NCBI GenBank assembly: GCA_964036045.1 | Contig: OZ038378.1 | Location: 84,196,001 to 84,260,000 of the forward strand | Length of the DNA stretch: 64,000 nt | Direction of reading: 5' to 3' | Source: Eutreptiella sp. 'Long Island Sound 2002' | Lineage: Eukaryota; Protista; Euglenida | Shown here: positions 1 to 64,000 of the stretch, in pieces | Layout of the letters: each line of letters starts with the position of its first letter | Position numbering within the stretch: the stretch's first letter is position 1 | Notes under the pieces: generated by a model | Seen by the model: the letters and a program-made list of their open reading frames with translations, nothing else | Told to the model about the DNA's origin: nothing | The model's database searches: none | Program-made: the position numbers and the translations under genes

Positions 1-2299
1 GGAGACGGTGATAATTTCATTTTCCGTTTGTTGGAACACCCGTGGGCAAGTCCAGTCTTGTCAGACTTGCCCCGGTGAGAGCCCAGTCTTGTCAGGCTCC
101 ACCAACCGGGTATATATGTGGGTCTTAAAACCCATGTATATATGAGGCAGACCAGCCCCTGGCACACGCAGCCGCACTTGTACAGTACAGTGCACGGTGC
201 CTGGGTAAAGCACGAACTGACACAGCAACGTTGATTTGATGCTGAGTTGTGCTGTGTGCATGCCTGTCCTGTTGTTTGGTTTTTGAAAGCATGGAGGTTT
301 TCGGGAAACTGAAAACTTTTTCAGGTTTTCGAAACAAACGGGGCAGGCCACCCAAGGCCTTTTTCTTTTTATTTTCCTAGAGTGGCAAAGCAGGTTTTTG
401 CCTGAGGGTAGTATTGGTGCTCCCCACCGGACACCTAGGAAAAGGCTACCTCTGGGGTTTGTTTTTCCTCTTGGAGGATAAACAAACCTTTAAGAAGGGG
501 GGTGAAGCGGTAGCGGCAGGGTCTCCCGACCGCTACCCGCTGTGGCTCGCACGTGCGCTGAACAGCGCATTTTATGACGTAAAATGGGATTACGAAAGCG
601 ACAGAGCAATAGCTAGAATTGCCGATTTTTATATTAAAATAGCAGTTTTTATAAAAAATTTATGCTGTTGTGCCCCATTTTGTAAATATACGTGAGATTT
701 CACTGTTTTTCCGTGTTTTCACAGGCATCATGTAGATTCGAAAGGCCTCTGGCTAACGCCTTAGAACAGTTTAAGCAACTTAAACCGACTCACGAAATGT
801 TCGATTCTTGCAGAAATTGCTGTGCTTTGCAGGAGGGTCACGAAAACGCTTCAGTATCGCCAGGGCTGATTGCTGGGTGGTCGTGCAGCCGGATTTCCGC
901 TCTGGCGATCGTGCTTGCCCAGGACCGGAGTGCCGTCACATGTTCCTTGAGCGACGCCAGGCCTCCGCGCTGGTGCACCACCAGGTGTCCTGTGTCCTCC
1001 GGCTGGTCCTTCAGCGCGTGCACTGACATGTGTGGGGCGTGCGGCACCTCCGTAGCTACCAGCAGGGCGGTGCCACGGGGGACTCCACAGGGCCTGGGCT
1101 GGCCTGCCCCCACCTGCACAATTCCCGACTCGGCCTGGAGCTGCGCTTGCCCCGCCGCTCGGGTGCATTGGTCGTCTGTGGGGGCGCAGGGGCTCGGGCC
1201 AAGCCACATCCGCGTCAGGCTCTCGTTGCTCGCCTTCCGCGAGTACGTCGTGGAGGATGTACATGAGGGCCGCCGGCGGCTGGTACGCCGCCCCTCGCGT
1301 GGGGGGGGATAGGCCGCCCCGGCGGCAGTAGCCCCCGACGTGGAGCTGCAGGCCGTCTGGGGTCACCCGTGGGCCGGTGTGGGCGTCCTGCTTAGCCCTC
1401 GTGGGGTGGACGAGTCTCAGGCAGGGGTCCCGTGTGCCGGTGGTGTGGAAGAGGTGGACCAAGGCGCCACCCGGGGTGGTTGGTGGGCTCCTGCTCGCAG
1501 CGGCAATAGTGAAGGTGTTCATCGGCGCATTGGTTGAGGCATTTCTGCACCGCTGTCGGCCACGGGTCTTCGTTGTCGTGGAAGGGGTGATGTGGCCCGT
1601 GGTGCCCATGCCAGGGCGTCGTGTGCGGCACCGTCAGGCGGCACGTGTCGCCATGTCGCAGCTTGACAGTGCGCAGCGTGACGATGTTGCCCGGTGGGGA
1701 CTGTAGTTGGACGTGGGCCGCCCTGGGGCACGCGATGGGGTTGTAGAGCCCCACTCCCAGGGTGGCCAGGGCCCGGGGTATGCGGTGGACCCAGTCACCT
1801 CCCCCTAGAGTTGCGAACTCCGAGACGCGGTGGTGCACCTGGGGGCATATTCCGTGCGCGCCGGCTCTTTCCCAGAACATCTTGGTGACCTTGGCGTGCA
1901 CTGGGTTTAAGCGGTGGAGGAGGAGTGTACCAACGAGGGCCACCGCTGCCTGCTGGCACCGCGTTGGTACCCATGTGAGGCCCACAGTCCGCTCATCCTG
2001 CAGGCTGTCCCGCAAGGCGTCGAAGGCGTACGGCGCCCTGTCCTTCACGACCTGGACCGTGATGTGGTCCAGGTGGCGCGCGGTATCGGAGTCGTCGGCG
2101 ATGAAAGGGGCGACGTACTGTGTGACCCCCCCGAGGATCGCCAGGATGACGTCCTGCACCACTTTCGGTGGCGCGAGGGTGTTGAGGCACCAGTGGTGCA
2201 CTGCCGCCAGGCACAGCTGGTGCTTGTGCTGCAGCTGTCCCCGTCCAGCTGCAGCTGGAGTCCCAGGTAGGGGACGGAGTCCGCCGCTGGTACCCAGTG

Positions 2300-3150
2300 C
2301 CATGGGTTTTCCAGGTGGGGACAGAGGCGCAGCTGCAGGCCCAGGACCCCCTCCGTGGTGGCCATGGCGCACTTGCGGGGCCGGAGCTCCATGCCCATCA
2401 TCCCCAGGTACGCGGCCACCGCCTCCACGCCCTCGAGGAAATGCTGCAGCGTGTGCGCCACTACCAGCAGGTCTTCGATGTAGGCCTGGATGAGGCCCTG
2501 CTCGGCCCCCCCCGGCGGGCGCAGGCCGTGCCCCTGCGCCCTGAGCAGGGGCTCCAGGAGGAGGGCGTACAGCAGGGGGCTCTCGGCTTGCCCTGCCGGA
2601 CGCCGCGCAGCATGTGGACGGGCTGCGTTCGCCCGTGTGCGGTGAAGATGCGCAGCCTGGCGCACGTGTGGAGGAAGAGCAGAAGGTCGATGACCTCCAG
2701 CGGCACGGAGAGGTGGCGCAGGATGAAGTGGAGGGCGCTGTGCGGGGCGCCGTCGAAGGCCTTGCGGGCGTCGAAGGAGAAAACGTAGTTGGGCCTTTCC
2801 CGTTGGAGCTGCCCCTGCCCCATGAACAGTGGGGGGCCTGTGTTGGAGCCAGGGAGGGCCCCTTGCTGCCAGTCGCTGACCACTCCGTGCCGGTTGAGCA
2901 CTTCCGTGATGTGCTGGGTGAAGGGGCCCGTGAGCAGCTTCATGTCCAGCTGGCCGAGGGCTATGGGCCTGTAGTCGTCCAGTCTGGCGGAGCCCGGTAC
3001 CTTGGGGCTGAGCCAGATGTGCGCGTCCCTCCAGTGCATCGGTGGCGGGGCACCGCGGAGGATGGCCCGGTAGGAGTGGACCAGGAGCCACTGGACGGAT
3101 GTCGGGAGGGCCTTGATGAAACGGGCCTGGGGCCTTGCCATCAACATTGT
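2300..3150 (-). pseudogene. Reverse-transcriptase domain of the LINE fragment (frameshifted, YxDD changed to YIED)
   Basis: RT motifs are split over two frames. The catalytic motif reads AYIEDLL at about 2468-2486. Confidence 0.85.
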
Positions 3151-3999
3151 CCAGGGGGGACTGCAGGTCCTGCATGGAGTACTGCGGGACCTGTGTCCAC
3201 GCCCCGTCAGGGACCCGGGGGACATGGCGGCCGAGGACCGCCTGGAAGCCTGGGAGGTCCACCGGGCGTTTGTCATACAGTTCGGGCCAGAAGGCGCGAA
3301 CTGCGAACATCACGTTGTGGGCTTCCATGAGGAGCGTTTGGGTGTTCGGGACCAGCACGTTCCAGAGACCTGACGGGCCCGGGGCCTGTACCTCTATGGC
3401 TCCCAGCACGGCTTTCCACCGCTGGGCGATGTCGGGGGCGTGGCGGCGCCAGAAGTCCTTGATGGCGCGCTTGCGGTCTGCCGCCAGGAGTGCGCGGAGT
3501 TGGCGGATGTCCTCTTCGAGGGCGGCTGCTTGCCTCTCCAGCCCCTCCTGTAGTTGGCCCTGTGTGGTCGGGCGGAACCCGGGAGAGGCATCCCCCAGCT
3601 CCTCCGCGAGCCGGAGCGCCGCCTCGGACAAGATGCCATGCCGTGCCGCATCTGCCTGGTACGCCGCCGGCGCGTACGCTGCCAGGTTGTCATAGCGGAG
3701 GACCGCCGCCTGGAGCCGCTTTCCGCTCTCCGGGGGGTCCCCCTCCGCCGGGTCCGTCCCCGCCGGGGACGGCTGCCGCTGTCCCACCACACGCGCTAGG
3801 GCGTCATGCGCCGCGTGGAGGTGTTCGAACACCTTGTTCACCGCGGCCGAGGGCATGGACCTGTAGGCGTGCTGCTCTGCGGGACCCAGCCAGGGCGCCA
3901 GGGAGGGCTCATCCTGCGCAGCGGTGACCGCCGCCCACAGGCAGTGTTTGACGGGCGCGGCCTTAGCGTCATACGATAGGAGGCGGACCTCCGTGTGGC

Positions 4000-4720
4000 T
4001 GTAGGGGGTGGGCATCGCCGCGCGCCCCACTGCGTTGAGGAGGCCCGGCAAGGCCAGGCGGACCAAGAGCAGGTCCGAGCTGATCACCTGGGGGTGTGCC
4101 ATGCCGCGAGCCCAGACGCTTTCCCGCAGGGACCGCGGCAGGAGGGGTTCGTTGACCAGGAAAGTGTCCACTCTGTGCCAGGACGGGTGGAGCGTGGGGG
4201 TCATGTCCTGGTCGCCGCCTGCCGTGGCCCTCCGGAAACCGCAGGCCTCCAAGCCCGTGCAGAAGTGCTCTGTGGCTGGGTTGGAGGTGGCATCCATGTA
4301 GACGTTGGTGTCACCCGCGATGACCAACGGGTGTCTCCCACCGAGGCTGCGTGCCGTGGCATACATTTGTATGTCGGCCCAGAACGCCGCCCGTCCCGCC
4401 CACGGGGAGCAGCCTGCTTGCGGCCCGTGAACGTTGATGAGGGTGAGGCCCCCCCCGTCCGCGCGGATCTCTAGGGCCGCGGCCTTCCCGGGGACGATTT
4501 CTGTGAAACTGAGCACCTCGTGCTCCGCCACGCACTTGCTGCTGACCGCGGTGAGGAGGCCCCCCCCTCTCGAGGTGGAAGTGGCTCCCATCTCTGCCAG
4601 CCGGCTGCTCAAGAAGGGGGTGTACCCCTTGTCCCGGAGCGCCGCGGCCACGTGCCTCTCCTGCGCCTGGGTGGCCATCCCTGTTTCCTGAAGCATGATG
4701 GCAAAGCCCCCCTCCTGGGG
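4000..4720 (-). pseudogene. AP-endonuclease domain of the LINE fragment (inactive-looking)
   Basis: LQET, GDTN and RVD motifs are present. The terminal SDH catalytic motif reads SDL (plus strand caggtccgagc near 4070). Confidence 0.82.
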
Positions 4721-7700
4721 TAGCATTCCCGTGATGAGGTGCTCCTTGTCAGTACAGGCCGCTGGCGCCCCATTCCACAGTCCCCATGCCCTCGGCGTGG
4801 AGTAGCGCCTGGCCCTTTGACCAGGGGGAAATAGGGGCTCGGGCGCCCGCCGTCTTCCCTCCACCGTACCCAGGCCGCCCCCGCCTGCAGGCTGCGGAGC
4901 AGGGCCACGCCGGGGAGGAGCGGCTGCGGGAATACCCCCTTGACGGCTTGAGTGGCATGGGCCAGGGTGCCCATGGGCAAATACCACAACGGGAGGACCC
5001 AGGGGCCCGGCAGCGGTTGCGCCTCCCCTGCGTCCCGGCGCCACTCGGAGTCTGGCGGGGCGGCCGGGACCGTGCCCGTCTGTAGGAAGTGGCGTGCCCT
5101 CTTGTCCGGGTGCTGTTCGAGGGTTGCCGCGAGGCTGAGCCCCTCTCCCGCGGGTGCCACTGGGAGGCCGCCCCGGGGCCTGCGCCAGGGGTAATCCTGG
5201 CCGGCCGGCCAGGTGTGGAGGTCCCGGGCGATTTCTTCTGGGGTTCCTGTGGGGGCATCCTCCGGTGCCAGGTGCCATATGACGGCGAGCACCGCACACG
5301 TGGAGAAAGGCCTACTCCAAAAATTTTTACTTATATTTTTGTTCGTCAATGACCCAAAGATATGTACATACCAATATCGCCGATATATGCACTTTTTCCC
5401 ATAAATAGTGTGCTTCAAGGATTCGGGTGTTAAGAATTTTTCCATTATGCTTTGAACGCCAACTCTTGTTGCAAAGGGGAGGCAAAGCTTTGGTATGCAT
5501 CCATGCAAAAGCCCGAGGCTCATATCTCTTGTGATACGGAGATACGATTTTTCGAGTGACTACTTTTGGGTGAATTTTGGCTGTTTTGCCCAGAATGGCC
5601 ACAAACCCCATCTCCCCCTTAATGTTCAGCCCGAGGTTTCGTGCGCCACTTGAGCAAGGGTAAGGGCGATTCGAACCCGCATTGAATGGGGTGTTTCCCC
5701 ATGTGGCATCTCCTCTTGAAGGGAGAGTCCTGGGTCACCCAAATTTCGGGTATGTTGCCATTCTGCCCCATTTGTGTGTCATTTTCCCTCCCAATGGTAA
5801 AAATGGCTAGAGGCAACCATGAGAGCTGGCAAGTGGCATAATTTGGGACCTGAGTCCCATGTGTCTAAAGCATCTTTAATTGGAAGGATCCTCGTCGTGG
5901 CCATGGAGATATGGAACCACGAGTGCGGGCCATTTAGGCCAAATTTCGCTGTTTTTGCCATTGTATGACATATTGGAACTACCATATCTCCATGGGGCAA
6001 GAGACCTAGCCATGGGGGAGCCGTAATTTTTGTAGCAGATGACCAAGGGTTGAACACCATAAAGTGTCATATTTGCTCCTTTGGCTCATTCGGAGTTATG
6101 GAACTTTTGGTGCGATCCATGGTCCCCCCCTTTGCACCGCATGCTGCTTTCTGCCCCATCTTTGTGGTCATCCCCTCGGTGAACAGTAAGCAGCCAGTGT
6201 GACTGCAAGCCAAATCTCAAGGCATGGGACCAAAGGGGATATCACGGGTCGTGAGTCAAGGCTTGACGCGACGATATCGCCAAGGTTTTCTACCCTGGCC
6301 GGTCGCCCGAGACGGCCGATTTTGCCATTTTGGCATTTGTGGACGCAGTATGGATCATCACCACGCCGAGGGCTATGGAGATCCTTGAGTGCCAAGTACA
6401 TGTGAGTTTCCGTTTGACTCCCAGTAAATCGCATATGTAATGGCTGATCCGATCTCCAAGCCGGCGTTGAGATATACCATTGGGAATACCCCCAATTTTG
6501 GCTCGTTTTTAAGCACCCAAAATGACCCCCTTTTGGGACCGCAATTTCAACCCCCCGTGTGGTCAGTTGGCGGCCCCATATTCCTAGTGCCCATGGAAAG
6601 CCTGGACCTAATTTCAGGTTTTGCACTTAGATAAAGGTCCTACGTCCCGCCTCCTATCCTGTGTGCCATTGGCCTTGCCCTGGCCGAGCGAGCCGCTCGT
6701 GAGGATGACTCCAATTTTGGTGATTTTGGCATCATGACCCCACGTGGCGAATCCGTGGCGCCCTGATGCCGGGATCTCAGAGGGAGCCAGGTTGGGTGAA
6801 GGGTCCATGGAGTTCCTACTTGATGGGCATAGAGTCAGTTGCTTCGTGCCTACCTCTGGATGGTTCAGACGAGGGATCAATTGTGGAGTTTTTCAAGCCA
6901 ATATCAGTTTGGGCTGAAACCGCCCATTTCTTTTAAACTACCAACACCCAGGAGATAATGGCGGGTCCTTCTCTCTGGCTCAGAGGGGAGTTTGGACCTG
7001 CTGTTAGGGGAGCATGCAGAGCTACTGTTGGCTGGCCTTGGAGCCTCTTGGTTTCCAGGAACTCGCCTGTGGCTGGGCGGGACGGCCTACCCTATGGGCA
7101 GGGTTTCAGGTTCCGGACTGAGCAGGCCATGGGTTGTGTTTGAGCCCCCGCCCCTGCCAGCCACTGAGAGTGTCGGACCTGGGATTGGGATATGAGTTGG
7201 GACTGAGTGTCTATTGTCAACCTATGCCCTTACCCGAGTCCAGTCTTCACTTCATGTGTACATATCTTGATGTGTGCTGTACATACTTTGTTCCCTTGTT
7301 TCAGAGTGGCAAGGATCCTGAAACGCTTTGTCACATAACATGAGCATGAGGATGCCCCTGTGAGCGCAGTGCTTTGCCTGCCTGCTTGCTTGTGTGTGTC
7401 CGTCGCAGCGTCCCATTGCCAGGCCCCCCCACGGGAACGCGCCCTCGCCCTCGCACCCTCTTGGCATGCACAACTCCATCGCTCGCTGCACTGACTTCCT
7501 TCGGCTTTGTCGGTCCCTTCTCCTCACGTGTTTGCAGCGTATGAACATCACCGTTGGCGGCAACGCCCCCCCCCCCCCCGGTCGGTGCCTCCCTCGCTCC
7601 CTATGGGAGTCCCGGGGCATCTCGCGTGTGCGGTGATGTGCATCCCCTCGCATACCCCTCCTTGCCCCCGGTGCCTCGGGCTTGGCGCTCCCTCACGTCG

Positions 7701-8696
7701 CTCAGTGTCCCCCTTGTGCCTGTGCAAGTGTACTGTGCGGTTCTGGCTGGGTTGTGTCGGCTCCTTGGGGCCTTAGGGCTTTAGGTTACGTTGGGCCGGT
7801 ACTGTTCTGGTCTGCGGCCATGCGGGGGCCGGGGGCCCCCATACCCCTGGCCTACCTGGCCCTCTGTACTCTGCACAAGTGGCTAACGTTCCTGAAGGTT
7901 ACTTTTGCGGACGGCCGTCCGATGTAGCTTTCCTTAGCACCGCCGGCGGGTGCCAAGCAGTAAATGCGCGCGTGGCTCTTTGGGCTCCGGTTACCCCCCT
8001 TGGGGGTGCTCCGTCCGGCCTCATCCGGACAAGGGGGGCCAGCAGCATGGCTCGTGGCGCGATGCACTGGTCCGCCGCGGCGTTGTTCCGGTTTTACCCG
8101 CTTGGTGGGCCTCACGTCCCCGCGCCTTGGAGCATTTTGGTGTGGCGCGCTGCGCCTCGTCGTGGCATTGATATTCCGGACTCGCAGAGGGGTGCCCCAC
8201 CCGAGGGGCACGGTGACGGGGACTGCGCCGTCGACCGTGGATCCCCTCGTATCCTCCTGTTCTTGGCCATGTTGCGGCGGGCAGGCAGGCCCAGGGTGCA
8301 CGGCGTGGCGTGTGCAATCTTGCATAGCTTTCTTGGCGTTCCTGGGCTGCAGGTTGTTCGATCAGCTTACTGGCCTGGTGCGCTGGATGCGTCGTGGGCC
8401 CCCTCGGGACCGCCCGGCATACATAATGGGGGTTCGGCGAGAGCCGGTGTCTCACGGGTAAGCACCATAGCTGAATAGCAGAGGTGCGAACGTATAGTTG
8501 GTGGGGTTGTGCGGGAGTGGTCTTAATGGTGCCCCTCCGGTGTTCTGCTCTGGTAGCCGGGCGGGGTTGCAGCAATGTCTGTCGGTCCCTCTAGTCGCAT
8601 GGTGACCGCTGGGGTACGGCCGCGGTCTCGGTGATCCGCGCGTCCCGGGGGTCTGGGCCGTGGGATGTCGCCTGCTAGGGCATCGGGAAATTCAGG

Positions 8697-9296
8697 TTTG
8701 AGGTTTGAGGTTTGAGGTTTGATTTTGCGGGTACTAGACGCCTTTCGGCCCCGGGGGGCCACCTGGTCGGGCCAGGTGATATCCTCCCCAACGGGTCCTA
8801 GTGGGGGGCCCTCCAAGACGCACCTCCTGCCTGGTGGCGGATTCCCCCGGGTTCACAGGGCTCGGAGCCCCGTCCCTCCCCGACTTCCCCGTTTCGCCAC
8901 TCCCCGGTCAGTGCATCAATTCGCAGCCGTGGCTGCGGGCGCTTACCCACCGTGTCACCCCTCTAATGCGTGGTCGCCCGGGGCGCTGGCGCCGCCGGGC
9001 CTGTGCTACTGGCTTGTCGCCAGTGGGACCCCCTTGGGCTGGCATGGAGGCTGCCTAGCCTAGGGGTTGGGGCGTGGCGCAGTGCGCCACTACTGCTTTG
9101 GCGGGTGCAGTGCCCCGTCCGTGTGTGCGCGGCGCTCGCGGCCGGTTCGTGGGGTTCGGGCCGGTACCTGGTGTTGTGTCTCTCCTGTTTCCCCCTTCCC
9201 GACCCGCGTGTCCCGCGCTGCGTGTGGCGGGCTGTCCAGTCCGGGTCTCCCTTACCCTCGCTCGCTGGTACGCCATTCCACGCGGTCTGTGCGTTC
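8697..9296 (-). mobile_element. 600-bp retroposed insertion (5'-truncated LINE or SINE) with a (TCAAACC)n tail and a 13-bp TSD
   Basis: Identical cgggaaattcagg at 8684-8696 and 9297-9309. Plus-strand tttgaggtttgaggtttgaggtttga from 8697 is a minus-strand 3' microsatellite tail. Confidence 0.88.
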
Positions 9297-9309
9297 CGGG
9301 AAATTCAGG

Positions 9310-10400
9310 GCGTCAGGGTTACCCGGATCTCTCGTGAGGGCGGTGCAGAAGGCTGCGCAGATGTCGCTCACGAGGGCTGTGTGTGCTGCTCACGCTTCTT
9401 CCTCCGTATGGATGGCGGGTCACACCTGCCCTGCCGCCAACGTCTGGTTCTGGTGGATCCCAAAGATGGGGCATAAGTTGTCCAAGGCAGGCCGCCCGGT
9501 CGTCCGTTCATGGGCTGGGATGGTCTCTGTCTGTTGCGGGCCATCCAGGTGGAACCAACATGCCGCTGGCCAGTCCCTGGTGTCTGGTCGCCTCTGTTGG
9601 GCCCGCCGCCACCGGCAGTAGAGGGCTTGTCCTCGGTGCCATGTGCCAGCAGCGCCAGAAACGGTGGCCTTCAGGAGGTCTGCAGGTTGGCCCGGGAGCA
9701 GGGGAGTGGGGTCATCCGGCAGGCCCATGTCCCTGCGGAGCATGGAGTCTGTGGCCTCCAAGTCCCAGTGATTGTCCAGCGGTCGTGGCGTGATACTCAC
9801 TTGGTAGTAGTGGCCGCATTCCAACACCAGCATGGCGACTGTGCTGGGGGCATCTCGCGGCAGAGGCTCCGCGTGTGCCCCCGGCCCTGCCGTTTGCGCG
9901 TAGCGCTCCGTCATCGTCCGGAGGTTTTGCCCACTCTCCGTGGATGTCCTGGTTTTCCAGTACGCAAGGCCTCCGTATGGCGGAATGTTGAGCACGTGGG
10001 CGTTCAGCTGCGGTGCGGCTTGTGTCCGGCCTCCGGGGTTGGGTGCAGGTCGCGGCTTGCTCGGCAGGGCGATGAGCGTGTGTGCCCAAGCAAGGTGGGG
10101 GACCCATACCCGCGCCTGGTCTGGCTGGTTGCAGTTGAACCACCAGATCCACACGTTGACGAGGTCGTCCGGGGTCTGTTGTCCTAGGCCAACGAGCGCC
10201 TGGAGGTGCTGCACAGGGATATTGGTAGCCCCCTGTGGCAGGAGGGCCGCCGCGAATCGCTCGTTGCCGCGGACGCACTGGAAATGTACCCGGAGGGCGT
10301 CTACCACGTTGTGTGAGGGCGTTCGGCGGTAGATGTGGCACACCCTTCGCAGTTCCTCCAGGTGGAGGTGGTCCCCCGCGTGCGGTGGTCTGGGAGGTGG
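9310..10400 (-). pseudogene. Ulp1/SENP (peptidase C48)-like domain within the long LINE, in ORF 9420..11159
   Basis: HLQALVGLGQQTPDDLVNVWIWWF (WLND-VI-like helix), ECGHYYQVSI (His strand), LEATDSM (Asp), GPQQTET (oxyanion Gln), DNLCPIFGI (Cys). The order is H-D-Q-C as in C48 proteases, but divergent; called by eye only. Confidence 0.55.
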
Positions 10401-13400
10401 GGGGGGCATGATTTCCCTGTCCCGGGCCGCAAGGGTGTTTGGCGAGGGACTGTCCCCTGACGCGTCGTCGTTGAGCTCTGTGTGCATGTTGGTCGTATCG
10501 GGCCCGTCCTGCGAGGGCGCCAGTCTAAGGTACGAGGCAGCGGGGGGAGTGGTCCGGGAAGTCCCCGACCCCCGGCTTTCCGTCATGGTCTCATCAGTGG
10601 TGGACTCCGCGTCGCTGAGGTCATTGTGTGCCTGCGGCGTAGCCTGGGTGGGGGGTGCGACGCGTGCTGTGTCGGAGTCACCGGGCAGGGCTTGTTGGAC
10701 CACCGTCCGTGGTGTCGCAGCCACGTTGACTTCTGTGGTCCCTGCCTCGTAGTCCCGGGGCCCCCTTGCCGGGTACTCTTGTGTGTGTGGTGGTGCGGGC
10801 GGGCGCTCCAGCGGCTGTTGTGGAGCTGCTGGGGGGTTCCTGTCACGCGAGAGTTGCAACGACGGTGCTGATATCGGTGTCGCTGTACGCGGGGCGCGAT
10901 GGATGGTGTGGTCCCAGTTTGGTGGCGTTTGTCCTCGCATGGGAGGAAGCGGTGCAGGAGCCGGACGCCATGGCTTTCGTGCTCCCGGTGCGCGCGCTGA
11001 GAGCTGCCAAACGTACACGTTGTGTGGCTGGGAGTATGGTGAAGATTGGGGTGCGGTCTGTTCAGGGCCTCCTTGTCCGTCGCTGGGGTTCGGCCGTGGG
11101 TGATATTTGCCGGCGGTGTCGCCCGCTTGGTTTGGTCGGGTTGCTGTCGTCAGCGGCATGGACGGTCACCTGTTGCGCTGCTGAGGGCACCGTGGGCTCT
11201 GGTGTCGGGCGTTCGCCGACCTCTTGGTCCCTTGCGGCGGCTGCGGTGTCCGAGAGGAGTGTTGCCCGGTCGCTCCAGCCAGGGCGCGTTGGTCGTCGTG
11301 GTCCGGCCGGGGGTGGGCGAGCGGCCGGGCTCAGGTCCTTTGCAGATCGCACGGGGGTGTCATTTCTGTGGGTCGTCTGTGCCGGCTCTGCGAGCGGCCG
11401 GTGCGTGACACATGCCTCAGGGGCCCGTGGGCCGTCAGGGACCGTTGGCGCTGGTGGCCCGTCGCTCTGTCTGGTGTTATTGGGCCTCGGGGAACTGGGA
11501 TTCAGATAGTCCAGACGTTATGCCGAATAAGGGCCTCTCGGATACGGAGGGCTGCTCTGTGATGCCACCCCCAATGCAACCGGTTTAGATCATCTTGGGT
11601 GGAGGCCCTCATGTGGGCCATGAGGCGGGTGGCCACATACCGCCACTGGCCGGGATGTTCCATGGTGGGGAGCGGGGAGTGGCGTCCTTCACGGAGGTTA
11701 AACATGACGTCCGCCATGGTGCGTGCGCCGGTCCTGATGTGCTGTATGTCCATGGGGATCCACGGGGGGCGGATCTGGATGGTGAGCTGCTCCACGTCGG
11801 AGATCCGGGGGATCCACAGGTCCAGGTCAAGGGCCGCTGCGCGCCCCGCCTCCGCGGTGGGGCGCTGGGCGTCCCGTTTGGATTGTGCATAGTCCAGGCT
11901 CTCCTGCCCCCATGGTCGGGTCAGTCGGGGGGGTACTCCCTCCACCGGTCTACTGACGGTGCCGGTCTCTGCTGGCGCCCGGACCCCATGGACCGGCGCG
12001 TCCTGTGGTGCTGGGCGCTGACTGACCACCCCTTCGAGCTGCCCTCTTGCTTCACCGTCCCCCATGGTGGTCGTGTGGGTTTCTGCCGTCGCTCCCAAGG
12101 CGGCATAGTTGCGGCGAAGATGCGCCTGATGGGACGTGGAGGCAGGATCCCGCGCAGGGCTGGTGGGCTCGTCCGCTTGCAGTCCTTGGTCCGCCGTTGG
12201 TGCGGCGGCGTTGAAGATGGACGCCAGGATTTCCTCCGTCTCCGAGGCCCCAGGCGGTGGATTCTCGTGTGTCCCCGCTCGTGCCTGGCTGATGGCCGCA
12301 CCGGGGTGTACACGTTCTCCCGCGGCCGCGTAATGTGGCAGCCGGGCGCCGTCAGTTGATCCCATGGCCCGCTCCTCGTGCAATACGGCCGGGGGGGCGT
12401 TGGTGGTGCACGTTGTCCCCTGTCCCCCTGCATCTGTGTGTCCGGTGCCCCTTGGTGCCCGGACGGCGCACGTCTCCGTCTGTGGCTGCTGGCTTGCCTG
12501 CAGGCAGGGTGCTTCCTCCGCTGTGTCCGCCGTTTCCGGGGAGGCCGCGGGCGGTGCCTGGGTGTCGGGGCTTGGGTCCGCCGCGGCGCCGTTGCGGGCG
12601 TCTGCATCCATGGTTGCGAACGGTGGTGGCTGGGCGGTGCCAGCGGGCTCCCCTGCGTGTGTTCCGGAGGTTGGTTGCTGAGGGTCCCCGGGCCTCCCCG
12701 CATCCGTGTCGTGTCGACCAATACTGACCAGGACGGTCCCCGGCGGTCCCATCCCCAAACTCCTCGAGTCCAGCTTCTCATCCGCCGCGTAGTGTATCAG
12801 ATCTCTGTCCATTCTATCCATTTCAGACAAGAACAGGGGGGCGATGAGTTTGGCGCGCCGCGCTTCCAGTCTTCTGCGGCTGTCGCCTTCTGCCGTCTCC
12901 TGTGGTCCGGCCTCAGTGTTCCCGGTGGGGTCGTCCTGTTGGGCACGGCGGTGGTGTGGGTAGCGCACCTGTGTCGTCCGGAGCCTTGGCCCCCGGGTGG
13001 GCCCCCTGGCCATGTGGCCCCGTTGGCGTGTTGTCTGTTGTGCTAGAGACTGCTGCCTGCGTCCCGTCTGTAGTCGGCGCGGCAGTTGGTTGGGCCCTGG
13101 CCGCCGGGCGGTGTGCCCCCCGCAGAGTCCGAGCCAGTGTTGGCGCTTGCGGCTGTGGTGTTACGGGGTGGGGCCCGTAGTGATGAGCCCTTGTTGGTGC
13201 ATCGGCGCGCGGAGCACGCGCCTGCGCCAGGGCTGGGACTTGGCTTGTCGCTGGGTGATTGATGGGCGTTTCAGGTGTTGTTGGTTGTGCCGGGGAGTCT
13301 TGGACGGAGTCAGTCGCTGGGTTTATCCGCGGCGGGGTCAGGGGGTGATGCTGTTTGCGGGTTTGTACCGGGCTGTGTACGGTTCGTTGTCTTGTGGGGC

Positions 13401-15439
13401 TTGGGGTGGCCGCTGGTTGTGGGTTCGTGGCGTTACGGGGTTCTTCAGACCGGAGGTTCTCCCCCTCTGTGGGAGGTGCTGGATTGCCACGGTCCCCGGT
13501 GGCCGCGCCCTGTGGTGGTGCGCTGGTGGAGCCTGCGTGATGCCCTCGCGATGGTGAGTGGCGGCGTGCCGCTCTTTTGGCCGCACACTCCTGCCAGGGT
13601 CTGGACAGGTGGGCCTGTGATGGCTGCAGAGCTCCCGTGGCCCCCGTAGTGCGGCGGGGCGGCGACATTCAGGACTGCCCAGGCCAAGGCCGTATTTCCA
13701 TAGGTGCCCGGTTGTGGTGGAGGGACCAGTGGCTGTCCGGCCCGTGCGACCACAGGCCGTAGCCACTCGGGGACGGGGATCTGTCGCCCTGTCAACCATG
13801 CCGCCATGACCCTGTCGACGGTGTCAGAGCGCAGGCCTCCACTGCGCCAGAAGAGGTCTCCCCACTCATGGCCCTGGGCGTTTCGGGCGAGCCCCATGGC
13901 CCATTCGCTGTCCCCCACGGAGCCATCCAAAGGCGAATGGGAGGCGGCTTGTCAGGGCAACGGTGACTGCCCTGTAGTTGTGAATGTTCATTTCAGTCGG
14001 GGCCGAGGTGCTCGGCAGCTCGCCGGGGAGGGGTAGCCTGCCCCGGAGCACCGTGTCATAGGGCTCGTGGTCCGGGGCGTGGTCCGTGGGGTTGTCGCCT
14101 GCCGGTACCTGCCAGCCTGCCTGTCGGAGGGGGGGGCAGGCTGCGGTCGCGTCGGCACCTCCAGCGTCTCTAGCGAATCGACATCTGGGCTGTTCCCGCC
14201 CCCAATGTGGTCGTGCGGGGCAGAGACCTTCTGGGTGGTCAGCATCCTGATCGTGGCCAGCGTAAGGTCTTTGTCTTGGGTTTCCCTGGGGGGTGCAGAT
14301 GGGACACTGGTGCAGCTTGACCACGCACTGGCTGCAAAACCGGTGCCGTGTCTCCGCGCCGCCACGGCCAAGGTCATGGCCGAGGCGCCCCGGTTCTTAG
14401 GACACGGCGCACGGTTCCCCTGGTCCGCCCGGGTGGGGGGCCTCGCCCGTGGGTATCCTGAGGAGATCGTAGACAGCGAGCAGGGGACAGCGGGCTCAGG
14501 GGCGCGCGTGCCATGGGCTCGTGTATCGCAATGCGTGATGTGGTACAATGTGTGCCTGCGGTTTAGGGCTCCCCGTGGTTCCGGGCTGGCACGTCAATCT
14601 GCCGGCCCGATCGATGGGCTGCGTATGATCAGGTTGTAGTAGGTCCGTTGGTTGTCTGGGGCGTGCTGCGCCCCCTGTGTGTATAGTTGGGAACGATGTT
14701 GCAGCTTTGCGTCCGAACGTTTGATGGCCGTGAGTTGCATGTGGCTTACTGTGGCCTTTGTGTTGGGTGCATTGTCAGCGAGGATTCGGTAGAGCTCTAG
14801 TGGCACCGCCCGCCGTAATTCGGCTTCCTTGATCTCCAGTTTCTGCATCAGGCGGCCCAACCCGTTGGTCGGTGGGGTCACTGGGCCTCATCCGGCGTGT
14901 TGCGTGATCGTGTCCCCCGGTTTCCATGTGGCCCGGTGTACATCGTCCTGGGCCGGTGGGCATGTCTTCAATTGTTCGGGCGTCTCCGGTGTGTGCATGT
15001 GGCATGGACATATGGTTAATTTGGGTCGTATGTCAACACCCTTCCTGTTGTACCACCTTGCCAGTCTGACGTGTAGGGGCAGCTGCTCAAGCAGGAGCTG
15101 AGGCTGCCGTTTCTGTAGGTGTACTGGTAGCTAGGATGGGTCTAGGGCCGAGTAGTACAGCGTCGTTTGCAACTCCTGTTGGAGGCGGGTCATGAGGGTG
15201 TTGTCTGCGCGGCTGCCCCGGATGTGGGCCATTGTTCTGAGAGGCTGTGGGTAGTGGTATGCCCGCCCCGTGTCATTGTAGGTCATGTCGTCAGGCACCC
15301 AGGGTGGCGGCTCCCCCGGGTGCGGGATCGGGGGTAGGTGTTGCAGGTGGGTGTGCATGTGGTCGTATAGCAGGGGCTCGTCTGGGGTTCGTACGTGCTC
15401 TGGAAGTTGGTTGTGTGCATGTAGGTCGATGTGTCCATT

Positions 15440-15850
15440 GCCTAAGTTCTAGGCATGGGATCTTCTATTCTTAAGTGTAACACAATGTGCCCTGGCAGTT
15501 TCCGCAATGCCACCTACAGGTGCAGTGCTTGTGTGCCTAGGCTGGAGTCTGTCGCCGTGTGCAGCAGTCGTTTGGTGAGGCGCCGTAAGATCTGGAAGTC
15601 CACGGCTGCGTCAATTACAACCCATACGTGGTGCGGCTGACTTTGTGGTAAATTGGAGATGGCAGTAACGGCGTCCACAATGATTGCTAGTGTCTTCACT
15701 TCACCCTGCGATGAGGTCCCAAAAAAAGTGGTCCCCGTCAGGTGGTGTCGCCGTAGCTGGCCCGTTTCGTCTGGTTGTAGTGCCAGAGCCGCCCCTCTGG
15801 CGGCCTGCGGCAACAGGGACGTTGCCTGATATGCGTGGACCTGCGCTCCT
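15440..15850 (-). pseudogene. RNase H-like domain, copy 2 (first catalytic Asp segment deleted)
   Basis: ORF 15514..16209 has SSQGEVKTLAIIV and VWVVIDAAVDF but lacks the IFADASG segment present in copy 1. Confidence 0.68.
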
Positions 15851-16639
15851 CCCTCCGTGGTGGGCAAGGGCGTCGTGCTGGCTGGCTTGATGCGCCGGAC
15901 GGCGTAGACCCCGATTCCATGGTGTACACACTCGCGGTTCCTTTTGTGCCCTTGTATGAGGGAGTTGTGTATGCATTGGAGTAGGTACGCCCCTTGTGGG
16001 TTGTACGTGGTCCATTGAATGGGTTGTTTTTCCGGGACATCGCGTGAGCAACGGTCTTTGTTTTGATAGTGGCCAGCGTGAGGTCCTCGTCTTGGGTTTC
16101 CCTGGGGGCTGCAGATGGGACACTGGTGCAGCTTGACCACGCACTGGCTGCTAAACCAGTGACGCGTCTTGGTGCCGTTACAGCCAAGCTCATGGCCGAG
16201 GCGCCCCAATTCTTAGCACACGGTGCACGGTTCCCCCCGTATGCCTGGGTGCGGGGCCTCGCCCGTGGGCATCCTGAGGAAAGTTCAGACAGCGAGCAGG
16301 GGACAGCGGGTTCAGGGGCGCGCCTGCCATGGGCTCATGTATCGCAATGCGTGATGTGGTGCAATGTGTGCCTGCGGTTTAGGGCTCCCCGTGGTTCGCG
16401 GCTGGCGTGTTAATCTGCCGCCTGGACCGATGAGTAGTGTATGATCAGGTTGTAGTAGGTCCGTTGGTCCTTCGGGGCGTGCTCCGCCCCCTGTGCGTAT
16501 AGTTGGGTCCGATGTTGCAGCTGTGCGTCCGCATGTTTGATGGCCCTGAGTAGTATGTGGCTCACTGTGGCCTTTGTGTTGTGCATGTGGTTGTATAGCG
16601 GAGGCTCGTCCGGGGTTCGTACGTGTTCGGCGAGTTAGT

Positions 16640-17100
16640 TGTGTGCATCTAGGTCGATGTGTCCGTTGCCTAGGTTCTAGCGATGCGACTGCTGTTTTAT
16701 TGAGTGTAACACAATGTGCCCTGACAGATTTCGCAATGCCAACCACAGGTGTGGTGCTTGCGTGCCTAGGCTGGAGTCTGTCGCCGTGTGCAGCAGTCCC
16801 TTGGTGTGGCGCCGTACGATCTGGAAGTCCACGGCTGCGTCAATTACAACCCATACGTGGTGCGGCTGACTTTGTGGTAACTTCGAGATGGCGGAAACGG
16901 CGTCCACAATGATTGCTAGTGTCTTCAGTTCAACCTGCGATGAGGCCCCAAAAATAGTGGTCCCCGTCAGGTGGTGTTGCCGTAGCTGGCCCGTTTTGTC
17001 TGGTCATAGTGCAAGAGCCGCCCCTCCGGCTGCCGGTGTGAGGCCCGTCGTGCCAGAGGCGTCCGCAAATATGACGGTGTTCTGGTCGTCTGGCCGGGGC
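16640..17100 (-). pseudogene. RNase H-like domain of the long LINE, copy 1
   Basis: VIFADASG...AAGGAALAL (first Asp), SSQVELKTLAIIV (Glu), VWVVIDAAVDF (second Asp). Order and spacing are those of retroelement RNase H; frameshifted. Confidence 0.72.
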
Positions 17101-18599
17101 ATGCGGCACGGGGACGTTGCCTGATATGCGTGGACGTGCGCTCCTCCCTCCGTGGTCGCCCAGGGCGTTGTGCTGGCCGGCTTGATCCGCGGGATGGCGT
17201 AAACCTTGGTTCCTTGGTGGACAATCTCCGTCGCCGTGGCATTCATCCGTACACACTCGCGTTTCCTTTTGTGCCCGCGTATGAGGTAGTTGTGTATGCA
17301 TTGGAGTAGGTACGCCCGTTGTTGGTGGTACGCGGTCCATTGAATGGTTCGTGTCTCTGGGACCTCGCGTGAGCAACGGTGTTTGTTTGGATAGGCAGGC
17401 GCCTCCCGCTTCGTGCTGCGGTGTTTTGCCAGTACTGGGGAGGTGAGGGCGGGGTGTCTGGTGCGGAACGCCCCTCGGTGGACACGCCACCCTGCCAGGG
17501 TATTGGGCTGCCAAGTCACCGTCTCTAGCGTACCCCCCAGGGCCGGTTCGATATGCGTGTGTAGCCACCGCTGCTGTTCCGCTGTAGCATGGGCTGTCGG
17601 TATGTGGTGGTGGCGCGCCAACAGTTGCAGGATGGGCCATGGTGTGGCCAGGGCATGGGGTCTGCATCGCCAGCATGTGGTGGGTATGCCTGTCAGTGGG
17701 TCCTGCGGTATCAGCGGTGAGCAGAACTGGCATGCTGGCGGTGGGGGTAGCATCCATAGTTGCCCTGCGCTCTGCCGGGTCGTACGGTGATTTTGAGGTG
17801 GTTGTGCGCCAATAAGAGGACCGCCAGTATCGTCGTTTCCGGAACATTTGCCAGTTGTTCTGATTGCCGGTGCTGGGCCTGGTTTCTTGTCGGGGGGCTT
17901 TGTGGTATGGGCTGCTTGTAAGTGCCCCATAACAGGTTCGCTGGAGGACTCGCATTGGGTTAGGCGTCACCTTCACGAGGTGCAGTGTGGTGCCCACTTG
18001 ATCGAGGGTGGTGGTGTCCCCTGTGGGCCCCCCGCCCACATCAATGTGTAGGACAGCTATGGGGCCTGTACCCTCGCATTTGTGGTTTGTTTGAAAGACA
18101 TGCCTGTGGTGTGGCAGCAGGAGCTGTAGGTGATTTCATATGCTTGTTCCTACTGTGGTGGGGAGGCCACGTTGGTGGGGGATGTATTGGGGACATGTGT
18201 TGCGGCGGTGCTGGGCTTCTTGTAGCGTTAGTGTGAAGACTTTCCGTACCTCTGTTTCCTGGTTGTGCATGTAGGTGGGTTGCGGTGTGCGCGGTGTATG
18301 CGTTACGGACCAGGTGGTCGGTGCTGTCCCCGTAGTATGGCGCTGATGCTGCCCGGACCTCTGCAGGGAGGGATGTGGGCCGGTGGCCGTGGATGGCCCA
18401 CGCACGTCAAATTGTGGTGCCGGCCCTTTGCAGCATGTGTTTGGGGTGTGTCAGGTGCAGGGCATGGAACCCGATGGCTGCATTTAGCACGGCTTGTAGG
18501 AAGTACGCCAGGGCCTGGGTGGACAGCGCTGCTATGCGCGCGATGACTAGGGTGCGGGTTAGTTGAGCGTTCCAGGTTCGGTGGTAGGGTGACCCCTTC

Positions 18600-19600
18600 C
18601 GGTGTGGCCCGCTGTTGAGTCCCCAGATAGGTTAAATTGTCCGTCGGGGTCATGGGTGCGTCTGGGGGGAGAAGAGGTGGGGATGGTGCATTGTGTACCA
18701 TGGTGTCTGACTGCACGTTGTGTACCAGTTGCTGGTTGCTTTCGGGGTAGCTGGTAATGTCCCGGAGTACCTGGTTAGCCCTGACGTTGTCTGGGGCGCC
18801 TGAGAGGAGTTGGCGGGCGGTGGCGGTAACGACGGCCACGTGATCCGCGAACGACGGCGGTGTGGTTCGTAGGGGGTACGGTGCTACACCAGGGTAGGTG
18901 CGCCGTGTGTAGAAGGCCAGTGGGAGCGTGACGAGGAGGAACAGGAATGGGCTCTCTGCGCCTCTCTGCGGGACTCCACTGGTGGGGTGGCTCCACGGCG
19001 TTGTGCTAACATCGGTTTGTACCGCGTATAGGCGGGTGGCGAGGTACACCTGTAGAAATCCTTGAGAGGGAAGTCCCATGTGTTCCCGGATGGCCTGTGG
19101 AAGGCGGTGTGGGGTGTTGGGGAAAGCCCCCTTGAAGTCTGGGGACGTGAGGATGAGGCTGATGGGGTCCATAACCACCACCCCGTCCTGCATGAAAAGG
19201 GCTTCCAGTGGTGAGCGTTCCGGTATTGCTCCCCACATCGTGGGTCGGATGGCCCGGTACACTACTGGGGCCACTCGTTTCATGATGAACATCCAGATGA
19301 GCTCCGCCTCCGTGGTGGCGCACACGATGGGCCTCCAGTTGTCCGAGTTTGCCCAGTCTCCTTTCTTGTACAGGGGGTGTACGAGGTTCGCCCAGTCCGG
19401 TGGTATGTCTGCCCTCCCTATGGCCTATGTCCTAGAGACGCGCCGCCAGGTGCCTGTTCAGGTGGAGCAGGAGTCGACAGTAGAGCTCGGCAGGTAGGCC
19501 TTCTACTGCTGGCGTTTTCCCTGGTTTCAGTTTGTGCAACACCTCATCCAATGGTGAACGGGGTTCGGTGCACGTGGCGTCCCTGTGCCCGTTTTTCCAG
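18600..19600 (-). pseudogene. Reverse-transcriptase domain of the long LINE (degenerate)
   Basis: KTPAVEGLPAELY, KKGDWANSDNWRPI, DFKGAFPNTPH, GVPQRGAESPFLF, and SFADH in place of YADD. Confidence 0.85.
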
Positions 19601-20199
19601 TTGCGGTAGATGAGATATGAGGTGCTTGGTGTAGTCAGATAGTTCTCCGTCCTGGGCATTGTATTGGCGTTTGAAGCTGTTGGACACCTCCTCGATTACC
19701 ACTTTGGGTAGGTTGGTCACTGTGCCGTCCTGTGGGCGCACGGCCCTGATGCCTCGGTGACCGGTTTCCCCCAAGATGTTGTCCACGTGCTTCAGTGACT
19801 TGTACGGTCTGGTATGTTGGAGGTTCCTTTGTTGCTCCTGCGCCAGGTCCTTGGCGCGACATTCGTGCCACTCCCTGAGGTGCCGCCGTGTGGTTTCCAG
19901 CCGTGCCGCAATGCGGTTGGTGTGTTGTTGGGTGTGTGTGTCGTGGGAGTGAATGGTCATATGCAGGTCTCGTTTATCACACCATATGGCGGTGACCATG
20001 GAGCGTACTTCCCGGGGCGGGGTCGTAGTCTCTTGCTCGTGCTTGCCCCCCTCGTGGAGGCCACACGCGGTTGCTGCTTGTCTCATGGCGAGGTTCAGGT
20101 CCGGGTCTCTCCCGTGGACGGGGATGCGGTCCGCTGTGCGGTAGTATGTCATCCACTTGGGTGTGTCGTGTTCCTCCGGGGGGCGGATGGGGAGTTGCG

Positions 20200-20900
20200 C
20201 GTCCTGGTCCATACTGTCCGAGGGGGCCGCAGGGACGTGTAACACCTTAAGCCGCACCTCTAGTGGGCGGTGGCATTGGATGGCAGATCGTGGTACTGTG
20301 TCCGTGTTACCTCCACGTGTGTTGGATCTGCATAGCAAAGGTCTATGCGTGAATCTCTCGCTCCTGGCTGCGGGGGCCGGTGCGAGGCCTGGCCCCTTAG
20401 GAAGGTCGTGAGGTCCTGCAGGCCCAGGTGCCGCATGGCCATCCTGACGGCCGTGTTCTTCGGTATCAGTCACCCTCCTCGGTCGTCCATTGTGGGGGCG
20501 GCATTGAAGTCTCCTATGATGAAGGCCGGGCCTATCATGGCCAAGTGTTAGTAGGCCTCCATGAGGTGCTCGAGGCGTCGCAGAGCGGGACATGCACGTT
20601 GATGATGTTGAGTTGCCAGTTCATATGCCGCCAGTCGGCCTTCAATGCCTAGGTGTCGATGGATGTGGACGTGAACCTCGTGCTTGTAAGACATAGGTAC
20701 ACCTTTCACCCATGTGGTCTGGTATTGGTACCCCTTCGGGTGAGGATGGGTGTCACGTTCAGCGTGTCGTTGCGGGTCCTGAGCGCCTTCTCCTGCAACA
20801 GAATGGCGTCGGGGTCACATCCCGCCATGATGGGTATCTGGTGTAGGTCTGAGGCCTTGGCTTCGTCGTACACAACCCCTGGCTCGTTCAGGGCCATCAG
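20200..20900 (-). pseudogene. AP-endonuclease domain of the long LINE
   Basis: DAILLQE (ORF 20706..20897), QLNIINVHVP and FIIGDFNA (read from 20500-20620), SRIDLCY (ORF 20260..20442). Spread over several frames. Confidence 0.8.
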
Positions 20901-21564
20901 GGCAACGAGTGCGGCCGTGACCTTGCTGGTGGGTGGTTTCGCGGTGGTGGTTTCCCGTTTCGTCCGCTGGGCCGGGAGTCATCGTCCCAGGCATACCTTC
21001 CGGGCCAGGGCCGTCACCACTCGTTGTTCCTCTCGGATGTCAGGCTCCTCCAGCCAGGCTTCCGGTATGTCCCCCGTCCAGACTGTCTCTCGCGCCACCT
21101 GGTTGTCTGGTGTGCGGAGCTGCAGCGAGTACTCCGGGAACAGCCTGTCGTCCCACAGCTCACAGTTGGATGTGGTCGCTTTCTTGCCCCACTCCAGCAA
21201 AGGTCCACACGCAATATTCAGTTGTAGGTCGCAGTGTTTGCCCGCTGTGGCCATTCGGTGCTTTATTGCGCCGTGGAACCAGACCCATTGTTTGGCCTGT
21301 CCCTTCAGTAAACAGACATAGACCACTTGCACTTTAATTCCGTCAGGGTATTCGGGGTGCATAGCCTTGCCTTTGTCGGATGTGAAGTACGGGCAGGTGT
21401 GGGGTTTTGGTTTGCGCTCGGGTGGGGGCGGCGCCGCTTTTGGTGCCGGCTTAGGTCGTTTGGCCCGCCGGGCCGGTGCCCCTTCCCCCTCCGGTCGGGG
21501 CCGTGGCTTTGGCCGCATTGGCTCCGGCGCTGGCTGAGGGGCCGGCTTGGGGGCGTTGCGTATT

Positions 21565-22860
21565 TGGAAGAGCCCAAACGAACACACCCACACCGCGCAC
21601 CCATGCCAGGAGTGGCTTGGTCACCGCGCATCCGTGAGAGGAGTGGCTGGGTGCAAGCAGAGCGCGCACACGAGCACACACACAGCCCAACACCCCAGCC
21701 AGGAGTGGCGGGGCGCAGCCGAAACCCGAGCCCAAACACACGCACCCACAACGCGCACCCGTGCCAGGAGTGGCTGGGTCACCGCGCACCCGTGCCAGAA
21801 GTGGCTGGGTGCAAGCGGTGCGCGCACACAAGCACACACACAGCCCAATACCCCAGCCAGGAGTGGCGGGGCGCAGCTGAAACCCGAGCCCAAACAGACA
21901 CACCCACACCGCACACCCCTGCCAGGAGTGGCTGGGTCACAGCGCACCCGTGCCAGGAGTGGCTGGGTGCAAGCGGAGCGCGCACACGAGCACACACACA
22001 GCCCAACTCCCGGGCCAGGAGTGGCGGGGCGCACCCGAAACCTGAGCCCAAACACACACAGCCACACCTCGCACACCAGCCAGGAGTGGCTGGGTGCAAG
22101 CGGAGCGCGCACACAAACACACACACAGCCCAACAGCCCAGCCAGGAGTGGCGGGGCGCAGCCCAAGCCCGAGCCCAAGCACACACACCCAAGCCGCACA
22201 CCCCAGCCAGGAGAGGCGGGGTACAGGAGGAGCAAGCACACCAGCACACACACACCCCAACACCCCAGCCAGGAGTCACGGGGCGCAGCTTGAACCCGAA
22301 CCCAACCACACACACCCACACCGCGCACCCGTGCCAGGAGTGGCAGGCAACAAGCGGGGCGAACACACAAGCGCACACACACCCCAACACCCAAGCTAGG
22401 AGTGACGGGGCGCAGCCGAAACCCGAACCCAACCACAACCCAGACCAAAACACAAGCGCCACGCAACAGTAGGAAACCCAGTGTCCATAGCCCGGGCACT
22501 GAGGCAGCCCTCGCCATGCAGGTGACCCGGCCAAACGAGATCCGGAGAGCGGGGGTAAGGCTGCATCCTAAGGCCTCCGCTGCTTTGGGACTCGAGGCGG
22601 AGCGTGCGACACCCAAGCACCTCGAAACCCCAGTACCAAGAACATGCATGCATGCCTTGGGAAAGGGATACGCCAGGAAGTCCGGTGAACCCCTAGGGTT
22701 CCGCCCAATAGAGGGGACGTGCGCGAGCACGGGGGCCCATATTCCCGGCATGACAAGCAGTCACGCTGGCGGCGATCAGCCCTCCCGGTGTTACCCGAGG
22801 CCGCTTTGATGGGGGCCACCAGTCAGGTCTAGCGGGATGTAAGCCCCCTCGGCTCTTCAC
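21565..22860 (+). repeat. Inserted repeat element: degenerate ~100-130-bp tandem units (ggagtggctgggtgcaagcggagcgcgcacac...ccaggagtggcggggcgcagccgaaacccgagcccaaac) followed by a unique GC-rich segment
   Basis: About 8 visible degenerate units at 21565-22440. It interrupts the long LINE upstream of its APE domain. The overlapping ORFs are repeat artefacts. Confidence 0.8.
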
Positions 22861-24919
22861 GTGCGGAACCTCTTCCTGTTTGTCACAGGGGCGACGCCAG
22901 GGGGAACCATGGGGCGCCTCTCCACGACCAAGTGCACCTACCTACCTACCTTGGAAGATGTTGTACGCCGGTCTGTGTCCTTCCCTCGGCCGGTGCATGT
23001 TCCGCATCTTGTTGGCGTGGGTACGCAGGCTGTCGGTGCGGCTTCTGATAGTCTGTTCCCCGTCCGCGGGCCATAAGATCCAGCGTTGCATCTGTGTCAT
23101 CCCAAGCCTGCGTACGTAAGCCGCTACATTGCGTGCCAGGGTGAGCCACGTGGCGGGGAGTGTGTTGTTGGTGGCCGGGGCGTGCACTGTCCAGTGCACG
23201 GTCGTTTTGAGTGCATGCCAGTGTGCCAGGGGGTGGTTAGTGTGGTGGGCCGAGTGTCTGAAACGGTCCCCTGGCTGTTTGCGTCTCTGGTGTGTGTGTG
23301 TGTGCCCTGGTCGCAGTGCCCTTCCCATCCCACTGTGCGCCCCACCAGGTGTGCTGGTGGCACATCAAGGTAACTTTAGGGATGTCCGAGGTGTGGTCAA
23401 GGACCGTCCAGTCCGTGACCTTCAGCCCGACTCGTGGCATACATTGCTCTGGTGGGCCGCTGAGTGACCTGAGTTGTAGCAGTTGGTCCATCAGTTCCGG
23501 CGTCAGGGTGTGCTGTGACGGAGAGTGGCAAGGTGGGTTCTGCAACCCAAGCCACCATGCCTGTTGACGTCGGGAAACTCCAGTACGCGGTGGAGACCCC
23601 CGATTGGTGGCTGTTTTGGGTGTCCGGGAGCTCTAGGGAGAGTGCCTCCCTGATTTGGGACACCGCTTCCGGGTGTATGGTGGTTGGGTGGTGCCAGACG
23701 GTATGTCTGGCGGTGCTGAGGCACGTTTGGGTGGCTCGTTTCGCGGGTTCCATCGTTTGTTGGGTGAGCGTGTGGTCGAGGGCGGCGTTGCTCATTTGTT
23801 CCATCTCTGTGGTCCATCGCTGTCGCCAGTTGGTCGTCTTTGGGTCGCCTACCACACTCTCTACGGTATAACGGATGGCCGACCATTCCGAGTCTGGGTC
23901 AATGGCAATGTCGGCGTCCCTGCTTGCTGTCACCCAGATGGCCTGCATTGGTCTTGCTTGGGGCATTTCGTCATTGTCTCCGAGGGTGGCGCCTTCGATG
24001 GTGGCTGTGCCCTGTATGGTGATGAAGAGGTGTTCAGCTGGCGATAGTTGTATCGGTTTCGTTGTGATGAGGTGTATAGCTTCTACTGCGACCAGCCCAA
24101 GGAGGATCTCTTTCCAGTTAATGGTGCGTGTCGGCAGCGTCCACGTAGGCGTTATGCGGCGGGTGTGGTTTCCGTCACGTGGCAATAGGTAGTTGTCCGG
24201 GATGTGGTGGTTGGTGAGGGGCTTCTGCATGTGTTGGCCTGTGGTGGTAGGTTCGGCGTCTTTTTGGACTGGCCGGTCGTGTTCTTTTAGTGAGGAGTCG
24301 TCTCTGGTTGGGGCTGTGGGTCGCGGTGGAGTGGGGGGTATGTACAGCTCGGGTATTGGTTGTGGTGTTGCTGGTTTGAGGTCGGTGATCGTATGTGCCC
24401 CCGTGGCCGCATCCCCGTGGAGGTATACCTTTAGTGCGGGAACCCCAATGAGGTCCCACTCGCGTGGGTTGTCGGATGCTGAATGAAGGTGGAGATGTTG
24501 TTGATTGGTCCAGCTGTGGTAGGCCAGGATGGCATTGGCGACGGCGGGTTTGTAGCTGTCGGGAAAGGGGTGTCTCGGCGCCGTGTGCCAAATGGTCGCG
24601 GTCCCCCTCGGGCACCAGGTCGTTCCATGTCGTGGGGGGTGTGATCAATGGTTGTCCTGTGTGTCTTGCGGGTACCTCTGTCTCGTACTACGGGCAGTCC
24701 TGCAACATTCGCTCCACGTATCTGACGTCTGTGTATGGCTGGATGCTGTGTTCCGCCAGGGTGCAAGCATGAGCCAGGAGCCTGCACAGCGGGATGACAT
24801 ATGCGTGGACTAAGGGTCAAAAGAATTATTGGACTAGATGACAAGCAAAGTTGACGGGGGGTGGTCATGTTTCTTATAGTTCAATTAGTCTAGCTCATGA
24901 CATGGGCAATTAGTCTTGG

Positions 24920-25150
24920 GGGTGAACTTGTTGCCCTAGCATGATGTACCATGATGGTGCAAGACAACTTATTGTCCTAGCGTGATTCACCATGATGGTG
25001 CGGGGCAACTTGTTCTCCTAGCATGATACACCGCTATCTCAACTTGTTGCCCTAGCATGATCCACCACAATCTTCACGGCCAGCTTGCTGTCCTAGCATG
25101 ATATACCACTTTTTCAACTTTTTGTCCTACCTAGTATGATGTACCATTGT
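24920..25150 (+). repeat. About six ~35-42-bp tandem units with core AACTTGTTGCCCTAGCATGAT (candidate left subterminal repeats)
   Basis: The core recurs at about 24925, 24967, 25008, 25040, 25083 and 25115. The reverse complement recurs at 63939-64000. Confidence 0.85.
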
Positions 25151-26827
25151 ACGGTGCGCTCAATGAAAATCTAATGAGTCCAGCCATCAAATAGCAGCAG
25201 GGTTAAGGATCACAAAGGTTCCACATACATAGGTGTGGCAATGGGCACATTTTGTGACGTTGTGATGCATAGATTGTATGTTTGTGTGGCTGGAGTGCCA
25301 AACATCCAAAACGAAAAAGCTCAATGTCAAATAGCATGAACAACCCCATCGCACTTTTATGACAGCAAAAATTGAAATGATAACTTGACTGTACCACTTA
25401 GGGCTGGCTGGATGGCTATGTTTCGTCTTAGCCCATGGCCTTTCATCCATATATGGGGAGGACCCCGCTTTGACACACGACACCCTGTGTCCTATGCATC
25501 TACCCTGATTTCCACTTTGGGTCCCCAAGTGGCCACCACACTTACCCAACGCAACTGCCCAATTGGCCAACACAGTCATCTATGGGGGGTGCATGTGTGC
25601 ACCCGGTTTGTGACGGCCACTTACGTGACATCTACTTAGGTGGAAAATAGGGGGGCAGATGCATCATAACATTCCCTATGCATGGTTGTATGCAAAGTAC
25701 ATTGCATCTAACGGGGCCAAAAACAACACCCATACTCCTTATACCATGAAACCGTGCTGTTAACTTCAACCATGAACAACCTTGATTACCATGAACCTTC
25801 CATGACCTTATGCTTGTGTGGTGTTTCTTTGCTTCCCTTGACTTGCCTTGCTACCAACACATTTTTGGGAAAAGAATTGCAAAAAAATCAACAGAACAGA
25901 AAGAAAATTTTAAAAAATAAATCTACATGCCTCCAAATGTTACATGTACTTGCTGGAATATGCAATGGCGCGGAAAGTGACCACATACTACTTGCAAAGA
26001 AAACCTAATAACAACACAAACGAGATCCCCGAAAGCTGACGTCAGTACCGGCTCTGCCTCTACCAGCCATCGTCAATGCCACTTGGCACGTGGCTTGTAT
26101 AATGCTCCCACGGATGGAGTGCCCAGGTCTAGCTGAAACCTGTCAACAAAAATTTTCTTGTCATGCAATGGTTAGTGAATAGCATCTATCTCGCACGTGG
26201 TGCATTGTACAAGGTGAAAATAGTGAATAGCATGTACCTCGCAAATGGTGCATTGTACAGTGTGAAAATTTGGCATATGGGTGTTTGTACGACGATTCAA
26301 GGTTGTACATACAATATCTTATAAAAAAAAAAACAAAGCATGCAAAAACAACAAGCCACAAACTACAAAAATCATATGTGAACCCCTTGGGTGCTAATAA
26401 TGTACACCCAAAGCTTCATGCCTGCTTCTTTGGTCCTTATTGGACCCTCACCCTTAGCGGGCCTTCATTCTCGGTGTTGATTCATTCAGCTTTCCTTGAT
26501 AGGGCCTGGAGGCAAAAATGGCAGAAACGGTGGGAGGGGGGGGGGGGATGCATGCAATGCATGACACATGCATGAGGGGGGGCTGCAGGGGGTAATCTTT
26601 TTTTTGATGCCATTTTTGGACATGCCAAACAAATACCGAACCAGCATCCCTCCCTGTGCGCACCTTGGTCCATCCATGTTGACCGCCATCTGAAGATATT
26701 TGGAAAGAGCAAAACTAGAGCATGAAATTATGGGCAAAATTGTGCACCCACTGAGTAGTGCTTGAAAACAACCTCTACGAGGCAATACCACTCGGCTTTG
26801 TGCGCCGAATAATGCCTCTAACCAAAG

Positions 26828-27240
26828 TCTGAGCAAAGAATCTGAACGTTGGGACTGACTGGGCAGACAGCAAAAGCTGCAAAAAATGAGCATATAATGC
26901 AGGAACGGATGTGTTGAATGCAGGGTTCTCAGGAGTTGATCACTATGGCTGGCAGACACTGCAGCACAGGCACGTGGGTGGCACAATGCACTGCAGAAGA
27001 AATGAGCAGGAAAAACCGTGAAAAAACCTCCCTGTGAACAAAATCTGAGCAAGGAATCTGGAACTTGGGACTGACTGGGCAGACTGCCAAATCTCCAGAA
27101 AATGAGCATGCAATGCAGGAACGGATGTGATGGGATGCAAATGTCCCAGGAGTTGATGACTATGGCTGTCAGACACTGCAGCAATGTACAGGAAGGTGGG
27201 TGGCACTTTGCATTGCAGAAGAAATGAGCAGAAAAACCTG
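26828..27240 (+). repeat. Diverged tandem duplication, 2 x ~216 bp
   Basis: tctgagcaaagaatctg...gggactgactgggcagac...gcagaagaaatgagcag starts at 26828 and again at 27044. Confidence 0.85.
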
Positions 27241-27929
27241 GCTGGATCACTCTGCGTCTGAAAAGAGGTCCCCACTCAGCAACCACGACACACTGCTTGT
27301 GTGGACAGGCAAACAGTGGGGATCACTGTCATTCTTCTTCCATGTACTGACCACACACCCGCAGAAAGACACGCTGCTCTCTGGAAAACTCCTCGGTGGA
27401 ATTGTTGTTTGCCGAACCGGCAGTGGAACCAGCGGCAAGTGAACTGAACGCACAAGCACCTGCAATATACAAAAACAGAACTCGAAAACAAAAAGGACAG
27501 TCTACAAGCATTCGAAAACAATGCAAACACAGCATTGGAAACATGAACCTGCACGCTTGCAATCACCACTCAACAATCCACTTGCGTCGCACTTGAATGT
27601 AAGGTCTTTTGTTGTGTTTTGTTGCAAAGACACGTGCATTCTGTGTCGTTTTTGTGAAGTCATTTGAGTCTCGCTTTTCGCTTTCGAATCTGTTTGTTCG
27701 TGTCACAGGTGGAAAACGCCCCTTTTGTTTTGTTGATATTTCGACAGTCATCTCGCTTTTGTTTTTCGCTTTTGAATACGTTTGTTTTGCAGGTGGAGGA
27801 ACAGCTTGCATCGCATCACATCCGTGAATGAAGTTGAAAAACAAAAGCGCTACAAAAGCGAAACTAATCAATGCAACACCAGAGCGAAACAACAAAAGCG
27901 ACTCATCCAAACACAGCAAAATTGGCATG

Positions 27930-30900
27930 GCGATGGACCTGCCATATCAAGGCACTCTGCTATCTACCTAGATGCACTAGCGGACTTGAAATCGTTGCCC
28001 AGCATAGGAACCCACCATGAGACAAGAAGTGTTGAGATGGTAAAGTAACAGTCATAGTGGCCGCCCCAAAAATTTTGGGGCTCGTAGACCCGCCATATCC
28101 AAGCACTATGGAATCTACCTGGATGCACTGGCAGACTTGAAATTGTTGTCAAGCATAGGAACCCACCATGGGATAAGAAGTGTTTTGAGTGTGAGGTAAC
28201 ACTCATAGTGGCAGCCCCAAAAATTTGGGGCTGAATGGACCCACCATATCCAAGCACCATGCAATCTACCTATGTACATTCACTTGCGGCCAAGCATAGG
28301 AACCCACCATGGGGAAGGAAGTGTTGAGAGGGTGAGGTAACACTCATAGTAGCTGCCTCAAAATTTTTGAGGCGAATGGACCCACCTAGACGCACTAGCG
28401 GACTTGAAAATGTGGCCAAGCACAGGATGTTGAAGTTGAAAGCATGCACTAACACTTAGAGTAGCTGCCCCAAAAACTCTAGACTGAGTGAACCCGCTAT
28501 ATGCAGTCACCATTTAATCTACCTAGACACACCGGCGGACTTGAAATTGTTACCAAGCGGGGGAAGTTGCCATGGGGAGATGAAGTGTGCGGTAACACTC
28601 ATAGTAGCTGCCCCGAAAACTCCAAGCTGAATGAACCCGCTATATAGGAGGACTATGTAGACTACCTAGACGCACCAGCGGACTTGAAATTGTTGCCCAG
28701 CATAGGAACCCACCATGGGATAAGAAGTGTTGAGAGGGTGAGCTAATACTCATGTAGCTGCCCCCCAAAAATTTTGGGCTGAACGGAGCCGCCATATCCA
28801 TGCACTATGCAATCTTCCTATGTACACACCTTGGCTCACTTGAAATCGTTACCAGAGAGGTTCACCCCAAAGTTGTGGGGCGGCTACTATGAGTGTTACC
28901 TCAGCCCTTCAACACTTCGTTTCCCATGGTTGGTTCCTATGCTGGGTACCAACTTCAAGTCCGCCAGTGCGCCCACGTAGTTTGCAAAGTGCCTGGATAT
29001 GATGGGTCCATTCGGCCCAAATATTTTTCGGGCAGCTGCTGTGAGTGTTACCTTACCCTCTGGATCCGCCATTTCCAAGCACTATGCAATCTACCTATGT
29101 ACACACACTAGCGGACTTGAAATTGTTGCCAAGCATAAGAACCCGCCATGGGATAAGAAGTGTTGAGAAGGTGAGGTAACACTCATAGTAGCTGCCCCCC
29201 CCCCCAGAAAATTGTGGGCTGAATGGACCGCATCCGAGCACTATGCAATCTACCTATGAAACTTCATTGGCGGACTTGAAATTGTTGCCAAGTGCATGGG
29301 AAACGAATGGTTGACAACGCGGGGCATTACCCATAGTAGCTGCTCCGGAACTTCTGGGCTGAATGGTCCCGCCATATCCAGGCACTGTGCAATCTACCAA
29401 AACGCATGGGCATACTTGAAATCGTTGCCAAGCATAGGAACCCACCATGGGATAAAAAGCAGAGTGGTCCTTAATGGGGGGGAAAAAAGTGCTGCATTAC
29501 ACAGCTTTTCCAAAAAAGCCCGCGGGCGCAGGCACACCATGTGTTGGCAGTGGGCGACCGGCGGTTCGTGGCGGTTGGTAGCGGATGGTGGCGGTTGGTG
29601 GTTGGAGATTGGTGGTTGATGGTGTTTGGTGGTGTTTGGTGGTTGGCGGTTGATCGCCGTTGGCGGTTGGCGGTTGGTGGCGAGTGGCGGACGGCAGCGG
29701 TTTGTGGTGGGCGGCTGATGGTCCCTTGGGGTGGTCCCCAAGGGCGGTCCTTAACAAAAGAAACATATAGTCCCTTATGGACCCCCTGATAAGAAGTGTT
29801 GAGACGGTGAGGTAAGGTAACACTCATACTAGCCGCCCCAGAAATTTTGGGGCGATGGACCTGCCATATCCAGGCACTATGCAAACTACCTAGCGGACTT
29901 GAAATTGTTCCCAGACATAGGAGCCCACCATGGGACAAGAAGTGTTGTGAGGGTGAGGTAACATTCATAGTGGTAGCCCAAAAAGAATTGAGGCGAGTGG
30001 ACCCACCTAGACACACTAGCGGACTTGAAATTGTGGCCAAGCGTACGAACGCACCATGGGAAATGATGTTTTCAAAGGTTGAGGTAACACTCATAGTAGC
30101 TGCCCTCAAAAATTGGGGTTGAATGGACCCGCCATATCAAACTGCCAGTTAATCTAGACACAGCGGCACACTTGAAATTAATGCTAGGCCCGGTAGCCTC
30201 ATGGAGGTTGAAGCATTGAGAGCGTGCTGTAACACTTACAATAACACTCATAGTAGCGACCCCAAAAATTTTGGGGCGATGGACCTGCCATATCCAGGCA
30301 CTCTGCTATCTACCTAGATGCACTAGCGGACTTGAAATCGTTGCCCATGGCAGGTTTCTTGGCTTGGCAACAATTTCAAGACCGCCAGTATGTCTAGGTA
30401 CACTGCATTGGTGCCTGGATATGGCGGGTCCTTTCACCCAAAAATCTTTGGGGCGCCTATTATGATAGTTACCTCACCATCTCAACACTTCTTACCCCAT
30501 GGCGGGTTCCTATGCTTGGCAACAATTTCAAGTCCGCCAGCGCGTCCAGGTGCATTGCATAGTGCCTTGATATAGCGGGTTCATTCAGCCCAGAAATTCT
30601 TGGGGCACCTACTATGGGTGTTGCCGCAAGCTCTAAGGTCTGAAAACTTCTTATCCCATGGTAGGTTCCTCCGCTGAGCAACAATCAACAAATCCACTAG
30701 TGCGTCTAGGGAGATTGCATGGTGCTTGGATATGGTGGGTCCATTCAGCCCCAAATTTTTAGGGCTGCCACTATGGGTGTTACCTCACACTCAAAACACT
30801 TCTTATCCCATGGTGGGTTCCTATGCTTGACAACAATTTCAAGTCTGCCAGTGCATCCAGGTAGATTCCATAGTGCTTGGATATGGCGGGTCTACGAGCC

Positions 30901-33900
30901 CCAAAATTTTTGGGGCGGCCACTATGACTGTTACCTTACCATCTCAACACTTCTTGTCTCATGGTGGGTTCCTATGCTGGGATATGAAGTATTGAGAGGA
31001 TGAGGTCACACTCATAGTAGCTGCACCAAAAATTTGTGGGCTCAATGGGCCTGCCATATCTAGCCACCATTCAGTCTCCCTAGACGCATTGTTGTTGATT
31101 GCCCCAGCCGTCAATTAGGCAGAAGAGAAGGGGAAAGGGCACAAGCAACCATGTTTCAGATTCCCAGGGACGTGCCCAGTGCCCACGTACAGGGCCCCGA
31201 TACAGGGCTTTGTGCCTTCGTTCATTGGTCTCAAAGTGAAACGGACACTGCACAGTGGAGGAAGCGCAACACAAAAGAATGAACATTTGCAAAATCTGTA
31301 AAAGCGCGCATTGATGAATTATAAGACAAACATCTGACATGCAGCAACCTGCATATTCGCCCTTTGTTTGCACAAATCAACTTCGAAACCTGTAACACAA
31401 AAAAAGGCAGAACCAAAAGCAACTTTCAAAACGACACATCAATTAAAATGTAACAAGGCATTGCAGCGAAATGGAACAAACCCATTCAGAGTTCACTGTT
31501 GCAACCACACGTCAAAGTACAAAGAACGTTATGATACAAGAACAAGCACAAAACAGGCACAACCTGCAAAAAATCAACTAATGCTCATTGAATTCTGAAC
31601 TTCAATTGAGCTTGACTTCTGAATTGCACTTCAAATTCATTATTTAACTTGAAAGCTGAACAAAGGGGCATGCAAGTGCACACCCGAGTAACCCCACGCA
31701 ATGCATTGACCTAACATGGCCCAGACACATCAGAAAGGAGTTCTGACATGGCAACGAACATGTGGCCCAGCGCGGGATGTTGACCCATCAGCAGTGCTGA
31801 TATGCATGGGGTGCTTGCTTGTTGGGGAGGAGAGGGGGACCGGTGTGGTGCGCGTTGCAGTGTCCGTTTCACTTTGAGACCAATGAACGAAGGCACAGAG
31901 CCCAGTCAATTTGAGGTTTGGTGCGCACGCCCCAAAATCTTTGGGGTCGCTACTATGAGTGTTATTGTAAGTGTTACAGCACGCTCTCAATGCTTCAACC
32001 TCCATGAGGCTACCGGGCCTAGCATTAATTTCAAGAGTGCCGCTGTGTCTAGATTAACTGGCAGTTTGATATGGCGGGTCCATTCAACCCCAATTTTTGA
32101 GGGCAGCTACTATGAGTGTTACCTCAACCTTTGAAAACATCATTTCCCATGGTGCGTTCGTACGCTTGGCCACAATTTCAAGTCCGCTAGTGTGTCTAGG
32201 TGGGTCCACTCGCCTCAATTCTTTTTGGGCTACCACTATGAATGTTACCTCACCCTCACAACACTTCTTGTCCCATGGTGGGCTCCTATGTCTGGGAACA
32301 ATTTCAAGTCCGCTAGCGCGTCTGAGTAGTTTGCATAGTGCCTGGATATGTCCGCCAATGAAGTTTCATAGGTAGATTGCATAGTGCTCGGATGCGGTCC
32401 ATTCAGCCCACAATTTTCTGGGCGGGGGGGGGGGGGCAGCTACTATGAGTGTTACCTCAACCTTTGAAAACATCATTTCCCATGGTGCGTTCGTACGCTT
32501 GGCCACAATTTCAAGTCCGCTAGTGTGTCTAGGTGGGTCCACTCGCCTCAATTCTTTTTGGGCCACCACTATGAATGTTACCTCACCCTCACAACACTTC
32601 TTGTCCCATGGTGGGCTCCGATGTCTGGGAACAATTTCAAGTCCGCTAGTGCGTCTAGGTGGTTTGCATAGTGCCTGGATACGTCCGCCAATGAAGTTTC
32701 ATAGGTAGATTGCATAGTGCTCGGATGCGGTCCATTCAGCCCACAATTTTCTTGGGGGGGGGGGGGCAGCTACTATGAGTGTTACCTCACCTTCTCAACA
32801 CTTCTTATCCCATGGCGGGTTCTTATGCTTGGCAACAATTTCAAGTCTGCTAGTGTGTGTACATAGGTAGATTGCATAGTGCTTGGAAATGGCGGATCCA
32901 TTCACCCCAAAGTTGTGGGGCGGCTACTATGAGTGTTACCTCAGCCCCTCAACACTTTGTTTCCCATGGTTGGTTCCTATGCTGGGTACCAATTTCAAGT
33001 CTGCCAGTGCGTCCACGTAGTTTGCAAAGTGCCTGGATATGATGGGTCCATTCGGCCCAAATATTTTTCGGGAAGCTGTTGTGAGTGTTACCTTACCCTC
33101 TCTAGTAACAATTTCAAGTGAGCCAAGGTGTGTACATAGGAAGATTGCATAGTGCATGGATATGGCGGCTCCGTTCAGCCCAAAATTTTTGGGGGGGGAG
33201 CTACATGAGTATTAGCTCACCCTCTCAACACTTCTTATCCCATGGTGGGTTCCTATGCTGGGCAACAATTTCAAGTCCGCCGGTGCGTCTAGGTAGTCTA
33301 CATAGTCCTCCTATATAGCGGGTTCATTCAGCCTAGAGTTTTCGGGGCAGCTACTATGAGTGTTACCTCACCCTCTCAACACTTCCTTCCCCATGGTGGG
33401 TTCCTATGCTTGGCCGCCAATGAATGCACACAGGTAGATTGCATAGTGCTCGAATATAGCGGCACCATTCAGTCCCAAATTTTTGGGGCTGCCACTATGA
33501 GTGTTACCTCACACTCCAAACACTGCTTATCCCATGGTGGGTTCCTATGCTTGGCAACAATTTCAAGTCCGCTAGTTTGTGTACATAGGTAGGTTGCATA
33601 GTGCTTGGATATGGTGGGTCCATTCGGCCCGAAATTTTTTTGAGGGGGGGCAGCTACTATGAGTATTACCTGACACTCTCAACACTTCTTATCCCATGAT
33701 GGGTTCCTATGCTGGGCAACAATTTCAAGTCCACCGGTGCCTCTAGGTAGCCTACATAGCCCTCCTATATAGCGGGTTCATTTAGCCTGGAGTTTTCGGG
33801 GCAGCTACTATGAGTGTTGCCGCACACTTCATCTCCCCATGGCAACTTCATCCGCTTGGCAACAATTTCAAGTCCGCCGGTGTGTCTAGGTAGATTAAAT

Positions 33901-33977
33901 GGTGACTGCATATAGCGGGTTCACTCAATCCAAAGTTTTCCGCGTAGCTACTATGAGTGTTACCGCATGCTTTCACG
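27930..33977. repeat. Array of ~150-bp repeats arranged as a large imperfect palindrome (arms ~28437-30290 and ~31925-33977) around a spacer
   Basis: Unit gcactatgcaatctacctagacgcactagcggacttgaaattgttgccaagcataggaacccaccatgggataagaagtgttgag...gtaacactcatagtagctgccccaaaaattttgggctgaatggacccgccatatccaa, period 151 at 27952/28103/28254. Diagnostic variants are mirrored (28501-28620 vs 33820-33960; 30050-30280 vs 31930-32160). Confidence 0.88.
29456..29787. mobile_element. 332-bp insertion with (GGCGGTT/GGTGGTT)-like microsatellite and a 5-bp GATAA target duplication
   Basis: It splits a 150-bp unit at ccatgg-GATAA-gaagtgtt. GATAA occurs at 29451-29455 and 29788-29792. Confidence 0.75.
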
Positions 33978-36079
33978 TCTCACCTAGTGTGCACATCAGA
34001 TGTATTGGAGCCCTCCGAACGTGTAAGCGCCAGCAATGGGGTGGCTGCAATGATGGACCTATGAGCACGGGTATCGACATTCTACACTCATCCTCTGCTG
34101 CCACAGTACACCCCGCCCCTCCCACGTCTCACTTACCCCCCACCCTTGTCATCATCCCCCCTATAGGGGGATTGTCACTTTGACAAAAAAGCGGGAACCC
34201 CCCCCTCCCGGTCCAACGAACACTTCCGTTCCGATGGTATTATTTTAATTAGGTACTTAATTAGGTACCAGGCGGTTTTAGGTTAAAGGTTTGGGGAAAT
34301 GAGGGGCTGTTGTGATTGGTAATTTGTAAAGCACGTTGTAAGGGAATGGTGTCCCTCAACTACAGGACTGCTATTTCCCACCACGCCTCATTCTCTGCTA
34401 TAGAAGCAGTACCACACTGGTGGGTTGTCCGTCCCAAAAGTGCCCATTCTGCCCGTGCCAAGAACAACAAGGCCCCAAGTCCTTGAAGGCGCCGAAGGAA
34501 AATAGGTTATATTGGAATTGGTTCGGTTTTCATGCTACAATCATGTGGTGCTACCCCCCCCCTCCCCCCTCGTGGGGGGACCGTCATGACCGGCCTGACC
34601 AGCCTCACCCTATCAATACTTCTTATCCCATGGCGGGTTCCTGGGCTTGGCAGCAATTTCAAGTCCACCACCACCAGATTATCCAAGGCAAAGGAGGGTT
34701 CAGGAGTGGGTGGTTCAAAGATCCCACTGACAACACCAAGCACCTCTTGGCCTTGGCCTGGGGCTTTGTGCAGCTCATCAATGGGCCTCCTTTGCCTCCT
34801 CGTGCTGCATCCTCTCGGCATTCAGCTTGTCTTTGTGGCGGCAGGCCTTTTCCAGGCCACTCTACCATCACTTTGCTCTTCTCCTCATAGGCATTGCCCA
34901 TACCAACCTTGACGAAGCCATTCATTTGGGAGACTGCCACTGCACAAAAGAAAAGAAATGGGCAGCGGTGAAAGTAGGGATAGTAGACGGGAGAAATCCG
35001 GACCAGCTACCAAGTCCAAATGTGCAGTGATGCTTTGACCACAATGAAGGTTTACTGTTCATGGGTGTGCAAGGAAATTACTCTAGGCGGTACGTCTAAC
35101 ACAACCCCCCGAAACAACGAACCACGCAATGCACGGCGTGGAATGCATTGCGCACATGTTCCCCACACTTGTGTGCCATCGAGTGTGTCAGCTCTAGAAG
35201 CTCATGGCGGGCAGCGCTGTCAAAACACTCTCAATCAAGGTGAGCCTTCCGGGGCTCCATCCGCAGTGACGAGACGTCCTTTAATCGTGCGTACTTGCTG
35301 TACGTACAAAAATTTGGCATATCGGCTTTGCCTCTCGTGACACTGTGGGTTACCTCTACACAAAGTGGTGCAAACTCCTCTGAAACAGCTGCAGCGCACC
35401 ATCGTTTTCCTGCATTGGAGGGGTAGCAAAGGTTTTTCAAAGAAAAGGGAAAGATCTCATTTCACTAAGGAGCATGCTTCTTTGGAGACCACCCTTTGCA
35501 ATGCCCAATGGACTTGTATGCAGCACCGCACGCGGAGTACGTGACCCACAACATGCTACAGTGGGTTGAAAACTGTGGAAGATGGTTGCCAGCTCGTGCA
35601 CACACATTGAGTGTGTGGAGGGCCTTTCCCAATGCAACTGCACTGAAAACGGACGTAGTTTTGGGGCACCGTCCATAGGCACATATTGAGTCCACTGCTC
35701 GCTAATTTCAAGTTCATGGCGTTTTAAGCATGGTCGAGCGCAGAGTTGGGCTAAAACCTGTGAAAGAGAAGCATCCACCAAGGCGCCCTCTCCCCAATCA
35801 TGCAACTATGTGAAACAAACAATGCCGATCAGTTCCGTAATGTCTTGCCATGAAGAAACACATATTCGCGGTGAGCGTGCGCTGTCAAGATAGGTGCCAT
35901 GCCTTCGTAATGCACCTTGCACCATGGCATGCTTCGGCCACACCAACGCTACTAGGGAAGGGCCCGTCACTATGGCCCAACCTAGCAAGCAAAAGTGGCA
36001 TGGCCCCCGGGATGTGCCGTCCATGTGGCATCCACAAGGTGCAATTGCTGCATACCACTGCCGCGTGCCATCACTTTTC

Positions 36080-36370
36080 ATTCTACCTTACCCCCTCAAT
36101 ACTTCATTTCCCATAGTAGGTTCCTACGCTTGGCAACAATTTGAAGTCTGCTAATGTGCTTTGGTAATTTGCATGGTGCTCGGATATGGCGGGTCCATTC
36201 AGCCCAAAATTTTGGGGAATGACAAGTGTGGCAATTCAGGGTCAAATGAACTATTGAATTAGATAAGGAGTGGGGTCAGCTACGATGAGTGTTACTGCAC
36301 CCCATCAACACTTCATTTCCCGTGGCAGGTTCGCGCGCTTGGCAACAAATTGAAGTCCACCAATGTGTTG
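36080..36370. repeat. Dispersed degenerate copies of the ~150-bp repeat
   Basis: acttcatttcccatagtaggttcctacgcttggcaacaatttgaagtc...gatatggcgggtccattcagcccaaaattttgggg. Confidence 0.8.
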
Positions 36371-38816
36371 GGGATTAGGGTGTGTACGGGTCTGGGACAC
36401 AAACTCTCCACAAACAAACAAAGCAAAAACTCAAAGCATTTGTTGCAGTCTGAAGGACACGTAGCCAATCCCAAGGACATCAATGGTATGGGGCACCACA
36501 AACTTGAGGGATATGCACAACGTTCCATCGCAACCGTAGCTGGTTAACCTATCGCTGTCACCACAGACGTGCTATTCTGTCACACTCATGCGCCAATTCA
36601 TGGCGCCTCAGGCTTGCTATAATTTGTGGCTGAATTGTATTCCTCTGCCCCCACCCTTTCGTTCTGCATCAGCGCAGGATGAGAATACGCGAATTCAAAT
36701 GCGGAAGTGCATGCTGTCTGCTGACCATGTGTCGCCCTCCCAACCGCAGTGCAGCACCACGTGATGTGTTTCTTGCAATTTAGGAACCGGCATCGCGTGG
36801 GCCATAAACTGCGTGGGGGTGGTATTTAAAGAGGACAGTGAGACCGAAGAACCGTTTCGCAGACATGTTGCACTGTTTAGGGTAGTTAAGTGGCATGCCA
36901 TGGCATCAAATGACAAAGTAGTGCAAATGTCAACAAACACATGCACAAAAAAACTTCTCCGTAACTTGGGTTGGTCACAAAATTGTGCCATTTTCAAGGG
37001 TTCAACCTAGAATTCATGACACGGTTGTGGGCGGATATGCAATCTTGTGATTTGCAAAAGAAACAAGGCACCACTAAAAAATATGGCTGAATCCTCTCAT
37101 ACGGATAGATGCCAACTTGCTATTTTCACACTTCCACAACAGCCAATGCATCAGGTTGCACTCACAGCCTTTGCTAGGAGAAGACATACTGTGAGCATGA
37201 AAGCTTGAGCAAACTCAAAGATCACAAGATGAGAAAAAACAAAATGGGCATCCCCCATTTCCAAGGTACATCGCAAACATTGTAATTGCTCATATGTCTT
37301 GGGGGCGTTTATAACTTTGAAGATGCTCTTGTAATAAGATAAGTGGAAATTTGATAAGAACGAATATGCGCGCGGCCAAAGAGTGCAAAAATGTTGTGTC
37401 ACGAGTGAAGAAATGGGTAGAACCCAAACCACCACCAATCGCGCAAATATTTTGCAACCGTTTTTTCTCAACATAAATCGACACCATACTATAAACTGTC
37501 CCTGACCCAATTATACAAAGATTCACCCACATCCCAAAGCATGGGTCACGGTGGATGGGGAGGTGACGGCAAGGAGGTATGGGACAGAAAATGCAGAGTT
37601 CAAGAAACAAAATTACATTGGCTACATCACACGTTCAATTGCCTCATCTCTGCAACCTGGGGCTAGCAATAGAATTACGGGGTTGCCAAGTGTGTGGGCT
37701 GCCAGACACATGGGAAAAGAGGGAAGGTAGAAGGAAGGGAAATTGTGATCCAACAACCTGCTTAAGGGTGGCTTCCCGCATTGTGGGGGGGGGGGGGATA
37801 GAAGGGGGAACTATGAGTGGGCCAACCGGCCGATAATTAGAGAAAATAGGGGGGGGGGATTGCCAAAGCGTTCACTCAAGCCTGCATAGATGACTACGGT
37901 AACGGGGAGAGATGTGGGATGTAGGGGGGGGGGTACTACTCGAAAGACAAGCTCAAGGAACAAGTGTGGGCGCAGTCAAGAGTATTATGTGGCCTTATCA
38001 TCAGTCAGGAACGACTCAGGGAAGTCCCCGCCACAAAATACACCCCAAGAGGAGATTGAGGTACTTGTTGGGAGCAAAACTATGGCCTACAAGGGGAGAA
38101 AGAAGACGAAAGTGCTCACAGCGGGCAATCACGGTTCGACAAGGACCAGACGTCATAGATGAGGGGTCCACAACATGTGAGCACTTGTGAGTCCTCACAT
38201 TATGGCTATGCACCTCTGTCATCTCTTGTAGTCCAGCTCCCGTCTCCCCATGAATTGCTTGGTGGGGGGATGGGTGGATTGAATCATGTGGGCAAAACAA
38301 ATAAGGTTGAATGTGTGGACAAAGGAGTCGGCGAAGAAGAAAAATGGAAGAGGAACCGGTTCGAGGGAACCTATCTTCCCTTGACCATGACCATGGGAGT
38401 GATCAATGACCAGCAAATGCAAGTGCGGTCGTAGGTGTTGCAACCTTCTCATTCAAACAAAAGAGAGGAATATCCCAAACATGTGATTTGGTCCTCTAAT
38501 GCATAAATCATGTGCCAACCGGCATGACTTGACTTTGCAGTGCAGATATGTTGCAAACTTGTGATTCAAAGGTGCTTGGGAGAACCCCATGAGTGCTCGG
38601 AAGATCCACAATTTATACTTTACTACCAAGGCCAAGCATGGTTGTCCACTGCTGCGAGCTTGTGATTTCAACAAAAAAGAAAGAACACAGCGGAGCGAAA
38701 TCTCATGAGTTCAATTCTTTGATGCATATTATATGTTGACCTGCCATGCCCACTTGGGCCTCCCATGGCAAGGGTCATGAAACCCTCGATGCAATTGTTG
38801 AGCGCGCTTGCAGAAA

Positions 38817-40340
38817 TCACTTCTTGTTATGCTTCTTCGCCAAACTGATGCAAGACTTTAGGTGGTCCTTGGTGATTTGCACCACTCTACACTGGCATGT
38901 CTGCACCGTTACGTTCCGGAAACCACACTCACAGGAAAATGGGACTTGTGTCACAGCGATACACTCCATTTCCACCTTGTCACGCTTGTCACGTGCCAGC
39001 TTGTCAACCCGATAATGCACGTCAAGTCCCTCAATTTTTTCCACCCAATCAACCTTCCAGCCGCTCTTCATCTCTTCGCGTGCAAAGGCAAACCAAACTT
39101 TGGACTTGTCGGTGGTATACGTTGCCATAATGCTGTTGAGGGCGGGAGGTGAATCCTTTACATGCTTCAATGTGACTTGTCGAGTCTCTGCAGCACCACA
39201 TGGATTCTGCGTCAAGGCCATATCATCATCTTCCGAAGGAATGACGTCGGGTGTGCTTTGAGTTCCAGGTGTGTTTTGAGTTTGTGACGGTTGCGAGTAC
39301 TCATGCAACTCTGCGGGTTCCTCGTTGAACCGCACCTTCTTGGAACGAGGTTTTGCCTCGGCACTTGTGCCCTTTCTCTTGGTACCTTTCTTAGGTTTCC
39401 CATCGTTGACATAGCGGTCGCCCCTTGGTTGTCGTTCCTTGGCCGGAGCCTTCTGTCTTGTCCGCAATACCCAAAACCTATCCGCTACTGTGTCAGAGTA
39501 CCGTTCCACGTTTTGCCTCTGCAAACCAACTAGGGCATCAGTTTCCGTGACAATACGGTACTTGTCAACCAAGCTTTTGCCCTTCGCCTTCACTGGTCGA
39601 TGACTGCTCTCCACCGCATTGCTATCCCGCGTGCTAGCTACCCAGTCCGCAAACGTCTTCCCTTGATGCAAATGACAAAGCAACGCATCCACCTCCGGTG
39701 CACGCCAGAACTTTATGAAACCCTCAAGGGCTTTGTAATGCTTTGTCAGCCAATCCCACATCTCCGCACGTGCCTCCTTTGACATGGAAGGAATGGCCCT
39801 GCATCGTTCTTTGAACATTGCAGAGGCAATCTCGCTGTCTATCGTGTTGGACCACTCCTCCACACATCGCAGGAAGTGAAGTAGGCATCCTTGGAACACC
39901 CGGACCACAAAGGCTTCAAACTCATCATCGGACAACTCAATGTTTTGCTTCTTTAGGTACTCTTTCAGAGCGGACTTCAGTCCCTTGAGCTGGGCCTGCG
40001 AAAAATCCATGACCACTGTTAGCCACTGCAAAGGATTGAAACTCGGGTCGGTCTCCTTTGTCAAGTCGAGGAACTTGAGAAATGCCTCATGATAAAACCC
40101 AGCATCTTGCTTTGAGGTAGCCATTCGGAACGTGGTCCACCATTTGGTCAAGTCCTCGTCAAACACCACAATGTTGAGAAGGTACTTCATAAACGTATGG
40201 TCCCAAAATGTTATGTCAACCTCCAAAACCTTGCCTTTTGCCGCAATCTTCAACATGCCGTCACTAGCAAAGACAGGCCTTTCAGGCGTGTTGGTTTTGA
40301 CAGACCGAAGATAATTTGTCATGTCGTCTGGCAGCCAATG
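38817..40340 (-). CDS. MULE/Mutator-type DDE transposase catalytic region (3' part of the interrupted RecQ-MULE gene)
   Basis: LEVDITF (D1, ~40216), VVMDFSQAQLKGL (D2, ~40006), FQGCLLHF (CxxH), DSNAVESSH (E, ~39610) and a C-terminal Cys cluster (FSCECG...TCQC). The first 18 residues of track ORF 38817..40394 are read from the nested element's TIR. Confidence 0.88.
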   Translation of the reverse strand, partial: HWLPDDMTNYLRSVKTNTPERPVFASDGMLKIAAKGKVLEVDITFWDHTFMKYLLNIVVFDEDLTKWWTTFRMATSKQDAGFYHEAFLKFLDLTKETDPSFNPLQWLTVVMDFSQAQLKGLKSALKEYLKKQNIELSDDEFEAFVVRVFQGCLLHFLRCVEEWSNTIDSEIASAMFKERCRAIPSMSKEARAEMWDWLTKHYKALEGFIKFWRAPEVDALLCHLHQGKTFADWVASTRDSNAVESSHRPVKAKGKSLVDKYRIVTETDALVGLQRQNVERYSDTVADRFWVLRTRQKAPAKERQPRGDRYVNDGKPKKGTKRKGTSAEAKPRSKKVRFNEEPAELHEYSQPSQTQNTPGTQSTPDVIPSEDDDMALTQNPCGAAETRQVTLKHVKDSPPALNSIMATYTTDKSKVWFAFAREEMKSGWKVDWVEKIEGLDVHYRVDKLARDKRDKVEMECIAVTQVPFSCECGFRNVTVQTCQCRVVQITKDHLKSCISLAKKHNKK

Positions 40341-40779
40341 TACCCTTCGTGAACGGGGGTTAAGTGGCCGTTTGAATAATTGCGTGAATTTCACGTGAAT
40401 TTACCCAAATTTTGAGGTTTTTGGGGGAAAATGCCATATTTTTGGATCCTTCCGAGGGATTTGAGGGGCCAAAATTCTTCCCCCGGCTTCATTACGCATC
40501 ATCCAATGAAAGTCCCGCCCCAAAAGCATCCATCATGTCCGAACCGTGCCCAAAACGAGAGGTGCCGAAACCCGGCAAGCCTGTAGCCGATTCACAGGCG
40601 TGAATTCACGTGAATTCGTACGAAATTCGCACGAATTTCGTACGAATTTCGTACGAATTTCGTACGAATTTCACGTGAATTCACGTGAATTCATACAAAT
40701 TTCACCCTTGTGCACCCCCTCATTTGTCCTAACACCCGGGGTACCCCCCCCCCAATGCACCCCTGCAGGCACCTTGGCT

Positions 40780-41081
40780 ACATGCAACATGTGCACATGT
40801 GTGTGGGTGTGCCTTTGTGTGGGGTGTGTGGATTTGTGTGGGTTTGTGTATGGGTGTATGGTTGGGTTTGCATGTGGGTGGATGCATGACTTCCTGTTTG
40901 TGTCTACGTGCGAGCATGCGTCTGTGTGTTGGTGTGTGTGGGGATGTGGGGGCCACCCGACCACATACGCACACAAACCCGTCCCAAACCTCACACCAAC
41001 ACCCACACACCCACACACACAACCACGGACCCATGGATACACACCCACACACAAACACGCACCCACGCACACAAACCAATC

Positions 41082-41113
<32 letters not shown>

Positions 41114-42010
41114 CACACCCACAATGATCCCGCCCCACATACCTAACCACGACACATCCACTATGCAGGTGTGTGTGCGTATGTGTGGCTGGGCAGTTTG
41201 TGGGTGTGGGTGTGGGTGGGGTGGCAGGGCGGCTTCACTCCACTAATGGCATGTGGGTGTGTGTGTGTGGGGGGGGGGGTACATGTACGATTGTCTGTTT
41301 GTTTCTGGGTGTGGGCGTGCGCCTGTGTGTGTGGGGGGGGGGTGAGGATGTGAGGAACACCAAACCATGCACATATACGCACAAGCCATACACACGCATA
41401 CACACACACCCTTCCCGCACCTCACACCAACACACGCGCACACACAAACACACACAACCACACACCCAACTACACATGGACACACCGACCCACATACACG
41501 CATCCGCACAAACCCTTCCACACACACAGGCAGACACACATACACACACACAGAACCCCCCTCCCCTAAACATTTAACCGTGACACATCCACTGTCCAGG
41601 TACGTTTCATTGATGGTATGTGGGGGGGGGGGGGGTGCATGACTGTCTTTTTGGTTCTGCGTGTGGGCGCGCGCCTGTGTGTGTGGGGAGGGGTGAGGAT
41701 GTGAGGAGCACCAAACCACATATACGCACAAGCCATACACACACACACACACACACGCACACATACAGACACACCCTTCCCGCACCTCACAGCAACACGC
41801 GCGTACACACAAACACACACAACCACACACCCAACTACACATGGACACACCGACCCACCCACAGAAAAACACACACATATCCATCCACAGAAACCCATCC
41901 ACACACACAGGCAGACACACACACACACACACACACACAGAACCCCCCCCCCCTAAACATCTAACCGTGACACATCCACTGTCCACGTACGTATGAGGGT
42001 GTGTGGGCGG
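40780..42010. repeat. (CA)/(GT)-rich low-complexity blocks with internal ~370-430-bp duplications
   Basis: Alternating GT- and CA-rich tracts. The motif cccctaaacat(t/c)taaccgtgacacatccact recurs at ~41135 (variant), ~41563 and ~41950. The ORFs here are VC/HT repeat artefacts. Confidence 0.85.
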
Positions 42011-42014
42011 GCAG

Positions 42015-42299
42015 TGTGTCATTGCAAGCTTGCGCGTAGCAGCGCGGAGCCTCATCCAGAAGGAAGAGCCGAGAGTCGAGATGGCCGCGAAGGCCATGAT
42101 CAATGCCATGAGTTGGCGCGCACTTCCCACCTGTACTACACCCTCCATGCTGCTGCACTCTGTCAGACTAGAGTCAAACTCAACAGGGTCTTCTTTCCCC
42201 GCTGGAACACCCAAGCCCGTTCCCTTGGCGGTTGGTTCACCAGCCAGCATCTAGGGACAGCAGGAATCTCGTTGATCCATTCATGCGCGTCAATCAGTC

Positions 42300-42359
<60 letters not shown>

Positions 42360-42525
42360 GCTAAATCTCTTTGCATTGACAATCAGAGCACTGGGCAGAA
42401 GTCACCTCGCGGAACCAGCCAGCAGGTCCCATCGCAAAGCTGTGTTTCAATTAAACAGTCAGATTCCCCTGCGTAGTACACAGTTCCGAGTAGACACGGG
42501 AGCATACTGTAAAGTCGGCGCTGAC
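42015..42525 (-). rRNA. Isolated fragment (~0.4-0.5 kb) of eukaryotic LSU (28S-type) rRNA gene
   Basis: Reverse complement reads GGGGAATCTGACTGTTTAATT...GTGACTTCTGCCCAGTGCTCTG...AAGCGCGGGTAAACGGCGGGAGTAACTATGACTCTCTTAAGGTAGCCAAATGCCTCGTC...GACGCGCATGAATGGATCAACGAGATTCC...CAGCGGGGAAAGAAGACCCTGTTGAGTTTGACTCTAGT, the conserved LSU core. Core is 42120-42500; outer limits are approximate. Confidence 0.95.
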
Positions 42526-43531
42526 TTGATTATTTGCTGCCAAAGCATGAGCAACTAGCACATGAGAGCCATGGGGATACACAAAACCTGTGAAGAGAAA
42601 AAGGATACCCTCCCTAACCTTAACCGCACTGCAACAAGCAAGACATCCTCATAACCCCACACCCAGACACTCAGGGGCTGTAAGTGGGGGGTCTCCTTGC
42701 CCCCCCCCCCCCCCTCCCAACCCAAGACGTGGTTGATTACGCTCCTATGGTATGACCCAATGGACCCCCCCACCCCACCCTCATGCATCTACTAGCAACT
42801 ATAACCTTTGCCCTTCCAAACAACTGTGTGAGCAATGCAACAATGGTTTGACCCCAATGGACCCCCCCACCACTGCATCCACTATCACCTATAACCTATG
42901 CCCTTCCCAACAAATTTGTGAGCAATGCAACAAAGATTAAGAAATGTAATGTGTATTGTTTTGATTTGTTATTTGTGTTCTAGTGTAGAATACATCTAGG
43001 CTAGAATGATTCCTGTTCTAGTCTACGTTCTAGCTAGATGTTGTGGGGTAGAATGCCCTCGCGATGTCGCTTTAGGCTAGAACGAAATTGTGCGTGCTAG
43101 CGTGTATCTAGGGATCTACAAAACAAATTGTTCAATATCCAATGTGTGCAACAAATAGCAGTGACAAGACAAAATTGGGGCCGATTCGTACGAATTCGCA
43201 CGAAATTCGCACGAAATTCGTACGAAATTCGTACGAATTTCGTGCGAATTTCGTGCGAATTTCACATTCTCGTGGATCTGTGAATCTAGCGTGAATTTAT
43301 GCGTGAATTTGGGTGCGTGAATTTCACATTCACGCGAATCTCACCAAATGTGTTGAACCATGCGACTACTTCAAACCTCTAAATTGCACACATTTGTTGG
43401 ATCTTACTTTGGGCGAAGATAGCACGACAAAAGCACACAATGGCACCAAGTTACGAGCAAAAAACAGCAAAAATAGGTGAAATTCACGGTACCGTGAATC
43501 TCGGATTCAAACGGCCGGTTCACGAAGGGTA

Positions 43532-46324
43532 CAAATATGCCTCGTCTTTGAGCCACCGCTTCAACAAATGATGGGCATCTTCATAATCATCCCTCTTCAA
43601 CACTAAAGCCCGTTCTTTGAGCTGCTCAATCCTCATGGTGTTTGTGTACATGGTGTTCTCGCCCGGCGGTGTCTTGCCGGTTGTCAGCTTCTTCATTAGT
43701 GCCTCTCGGGGCGTGAGATTGGGGTCGTCAATGAACCACTGTAAGATCTCATCATCCAAGTGTGTAGGCGGCTTGAAGGCTTTAAGCACTGGGTGAGAGT
43801 GTCCAGCCCAACCATTCACACTGGGTGGGTCATCGCCAGGAGCCAACTCCAACGTGTCTCTGCGGATTAATGCAAGAAGTCGAAGGCGGTTGTATTCATC
43901 AGGTTCCACGGACCCCTGGAACAGAACTGGGTAGAGGTGAAAAATGCGGAAGTCACACCGTTTTTTCTGCATTTTTCCATGTTGGCAGATCACGGTTTGG
44001 GCGTTGTTGTCCCTGGCCCGGCAGGAATTTGCTTTGCAAACGAGCGCGCCAGCGCAAGTCCACGCCTGCGAGGCTAGGTGGCAGCCAAAACCTTCATCAT
44101 ATCCAAAATATTTCTTCACGTGGCTAGACCGTGTTAGCTCAAGGGATGCTGGAAGTATGTCGTCGGTCCCATAAGGCAAGTCGTACACATCTTCTGCCAC
44201 GTACAAGGTGTCACACTTTGGACAATCAATGGGCTTGTCAAGCTTCACATATTCCCTTTTCTCCAGAAGCTGAAGGAGCTTTGGCTTTGCTTGTAGGCGC
44301 TGAGCTCGGGTGGATGGGCCTTCTAACACCATGCGCCGTTGTCCGGGCACCTTCTTCTCGCACTGTTCAAGTGCGAGGGACATGGCAACAGCATAGCAGT
44401 GCTGGCAACGGTAGCCACCAGCAGCAGAGCCGTCCTCAGCCACTAGACCGCATGTCCCCGCTGCTTGCTCCAATCTTCCCCTTGAATTCACGGCAATGCT
44501 CACGTTGCAAACTTCTGAATTTGATGGCATCACCACGCAAGCTTCAATCTTTAGTCCAAGCGTTTCCCTTGGAGTCCAAGCGAAGTGGTCGATTTGGGCT
44601 GCGTGCACCTCATCTACAGTGAGAAGGGTTCCACGAAATAGCCGCTTCACATCAGCAGTCGTCATAGGAAGCGGGTAGGCATCCTCCAGCGCATTTGCAG
44701 CATGCTCACTTAAATTTTGAGGCGCTTGCGGCAACGCCTTTTCCAAATGTAGGATGTACGAGTCTTTGTCATTGAACTCCACTTCCCCAAGCTTCAAATT
44801 CATAGTCACACTGTCGATGTTCGGGATCGCTTTCACCAACTCCCAATCCATGCCTTTCATGATGACAGCCCTCCATTGGTCTTTCGAGCCCTTGCTCCCG
44901 CAAGCATGCTGGCTAGCAATGCCCACCTCAAAGAGAGCATTACAAAGCTCCTGCCCATATCGCTCGTAATGGTCTTTGGGTCGCACCCCTTGAATGAGGT
45001 CTAAGCAGTGCCCAAGGCAAATGCCGTCGCTTTTGTCGCACAAGGCTAAAGCCGGAAGAAAGAGGCCAAGCACAAACCCCGCGTCTGTTGGTGGCCTGTT
45101 CTTCACGCAGTTATCACAGCGAGTGCCACAAGGCTCCAACAGCACGTGGTCGGAATGCTGGAACAAATTCTGCCACCGGCAACCTGGGGTGTGCATCAAC
45201 ATATACATACATGTGTAGTCGTTCAAGGTGAGGTGGTAATTTGCATGGGCCTTGACCTTGTCTTTGTGCCAGTTGGCAAGGGTACGCAGGGAGTGCTGGT
45301 GGTATAGAATGTGAACCTCCCCGCAATCTGACGTACCGCGGGCAAGGCGCCCCAATAGCTGAATCAGCTGCGTTATGGAGGATGGCACACTGGTGAAGAT
45401 GAGTGTCCGCAAGCCGGGGACATGCCAACCCATTTCCAAAGCAGCAGTGCAGCACACAATATCGATGAGCCCTTGCTCCAAGTCCTTAAGGACGGCCTCA
45501 CGGGTAGAAGATGGTGTTGCACCAGTGAAGCTCGCCACTTTAAAACCCTTCTTCTTCAACATATTGACCATGTTCGTGCACTTTTCGACGTTGGTGAAAA
45601 AGATCAATGTCTTGCCCCTTACAAGGGGAAGGACCAAGTTCAGGAGCATGACGTCTCTTTGAGGTTTCACCGGTTGAGCGTAGTGGTGAGAATCCATTGA
45701 TATTTCTTCTCGGTAGAGAATGCCACGGACGTTCACTGCATTTTGAAGGTGTAGGCGGTCGATAATGGCCTGTTGCTCAGGTGTTGTGGCCGTTGCTGTG
45801 CATGCGTACCACGGCACGGTGGGCAGTCTTTGTCGGCAAATCCCAAGCTCCGTCCATTGCTGCCCAAATGTTTTGTCACTTCGGGCGACCTTGTGAGCCT
45901 CGTCTGCAACAAAGGCCACAGGATCCAAATCCACCAACTTGTCTAGGGCGTCGTTGGACAACAACACCTTCTTAGGAGTGGTGTACACCATAGCTGCACC
46001 CGGGGAGATGTTCGGAAACGGGGTGTTTGCCTCCAACTTGTAGGCCGCAATCCCTAACCGTTCACATTCCTGTAGCTGTGTGGTAATAATTGCTCGCAAA
46101 GGCTCAAAAACAATCACCGGTTTACGAGTGATGTGCGCAAGCATTTGGGCTGGGAGTGACTTGCCACTGTTAGTTCCCGAAACACAAAGCACGTCACGGC
46201 CGTTGAGTAGGGCACGCAAGGTCTTTTTTTGGTGCGGATAAAGTACTTTGCCAAGGGCATGCTCCGCCGCCGCAATTTCAGCGCCCCAATCCGGTCCCTG
46301 GATATGACATGTCCATTGCGTCAA
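43532..46324 (-). CDS. RecQ-family SF2 helicase + RQC Zn-binding region + SWIM-like + WRKY/GCM1-like Zn finger (5' part of the interrupted RecQ-MULE gene)
   Basis: YPHQKK (motif 0), GTNSGKS (I), VFEPLRAI (Ia), DEAH (II), TFGQQW aromatic loop, TATA (III), TAALEMG (V), QLLGRLAR (VI), C...CRW...CGTRCDNC (RecQ Zn site). Then GTCG...YRCQHC (SWIM-like) and WTCAGALVCKANSC...CQH...CDF...GHSHP (WRKY/GCM1-like). The track ORF's stop (43520-43522) lies inside the nested TIR. The track start at 46324 is TTG; an out-of-frame ATG at 46349 (MDEMDARMLDAMDMSYP) may be the real start. Confidence 0.92.
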
Positions 46325-46354
46325 GCATTCTAGCGTCCATTTCGTCCATAAGCC

Positions 46355-47220
46355 CGCGGGCGTCTACTGCGGGTGATACCTCACCCCGTCAACAATTCAT
46401 TTCCCAACGCAAGTTCCTACACTTGACAACCATTTTAAGTCCGGCGGCTGATTTGGGTAAATTGCGTAGCGCTAAGGCATGGTGTGTCCATTCCGTCCAC
46501 CATTCTCGGGGCACCTACTATGGGTGTTACTGGACCCCATCAACACTTCATTTCCCAACGCAAGCTCCTACACTTGTGGACAATTTCGATTCCGGCGGTG
46601 TGTTTGGATAGATTGCATGGCTCCAAGGTACGGTGTGTCCATTCCGTCCTGCATTCTAGGGGCAGATATTGTGAGTGATACTTGACTCCATGAACACTTC
46701 ATTTCCGAAAACAAAATCCTACATTTGATGACAATTTCAAGTTCGGCACTGTGTTTGAGTAGATTGCATGGCTCCAAGCTATGGTGTGTCCATTCCGTCG
46801 GGCATTTCGGGCATTCGGCGACCATTTTATCCAGAAGTGTATGGGCAGCTACTCCAGGTGATACCGCACCACGTCAACAATTCATTTCCCAACGTACGAT
46901 CCTACACTTCACGAGAATTTCAAATCCGATGGTGTGTTTGGGTAGGTTACATAGCGTGAAGATGTGGGGTGTGCATTCCGTCCAGCATATGCCAGGCAGC
47001 TAGTGTGTGTGCCACTTGACCCATGAACGCTTCCATTCCCAACGCGAGTTTCTGAAGTTGCGAACAATTTCAAGTCCGCTAGTGTGTTTGGGTCGCTTAC
47101 ATGGTGCCCCATTTTGGTGCGTTCATTTGGTCCACAAGTCCGGAGGCAGCTACTCTTGGTGATTCCTCACCTCGTCAACAAATCATTTCCCAACGACCGT
47201 TCCCACACTTCACGACCATT
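46355..47220. repeat. Diverged array of the ~150-bp repeat family directly upstream of the RecQ-MULE ORF
   Basis: About 6 units of acacttcatttcccaacgcaag(t/c)tcctacacttg...acaatttcaagtccg...gtgtgtttgg...agattgcatgg. Confidence 0.75.
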
Positions 47221-47391
47221 CCCAATCGGGGGGTGGACCAGTGCATCCCATACCTCCACCCCGTCCAACTTGCCTTGTCAAATATCATCATAGAATAACA
47301 TCACACAAACCCACGGTCTTGAATTGTCGGAAACCTTTGCCGGGTTGTAACGAAGACCGTGCGTAGCGGATGCATCTATGCCACAATCAAC

Positions 47392-47751
47392 ATGCAACAT
47401 TCTAGTGCAATCAGACACACTGATGTTTTTTCTCCTTTTGGGGGATCAGAAAAAAGAGGGGGTGTTATTTCAAGAATGACCCGTCAATTTTGGGCTCGGA
47501 AAAAGGGGCAGGCGTTCTTTATTGTACAAAAAAATTGCAGGCAGAGCGGCAAAACCTGCCAAACAATCGGAATGCAACATTCTGGTGCAATCAGACACAC
47601 TGATGTTTTTTCTCCTTTTGGGGGATCAGAAAAAAGAGGGGGTGTTATTTCAAGAATGACCCGTCAATTTTGGGCTTGGAAAAAGGGGCAGGCGTTCTTT
47701 ATTGTACAAAAAAATTGCAGGCAGAGCGGCAAAACCTGCCAAACAATCGGA
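47392..47751 (+). repeat. Near-identical tandem duplication, 2 x 180 bp
   Basis: atgcaacattct(a/g)gtgcaatcagacacactgatg...ccaaacaatcggaa at 47392 and 47572. Confidence 0.95.
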
Positions 47752-49071
47752 AGTGAAGAATTTTAGCCCGTGTTCATAGCTACATACCTTGGGCAAGACA
47801 ACAAGTGTACAAACACAACCAACACTCAAAGTTTTACCACTTTGACTAGGTGCCACCTTAATCCTAGCAGGGGTTTGGTTGAACTGCAATCATCATGTTC
47901 ACCAAATTCGGGGACATAGAAAAACCGTGGGGTCACCCCGCACCACCGGAGGGTATGGAAACCCCCAAAGTCGATGGCCCCTGCCGCCCATAGGTCTGGT
48001 AAGATTGCATTTCCTCCACAAATCCAAAATTGGGGGGGGGGGGGGGAGCTACGCTGATCGGTGACTCACTTGCTCACATCTATTTCCCATGGCTGGTTAC
48101 TATGCTTGGAATTTTCAAGTGTGCAAGTGCATTTGGGACAATTGCATGGTGCCGGTTGGGATTTTCTCTCATGTACAAGGATTGTATTGAAAAATCTTTA
48201 GGAACACTGCACTGAGTGATGACATTCATTGTCCATGCATCTATCTAAGGAAAAGAATACAACGTTGTGGTTAACCAACCGGACCAAAAAACAAAACCCA
48301 TAAACCTGCTCAAGGGGGTGTTGTGCTCCTTAGAGTTGCTAGGTGGTGAGCCATGGAATACCATGCATCAAATGGTGATATCACTGCAAGCGTTAAAAGT
48401 GCAAAGCCAAAGCCGTTAAACAGACAGTTCGAACGTTGATGCTATTTAGAGTTGTTGAGTGGTGTGCATGGAAACACATGCATCAGATGATGATGACACT
48501 ACAAAGGTTAAAAAGCACATACACAAAAGAAATTTGGGCCATTCACAAAACTTTGCTCAATGTTCAACCATGAATTCATGACACGGTTGTGCAGCGCAAA
48601 GATTCTAAGCAAATTTATTAACTCTTCATGGAACGACCATATCACGTCACACTTGAGGCGCCCTTTTTTTAATTTGTAACACATGTCCATCGTCCAACAC
48701 GACAAGTGGCAAATGGGTTAGCACCAGATCATACAAAGACCACCCAAATCCCATTTGCGGCAGAGTGGAGTATGGACAACCATCGAGTATACATATGTTG
48801 CAACCTCCTGATCCTTGTGCGAATGTAACAAATTGTATGCGAACGGCCAATGGAGGCCAACATGCAAAACAAATAGTGGAAGGAGCGAATGGAGAACACA
48901 CGAACGCCTTCTTTGCCATTTAGGTCGAAACATGGTTGGTGCACTTGATCACATTGAGGATTTTTCACCATAATAGGTGTAATCACGGGCAACGGCTCCA
49001 CACAATGCAAATCAAGAAAGGGGTATGCGGTCATTGACTAAAGGCCAAAAAAAATGTAATATACGCAACAC

Positions 49072-52000
49072 TTAGTTGGAGCTCACCATGTTGCTGCCTC
49101 CATGACCCTTTCTTGGCTTGGAGAAGATTTGCTTCCGTTTATAAGCAAGTTTTTGAGGCCTCCCCGCCCCAATCCTGCTGCCACCATGCCCATTTTCCTT
49201 CGCATGGTGAAGTCCTTGAGGTGAAATGGGGCTACCCACGGGGAACCAAACCAACCAACCCTGCTGCCGCACCTCATTCGATGCCATGCCCTGAACAAAT
49301 GTTTCCTTATTTGTATACGCCCTAGTGCCTTGCCACCACTTCACAAAACTGTCGAAACTTCCCTCCTTGTGGGAGGGAGATGTAAACAAGAAATGAGGTT
49401 TGGCACTCCCCCGCCCCCCTAGGCACACTGCTAACATCCTCACAATATCAATGTCGGGGCAGGGTTGAACAATCCTGGCTTCCGCATCTGCTGCCTTTAG
49501 ATCTGCCGACAACGTTGCCATGACCTTGTAGAAGTGCTCAGACCGCTGAGCCCTCTGTAGCAGGAGCCCTTCCATCCATTTGTGAAGACTTTCGAGGAGT
49601 GCATAGCACTCCTCAACAGTGAAAACATCGTACCGCTCCTGGGTGACTTCATTGAGATTCAGCAAACCGTCCCGTGCTAGGGCTCCCAAAATTTTGCTTG
49701 CAGTGAAGCCACAACGTGGCTGCCCATCTGCTGCTCGTCGGACCTTTTTTGTTGGATTCAAAGGCGTGGGGACCTGGCGTCGGAAGCCGGGCTGGCTCCA
49801 GCGTTGAACTTTCACATTCGCGCCAGGCACCGCCCTACGCACTATGCTGGCAAGGAGCTTGCACACTCGTCCAATGACTGAAGAAGTGGCAGCTCCTGCC
49901 TCAAGAATCTCAACCTCCCATTCCAACCCACCCTCACTCCTTGTTGCTTGGGCGATGACAACAAGGCAGTGGCCCACCCCATCAAAGGCACCCCCTGTAC
50001 CTCGGACATCTCTTCGCATATCTTTTGCCTGCGCGGTTCGCTTGGCCTGACCCTTTGGTGCAGGCTTAGTGCAAGCATCGGGTGCTTCCGGCTCCAAGAA
50101 GCCGTTTATGCATATGCGGCGCAAGAAGGTTAGCGCAACATGGCGGCTCAAAGGCTCAGGGAGGTTGCCTTGCCAATGGCGAGCTCGGAGGTCAGTGGAA
50201 AAACCTTGCCGGTATTCAACCAAAGCAACAAGGTTAAGCTGCGCCAAAAGTGGGTCAGTGTCGGGTCGATCAAGTTTCAGCAGCCGTTCGCTCGGAACAT
50301 TCATCTCGAAAGCCATGACGTCCTCAGGGTTGTTGAAATACTCCTTGACAGGTCGAATGGTGGTGTCCCATTCTCCGGAGGAGTTTGCTTGCCCAAGTTG
50401 TCCTTCCATTTGTCGAAGTGCACTCACAAAAAAAAGCCCCCGAACCAACACCATGTCCAACTTGCATTCCCCTGAACATGGCCACGGAATAGTAGAGAGT
50501 CCAACGGGGACACCTTCAACAAAGTCCCCGCCAGGCCTGCCGCTTCCAAAGATCCAACTAAATTTTCTTGTCCTTTCCTCCTTGGAAAAATACATAGCGG
50601 TTGGGCCATCTTTGTTGGGACCTAATGGTGTAGCCCAAAGAACCCGAACCTTATCACCTACCTTCAGAACACCTCTTGCCACTTGATCGGCGACACAAAG
50701 GGCTGCAACAGGGGAGGCCTCCTCCATCCCATTTTGAGTCCCCTTCCCCGTACTGTCCGCTCGTGTTCCCAATTCACTCTCCACATCTTGGAGTCCCCTA
50801 ACCCTATCACTCGAAACTGCAATCGGAATTATGGGTGGGGCTAGCATTGTGGTTGTGGCTTGGGGTGTGGCCAGAGCTAGGGTTGTGGCCCGGGTTGAAG
50901 CTGGGATAGCAACCAGGGCTGGGGCTGGAGCCGCGCTGACGGTTGTGGCTATGGTTGTCGCTGGGGCTAAGGATGGAGCTATGGCGGCGGATGGACTTTG
51001 GGTTGGGGCAAAGGAGGCGGCTGGCATTGTGGACGGGGCCAGGGCTCGGGTGGGGCCGGGAGTTGTGGTTGGGGTTGTGGTTGGGGCTTGCACTGGAACT
51101 TGAACCGCGGTTGTGGTTGGGGCTAAGGATGGGGCTAGGGCTGTGGTAGTGGCGGTTGCTAGGGTTGGGGTTGTCGTTGTGATTGTGCATGGGGCTAGCG
51201 TTGAGGCCAGGGCTGGGTTGGGGGCTAGGGTTATTCCCGCAATTGGGCTTGAAGCTGACTCGGAGGATAGGGCTCGGGGGGGTTGTGGGGATGGGGCTGG
51301 GGTTAGGGCTTGGGGTGTGGCTACAATTGTGGTGACGGGTGATCCTTGGGTTGGGGCCAAGGATGGAGTTGGCGTTGGGGTTGTGGTTGTGGTTGCGGTT
51401 GGTGCTCCGGCTGATGCTTGGGCTGGGGATGCGGCTGCGGCAAGGGCTGGGATTGTGGCTTGCCGGGTAGATTTGGCATGGGCTGTGGCCTGGGCTGGTA
51501 TAGGGACCGCGGTCTGGGCGTTGGCAGAGGTTGTGGCGGAAAGGACGCCTTGGGCCGGGGTTGTGGTTGGGTCTGTGGCTAGGGCTAGGGCCGGGGATGG
51601 GGCCGGCGTTGGTGCTTGGGCTGAGCCTATCACTACGGCTGTGGTTGGGACAGAAACAAAAGTCGTGGCTTCAGGTGGGGTTGCATGTGTGGCTTCAACT
51701 AAATCATTATATCCAACTACCGCTTCACCTTGCTTACACTGGCTTCTCTCGTGGGATGTACCTCGGGTGGAGCTTCGTCCCAGAAATCGTGAGATGGCCC
51801 CATGCAGCTCTTGCCGAAAAGCAGTCGGGTTGAAATCCGGGAAGAGTTCGGTTGATCGAAGGGGAAGATGGGAGAACAGACATTCTTGCAGTTTGGGCAC
51901 TATCCCTGAACGTTCATGTGCAAGGAGCTTGCCAAACCAGCATACAAATACCCCACAGTCCCTATTATTATCTTGCTTTCGAACCGGGACCATCTTGACT

Positions 52001-53624
52001 TCACCAAAATGGAGCGTTGAGGCATTCGGCTCAATGGATCTCCTTGCCATTAGAAACATCTGGATTTTGTCACACATTTGCCGAGAGATGAATGCTGCCC
52101 CACCGCGGCCCGAGTCGAAAACACACAAATGAATGACCAGTCCAACGGGTAGCACCAAAACACCAAAAAAATGATTTCCGGTGTGCACTGGGAAAAAAAT
52201 CTTTTTACCCAGCAATTGTGACTTCCTAAATATCTCGGTAGCAACCTTCTCAGGCCCGTTTTTCAGCATTGTGGCCACTGACAAAGGAAGAAAAGCAATG
52301 TCAGAGCTCAAGTGAGACAGATAGTAGTCGATGACTTGGGCATTTAGCCATCCCCGATGAGACCCCGCAACATTGATACACCGGTCAAGGTCTGCCGCAC
52401 TTACTAGCGCAAAGTCATCAGCCTCGGTAAAAACATCGTTCCCTCCATTCTCAGCAGCCTCCTCCATATCCACGTCCATCGGGCTGGCTTTAGAACGTGA
52501 ATTTGGCAATGGCAGTTGAGGCGTGGTGGTGTCGGGGGTGCCCACGCTAGCAGCGCCGATGTTGAGTGTGTTGGGAGTGGCCACAACGGTCGTAGTGTCA
52601 GTGCCGGCACTGGACGTGGACTAAGAGAACAAAAGAGTGCTATGAGTTGGTGCCCTCTATGAGTGCAAGCACGAAGTGATAGCATTGCCAGACTCAAAAA
52701 GGGCATCTACACGATTTTGATGCAAACATGAAGCACACACCGTTGGCCATTGTTGCTGCTCCCTAATCTCCTCCAAAGCCATCTCTGCCGAAAGGGCAAC
52801 ATCACGAGATGAGCGTCAGAGCTAAACATTGGTTGCAGTGACCGCACTTCAGGTTGGGTGGTAGTACGAATCAGCATGGTAGCTGCGGCTGTAGCGGGAT
52901 TCGTCGTGGACATGCCGGTGATTGCTGCAAAGCCTTGTCACTTGTGCTAAATGGGTAATTCACTGCACACGTGAACTCAAAATTGATTCCATGAAATTCA
53001 ATATGGACACCAACACATACCTTTGGCACTTGAGCATCATCCCTTGTACCCTGCGCTGGAACCAACTCCGCCGGATGCGCAATTTCATGGGGCCAAGGTT
53101 TTGGGCTAGGTTTAGATGCTGAGGATGGTGAAAGCGGTTGATGCGCAGCAGCGGCAATGTTGCTTGTGTTGGTCGCGGTGAGGGACACACCAGCACTGGT
53201 GGTGGACGTGGCCCTCGGTACTGTCTGAAATGAAAATGGTAGTGCTTTGAAACATTGGAACCCCCCAAACCCCGCCACGTGTCCCACATACGTGCATTCA
53301 GGTACATAGCTAATGCATGGACAAAGGGTGCCATGTAAATTTGTGCATTCCAAAAGAAGAACTCTAATAGTTCCCTAACGGCTTCCTATGCAACGTCAAG
53401 GTCCCTTCATTCGCATTCAGTCTGCAGGAATCATGAAAAGATTTATCAAATTGCAAAGATCCATGTCCTAAGAGTTCAATTAAGCAAGGCAAGCTGCAAG
53501 CAACAAGGCACAACACCTGATTTGTTTCCCCATTCCGAATCCTTTTTTTCAGCAAGAGGCGCTCCAACTTCTCCTGTGCCTGCAGCGCCGCCTCCGTCAA
53601 TTCGTTGGCGACGCCATTAGACAT
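49072..53624 (-). CDS. Intron-containing Ulp1/SENP (peptidase C48) family protease gene with a Thr/Pro/Ala-rich linker and further diverged domains
   Basis: Large exon from 52620 (acceptor ttctcttag): GWLNAQVIDYYL, FFPVHTGNHFFGVLV (His), CVFDSG (Asp), KQDNNRDCGVFVC (Gln, Cys). Upstream GT-AG exons: 53624-53517 (MSNGVANELTE...NQ), 53224-53021, 52924-52848. The exon 2/3 junction is one base out of phase in this model. Confidence 0.85.
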
Positions 53625-53789
53625 GGTGACTACTAACAATGACAAACACTCTAAGATTGTGAAACACGTTGTGTGCGGTTTGAGCGTAGTGAGCACTCAC
53701 GGCTCTTCAACTTAACAAGGAGGCAGTGGCGTACATGACGCGTTAATTTCACCGGCCCCAAAGCATTTGGGTGGAATGCACAGTGCCTA

Positions 53790-54030
53790 GATAATATGTA
53801 TCTATTTAGTCTACGGGTTTTAGTGGGGTGGCGCTTTGGCCCCTCCAACACTTTGTGTCCCATGGTGAGTTCCTTTGCTCGGCAACAATATGACATCCAC
53901 TGTTGTGTTTGCGCACATTGCAATTGCTTGTACATGGAGGTTCATGTGGTCCACAAACTCGGGGGCAGCTACTCCAAGTGTACATCGATGGCATCAGTTT
54001 CAAGTCTGCTAGCGTGTTTGGGTTCAAGTG
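53790..54030. repeat. Degenerate copies of the ~150-bp repeat upstream of the Ulp1 gene
   Basis: ccctccaacactttgtgtcccatggtgagttcctttgctcggcaacaat...tttcaagtctgctagcgtgtttggg. Confidence 0.65.
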
Positions 54031-55929
54031 CACCAAACTGCTGTCTCAACAAGGGGATTGCATGCAACACCGACAAAGCGATGAAGATCATGACACAGTG
54101 ACACGACTTCATTTGTTTTGAACACACAGTGCCAGAAAAACCACCGCGAGCCTACACTAGTACATCAAATGCCATGCCTACCCTTGGGGGGGAGGGGAGG
54201 CGTCAAGTGATGCACCAGTGGGGGGGGGGGGGGACAATTGCACAACACACACCAAGCCCTTCCGAGGCAAAATCCGTGGCTTATCGGTCGCTTGCTGTAC
54301 AAGGCTTCAGGATACACACCGACATGTGCAGATGCTGATGGGTCATGCACATGATGCAAAAAAGAAAATACTCACAATGCACAGCACTGAATCATCAATC
54401 TGCTACCTGTCCCTATTGCTTAACAAAGATAGTGCAAATTTGCCTATTGGGGTCCCACACAATCTTGAACTGCCACACATGCTGCCCAGGAACGGTAGAG
54501 ATGCGAGCCGGCTTCAGGCTTCAGGCTTCAGGGTGGGGGGGTGCATCAATGTCACATTTCACATGATCGCCATAGCGCAATTGCAAGACATCCGTGTCCA
54601 AGCTCATGTGCACGTCTTGGACCATTGCACTCCTTGGACCTTTGAAACGTTCTCTGGAGGCATTGTGGTGTACAATGTCTGTTCTACAAAGCAGCTTGTG
54701 ATGGCCATTGTGCCATTGCCCTCTCGCCCGAGGGGGCTTGACTGGGGGGGGGGGGGGGGCGAAGGCATACGAAGCCTCTGGTGTGCGGGTTGAATGCTTT
54801 CACCAAAGGACACACGGTGCCACAAATCTCTGATCCTCAAGCCGTGAAAGGGCCCTAAAAATGAATCACTGCTCTTCAGTGCTAGCCGAGCTACTCCGTC
54901 TATTGGGCTCAGAAAGATCAATCACAAATATCTCGAATGAGGACCTATAGGCCGACATATGAGTCGGCATAAGAGAAATGAAACGTTATGCCGAAATGTA
55001 ACAGTGTAAAAGCTGCATCAAGTATGGAGTTTTGCTTGGGGGGATCCAAGCTTGCTTTTCATTTGGTGTTGTCTGTGGGCGATGTTGTTGACCATCATTA
55101 TTGCAGCAAGTACGCGTTGTCAATAATTACGACACATCTTCAACAGAGTTCGCTCATGAGCTAATCCCCCACCTAATTTCTTGGAACTAGGAAAAATGTG
55201 CCCAACCTTTATGTCAGCCACACACACTAAGGGACCGCAGTTGGCAAATTGGTGCTCCTCCAATGTCCGCATTGATGGTGTTCATCAAACTGTCATAAGT
55301 CCTGGAGCAGCCTATCATAAGAGCCTCCTTCAAAGCCTGGCATACCTGGCCACATGAAGAGAACAACATTTCCACTGCGTGAGTGAATATGTGCAAAAGA
55401 ACTACTAAGACGCCGCATCCCGTTTTGAAATTATGTTGCACTGTTGTTTCACTTTGACAAAGGAGAGGAAAAGTGTTGTCAAGAGGGGTATCCAATATGC
55501 TAGCAGATGAGGACTGAATTTTTGTGAGTAGGGGTGGGGATTGAGCTTTAGCATACATATTGGGGGCCGTGAACTAATTTCCAACCGGGGATGAACCAAG
55601 AAGGGCACACTTCTTGACATGGACTCTGACTGCATGATTAGTGCGCCATTCCAATCCGTTTTGTGCATTTGATGTGAAATCCTCGATCCTACGCCCCCCC
55701 CCCGCTCAACCACCATGGAACATTTACCACAGAATAGTTTATCCCACCCCACCCCGCCCCCACCGCTAAATGTCCCCGGGGACCCAAACACCGATGTACC
55801 ACAAGAGAGGAGGGGGGGGGGGGGAGAGGGGGGTCTCATCCCTCTCTCATCCCCCAACTCCTTCTTCACGCCTTTTGCTTGTTCATTGAGTTACTTGACC
55901 ACAAGGTCACATTCCCCTCTTTCGATGTG

Positions 55930-56800
55930 CGTGGACATCACTATGCAATCTACCTAGACGCACTGGCAGACTTGAAATTGTTGCCCACCATAGGAACATG
56001 CCATGACATGTGAAATGTAGAGAATATGCGGTAATGTTGATAGTCGCCGCCCCAAAAATTCTGGGCCGAATGAATATCCGGGCACTATGCAATCTACCTA
56101 TGTACACATGGCGGACTTGTCATTGTTGAACCCACCATGGGATGAGAAGTGTTGAGAGCGTGCGGTATTATTGATAGCAGCTGCCTGCAAAATTTGGGGC
56201 CGAATGGACCTGCCGAATCCAAGCACTATGGAATCAACCTGTGTACACACACCAGCGGACTTGAAATTGTTGCCAAGCCTAGGAACCCACCATGGAATAT
56301 GAAGTGTTGAGAGCGTGCAGTATTACTCATAGTAAGTACCCCCAGATTCCTGGGCTCTCCTTGTGCTAGCAACCCTGCATGATTGTGAAATCGATGTTGA
56401 CCATCAAATTGTCTCCAAGAAGTCCACTTGAGCTTCACAAGATGTTTCCTCGCGGTTGCCGCCTGCGTTGTCTGATGCCGCCTGCCATGTAACGTCCATT
56501 GGCCAGCCATGAATGATATACTGGCCAGACCACTAGTCGAATGGCAAATTTACATGGTAAATGTGTAAATTTTACAACAATGCCCGTTTTTTTTTGGCCG
56601 TGGCCGTCTGTATATGTGTTTATAGGTGACAGGATCCTATGCTTGGAAACAATTTCAATTCCGCGTGTGCGCAAATTGCATAGTTGCTTGCATATGGCAA
56701 GTCCATTCAGCCCAGAATTTGAGGGGCAGGTACTGTTTCCCCACGGCGCATGCTCTCGATACTTCTTATCCCAGTTCCTATGCCTGACAACATTTTCAAG
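55930..56800. repeat. Degenerate copies of the ~150-bp repeat in both orientations
   Basis: cactatgcaatctacctagacgcactggcagacttgaaattgttgccc... at 55940-56340, and the opposite orientation at 56630-56800. Confidence 0.8.
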
Positions 56801-57467
56801 TCCGCCACGACCACACAAAACAATGTGGACAGTGCATGGCATTGCTCAGTGAGGAAAACACCACACACCCCAGCAAGGAGATGGAGGCGTCAAGGGGTCG
56901 GTCGGCAGGTTAGGTTCTTTTTTGTGCTGTTACACTGCGGGTGTTGGGGCCCAGAATCAAAGTGGCATACACAGTAACTCAGCCCAGCAGTTCACAGCAG
57001 GCACACAAAGACCGTCAGTGGCACGTAGCACAACACAACGTTTTGTCTGAAATCCTCCAAAACTCTTCAAAGAGCAGAGAAACCCTCAGCAATCCCCACC
57101 AAGCACTGGGTCACTAGGCTCCCGGGTGGTATCTAGCAGTACATAGTAGCTCGACCCAGGAGTACAGAGCAGTCATAAAGAAAAATGCTAGCGGTATGCT
57201 GCAGTTCAAAACCCACTCAACCTCAGGTCTAGTAGGTTGGCTGCCTGCCAAAAAACCAGTGCATGTACATAAATACCTCAAACAACATCATCTTCCAATG
57301 GATGTCGAACAGATGATATTTATTTCACCCATCGCCAGCACACCAAGCAAGCAGTTGTCACTCTGCAACATCCTCATGGAACAAGCCCCAGAGATGCTCA
57401 CAGCCAGAGGCAAACCTGCAAAGGTGGGCCAAAACGAAAATGCACACAGCCATGCACTTTGCCCTCT

Positions 57468-57868
57468 GGCCTGGCGGGAAGACGGCCCAGCCTGGCGGGA
57501 AGACAGCCCCGGCCTGGGCGGGAAGATGGTCCAGCCTGGGCGGGAAGGCCCAGCCTGGCGAGAAGACGGCCCATCCTGGCGGGAAAGCCCAGCCTGGCAG
57601 AAAGACGGCACAGCCTGGCGGGAAGACGGCCCAGCCTGGCGGGAAGATGGCCCCAGCCTGGGCGGAAAGACGGCCCAGCCTTGCAGGGAGGGCCCGCCCT
57701 GGCGGCGGGAGGGCCCCGCCTGGCGGCGGGAAGGCCCAGCCTGGCGGGAAGACAGCCCAGCCTGGCGGGAAGACGGCCCAGCATGGCGGGAAGGCCCAGC
57801 CTGGCAGAAAGACGGCACAGCCTGGCGGGAAGACAGCCCAGCCTGGCAGGAAGACGGCCAAGCCTGGC
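57468..57868 (+). repeat. GC-rich ~21-bp minisatellite (CAGCCTGGCGGGAAGACGGCC)
   Basis: Unit visible directly with 15-, 18- and 21-bp variants. It abuts the 181-bp satellite. Confidence 0.92.
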
Positions 57869-57875
57869 ACACGAC

Positions 57876-60800
57876 GTGTTCCCATGTTTTTGCGCCCGAA
57901 AACTTTGAAAATTTTAGGAAATTGTTTTATGCCTGTATGTCTACCGCAGCAATGCCTGGCCCTTGTTTATGGGCTCCCACCCCCTGGAGATCCCTTGTTC
58001 AGGGAGAGTCCAGGGTGGTGGGTCAGGCTGCAGAGTGTAGGCCACAGACACAGAACATGTTCCCATTATTTTGTGCCTGAAAACTTTGAAAATTTTGAGA
58101 AATTGTTTTATGCCTATATGTCTACCCCAGCAATGCCTGGCCCTTGTGTATGGGCTCCCACCCCCTGGAGATCCCTTGTTCAGGGAGAGTCCAGGGTGGT
58201 GGGTCAGGCTGCAGAGTGTAGGCCACAGACACAGAACGTGTTCCCATGTTTTTGTGCCTGAAAATTTTTAAAATTTTAGGAAATTGTTTTATGCCTATAT
58301 GTCTACCCCAGCAATGCCTGGCCCTTGTGTATGGGCTCCCACCCCCTGGAGATCCCTTGTTCAGGGAGAGTCCAGGGTGGTGGGTCAGGCTGCAGAGTGT
58401 AGGCCACAGACACAGAACGTGTTCCCATGTTTTTGTCCCGGAAAACTTTGAAAATTTTGAGAAATTGTTTTATGCCTATATGTCTACCCCAGCAATGCCT
58501 GGCCCTTGTGTATGGGCTCCCACCCCCTGGAGATCCCTTGTTCAGGGAGAGTCCAGGGTGGTGGGTCAGGCTGCAGAGTGTAGGCCACAGACACAGAACG
58601 TGTTCCCATGTTTTTGTGCCTGAAAACTTTGAAAATTTTAGGAAATTGATTTATGTCTATATGTCTACCCCAGCAATGCCTGGCCCTTGTGTATGGGCTC
58701 CCACCCCCTGGAGATCCCTTGTTCAGGGAGAGTCCAGGGTGGTGGGTCAGGCTGCAGAGTGTAGGCCACAGACACAGAACGTGTTCCCATGTTTTTGTGC
58801 CCGAAAACTTTGAAAATTTTAGGAAATTGTTTTATGCCTATATGTCTACCCCAGCAGTGCCTGGCCCTTGTGTATGGGCTCCCACCCCCTGGAGATCCCT
58901 TGTTCAGGGAGAGTCCAGGGTGGTGGGTCAGGCTGCAGAGTGTAGGCCACAGACACAGAACGTGTTCCCATGTTTTTGTGCCTGAAAACTTTGAAAATTT
59001 TAGGAAATTGTTTTATGCCTATATGTCTACCCCAGCAATGCCTGGCCCTTGTGTATGGGCTCCCACCCCCTGGAGATCCCTTGTTCAGGGAGAGTCCAGG
59101 GTGGTGGGTCAGGCTGCAGAGTGTAGGCCACAGACACAGAACGTGTTCCCATGTTTTTGTCCCGGAAAACTTTGAAAATTTTGAGAAATTGTTTTATGCC
59201 TATATGTCTACCCCAGCAATGCCTGGCCCTTGTGTATGGGCTCCCACCCCCTGGAGATCCCTTGTTCAGGGAGAGTCCAGGGTGGTGGGTCAGGCTGCAG
59301 AGTGTAGGCCACAGACACAGAACGTGTTCCCATTATTTTGTGCCTGAAAATTTTTAAAATTTTAGGAAATTGTTTTATGCCTATATGTCTACCCCAGCAA
59401 TGCCTGGCCCTTGTGTATGGGCTCCCACCCCCTGGAGATCCCTTGTTCAGGGAGAGTCCAGGGTGGTGGGTCAGGCTGCAGAGTGTAGGCCACAGACACA
59501 GAACGTGTTCCCATGTTTTTGTCGCCGAAAACTTTGAAAATTTTAGGAAATTGTTTTATGCCTATATGTCTACCCCAGCAATGCCTGGCCCTTGTGTATG
59601 GGCTCCCACCCCCTGGAGATCCCTTGTTCAGGGAGAGTCCAGGGTGGTGGGTCAGGCTGCAGAGTGTAGGCCACAGACACAGAACGTGTTCCCATGTTTT
59701 TGTGCCTGAAAACTTTTAAAATTTTAGGAAATTGATTTATGTCTATATGTCTACCCCAGCAATGCCTGGCCCTTGTGTATGGGCTCCCACCCCCTGGAGA
59801 TCCCTTGTTCAGGGAGAGTCCAGGGTGGTGGGTCAGGCTGCAGAGTGTAGGCCACAGACACAGAACGTGTTCCCATGTTTTTGTGCCCGAAAACTTTGAA
59901 AATTTTAGGAAATTGTTTTATGCCTATATGTCTACCCCAGCAGTGCCTGGCCCTTGTGTATGGGCTCCCACCCCCTGGAGATCCCTTGTTCAGGGAGAGT
60001 CCAGGGTGGTGGGTCAGGCTGCAGAGTGTAGGCCACAGACACAGAACGTGTTCCCATGTTTTTGTGCCCGAAAACTTTGAAAATTTTAGGAAATTGATTT
60101 ATGCCTATATGTCTACCCCAGCAATGCCTGGCCCTTGTGTATGGGCTCCCACCCCCTGGAGATCCCTTGTTCAGGGAGAGTCCAGGGTGGTGGGTCAGGC
60201 TGCAGAGTGTAGGCCACAGACACAGAACGTGTTCCCATTGGTTTGTGCCTGAAAACTTTGAAAATTTTAGGAAATTGTTTTATGCCTATATGTCTACCCC
60301 AGCAATGCCTGGCCCTTGTGTATGGGCTCCCACCCCCTGGAGATCCCTTGTTCAGGGAGAGTCCAGGGTGGTGGGTCAGGCTGCAGAGTGTAGGCCACAG
60401 ACACAGAACGTGTTCCCATGTTTTTGTCCCGGAAAACTTTGAAAATTTTGAGAAATTGTTTTATGCCTATATGTCTACCCCAGCAATGCCTGGCCCTTGT
60501 GTATGGGCTCCCACCCCCTGGAGATCCCTTGTTCAGGGAGAGTCCAGGGTGGTGGGTCAGGCTGCAGAGTGTAGGCCACAGACACAGAACGTGTTCCCAT
60601 TATTTTGTGCCTGAAAACTTTTAAAATTTTAGGAAATTGTTTTATGCCTATATGTCTACCCCAGCAATGCCTGGCCCTTGTGTATGGGCTCCCACCCCCT
60701 GGAGATCCCTTGTTCAGGGAGAGTCCAGGGTGGTGGGTCAGGGTGCAGAGTGTAGGCCACAGACACAGAACGTGTTCCCATGTTTTTGTCCCCGAAAACT

Positions 60801-62400
60801 TTGAAAATTTTAGGAAATTGTTTTATGCCTATATGTCTACCCCAGCAATGCCTGGCCCTTGTGTATGGGCTCCCACCCCCTGGAGATCCCTTGTTCAGGG
60901 AGAGTCCAGGGTGGTGGGTCAGGCTGCAGAGTGTAGGCCACAGACACAGAACGTGTTCCCATGTTTTTGTGCCTGAAAACTTTTAAAATTTTAGGAAATT
61001 GATTTATGTCTATATGTCTACCCCAGCAATGCCTGGCCCTTGTGTATGGGCTCCCACCCCCTGGAGATCCCTTGTTCAGGGAGAGTCCAGGGTGGTGGGT
61101 CAGGCTGCAGAGTGTAGGCCACAGACACAGAACGTGTTCCCATGTTTTTGTGCCCGAAAACTTTGAAAATTTTAGGAAATTGTTTTATGCCTATATGTCT
61201 ACCCCAGCAGTGCCTGGCCCTTGTGTATGGGCTCCCACCCCCTGGAGATCCCTTGTTCAGGGAGAGTCCAGGGTGGTGGGTCAGGCTGCAGAGTGTAGGC
61301 CACAGACACAGAACGTGTTCCCATGTTTTTGTGCCCGAAAACTTTGAAAATTTTAGGAAATTGTTTTATGCCTATATGTCTACCCCAGCAATGCCTGGCC
61401 CTTGTGTATGGGCTCCCACCCCCTGGAGATCCCTTGTTCAGGGAGAGTCCAGGGTGGTGGGTCAGGCTGCAGAGTGTAGGCCACAGACACAGAACGTGTT
61501 CCCATTGGTTTGTGCCTGAAAACTTTGAAAATTTTAGGAAATTGTTTTATGCCTATATGTCTACCCCAGCAATGCCTGGCCCTTGTGTATGGGCTCCCAC
61601 CCCCTGGAGATCCCTTGTTCAGGGAGAGTCCAGGGTGGTGGGTCAGGCTGCAGAGTGTAGGCCACAGACACAGAACGTGTTCCCATTATTTTGTGCCTGA
61701 AAACTTTTAAAATTTTAGGAAATTGTTTTATGCCTATATGTCTACCCCAGCAATGCCTGGCCCTTGTGTATGGGCTCCCACCCCCTGGAGATCCCTTGTT
61801 CAGGGAGAGTCCAGGGTGGTGGGTCAGGCTGCAGAGTGTAGGCCACAGACACAGAACGTGTTCCCATTCTTTTGTGCCTGAAAACTTTGAAAATTTTGAG
61901 AAATTGTTTTATGCCTATATGTCTACCCCAGCAATGCCTGGCCCTTGTGTATGGGCTCCCACCCCCTGGAGATCCCTTGTTCAGGGAGAGTCCAGGGTGG
62001 TGGGTCAGGCTGCAGAGTGTAGGCCACAGACACAGAACGTGTTCCCATGTTTTTGTCCCCGAAAACTTTGAAAATTTTAGGAAATTGATTTATGTCTATA
62101 TGTCTACCCCAGCAATGCCTGGCCCTTGTGTATGGGCTCCCACCCCCTGGAGATCCCTTGTTCAGGGAGAGTCCAGGGTGGTGGGTCAGGCTGCAGAGTG
62201 TAGGCCACAGACACAGAACGTGTTCCCATGTTTTTGTGCCCGAAAACTTTGAAAATTTTAGGAAATTGTTTTATGCCTATATGTCTACCCCAGCAGTGCC
62301 TGGCCCTTGTGTATGGGCTCCCACCCCCTGGAGATCCCTTGTTCAGGGAGAGTCCAGGGTGGTGGGTCAGGCTGCAGAGTGTAGGCCACAGACACAGAAC
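57876..62400 (+). repeat. Tandem satellite, 25 x 181 bp
   Basis: Unit gtgttcccatgtttttgtgcctgaaaactttgaaaattttaggaaattg...gtaggccacagacacagaac. 4525 bp / 181 = 25. All ORFs here are repeat artefacts. Confidence 0.97.
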
Positions 62401-62777
62401 TGGTATGTCAGCACCGCACACAGCACCACACTCAGGACGACACGTGGCGTTCGATTTTCCAAGATTTGAGGTTTTGAGAGGGTCTGCGCTTGCAAAACTC
62501 TCTCTATGGACCTATTATTCACTGACTAACTGCCCGCTACGAATCTGTTTTGACCAGGCACAACCTGAGCCTACGTGTACAAGGCACTTTGGTGGTGCCG
62601 CCTTACTTGCCCTTGTGCAAGAATGACATGGCTGTGCTTGCATGCCATCCATATGCAAGCAGTTCTTCAGGGGCTTGAGCAAAGGATTTCCGTAAACCAC
62701 TCGTATGATCCATGCGAAAAGTTCAACCGAGCATGCTGACACAGACGTTGGCGGAGGACACAATAAGCCATGTGAAT

Positions 62778-63098
62778 TCAAAACAACTTGTCGAACTCGG
62801 ACGAAATACGAATCCGCACAAAACGTCACACTGTGCGTGGGAGTCGTTGACGTCACACACACGTCAATAATTCAGCAACGAAGGAACGAAACATACATCG
62901 CACGTATGCCGATGAGCTTGGGTGTTGCGCTGTGCTGTGTGCGTCGACGAAAGTCAAAACAACTTGTCGAACTCGGCCGAATTACGAATCCGTACAAAAC
63001 GTCACACTGTGCGTGGGAGGCGAAGAGTTGTTGACGTCACACGCACGTCAATAATTCAGCAACGAAGGAACGAAACATACATCGCACGTATGCCGATG
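62778..63098 (+). repeat. Direct duplication, 2 x ~140 bp (period 176)
   Basis: tcaaaacaacttgtcgaactcgg...catacatcgcacgtatgccgatg at 62778 and 62954. Confidence 0.9.
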
Positions 63099-63341
63099 CG
63101 CTACTTCTTCAGTGGTGTGTGTTGTATGTATGTGTGTGTGTGTATGTGTGTGTATTAGATGGAAGCGAACAACGCAGAGCGGAAGTACTGCGAGGAATGC
63201 CTGAAAGCCATGCGGCCGAGGGAGCGAGAAGGACAAACCAACCTTCACTGGATGGCAGTGGTGCAAGTCTGCCACCCTCTGAATCTGAGACCAGTGAACC
63301 CAGCCCCAGCTCCAGGTAATCCGCTTTTGTGTTTGGCATGT

Positions 63342-63630
63342 TGTTTTTTGATTCTGTGGCCTGGTATTGATTGGTTCGCTGTGAATGAGCCGTTTTTTTC
63401 TTTGGCTGTCGGCAGGACATTTTTAAGTGCATGTGGCTGAACCTTGTGCTTCTTTGTTGTCTGAGTGTGACCAGTTATATAATTTTGATGAGGCCACCAT
63501 GTTTTTTGATTCTGTGGCCTGGTATTGATTTCCGTTTTTTTCTTTGGCTGTCGGCAGGACATTTTTAAGTGCATGTGGCTGAACCTTGTGCTTCTTTGTT
63601 GTCTGAGTGTGACCAGTTATATAATTTTGA
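63342..63630 (+). repeat. Direct duplication, 2 x ~130-150 bp
   Basis: tgttttttgattctgtggcctggtattgatt...gaccagttatataattttga at 63342 and 63500. Confidence 0.9.
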
Positions 63631-63853
63631 AGAGAATGTTGCTGGTGGCAGCAATGCCCCTTGCCCGTGGTGTCCCATTCCCTCTGAATCCGAGACCAGT
63701 GATCCCACTTACTCTTGGGATTATATTCTGCTGAACAGTTCAATGGGTTTGGTAAGGGTGATTTGCTGTTGTGTTTCGCGTGTTGATTTTGGATTCTCTG
63801 GCCTGGTATAGATTGCGTCCCATTTGGCATTTGGCATCCAAAACAAACGTCGA

Positions 63854-63930
63854 CAAATCCTGAAGTTTGAGAAATCGCAAATCCTGAAGTTTGAGAAATC
63901 GCAAATCCTGAAGTTTGAGAAATCGCAAAT
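63854..63930 (+). repeat. 3 x 24-bp tandem repeat (CAAATCCTGAAGTTTGAGAAATCG)
   Basis: Directly visible perfect repeats. Confidence 0.95.
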
Positions 63931-63938
63931 TTGATAGC

Positions 63939-64000
63939 CATGCTAGGGCAATAAGTTCACGCCCTCAAATTTATTTTCAAGGAGAAATCAACCATGCTAG
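63939..64000 (-). repeat. Inverted copies of the 24.9-kb repeat core (candidate right subterminal repeats)
   Basis: catgctagggcaataagttcac (63939-63960) matches the reverse complement of gtgaacttgttgccctagcatg (24922-24943) at 21/22. A second copy starts at 63993. Confidence 0.75.

Follow-up and report, generated by a model that had tools for sequence, protein, structure and literature searches.

A probable 40-kb Mutator-like DNA transposon with helicase-transposase and Ulp1 genes in the euglenid Eutreptiella

Two arrays of a short core sequence lie in opposite orientation in a stretch of 64,000 bp from Eutreptiella sp. 'Long Island Sound 2002' (contig OZ038378.1; hereafter the window), one in its left half and one at its very end, with helicase, transposase and Ulp1 protease sequences between them. 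Do they mark the two ends of one giant DNA transposon, as originally predicted, and if so, of what kind? The evidence supports with good confidence that positions 24792-64265 are one complete, non-autonomous copy of a giant cut-and-paste DNA transposon of the Mutator/IS256 kind. Its features are collected in Table 1.

Table 1. Features of the window copy and its left flank (window positions)
Feature	Position	Strand	Basis or remark
Left flank, GC-rich dispersed repeat broken off at 24791	24292..24791		Paralogs cross the junction point
Left terminal inverted repeat	24792..24943	+	Terminus GGATGACATATGCGTGGACTAAGGG; shared by 30 left ends; ~88% to inverted right end
Left subterminal array, 5-6 cores, spacing 34-41 bp	24925..25139	+	
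Complex of direct and inverted ~150-bp repeats	27936..33975		TRF, self-BLAST; element-specific
3' transposase part: DDE core D60, D130, C170xxH173, E262 and Cys-rich tail	38817..40394	-	99% to P0063 residues 1182-1688
Nested TIR element, 3195 bp, 16-bp TIRs TGTACCCTTCGTGAAC, 2-bp duplication	40339..43533		Splits the helicase-transposase ORF
RecQ-family helicase part: DEAD, Helicase_C, RecQ-type zinc-binding region	43520..46324	-	Pfam; 99% to P0063 residues 258-1185
~1.9-kb deletion site, then 151-bp x2.9 internal repeat	46325..46806		Versus intact copies
Uninterrupted 1170-aa ORF, Ulp1/C48 cysteine-protease domain	49072..52584	-	PF02902 2e-6, above curated cut-off
Internal satellites, 21-bp unit x19 and 181-bp unit x25	57469..62400		TRF; copy number varies between element copies
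24-bp x3.2 repeat adjoining right subterminal array	63854..63930		TRF
Start of right subterminal core array and TIR	63939..64000	-	Continues to 64265; terminus read inward GAGTGTATGGCGTTTGGACTAAGGG

With up to three mismatches allowed, the core AACTTGTTGCCCTAGCATG has five matches on the + strand within 24925-25100 and a single inverted one at 63939-63957, against an expectation of 0.02 matches from shuffled sequences. A degenerate sixth unit at about 25118 completes the six-unit left array of the original prediction. The last letters of the window (to 64000) are the interior of another inverted core, in agreement with the copy thought to be just starting there. In the DNA past the window, further inverted cores (64040 and 64114) and then an inverted copy of 24800-24943 are present, both as anticipated. 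The two ends thus form imperfect terminal inverted repeats (TIRs) of ~150 bp with ~88% identity in local alignment, and at both of them 5-6 subterminal cores come next. The true ends, 24792 and 64265, are fixed by more than 30 genomic copies and delimit a copy of 39,474 bp, of which the final 265 bp lie outside the window. Every genomic left end (30/30) starts with GGATGACATATGCG, which corresponds to window position 24792; the border first placed at 24810/24811 is therefore 19 bp too far in. Genome-wide, the core occurs 118 times with at most one mismatch versus 2 occurrences of a control pattern. Each of the listed core sites that were compared with termini lies within a few hundred bases of a terminus, which ties the core to the element and argues against an unlinked dispersed repeat. 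The subterminal cores are probably the sites bound by the transposase.

Other loci with the same paired ends were expected and are found both close by and elsewhere in the genome. The closest copy (C1:84276795-84317252) lies 16.5 kb downstream, is colinear with the window copy and is 99.6% identical to it. Homology between the two ends exactly at both termini, the flanks differ, and the neighbour is flanked by a perfect 9-bp target-site duplication (TSD), AAGCCACAG. A segmental duplication as the origin of these two C1 copies was rejected because the homology stops at the termini. Exact 9-bp TSDs occur in seven end pairs (the C1 neighbour and pairs on C4, C19, C5, C3, C2 and C23), and near-exact ones in the pairs on C21 (8/9) and C14 (7/9). 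Exact and near-exact TSDs together, at least seven pairs beyond the C1 neighbour bear one, with lengths from 169 bp to 28 kb. The predicted TSDs of about 9 bp are thus a property of the family, without a fixed sequence, even if the window copy itself has none. The colinear copy with other flanks and a perfect TSD, together with the further TSD-bearing pairs, indicates that the 40-kb unit moves as one element. The two arrays mark the opposite ends of a single giant TIR transposon. Family members range from 167-bp derivatives consisting of TIRs only up to gene-bearing copies of ~40 kb, with a natural derivative of 2.5 kb in between; the 21.7- and 11.6-kb derivatives correspond to the giant structure with internal deletions. 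End pairs 72-96 kb apart are also present in the genome. Across 17 copies, the outermost 400 bp share 99-100% identity, and the family is, as judged from its sequences, young and recently active.

The flanks of the window copy tell a more complicated history. On the left, the insertion interrupts a GC-rich repeat with more than 40 paralogs (70-86% identity) that run uninterrupted through the junction point. This part of the proposed insertion into a LINE holds, but the LINE identity has no Pfam support: the long ORFs scanned between 9.4 and 24.9 kb gave no Pfam match, and the repeat has no similarity to the APE-RT ORF at 2045-5299. The left flank ends in ...CTGCACAGCG and the right flank starts with GTCCCCGGGG..., without a TSD at any register, contrary to the short duplication that had been foreseen. 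Neither does the GC-rich repeat resume downstream, as it was supposed to: the continuation of its paralogs, TCCATTGTTGGGGTGCC..., is absent from the next 60 kb (64266-124000), and the right flank, which matches none of the left-flank paralogs, is an unrelated 212-bp tandem array (satellite) followed by a Ty3/gypsy element. An inversion or translocation was rejected as the cause of the missing TSD because no partner junction was found, as no right end in the genome is followed by TGCACAGCG and none of the ~29 left flanks read ends in GTCCCCGGG. The likeliest explanation for both the missing TSD and the lost flank is a deletion, via recombination between copies or an aberrant insertion. Flanking DNA would have been lost during or after insertion, leaving neither a TSD nor a resumed left repeat. 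Recombination between two copies in the same orientation would be the most likely route, and an adjacent deletion associated with insertion an alternative one. On C15, two copies in opposite orientation, about 610 kb apart, carry swapped TSD halves, which implies that recombination between copies does occur in this genome.

Because the window copy lacks a TSD, its two ends may stem from more than one insertion event, as in a two-copy recombinant. The stretch might be chimeric, or joined in the assembly, with ends derived from different insertions. We consider this unlikely, albeit a serious rival: the full-length colinearity with the neighbour that has a perfect TSD argues for a single-element structure, while the missing TSD, the unrelated flanks and the absence of a reciprocal junction from the assembly are what a chimera would leave behind. 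Several further end pairs likewise lack a TSD, which, like the pair with swapped halves, also fits a chimera. As a two-copy recombinant is equally the preferred account of the missing TSD, this rival differs mainly in history from the reading as one complete transposon copy.

The RecQ-MULE and Ulp1 genes were predicted to share one orientation inside the element, and the helicase, transposase and Ulp1 ORFs of the window copy are indeed all on the - strand. The helicase and transposase halves were searched separately, with intact P0063 as a natural joined reference. This public protein (1688 aa) matches both pieces at 99% identity and is continuous across their junction. In five other copies (C11:30316115 onward, C1:161530296-161602300, C23:21674671-21758836, and on contigs C554 and C598), helicase and transposase share a single open frame of 1703-1705 aa. 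The single protein of intact copies has a RecQ-family helicase upstream of a DDE transposase core, with a possible SET-like N-terminus ahead of the helicase. The best solved relatives of the helicase are E. coli RecQ (1.9e-28) and BLM. The nested 3195-bp element is not present in the copies with the 1703-1705-aa frame. Its interpretation as a Euglena-type nonconventional intron was set aside, as its ends, inspected by eye, misfit the published code (CAG at +3; CTG at -8, then a purine; PMC12501133). In addition, the gap between the helicase and the adjoining repeat is 49 bp in the window copy versus 1932 bp in the copies on C11, C23 and at C1:161.5 Mb. This deletion of ~1.9 kb takes away 257 N-terminal codons together with sequence upstream of them, and residues 1-257 of P0063 have no tblastn match in the window copy. 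With its gene split by the nested element and its 5' end lost, the window copy is complete in structure but non-autonomous. The C1 neighbour carries the same nested element and the same 5' deletion. The Ulp1 ORF retains His, Asp and Gln...Cys motifs.

To which superfamily does this transposase belong? It has a D-D-CxxH-E signature and an N-x-x-E-S motif; across 15 homologs, all residues of the signature are invariant or nearly so, with D130, C170 and H173 invariant and E262 nearly invariant. An AF2 model of the core (pLDDT about 90, with the Cys-rich tail modelled at low confidence) best matches the IS256-family transposase ISCth4 (Z 12.2, 217 residues aligned, rmsd 4.8), ahead of Hermes (Z 10.7) and the P element (Z 9.0); by structure, IS256 leads hAT by no more than about 1.5 Z. 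In the ESM Atlas, every nearest cluster that carries a name is MULE/SWIM. Word-indexed protein searches, whether started from the ORF or from a 15-member profile, returned only near-identical fragments. The window ORF itself has no Pfam match, including MULE (PF10551) and Transposase_mut (PF00872). Among the homologs, MULE is matched in 3/15 and Transposase_mut in 2/15, all below cut-off (best E 2.5e-4), and SWIM in P0008 and P0075 (E 0.0075, below cut-off). The CxxH signature, the 9-bp TSD, the long TIRs and the IS256-like fold point to the proposed MULE identity; the Pfam MULE profile stays below threshold. Overall, the family reads as Mutator-like, in a comparison that covers Academ by its published description.

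That description raises the improbable option of an element from the Academ superfamily, in its AcademH lineage, rather than from Mutator. According to those parts of Kojima (2020) that are relayed in PMC10045372 and PMC10799480, AcademH elements encode an SF2 helicase with the transposase and have TSDs of 9-10 bp. The DEAD/Helicase_C helicase and the 9-bp TSD agree with this account as relayed. Academ transposases lack a Pfam family (PMC5751038), as does the window transposase, and the distant relative P0057 comes from a fungus (Coprinopsis). However, what is listed for Academ does not include the CxxH signature, the homologs show the weak MULE, Transposase_mut and SWIM matches, the best fold match is of the IS256 family and the ESM Atlas neighbours are MULE.

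The ~150-bp repeat family predicted at several sites is seen by both TRF and self-BLAST, and almost all of its matches in the genome lie within copies of the giant element. A very improbable alternative is that nested insertions and satellites have swollen a modest transposon, whose great length would then be secondary, into a 40-kb unit that is not itself mobile. Coding sequence does make up only about 8 kb of the 39.5 kb of the window copy; satellites account for about 5 kb, the repeat complex for about 6 kb and the nested element for 3.2 kb. However, the ~150-bp repeats are element-specific, and a search inside the window copy for reverse transcriptase or other foreign TE proteins found none. 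Moreover, the nested element, the deletion and the repeats are shared by two copies at separate sites, one of which has a clean 9-bp TSD; the ~40-kb unit therefore moved when these were already part of it.

Under the preferred reading of a single giant transposon, transposase supplied in trans by intact copies would have moved the window copy and its C1 neighbour. This enzyme would bind the subterminal cores, excise the whole 40-kb unit and insert it with 9-bp staggered cuts. The fused helicase may help with end processing or repair on a unit of such size, and the Ulp1 protease may act on SUMO-dependent silencing by the host. More tentatively, the family might represent an undescribed Mutator-like lineage, with a RecQ-helicase (and SET-like) transposase and ~40-kb Ulp1-bearing units, so active that its copies, by recombining, are at present rearranging chromosomes of the host, as the swapped TSD halves on C15 and the missing TSD and lost flank of the window copy would attest; the helicase would then enable the large cargo.

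Cut-and-paste transposons of 40 kb are rare. The two copies at different sites, one with a clean TSD, show that a unit of this size can move intact. With identical ends on members from 167 bp to 40 kb, the family further provides a natural substrate series, on which the size limits of transposition and the contribution of the helicase and the Ulp1 protease can be studied. As we read them, the TSD-less copies and the swapped TSD pair suggest that the family is, in addition, a cause of deletions and inversions in its genome.

Fusions of a transposase with a RecQ helicase are already known for AcademH and KolobokH; for Mutator-like elements, no description of a helicase-fused transposase was found in the literature searched. 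In KolobokH, known only from fungi, a RecQ helicase lies downstream of the transposase (PMC9587614). The present family likewise joins a DDE transposase to a RecQ helicase, but with the helicase upstream of the DDE core. Kolobok elements have 4-bp TTAA TSDs, in contrast to the 9 bp without fixed sequence found here. AcademH is alike in its DEAD/Helicase_C helicase and in the relayed TSD range, which includes 9 bp; the core found here, with its CxxH signature and its affinities to IS256/MULE, argues for a superfamily other than Academ. With Mutator/MuDR (MULEs) and IS256, the family shares the 9-bp TSD, long TIRs of ~150 bp, subterminal repeats and, in the DDE core, both the CxxH signature and the N-x-x-E-S motif, its nearest solved structure being of the IS256 family. 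Its TSDs and TIRs fall within the 9-11 bp and the about 100 bp or more by which Mutator elements are recognized, and like MuDR it has many internally deleted non-autonomous derivatives. Unlike MuDR, its transposase is fused downstream of a RecQ-family helicase with a possible SET-like N-terminus, its Pfam MULE matches stay below threshold, and at ~40 kb it is far above typical MULEs. Plant KI-MULEs are Mutator-like elements that carry Ulp1/C48 protease sequence, and in this they resemble the present family, in which, however, Ulp1 is a separate 1170-aa ORF with intact catalytic motifs in a transposase-encoding element.

The element at 24792-64265 (39,474 bp, its last 265 bp beyond the window) is genuine: a giant transposon, probably Mutator-like, that has been active recently. 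The copy in the window is structurally complete but defective and has lost its insertion-site signature. It is one mobile unit with the two core arrays as its ends, as the original prediction held. A near-twin copy, oriented the same way, is found 16.5 kb downstream (C1:84276795-84317252, 40,458 bp; C numbers denote contigs of the assembly). This neighbour is colinear with the window copy from the first to the last base, is 99.6% identical to it over the first 33 kb and differs mainly in satellite copy number. Homology ends exactly at both termini, and the flanks of the neighbour are unlike those of the window copy and carry a perfect 9-bp target-site duplication (TSD), AAGCCACAG. Further end pairs are listed in the table; some others lie 72-96 kb apart and have no TSD. 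The elements of 21.7 kb and 11.6 kb derive from the window copy's structure by internal deletion. Since the two 11.6-kb copies have one deletion in common and occupy different sites, this non-autonomous derivative must itself have been mobile. Across 17 copies, identity over the terminal 400 bp is 99-100%, which indicates recent activity.

Features of the window copy and its right flank (window coordinates), and end pairs elsewhere in the genome
Feature	Location	Strand	Span	TSD
525-aa ORF, no Pfam family (transposase piece)	38817-40394	-		
934-aa ORF, DEAD and Helicase_C domains	43520-46324	-		
1170-aa ORF, Ulp1/C48 domain	49072-52584	-		
212-bp array	64265-67523, extended window coordinates (L036:265-3523, a stretch right of the window)			
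End pair	C21		28 kb	8/9
End pair	C4		21.7 kb	exact, 9 bp
End pair	C5		11.6 kb	exact, 9 bp
End pair	C3		11.6 kb	exact, 9 bp
End pair	C2		4.6 kb	exact, 9 bp
End pair	C14		4.1 kb	7/9
End pair	C19		2.5 kb	exact, 9 bp
End pair	C23		169 bp	exact, 9 bp

The arrays had been recognised correctly at both ends of the element. Five copies of a 19-nt core lie on the + strand (24925-25100), followed by a sixth, degenerate unit, and one inverted copy lies at 63939-63957, compared with 0.02 matches in shuffled sequence; the window end falls within a further inverted core. The DNA just beyond position 64000 (L002) contains more inverted cores, beyond which the left-end sequence that follows the originally proposed break point recurs in inverted form. 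The terminal inverted repeats (TIRs) measure ~150 bp at ~88% identity by local alignment, with the arrays inward of them. The left border, first placed at ~24811, had to be moved, as the conserved sequence starts 19 bp further out in more than 30 genomic copies. Left termini start with GGATGACATATGCG and right termini, read inward, with GAGTGTATGGCG. A pattern census of the genome (a 2.28-Gb eukaryotic assembly, G000, with the window at C1:84196001-84260000) yielded 30 left termini and 33 right ones, against none for a control pattern. The core itself occurs 118 times at one mismatch or fewer, in a GTT form at left ends and an ATT form at right ends. Each of the listed core sites compared with the termini adjoins one, and therefore the core is not an unlinked dispersed repeat.

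All three ORFs in the table are encoded on the same strand, in agreement with the orientation first noted for the helicase-transposase and Ulp1 genes. The closest solved relatives of the helicase are E. coli RecQ (1.9e-28, with the alignment running through the zinc-binding region), BLM, WRN, RECQ1 and RECQ5. Helicase and transposase piece form one uninterrupted frame of 1703-1705 aa in five other copies, and P0063, a public protein of 1688 aa that matches each piece at 99% identity, crosses their junction unbroken (...KDEAY-WLPDD...); the two pieces were searched separately. P0063 also gives a weak SET match (E 0.049), which would fit a possible SET-like part in intact copies. In the window copy, the helicase-transposase ORF is split by a nested element of 3195 bp (40339-43533) with 16-bp TIRs (TGTACCCTTCGTGAAC), a 2-bp duplication, inverted subterminal arrays of an 11-bp unit and AC-rich microsatellites. 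Its ends, judged by eye, do not fit the published code of Euglena nonconventional introns. Codons 1-257 of the intact protein, which precede the helicase, are also missing. In the window copy and its neighbour, 49 bp separate the helicase from a 151-bp internal repeat, versus 1932 bp in the copies on C11, on C23 and at C1:161.5 Mb, which implies a deletion of ~1.9 kb. Both lesions are common to the two C1 copies; hence, a 40-kb element that was already defective was moved, presumably in trans. The Ulp1 ORF has no interruption, and its His, Asp and Gln...Cys motifs are retained. The other long ORFs of the element match no Pfam family, and no reverse transcriptase or other foreign transposon protein was found inside it. 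The ~150-bp repeat family first noted is real: direct and inverted repeats form a complex of ~6 kb at 27.9-34 kb, and almost every genomic match lies inside copies of this element. Another ~5 kb consists of 21-bp and 181-bp satellite.

Comparison of the flanks of the window copy did not reveal the predicted TSD: the left flank ends in ...CTGCACAGCG and the right flank starts with GTCCCCGGGG.... On the left, the element interrupts a GC-rich repeat that has over 40 paralogs (70-86% identity), all of which run past the junction point as TCCATTGTTGGGGTGCC.... The predicted insertion into a repeat thus holds for this side, but the repeat does not resume downstream, as TCCATTGTTGGGGTGCC is absent from the next 60 kb rightward. 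Instead, a tandem array of 15.4 units of 212 bp (75% GC) directly abuts the element's end, and a Ty3/gypsy retrotransposon comes after it. The initial description of the left repeat as a LINE was not confirmed, as its scanned long ORFs lack Pfam matches and any likeness to the endonuclease-reverse transcriptase ORF at 2045-5299. The latter (- strand, 1084 aa, Exo_endo_phos and reverse-transcriptase domains) is a LINE whose sequence is not related to the flanking repeat. At 7000-21000 and 23000-25000, a strong, constant strand asymmetry runs across the GC-rich repeat, with an AT skew of ~-0.3 and a positive GC skew. The Ty3/gypsy-type element sits in the interval separating the giant copies (extended window coordinates ~71656-78696; L036:7656-9818 and L037:2-4696), with one gag-like ORF of 720 aa and a pol ORF of 1564 aa that has RVT_1, RNase H and integrase domains.

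No left flank among those read ends in GTCCCCGGG, and TGCACAGCG follows no right end anywhere in the genome. This lack of a reciprocal junction points to DNA loss, not inversion. The TSD may well have disappeared through recombination between two same-orientation copies accompanied by deletion, an account we hold tentatively. A deletion of adjacent DNA upon insertion is possible as well, with a somewhat lower probability, and an assembly error or another cause is rather unlikely. Copies in this genome do recombine with each other, given that two small copies in opposite orientation ~610 kb apart (C15:56891348-56891924 and C15:57504675-57506645) carry each other's 9-bp TSD halves (ATTTGGGCA and CAGACGTCC), the signature of a ~610-kb inversion by such recombination or of an assembly inversion. 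A TIR-only copy of 169 bp with a perfect TSD (C23:19602394-19602562, L074) has exactly the left flank seen at the left end of another copy, gene-bearing and 2.07 Mb distant (C23:21674671, L020). The presumed right end of the latter is flanked by other sequence, which suggests a further copy-mediated rearrangement or duplication.

Relatives of the transposase piece are rare, with only 58 of 1.84 billion cluster representatives at E 0.001 or better. The full-length relatives P0008 and P0075 (~1660 aa) and P0083 (1290 aa) share the domain order of the window element's gene (DEAD, Helicase_C, RecQ zinc-binding region, transposase core) and show weak SWIM or MULE matches. Across 15 aligned homologs, D130, C170 and H173 (numbering of the 525-aa piece) are invariant, N259 and E262 nearly so, and a first D is conserved at position 60; Pfam detects MULE in three and Transposase_mut in two, all below threshold. 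All of the nearest clusters in the ESM Atlas carry MULE/SWIM families. AlphaFold models the core with confidence (pLDDT ~90 over residues 40-300), with the IS256-family ISCth4 transposase as closest solved structure (Foldseek E 1e-4; VIA-align Z 12.2 over 217 residues, rmsd 4.8), followed by Hermes (Z 10.7) and the P element (Z 9.0). Three divergent loci (C13:23.61 Mb, C17:38.00 Mb and C4:84.46 Mb) pair a helicase match with a transposase match at 27-35% identity; the genome therefore holds several older families with this fusion architecture. Because of the conserved residues, the MULE/SWIM affinities, the IS256-family fold match, the 9-bp TSDs and the long TIRs, we read the element as a probable divergent Mutator-like lineage with a core of Mutator/IS256 type. 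The ~150-bp TIRs, the 9-bp TSDs of other copies and the Ulp1 ORF agree with the Mutator-like features originally expected, namely long repeat-bearing TIRs, ~9-bp TSDs and a Ulp1 gene. KolobokH is ruled out by domain order and TSD length. AcademH, compared here by its published description, likewise pairs a helicase with 9-10-bp TSDs according to the accounts consulted (PMC10045372, PMC10799480); membership in that group is improbable, and a divergent Mutator-like lineage remains our reading.

Follow-up and report, generated by a model that had tools for sequence, protein, structure and literature searches.

RecQ helicase and Mutator-type DDE transposase as halves of one gene in a Eutreptiella genome

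Two minus-strand open reading frames (ORFs) in the genome of Eutreptiella sp. 'Long Island Sound 2002' are the halves of a single transposase gene, in which a RecQ helicase is joined to a Mutator-type DDE domain. They lie in the window, a 64,000-nt stretch of contig OZ038378.1 (positions 84,196,001 to 84,260,000), whose features are collected in Table 1. As predicted from the uninterrupted ORF of a paralog, the gene product is one protein chain of 1,688 aa or more, which from its N terminus would comprise a probable SET domain, an acidic linker, the RecQ core and zinc subdomain, a region rich in Cys and His that may bind DNA, the DDE domain and a SWIM-like finger. The window quite probably contains a defective copy of a Mutator-superfamily transposon of about 38-39 kb whose transposase gene encodes this RecQ-DDE fusion.

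Table 1. Features of the window and of the element that occupies it (positions are those of the window unless a locus is named)
Feature	Position	Strand	Remarks
Putative 9-bp target copy	24783-24791		TGCACAGCG; left flank
Left terminus and TIR	24792..24943		begins GGATGACATATGCGTGGACTAAGGGTC; four copies lose homology here, flanks differ
Internal array	27933..33992		150-400-nt repeats in both orientations; common to all copies
3' ORF	38817-40394	-	525 aa
Transposase ORF, 3' part	38817..40339	-	DDE core and C-terminal CxCx9CxC finger
C-terminal CxCx9CxC finger	starts 38919-38936	-	
Catalytic E	within 39600-39623	-	
CxxH	within 39867-39893	-	
D2 (second catalytic Asp)	within 39990-40016	-	
D1 (first catalytic Asp)	within 40206-40226	-	
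Nested non-autonomous TIR element	40340..43533		3,194 bp; target duplication AAT 40337-40339 / 43534-43536
5' ORF	43520-46324	-	934 aa
Transposase ORF, 5' part kept in window copy	43534..46301	-	RecQ core, Zn cluster, Cys/His-rich middle
Cys/His-rich middle region	43787-44413	-	
Zn-binding Cys cluster	45107-45136	-	
Motif VI (QxxGRxxR)	45335-45361	-	RecQ core
Motif III (TAT)	45785-45802	-	RecQ core
Motif II (DEAH)	45887-45904	-	RecQ core
Motif I (GKS)	46157-46177	-	RecQ core
Deletion junction	46297..46301		1.86 kb, relative to L001:8920-10779
Ulp1/SENP-like ORF	49072..52584	-	1,170 aa; N-terminal Peptidase_C48; upstream of transposase gene, same strand
Unit related to internal array	55939-56343		
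21-nt tandem array	57469-57868		inside element
181-nt satellite	57874-62400		25 copies; inside element
Right subterminal region	62401..64000		L011:16117-17717 matches at 99.75%
Right TIR/terminus	~265 nt past window end		...GTCCAAACGCCATACCCTC; terminus at L011:17982

The sole separator of the two ORFs is a 3,194-bp element with terminal inverted repeats (TIRs), much as had been proposed from the letters of the window, and the ORFs and the element ends have now been located. The insertion starts with GTACCCTTCGTGAAC and finishes with GTTCACGAAGGGTACA; its TIRs measure 15-16 nt, its subterminal repeats 11 nt, its interior is rich in (CA)n, and its target duplication is 2-3 bp. L001-L003 have the site empty, as do contigs from public runs; the runs behaved like DNA, and in them read depth at the end of the nested element was 100-360x that of the surroundings.

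Paralog L001, from the same assembly, lacks the insertion and carries one stop-free ORF of 1,688 codons (L001:10001-15067, protein P0005), far longer than chance would give at ~50% G+C. At its empty site the two BLAST pieces have 3 nt in common, so the inserted DNA amounts to 40340-43533 plus one copy of the 2-3-bp duplication (AA or AAT). The original prediction had joined the ORFs by deleting 40341-43531. Since the frame at the paralog junction is the same, the in-frame fusion is real, but the footprint has to be redrawn as above, and the junction given as AYL-HWLP reads DEAY-WLPDD in the paralog, two codons shorter. The continuous proteins P0001, P0005 and P0015 all share the sequence ...KDEAY-WLPDD... 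at this point. Likewise, the joined protein of 1,438 aa was correct in frame but is a 5'-truncated version, 1.86 kb having been lost from the window copy. Uninterrupted genomic copies, when sought, had one ORF with neither a stop nor a separate gene between helicase and DDE.

Lost with the 1.86 kb are the first ~260 codons and the probable SET exon; the deletion and the probable SET domain upstream had both escaped the earlier reading. With its 5' end deleted and a second element nested in the ORF, the copy in the window can no longer make the protein and is dead. Both defects are shared by L004, a near-identical twin, so the window copy was duplicated after it broke, whether in trans or by segmental duplication. 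Six or more copies, 96-99.7% identical, have different flanks. A copy with an internal deletion still keeps both ends, and the ORF is intact in one of the five copies examined.

The helicase half belongs to the RecQ family. Its best match is E. coli RecQ (3.4e-29), followed by BLM, RECQ5, WRN and RECQ1, and the alignment with E. coli RecQ extends across the zinc subdomain (CR..L...EPCG.CD.C), bearing out the RecQ zinc site that had been claimed. Pfam RecQ_Zn_bind itself is weak (0.0026 in P0021, a 1,666-aa relative from another assembly, and 0.0007 in L015, also from elsewhere). Superfamily 2 motifs I (GKS), II (DEAH), III (TAT/SAT) and VI (QxxGRxxR) are all found in P0005 and P0021, and every member of the predicted helicase and D-D-CxxH-E sets is present. 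Among family models TIGR00614 recQ_fam ranks first (1.8e-45 vs 2.4e-15 for the next unrelated family, 30 orders of magnitude apart), yet its scores of 155.6 bits for P0005 and 194.6 bits for P0021 both fall below the curated cut-off of 219.8. With recQ_fam ranked first but its cut-off not reached, the protein is by its sequence a divergent RecQ-family helicase rather than the orthologue of any cellular RecQ.

The other half contains an RNase H-fold DDE domain with residues D1223, D1293, CxxH (C1333, H1336) and E1425. Its AF2 model (pLDDT 79.9, pTM 0.73) has ISCth4, of the IS256 family, as top PDB match, and VIA-align Z scores were 12.8 for ISCth4, 10.2 for Hermes, 9.4 for the P element and 9.2 for RAG1. 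The best 30 matches in the Swiss-Prot AFDB were without exception IS256 or MULE-derived (NOF-FB, IS256, FRS, ZSWIM1/3/9 and K. lactis alpha3). Language-model neighbours are MULE/SWIM clusters, as are most of the nearest ten rows of an Atlas shape search, three of which have no Pfam family. In an alignment of 37 family members the five residues just named are invariant or nearly so, with C1333 and H1336 in 35 of 36 aligned rows and N1422 and E1425 in 30-31 of 31; the consensus reads GCxVH ... TTNAxESxN. This IS256/Mutator fold and signature agree with the Mutator assignment made at the outset. The expectation that a profile search of the fusion protein would return Pfam MULE failed: there was no match, even at E 10. 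Pfam MULE is nonetheless the only recurring family among the relatives (6 of 37, weak and below the gathering threshold), beside weak Transposase_mut matches.

A feature of Mutator is a DNA-binding zinc finger, of WRKY-GCM1 or FLYWCH type, that precedes the catalytic domain. The middle region here shows a conserved C..C..C..CxHG..C plus GH(S/N)H pattern common to P0021 and P0029; a Pfam search gave no match for it and its AF2 model has a pLDDT of 30, so that the WRKY/GCM1-like and internal SWIM-like fingers are best called putative readings of sequence patterns. In many MULEs, though not all, the catalytic domain is followed by a SWIM zinc finger, the MURA-type arrangement. P0021 has CxCx6CxH after its DDE domain (Pfam SWIM 18.9 bits vs a cut-off of 19.6), and P0005 has a variant, CxCx9CxC, aligned to the same position. 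The Cys-rich tail may accordingly be listed as a putative SWIM-equivalent finger, a reading missed in the original prediction, as was the ~39-kb extent of the element, whose TIRs lie beyond the coordinates then considered.

That element runs from its left terminus in the window to ~265 bp beyond the window end. The TIRs are ~150 bp long: window 24806-24943 pairs with L011:17967-17831 over 138 nt at 89%, and the ~13 outermost nt are poorly matched. The left tip lacks 5 and 13 nt in two other copies. The ctg10792 copy, the only one with both ends to compare, is framed by a perfect 9-bp duplication, CCAGCACCC, at boundaries that copy comparison had fixed independently. Target-site duplications (TSDs) of Mutator are 8-10 bp, typically 9. 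For IS256/MuDR as a whole the range is 4-10 bp (PMC10045372). The long TIRs and the 9-bp duplication of this one copy fit the Mutator assignment.

The order RecQ-then-DDE is kept in two lineages from other assemblies, P0021 and L015, at 26-28% identity. P0021 is collinear with both halves (E 7e-25 and 6e-30) in a single ORF, and in L015 DDE follows RecQ on the same strand and in the same frame. Helicase motifs are intact throughout P0005, P0021 and L015. The N-terminal module of L015 is a protein kinase, where the Eutreptiella genome has the probable SET domain. Conservation of the order at 26-28% identity indicates, as far as sequence comparison can tell, that the fusion is old and maintained. 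A single origin is likely; the DDE tree does not resolve P0005 and P0021 as a sister pair.

The superfamily was assigned from the fold ranking, the motifs and the length of the TSD; a competing assignment is AcademH. Were the element a member of this helicase lineage with 9-10-bp TSDs, its architecture would already be known, and we regard this as improbable. AcademH elements, like this one, are cut-and-paste elements that encode a helicase, with TSDs of 9 or 10 bp (PMC10045372), and here a RecQ-family helicase accompanies a 9-bp TSD. Academ transposases are also without a Pfam model (PMC5751038), just as our query is without a Pfam match, and an unannotated cluster from Basidiomycota heads the Atlas shape search. 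However, the C/DxxH signature is nearly invariant in our family, and Academ is absent from the listed C/DxxH superfamilies (PMC10045372). The named structural neighbours are all IS256 or MULE, nothing but the weak MULE and Transposase_mut matches recurs among the relatives, and P0021 has its SWIM-like finger after the DDE domain in MURA-like fashion, all of which speak against AcademH. The combination of a helicase and a 9-bp TSD fits AcademH and Mutator equally and does not discriminate between them. Overall, these indirect lines of evidence favour Mutator over AcademH.

Two further alternatives leave the superfamily aside. The helicase might be host cargo, captured in the manner of Pack-MULEs and in frame by chance, or the halves might be expressed separately by splicing or internal initiation. 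MULEs do capture host gene fragments (PMC6446971), and the differences between L002 and P0005 (78 nonsynonymous to 50 synonymous) reveal only mild constraint, which favours cargo. Against this, helicase motifs, order and strand are kept in P0021 and L015 at ~25% identity, in P0021 within a single ORF. Motifs that last over such a distance are not those of dead cargo, and ~25-30% identity to cellular RecQs argues against recent capture; we hold this explanation, too, to be unlikely. Very improbable indeed is that the repeated unit is a segmental duplication or a set of uncollapsed haplotigs and the gene a domesticated host family. The copies are collinear over more than 20 kb at 96-99.7%, and two share a contig. 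But the points where homology stops agree exactly or to within 13 nt (among four copies at the left end, three at the right) with unrelated flanks beyond, the ends are inverted repeats, one copy is framed by the perfect 9-bp duplication, and retention of both ends by the internal-deletion derivative argues against segmental duplication.

Read as a Mutator element, the transposon invites comparison with several known systems. Kolobok elements duplicate TTAA, in contrast to the 9-bp TSD here. In KolobokH, too, a RecQ helicase and a DDE transposase are joined, but RecQ is N-terminal to DDE in P0005, P0021 and L015, an arrangement outside the KolobokH definition (PMC9587614). With Mutator/MuDR, and especially the Phytophthora families in which a SET domain is associated with the transposase (PMC6446971; PMC12730594), it shares the IS256/MULE DDE fold, the CxxH, a TNxxESxN-like E motif, the 9-bp TSD, long TIRs, a putative SWIM-type finger after the catalytic domain and the probable SET association. 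It departs from them in that a full RecQ-family helicase precedes the transposase in the same ORF and in that the Pfam MULE model misses the query. A 2019 survey of MULE diversity mentions no helicase (PMC6446971), and in the literature searched no description of a helicase-Mutator combination was found. At ~38-39 kb the element is also far larger than arthropod MULEs, for which 1.4-10 kb is reported (PMC13359780). Helitrons similarly encode a transposition enzyme and a helicase in one polypeptide (Rep-helicase) (PMC12730594), but theirs is an HUH nuclease with single-strand transposition and neither TIRs nor TSD, whereas a DDE enzyme and a superfamily 2 RecQ helicase are combined here with both.

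The internal Ulp1/SENP-like ORF has precedents of its own. Ulp1 is known MULE cargo, and plant MULEs and CACTA elements with Ulp1-like genes (KI-MULEs) likewise hold a Peptidase_C48 ORF beside the transposase gene; the protease ORF of Eutreptiella differs in its length, with ~900 residues without assigned function, and in accompanying a helicase-transposase fusion.

How might such a protein work? The DDE domain would cut and paste the element as in other MULEs, by hairpin-type excision, and the covalently attached 3'-5' helicase would act on the transposon's own DNA. Any function in transposition is purely our inference, but the helicase would most likely do one of two things: open the long ends, rich in repeats, so that synapsis and cleavage can follow, or drive long-tract, synthesis-dependent repair of the donor gap, by which the 38-kb element would be restored once excised. 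A probable task of the SET domain and the Ulp1-like protease is to counter host silencing.

Only tentatively, and with slightly more doubt than belief, can these observations be extended to a broader view: that this is an undescribed Mutator lineage in which RecQ is integral and anciently fixed, that after Academ and Kolobok DDE transposons have here recruited RecQ independently a third time, that the helicase lets elements of ~40 kb move, and that SET or kinase and Ulp1-like modules make a self-contained chromatin-handling transposon. For annotation, copies of this kind would otherwise be called RecQ, SET and protease host genes. To our knowledge, DDE transposases with a fused or linked helicase are uncommon, and no one has yet tested what role the helicase plays in cut-and-paste transposition. 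The intact 1,688-codon gene, with defined ends and a target duplication, offers a direct experimental handle on that role, and excision assays in yeast have reportedly already been done for the MULE Muta1. End unwinding and gap repair are normally supplied by host enzymes such as BLM. If the broader view is true, RecQ would have been recruited convergently in three superfamilies, pointing to a general need of these transposons for one or the other.

The evidence supports reading the window as holding a defective copy of a giant transposable element, one whose Mutator-superfamily transposase carries an in-frame RecQ helicase, with Academ compared by its published description. The two long minus-strand ORFs of this copy are separated by a nested inverted-repeat element of 3,194 bp, and the original prediction that they are halves of a single in-frame fusion has been borne out by three proteins (P0001, P0015 and P0005) that run uninterrupted across the junction (...KDEAY-WLPDD...). 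P0005 is encoded by a single ORF of 1,688 codons in a paralogous copy (L001:10001-15067), which lies at ~7-32 kb of ERZ25074135 ctg9051; residue numbers below refer to this protein. Uninterrupted copies were checked for a stop or for separate genes between the two halves, and none was found. A word-indexed protein search with the downstream piece matched one 90% cluster of 22 sequences from a single ENA assembly; the same kind of search with the distant relative P0021, described below, likewise returned only its own cluster.

Features of the window copy (positions in the window)
Feature	Position	Strand	Description
Upstream ORF	43520-46324	minus	934 aa; Pfam DEAD + Helicase_C
Downstream ORF	38817-40394	minus	525 aa; Pfam match: none
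Repeat array	27.9-34.0 kb		inside element
Ulp1/SENP-like ORF	49072-52584	minus	1,170 aa; N-terminal protease domain, Pfam 2e-6, above gathering score
21-nt array			inside window copy
181-nt satellite	57874-62400		25 units

Alignment of L001 to the window showed that the nested element is missing from the paralog and that the alignments on either side have 3 nt in common, so the insertion must consist of the segment 40340-43533 together with 2-3 duplicated bp (AA or AAT). Judged by this empty site, the deletion first proposed for joining the ORFs (40341-43531) gave the correct frame and retained two extra codons. The same site rules out a TA-duplicating, Tc1/mariner-like insertion, under which the ORFs would not share a frame. 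The ends of the nested element are inverted repeats of 15-16 nt (GTACCCTTCGTGAAC at 40340, with its complement ending at 43533) accompanied by the short A-rich duplication, and 11-nt subterminal repeat arrays, (GAATTTCGTAC)n, lie at both ends of a (CA)n-rich interior. The element encodes no transposase. It belongs to a very abundant family: its last ~130 nt occur at 100-360x the depth of the host element (contigs, four public runs), beside dozens of different flanks.

The transposase gene of the window is damaged at a further site. A 1.86-kb segment of L001, L002 and L003 is missing from the window copy (junction at 46297-46301), and the first ~260 codons are therefore lost. Both defects are common to the window copy and L004, which are 99.7% identical, while L002 (97%) has two frameshifts and one stop and L003 has lost 2 bp and gained an insertion; only L001, among the five copies compared, has an intact ORF. 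Depth across the window was even and DNA-like in four mapped public runs, and contigs from public runs show the site without the nested element, and the 5' end without the deletion, in the DNA of two organisms. A search of the window for a dinoflagellate spliced-leader sequence found no match.

The RecQ identity originally proposed for the helicase half holds up. Residues 280-710 match E. coli RecQ at 3.4e-29 in an alignment that extends through the zinc subdomain, followed by BLM, RECQ5, WRN and RECQ1, with DEAD-box RNA helicases more than 20 orders of magnitude behind. The top NCBIfam family is recQ_fam (1.8e-45), yet the score lies under the curated cut-off of that family. By these sequence comparisons, the helicase belongs to the RecQ family as a divergent member.

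The transposase half is less readily named from sequence, and query pieces drawn from it matched no Pfam family, even at E 10. Residues 940-1560, used as query in a full HMMER scan over 1.8 billion representatives, drew 63 matches, and an alignment of 37 of these sequences gave the consensus D.T ... DFSxAQ ... GCxVH ... TTNAxESxN, in which D1223, D1293, C1333, H1336 and E1425 show little or no variation. Six of the 37 relatives have weak Pfam MULE matches and two have weak Transposase_mut matches; other families do not recur. An AlphaFold model of the DDE region, built from the same alignment, was confident (pLDDT 79.9, pTM 0.73), and all of its best 30 Swiss-Prot matches in AFDB were IS256 transposases or MULE-derived proteins, the latter including NOF-FB, FAR1-related, ZSWIM1/3/9 and K. 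lactis alpha3. The closest solved structure is the ISCth4 transposase, of the IS256 family, with a VIA-align Z of 12.8, ahead of Hermes (10.2), the P element (9.4) and RAG1 (9.2). MULE or SWIM clusters also make up the language-model neighbours of this half; by shape, seven of the ten closest rows in the ESM Atlas are such clusters and three, the top match included, have no Pfam family. The MULE-type DDE of the original prediction thus finds agreement in both its near-invariant D-D-CxxH-E residues and its structural neighbours.

Homology among the fetched copies extends far past the gene, and the ends of the element were located by walking outward with neighbouring ORFs. At the left, homology between the window, L007, L008 and L009 breaks off at window positions 24792-24805, and the flanks of each are unrelated; the complete tip, GGATGACATATGCGTGGAC..., is common to the window and L007. 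Relative to window position 24792, the tip is short by 5 nt in L008 (15302) and by 13 nt in L009 (8130), the rest of the TIR being kept, which could reflect terminal erosion, imprecise ends or an outer 13 nt that is dispensable. G+C shifts sharply at this boundary, from 0.59-0.69 on the left to ~0.5 inside, and the flanking region (window 1-24000) holds LINE-like ORFs, including an APE + RT ORF at 2045-5299. No inverted left terminus was found within the window. The right end lies ~265 nt past the window's own; there, L011, L012 and L014 read ...GTCCAAACGCCATAC(C/A)CTC and then pass into three unrelated flanks. The inverted repeat itself pairs window 24806-24943 with L011:17831-17967 (138 nt, 89%). 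The window copy spans ~39.5 kb. The sole copy with both ends in hand, on ctg10792 (L007 and L011), has an identical 9 nt, CCAGCACCC, outside each of its independently set boundaries.

This duplication bears on the superfamily to which the element belongs. KolobokH, a fungal group with RecQ downstream of the transposase (PMC9587614), misfits in both gene order and TSD. AcademH is the serious rival, as it pairs a helicase with 9-10-bp TSDs (PMC10045372); against it, Academ is not listed among the five C/DxxH superfamilies. MuDR alone of those five makes 9-bp duplications, and the fold ranking is headed by IS256 and MULE proteins. Taken together, the 9-bp duplication and the modelled fold favour placement in the Mutator superfamily over Academ, the latter being compared by description. 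SET domains, which the P0005 gene probably shares (see below), are documented in Phytophthora MuDR families (PMC6446971; PMC12730594). The word "helicase" is absent from a 2019 survey of MULE diversity, and full-text literature searches brought up no paper that connects RecQ to MuDR or MULE.

The fusion is not confined to one lineage. P0021, a protein of 1,666 aa found in two other ENA assemblies (L005 and L006) and on a third contig, is a single ORF with the full set of helicase and DDE motifs intact, and it is collinear with P0005 at 25-26% identity (helicase E 7e-25, transposase E 6e-30); TIRs were sought in L005 and none was found. A profile scan of JGI metagenome contigs with a narrow alignment yielded L015 (JACCDP011251491.1), where protein-kinase ORFs, a RecQ-type ORF (DEAD, Helicase_C, RecQ_Zn_bind) and a DDE homologue follow one another on one strand, the helicase and DDE sharing one frame. 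This locus (L015:1254-6907) has a protein kinase instead of SET ahead of RecQ and DDE, and is spread over several ORFs, via introns or decay. The RecQ-then-DDE order has thus been kept across three lineages that are about a quarter identical, with a variable N-terminal module. In a DDE tree, P0005 and P0021 fall in a polytomy that leaves their sisterhood undecided, and other relatives, such as P0075 (1,282 aa), have no helicase. Given the collinearity of P0005 and P0021, a single origin of the fusion is likely.

Comparison with P0021 also revises the finger assignments. The SWIM-like site originally placed ahead of the DDE domain, a CxHC near residue 892, is not conserved in P0021, and a C-terminal finger is preferred: the CxCx9CxC of P0005 aligns there with a canonical SWIM CxCx6CxH in P0021, at the place where MULE transposases usually have SWIM. 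The Cys/His-rich middle region has an invariant pattern common to P0005, P0021 and P0029 that suggests a WRKY/GCM1-like module, at the level of pattern; AF2 on residues 880-1100 gave pLDDT 30. At the other end, the first 95 residues of P0005 (L001:10001-10285) weakly match the second half of SET (Pfam SET 0.0067; SUV420H, SETD7), and a 150-codon ORF upstream of the P0005 start (L001:9477-9929) bears weak likeness to the first half of the SETD7 SET (E ~1.4; 16/17 matches). A short non-coding gap separates the two, and they likely represent one SET domain interrupted by an intron, with a SET exon that would be joined by splicing to the helicase-transposase ORF. This region is gone from the window copy.

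Besides the transposase gene, the element carries a Ulp1-like ORF, ~900 of whose 1,170 residues have no recognisable family. Intact copies of this ORF occur in the window and in L004; in L001 (4433-6145), the copy with the intact transposase, it is broken, and none of the copies examined has both genes intact. The complex array near the left end (27933-33992) is built of direct and inverted 150-400-nt units and recalls MULEs with multiple TIR-like repeats; a related unit (55939-56343) lies near the right end. The ctg10792 copy is a 21.7-kb internal-deletion derivative in which ~12 units of the 181-nt satellite (L011:9987-12237) abut the breakpoint, joined directly to the equivalent of window position 38856. 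Such a deletion is the type of product expected of interrupted gap repair.

Architecture, intact catalytic motifs, ends, duplication and multi-copy state are all shown; a mechanism reaching beyond them is inferred. Excision and integration presumably fall to the DDE domain, as in other MULEs, and the 3'-5' helicase joined to it would work in cis on transposon DNA. The helicase may open up the long, repeat-rich ends so that synapsis and cleavage can proceed, or it may promote synthesis-dependent strand annealing across the 38-kb donor gap, a role performed by BLM after P-element excision. The ctg10792 copy could then be the remnant of an aborted synthesis-dependent repair. SET and Ulp1, for their part, may act on chromatin or on SUMO-dependent silencing.
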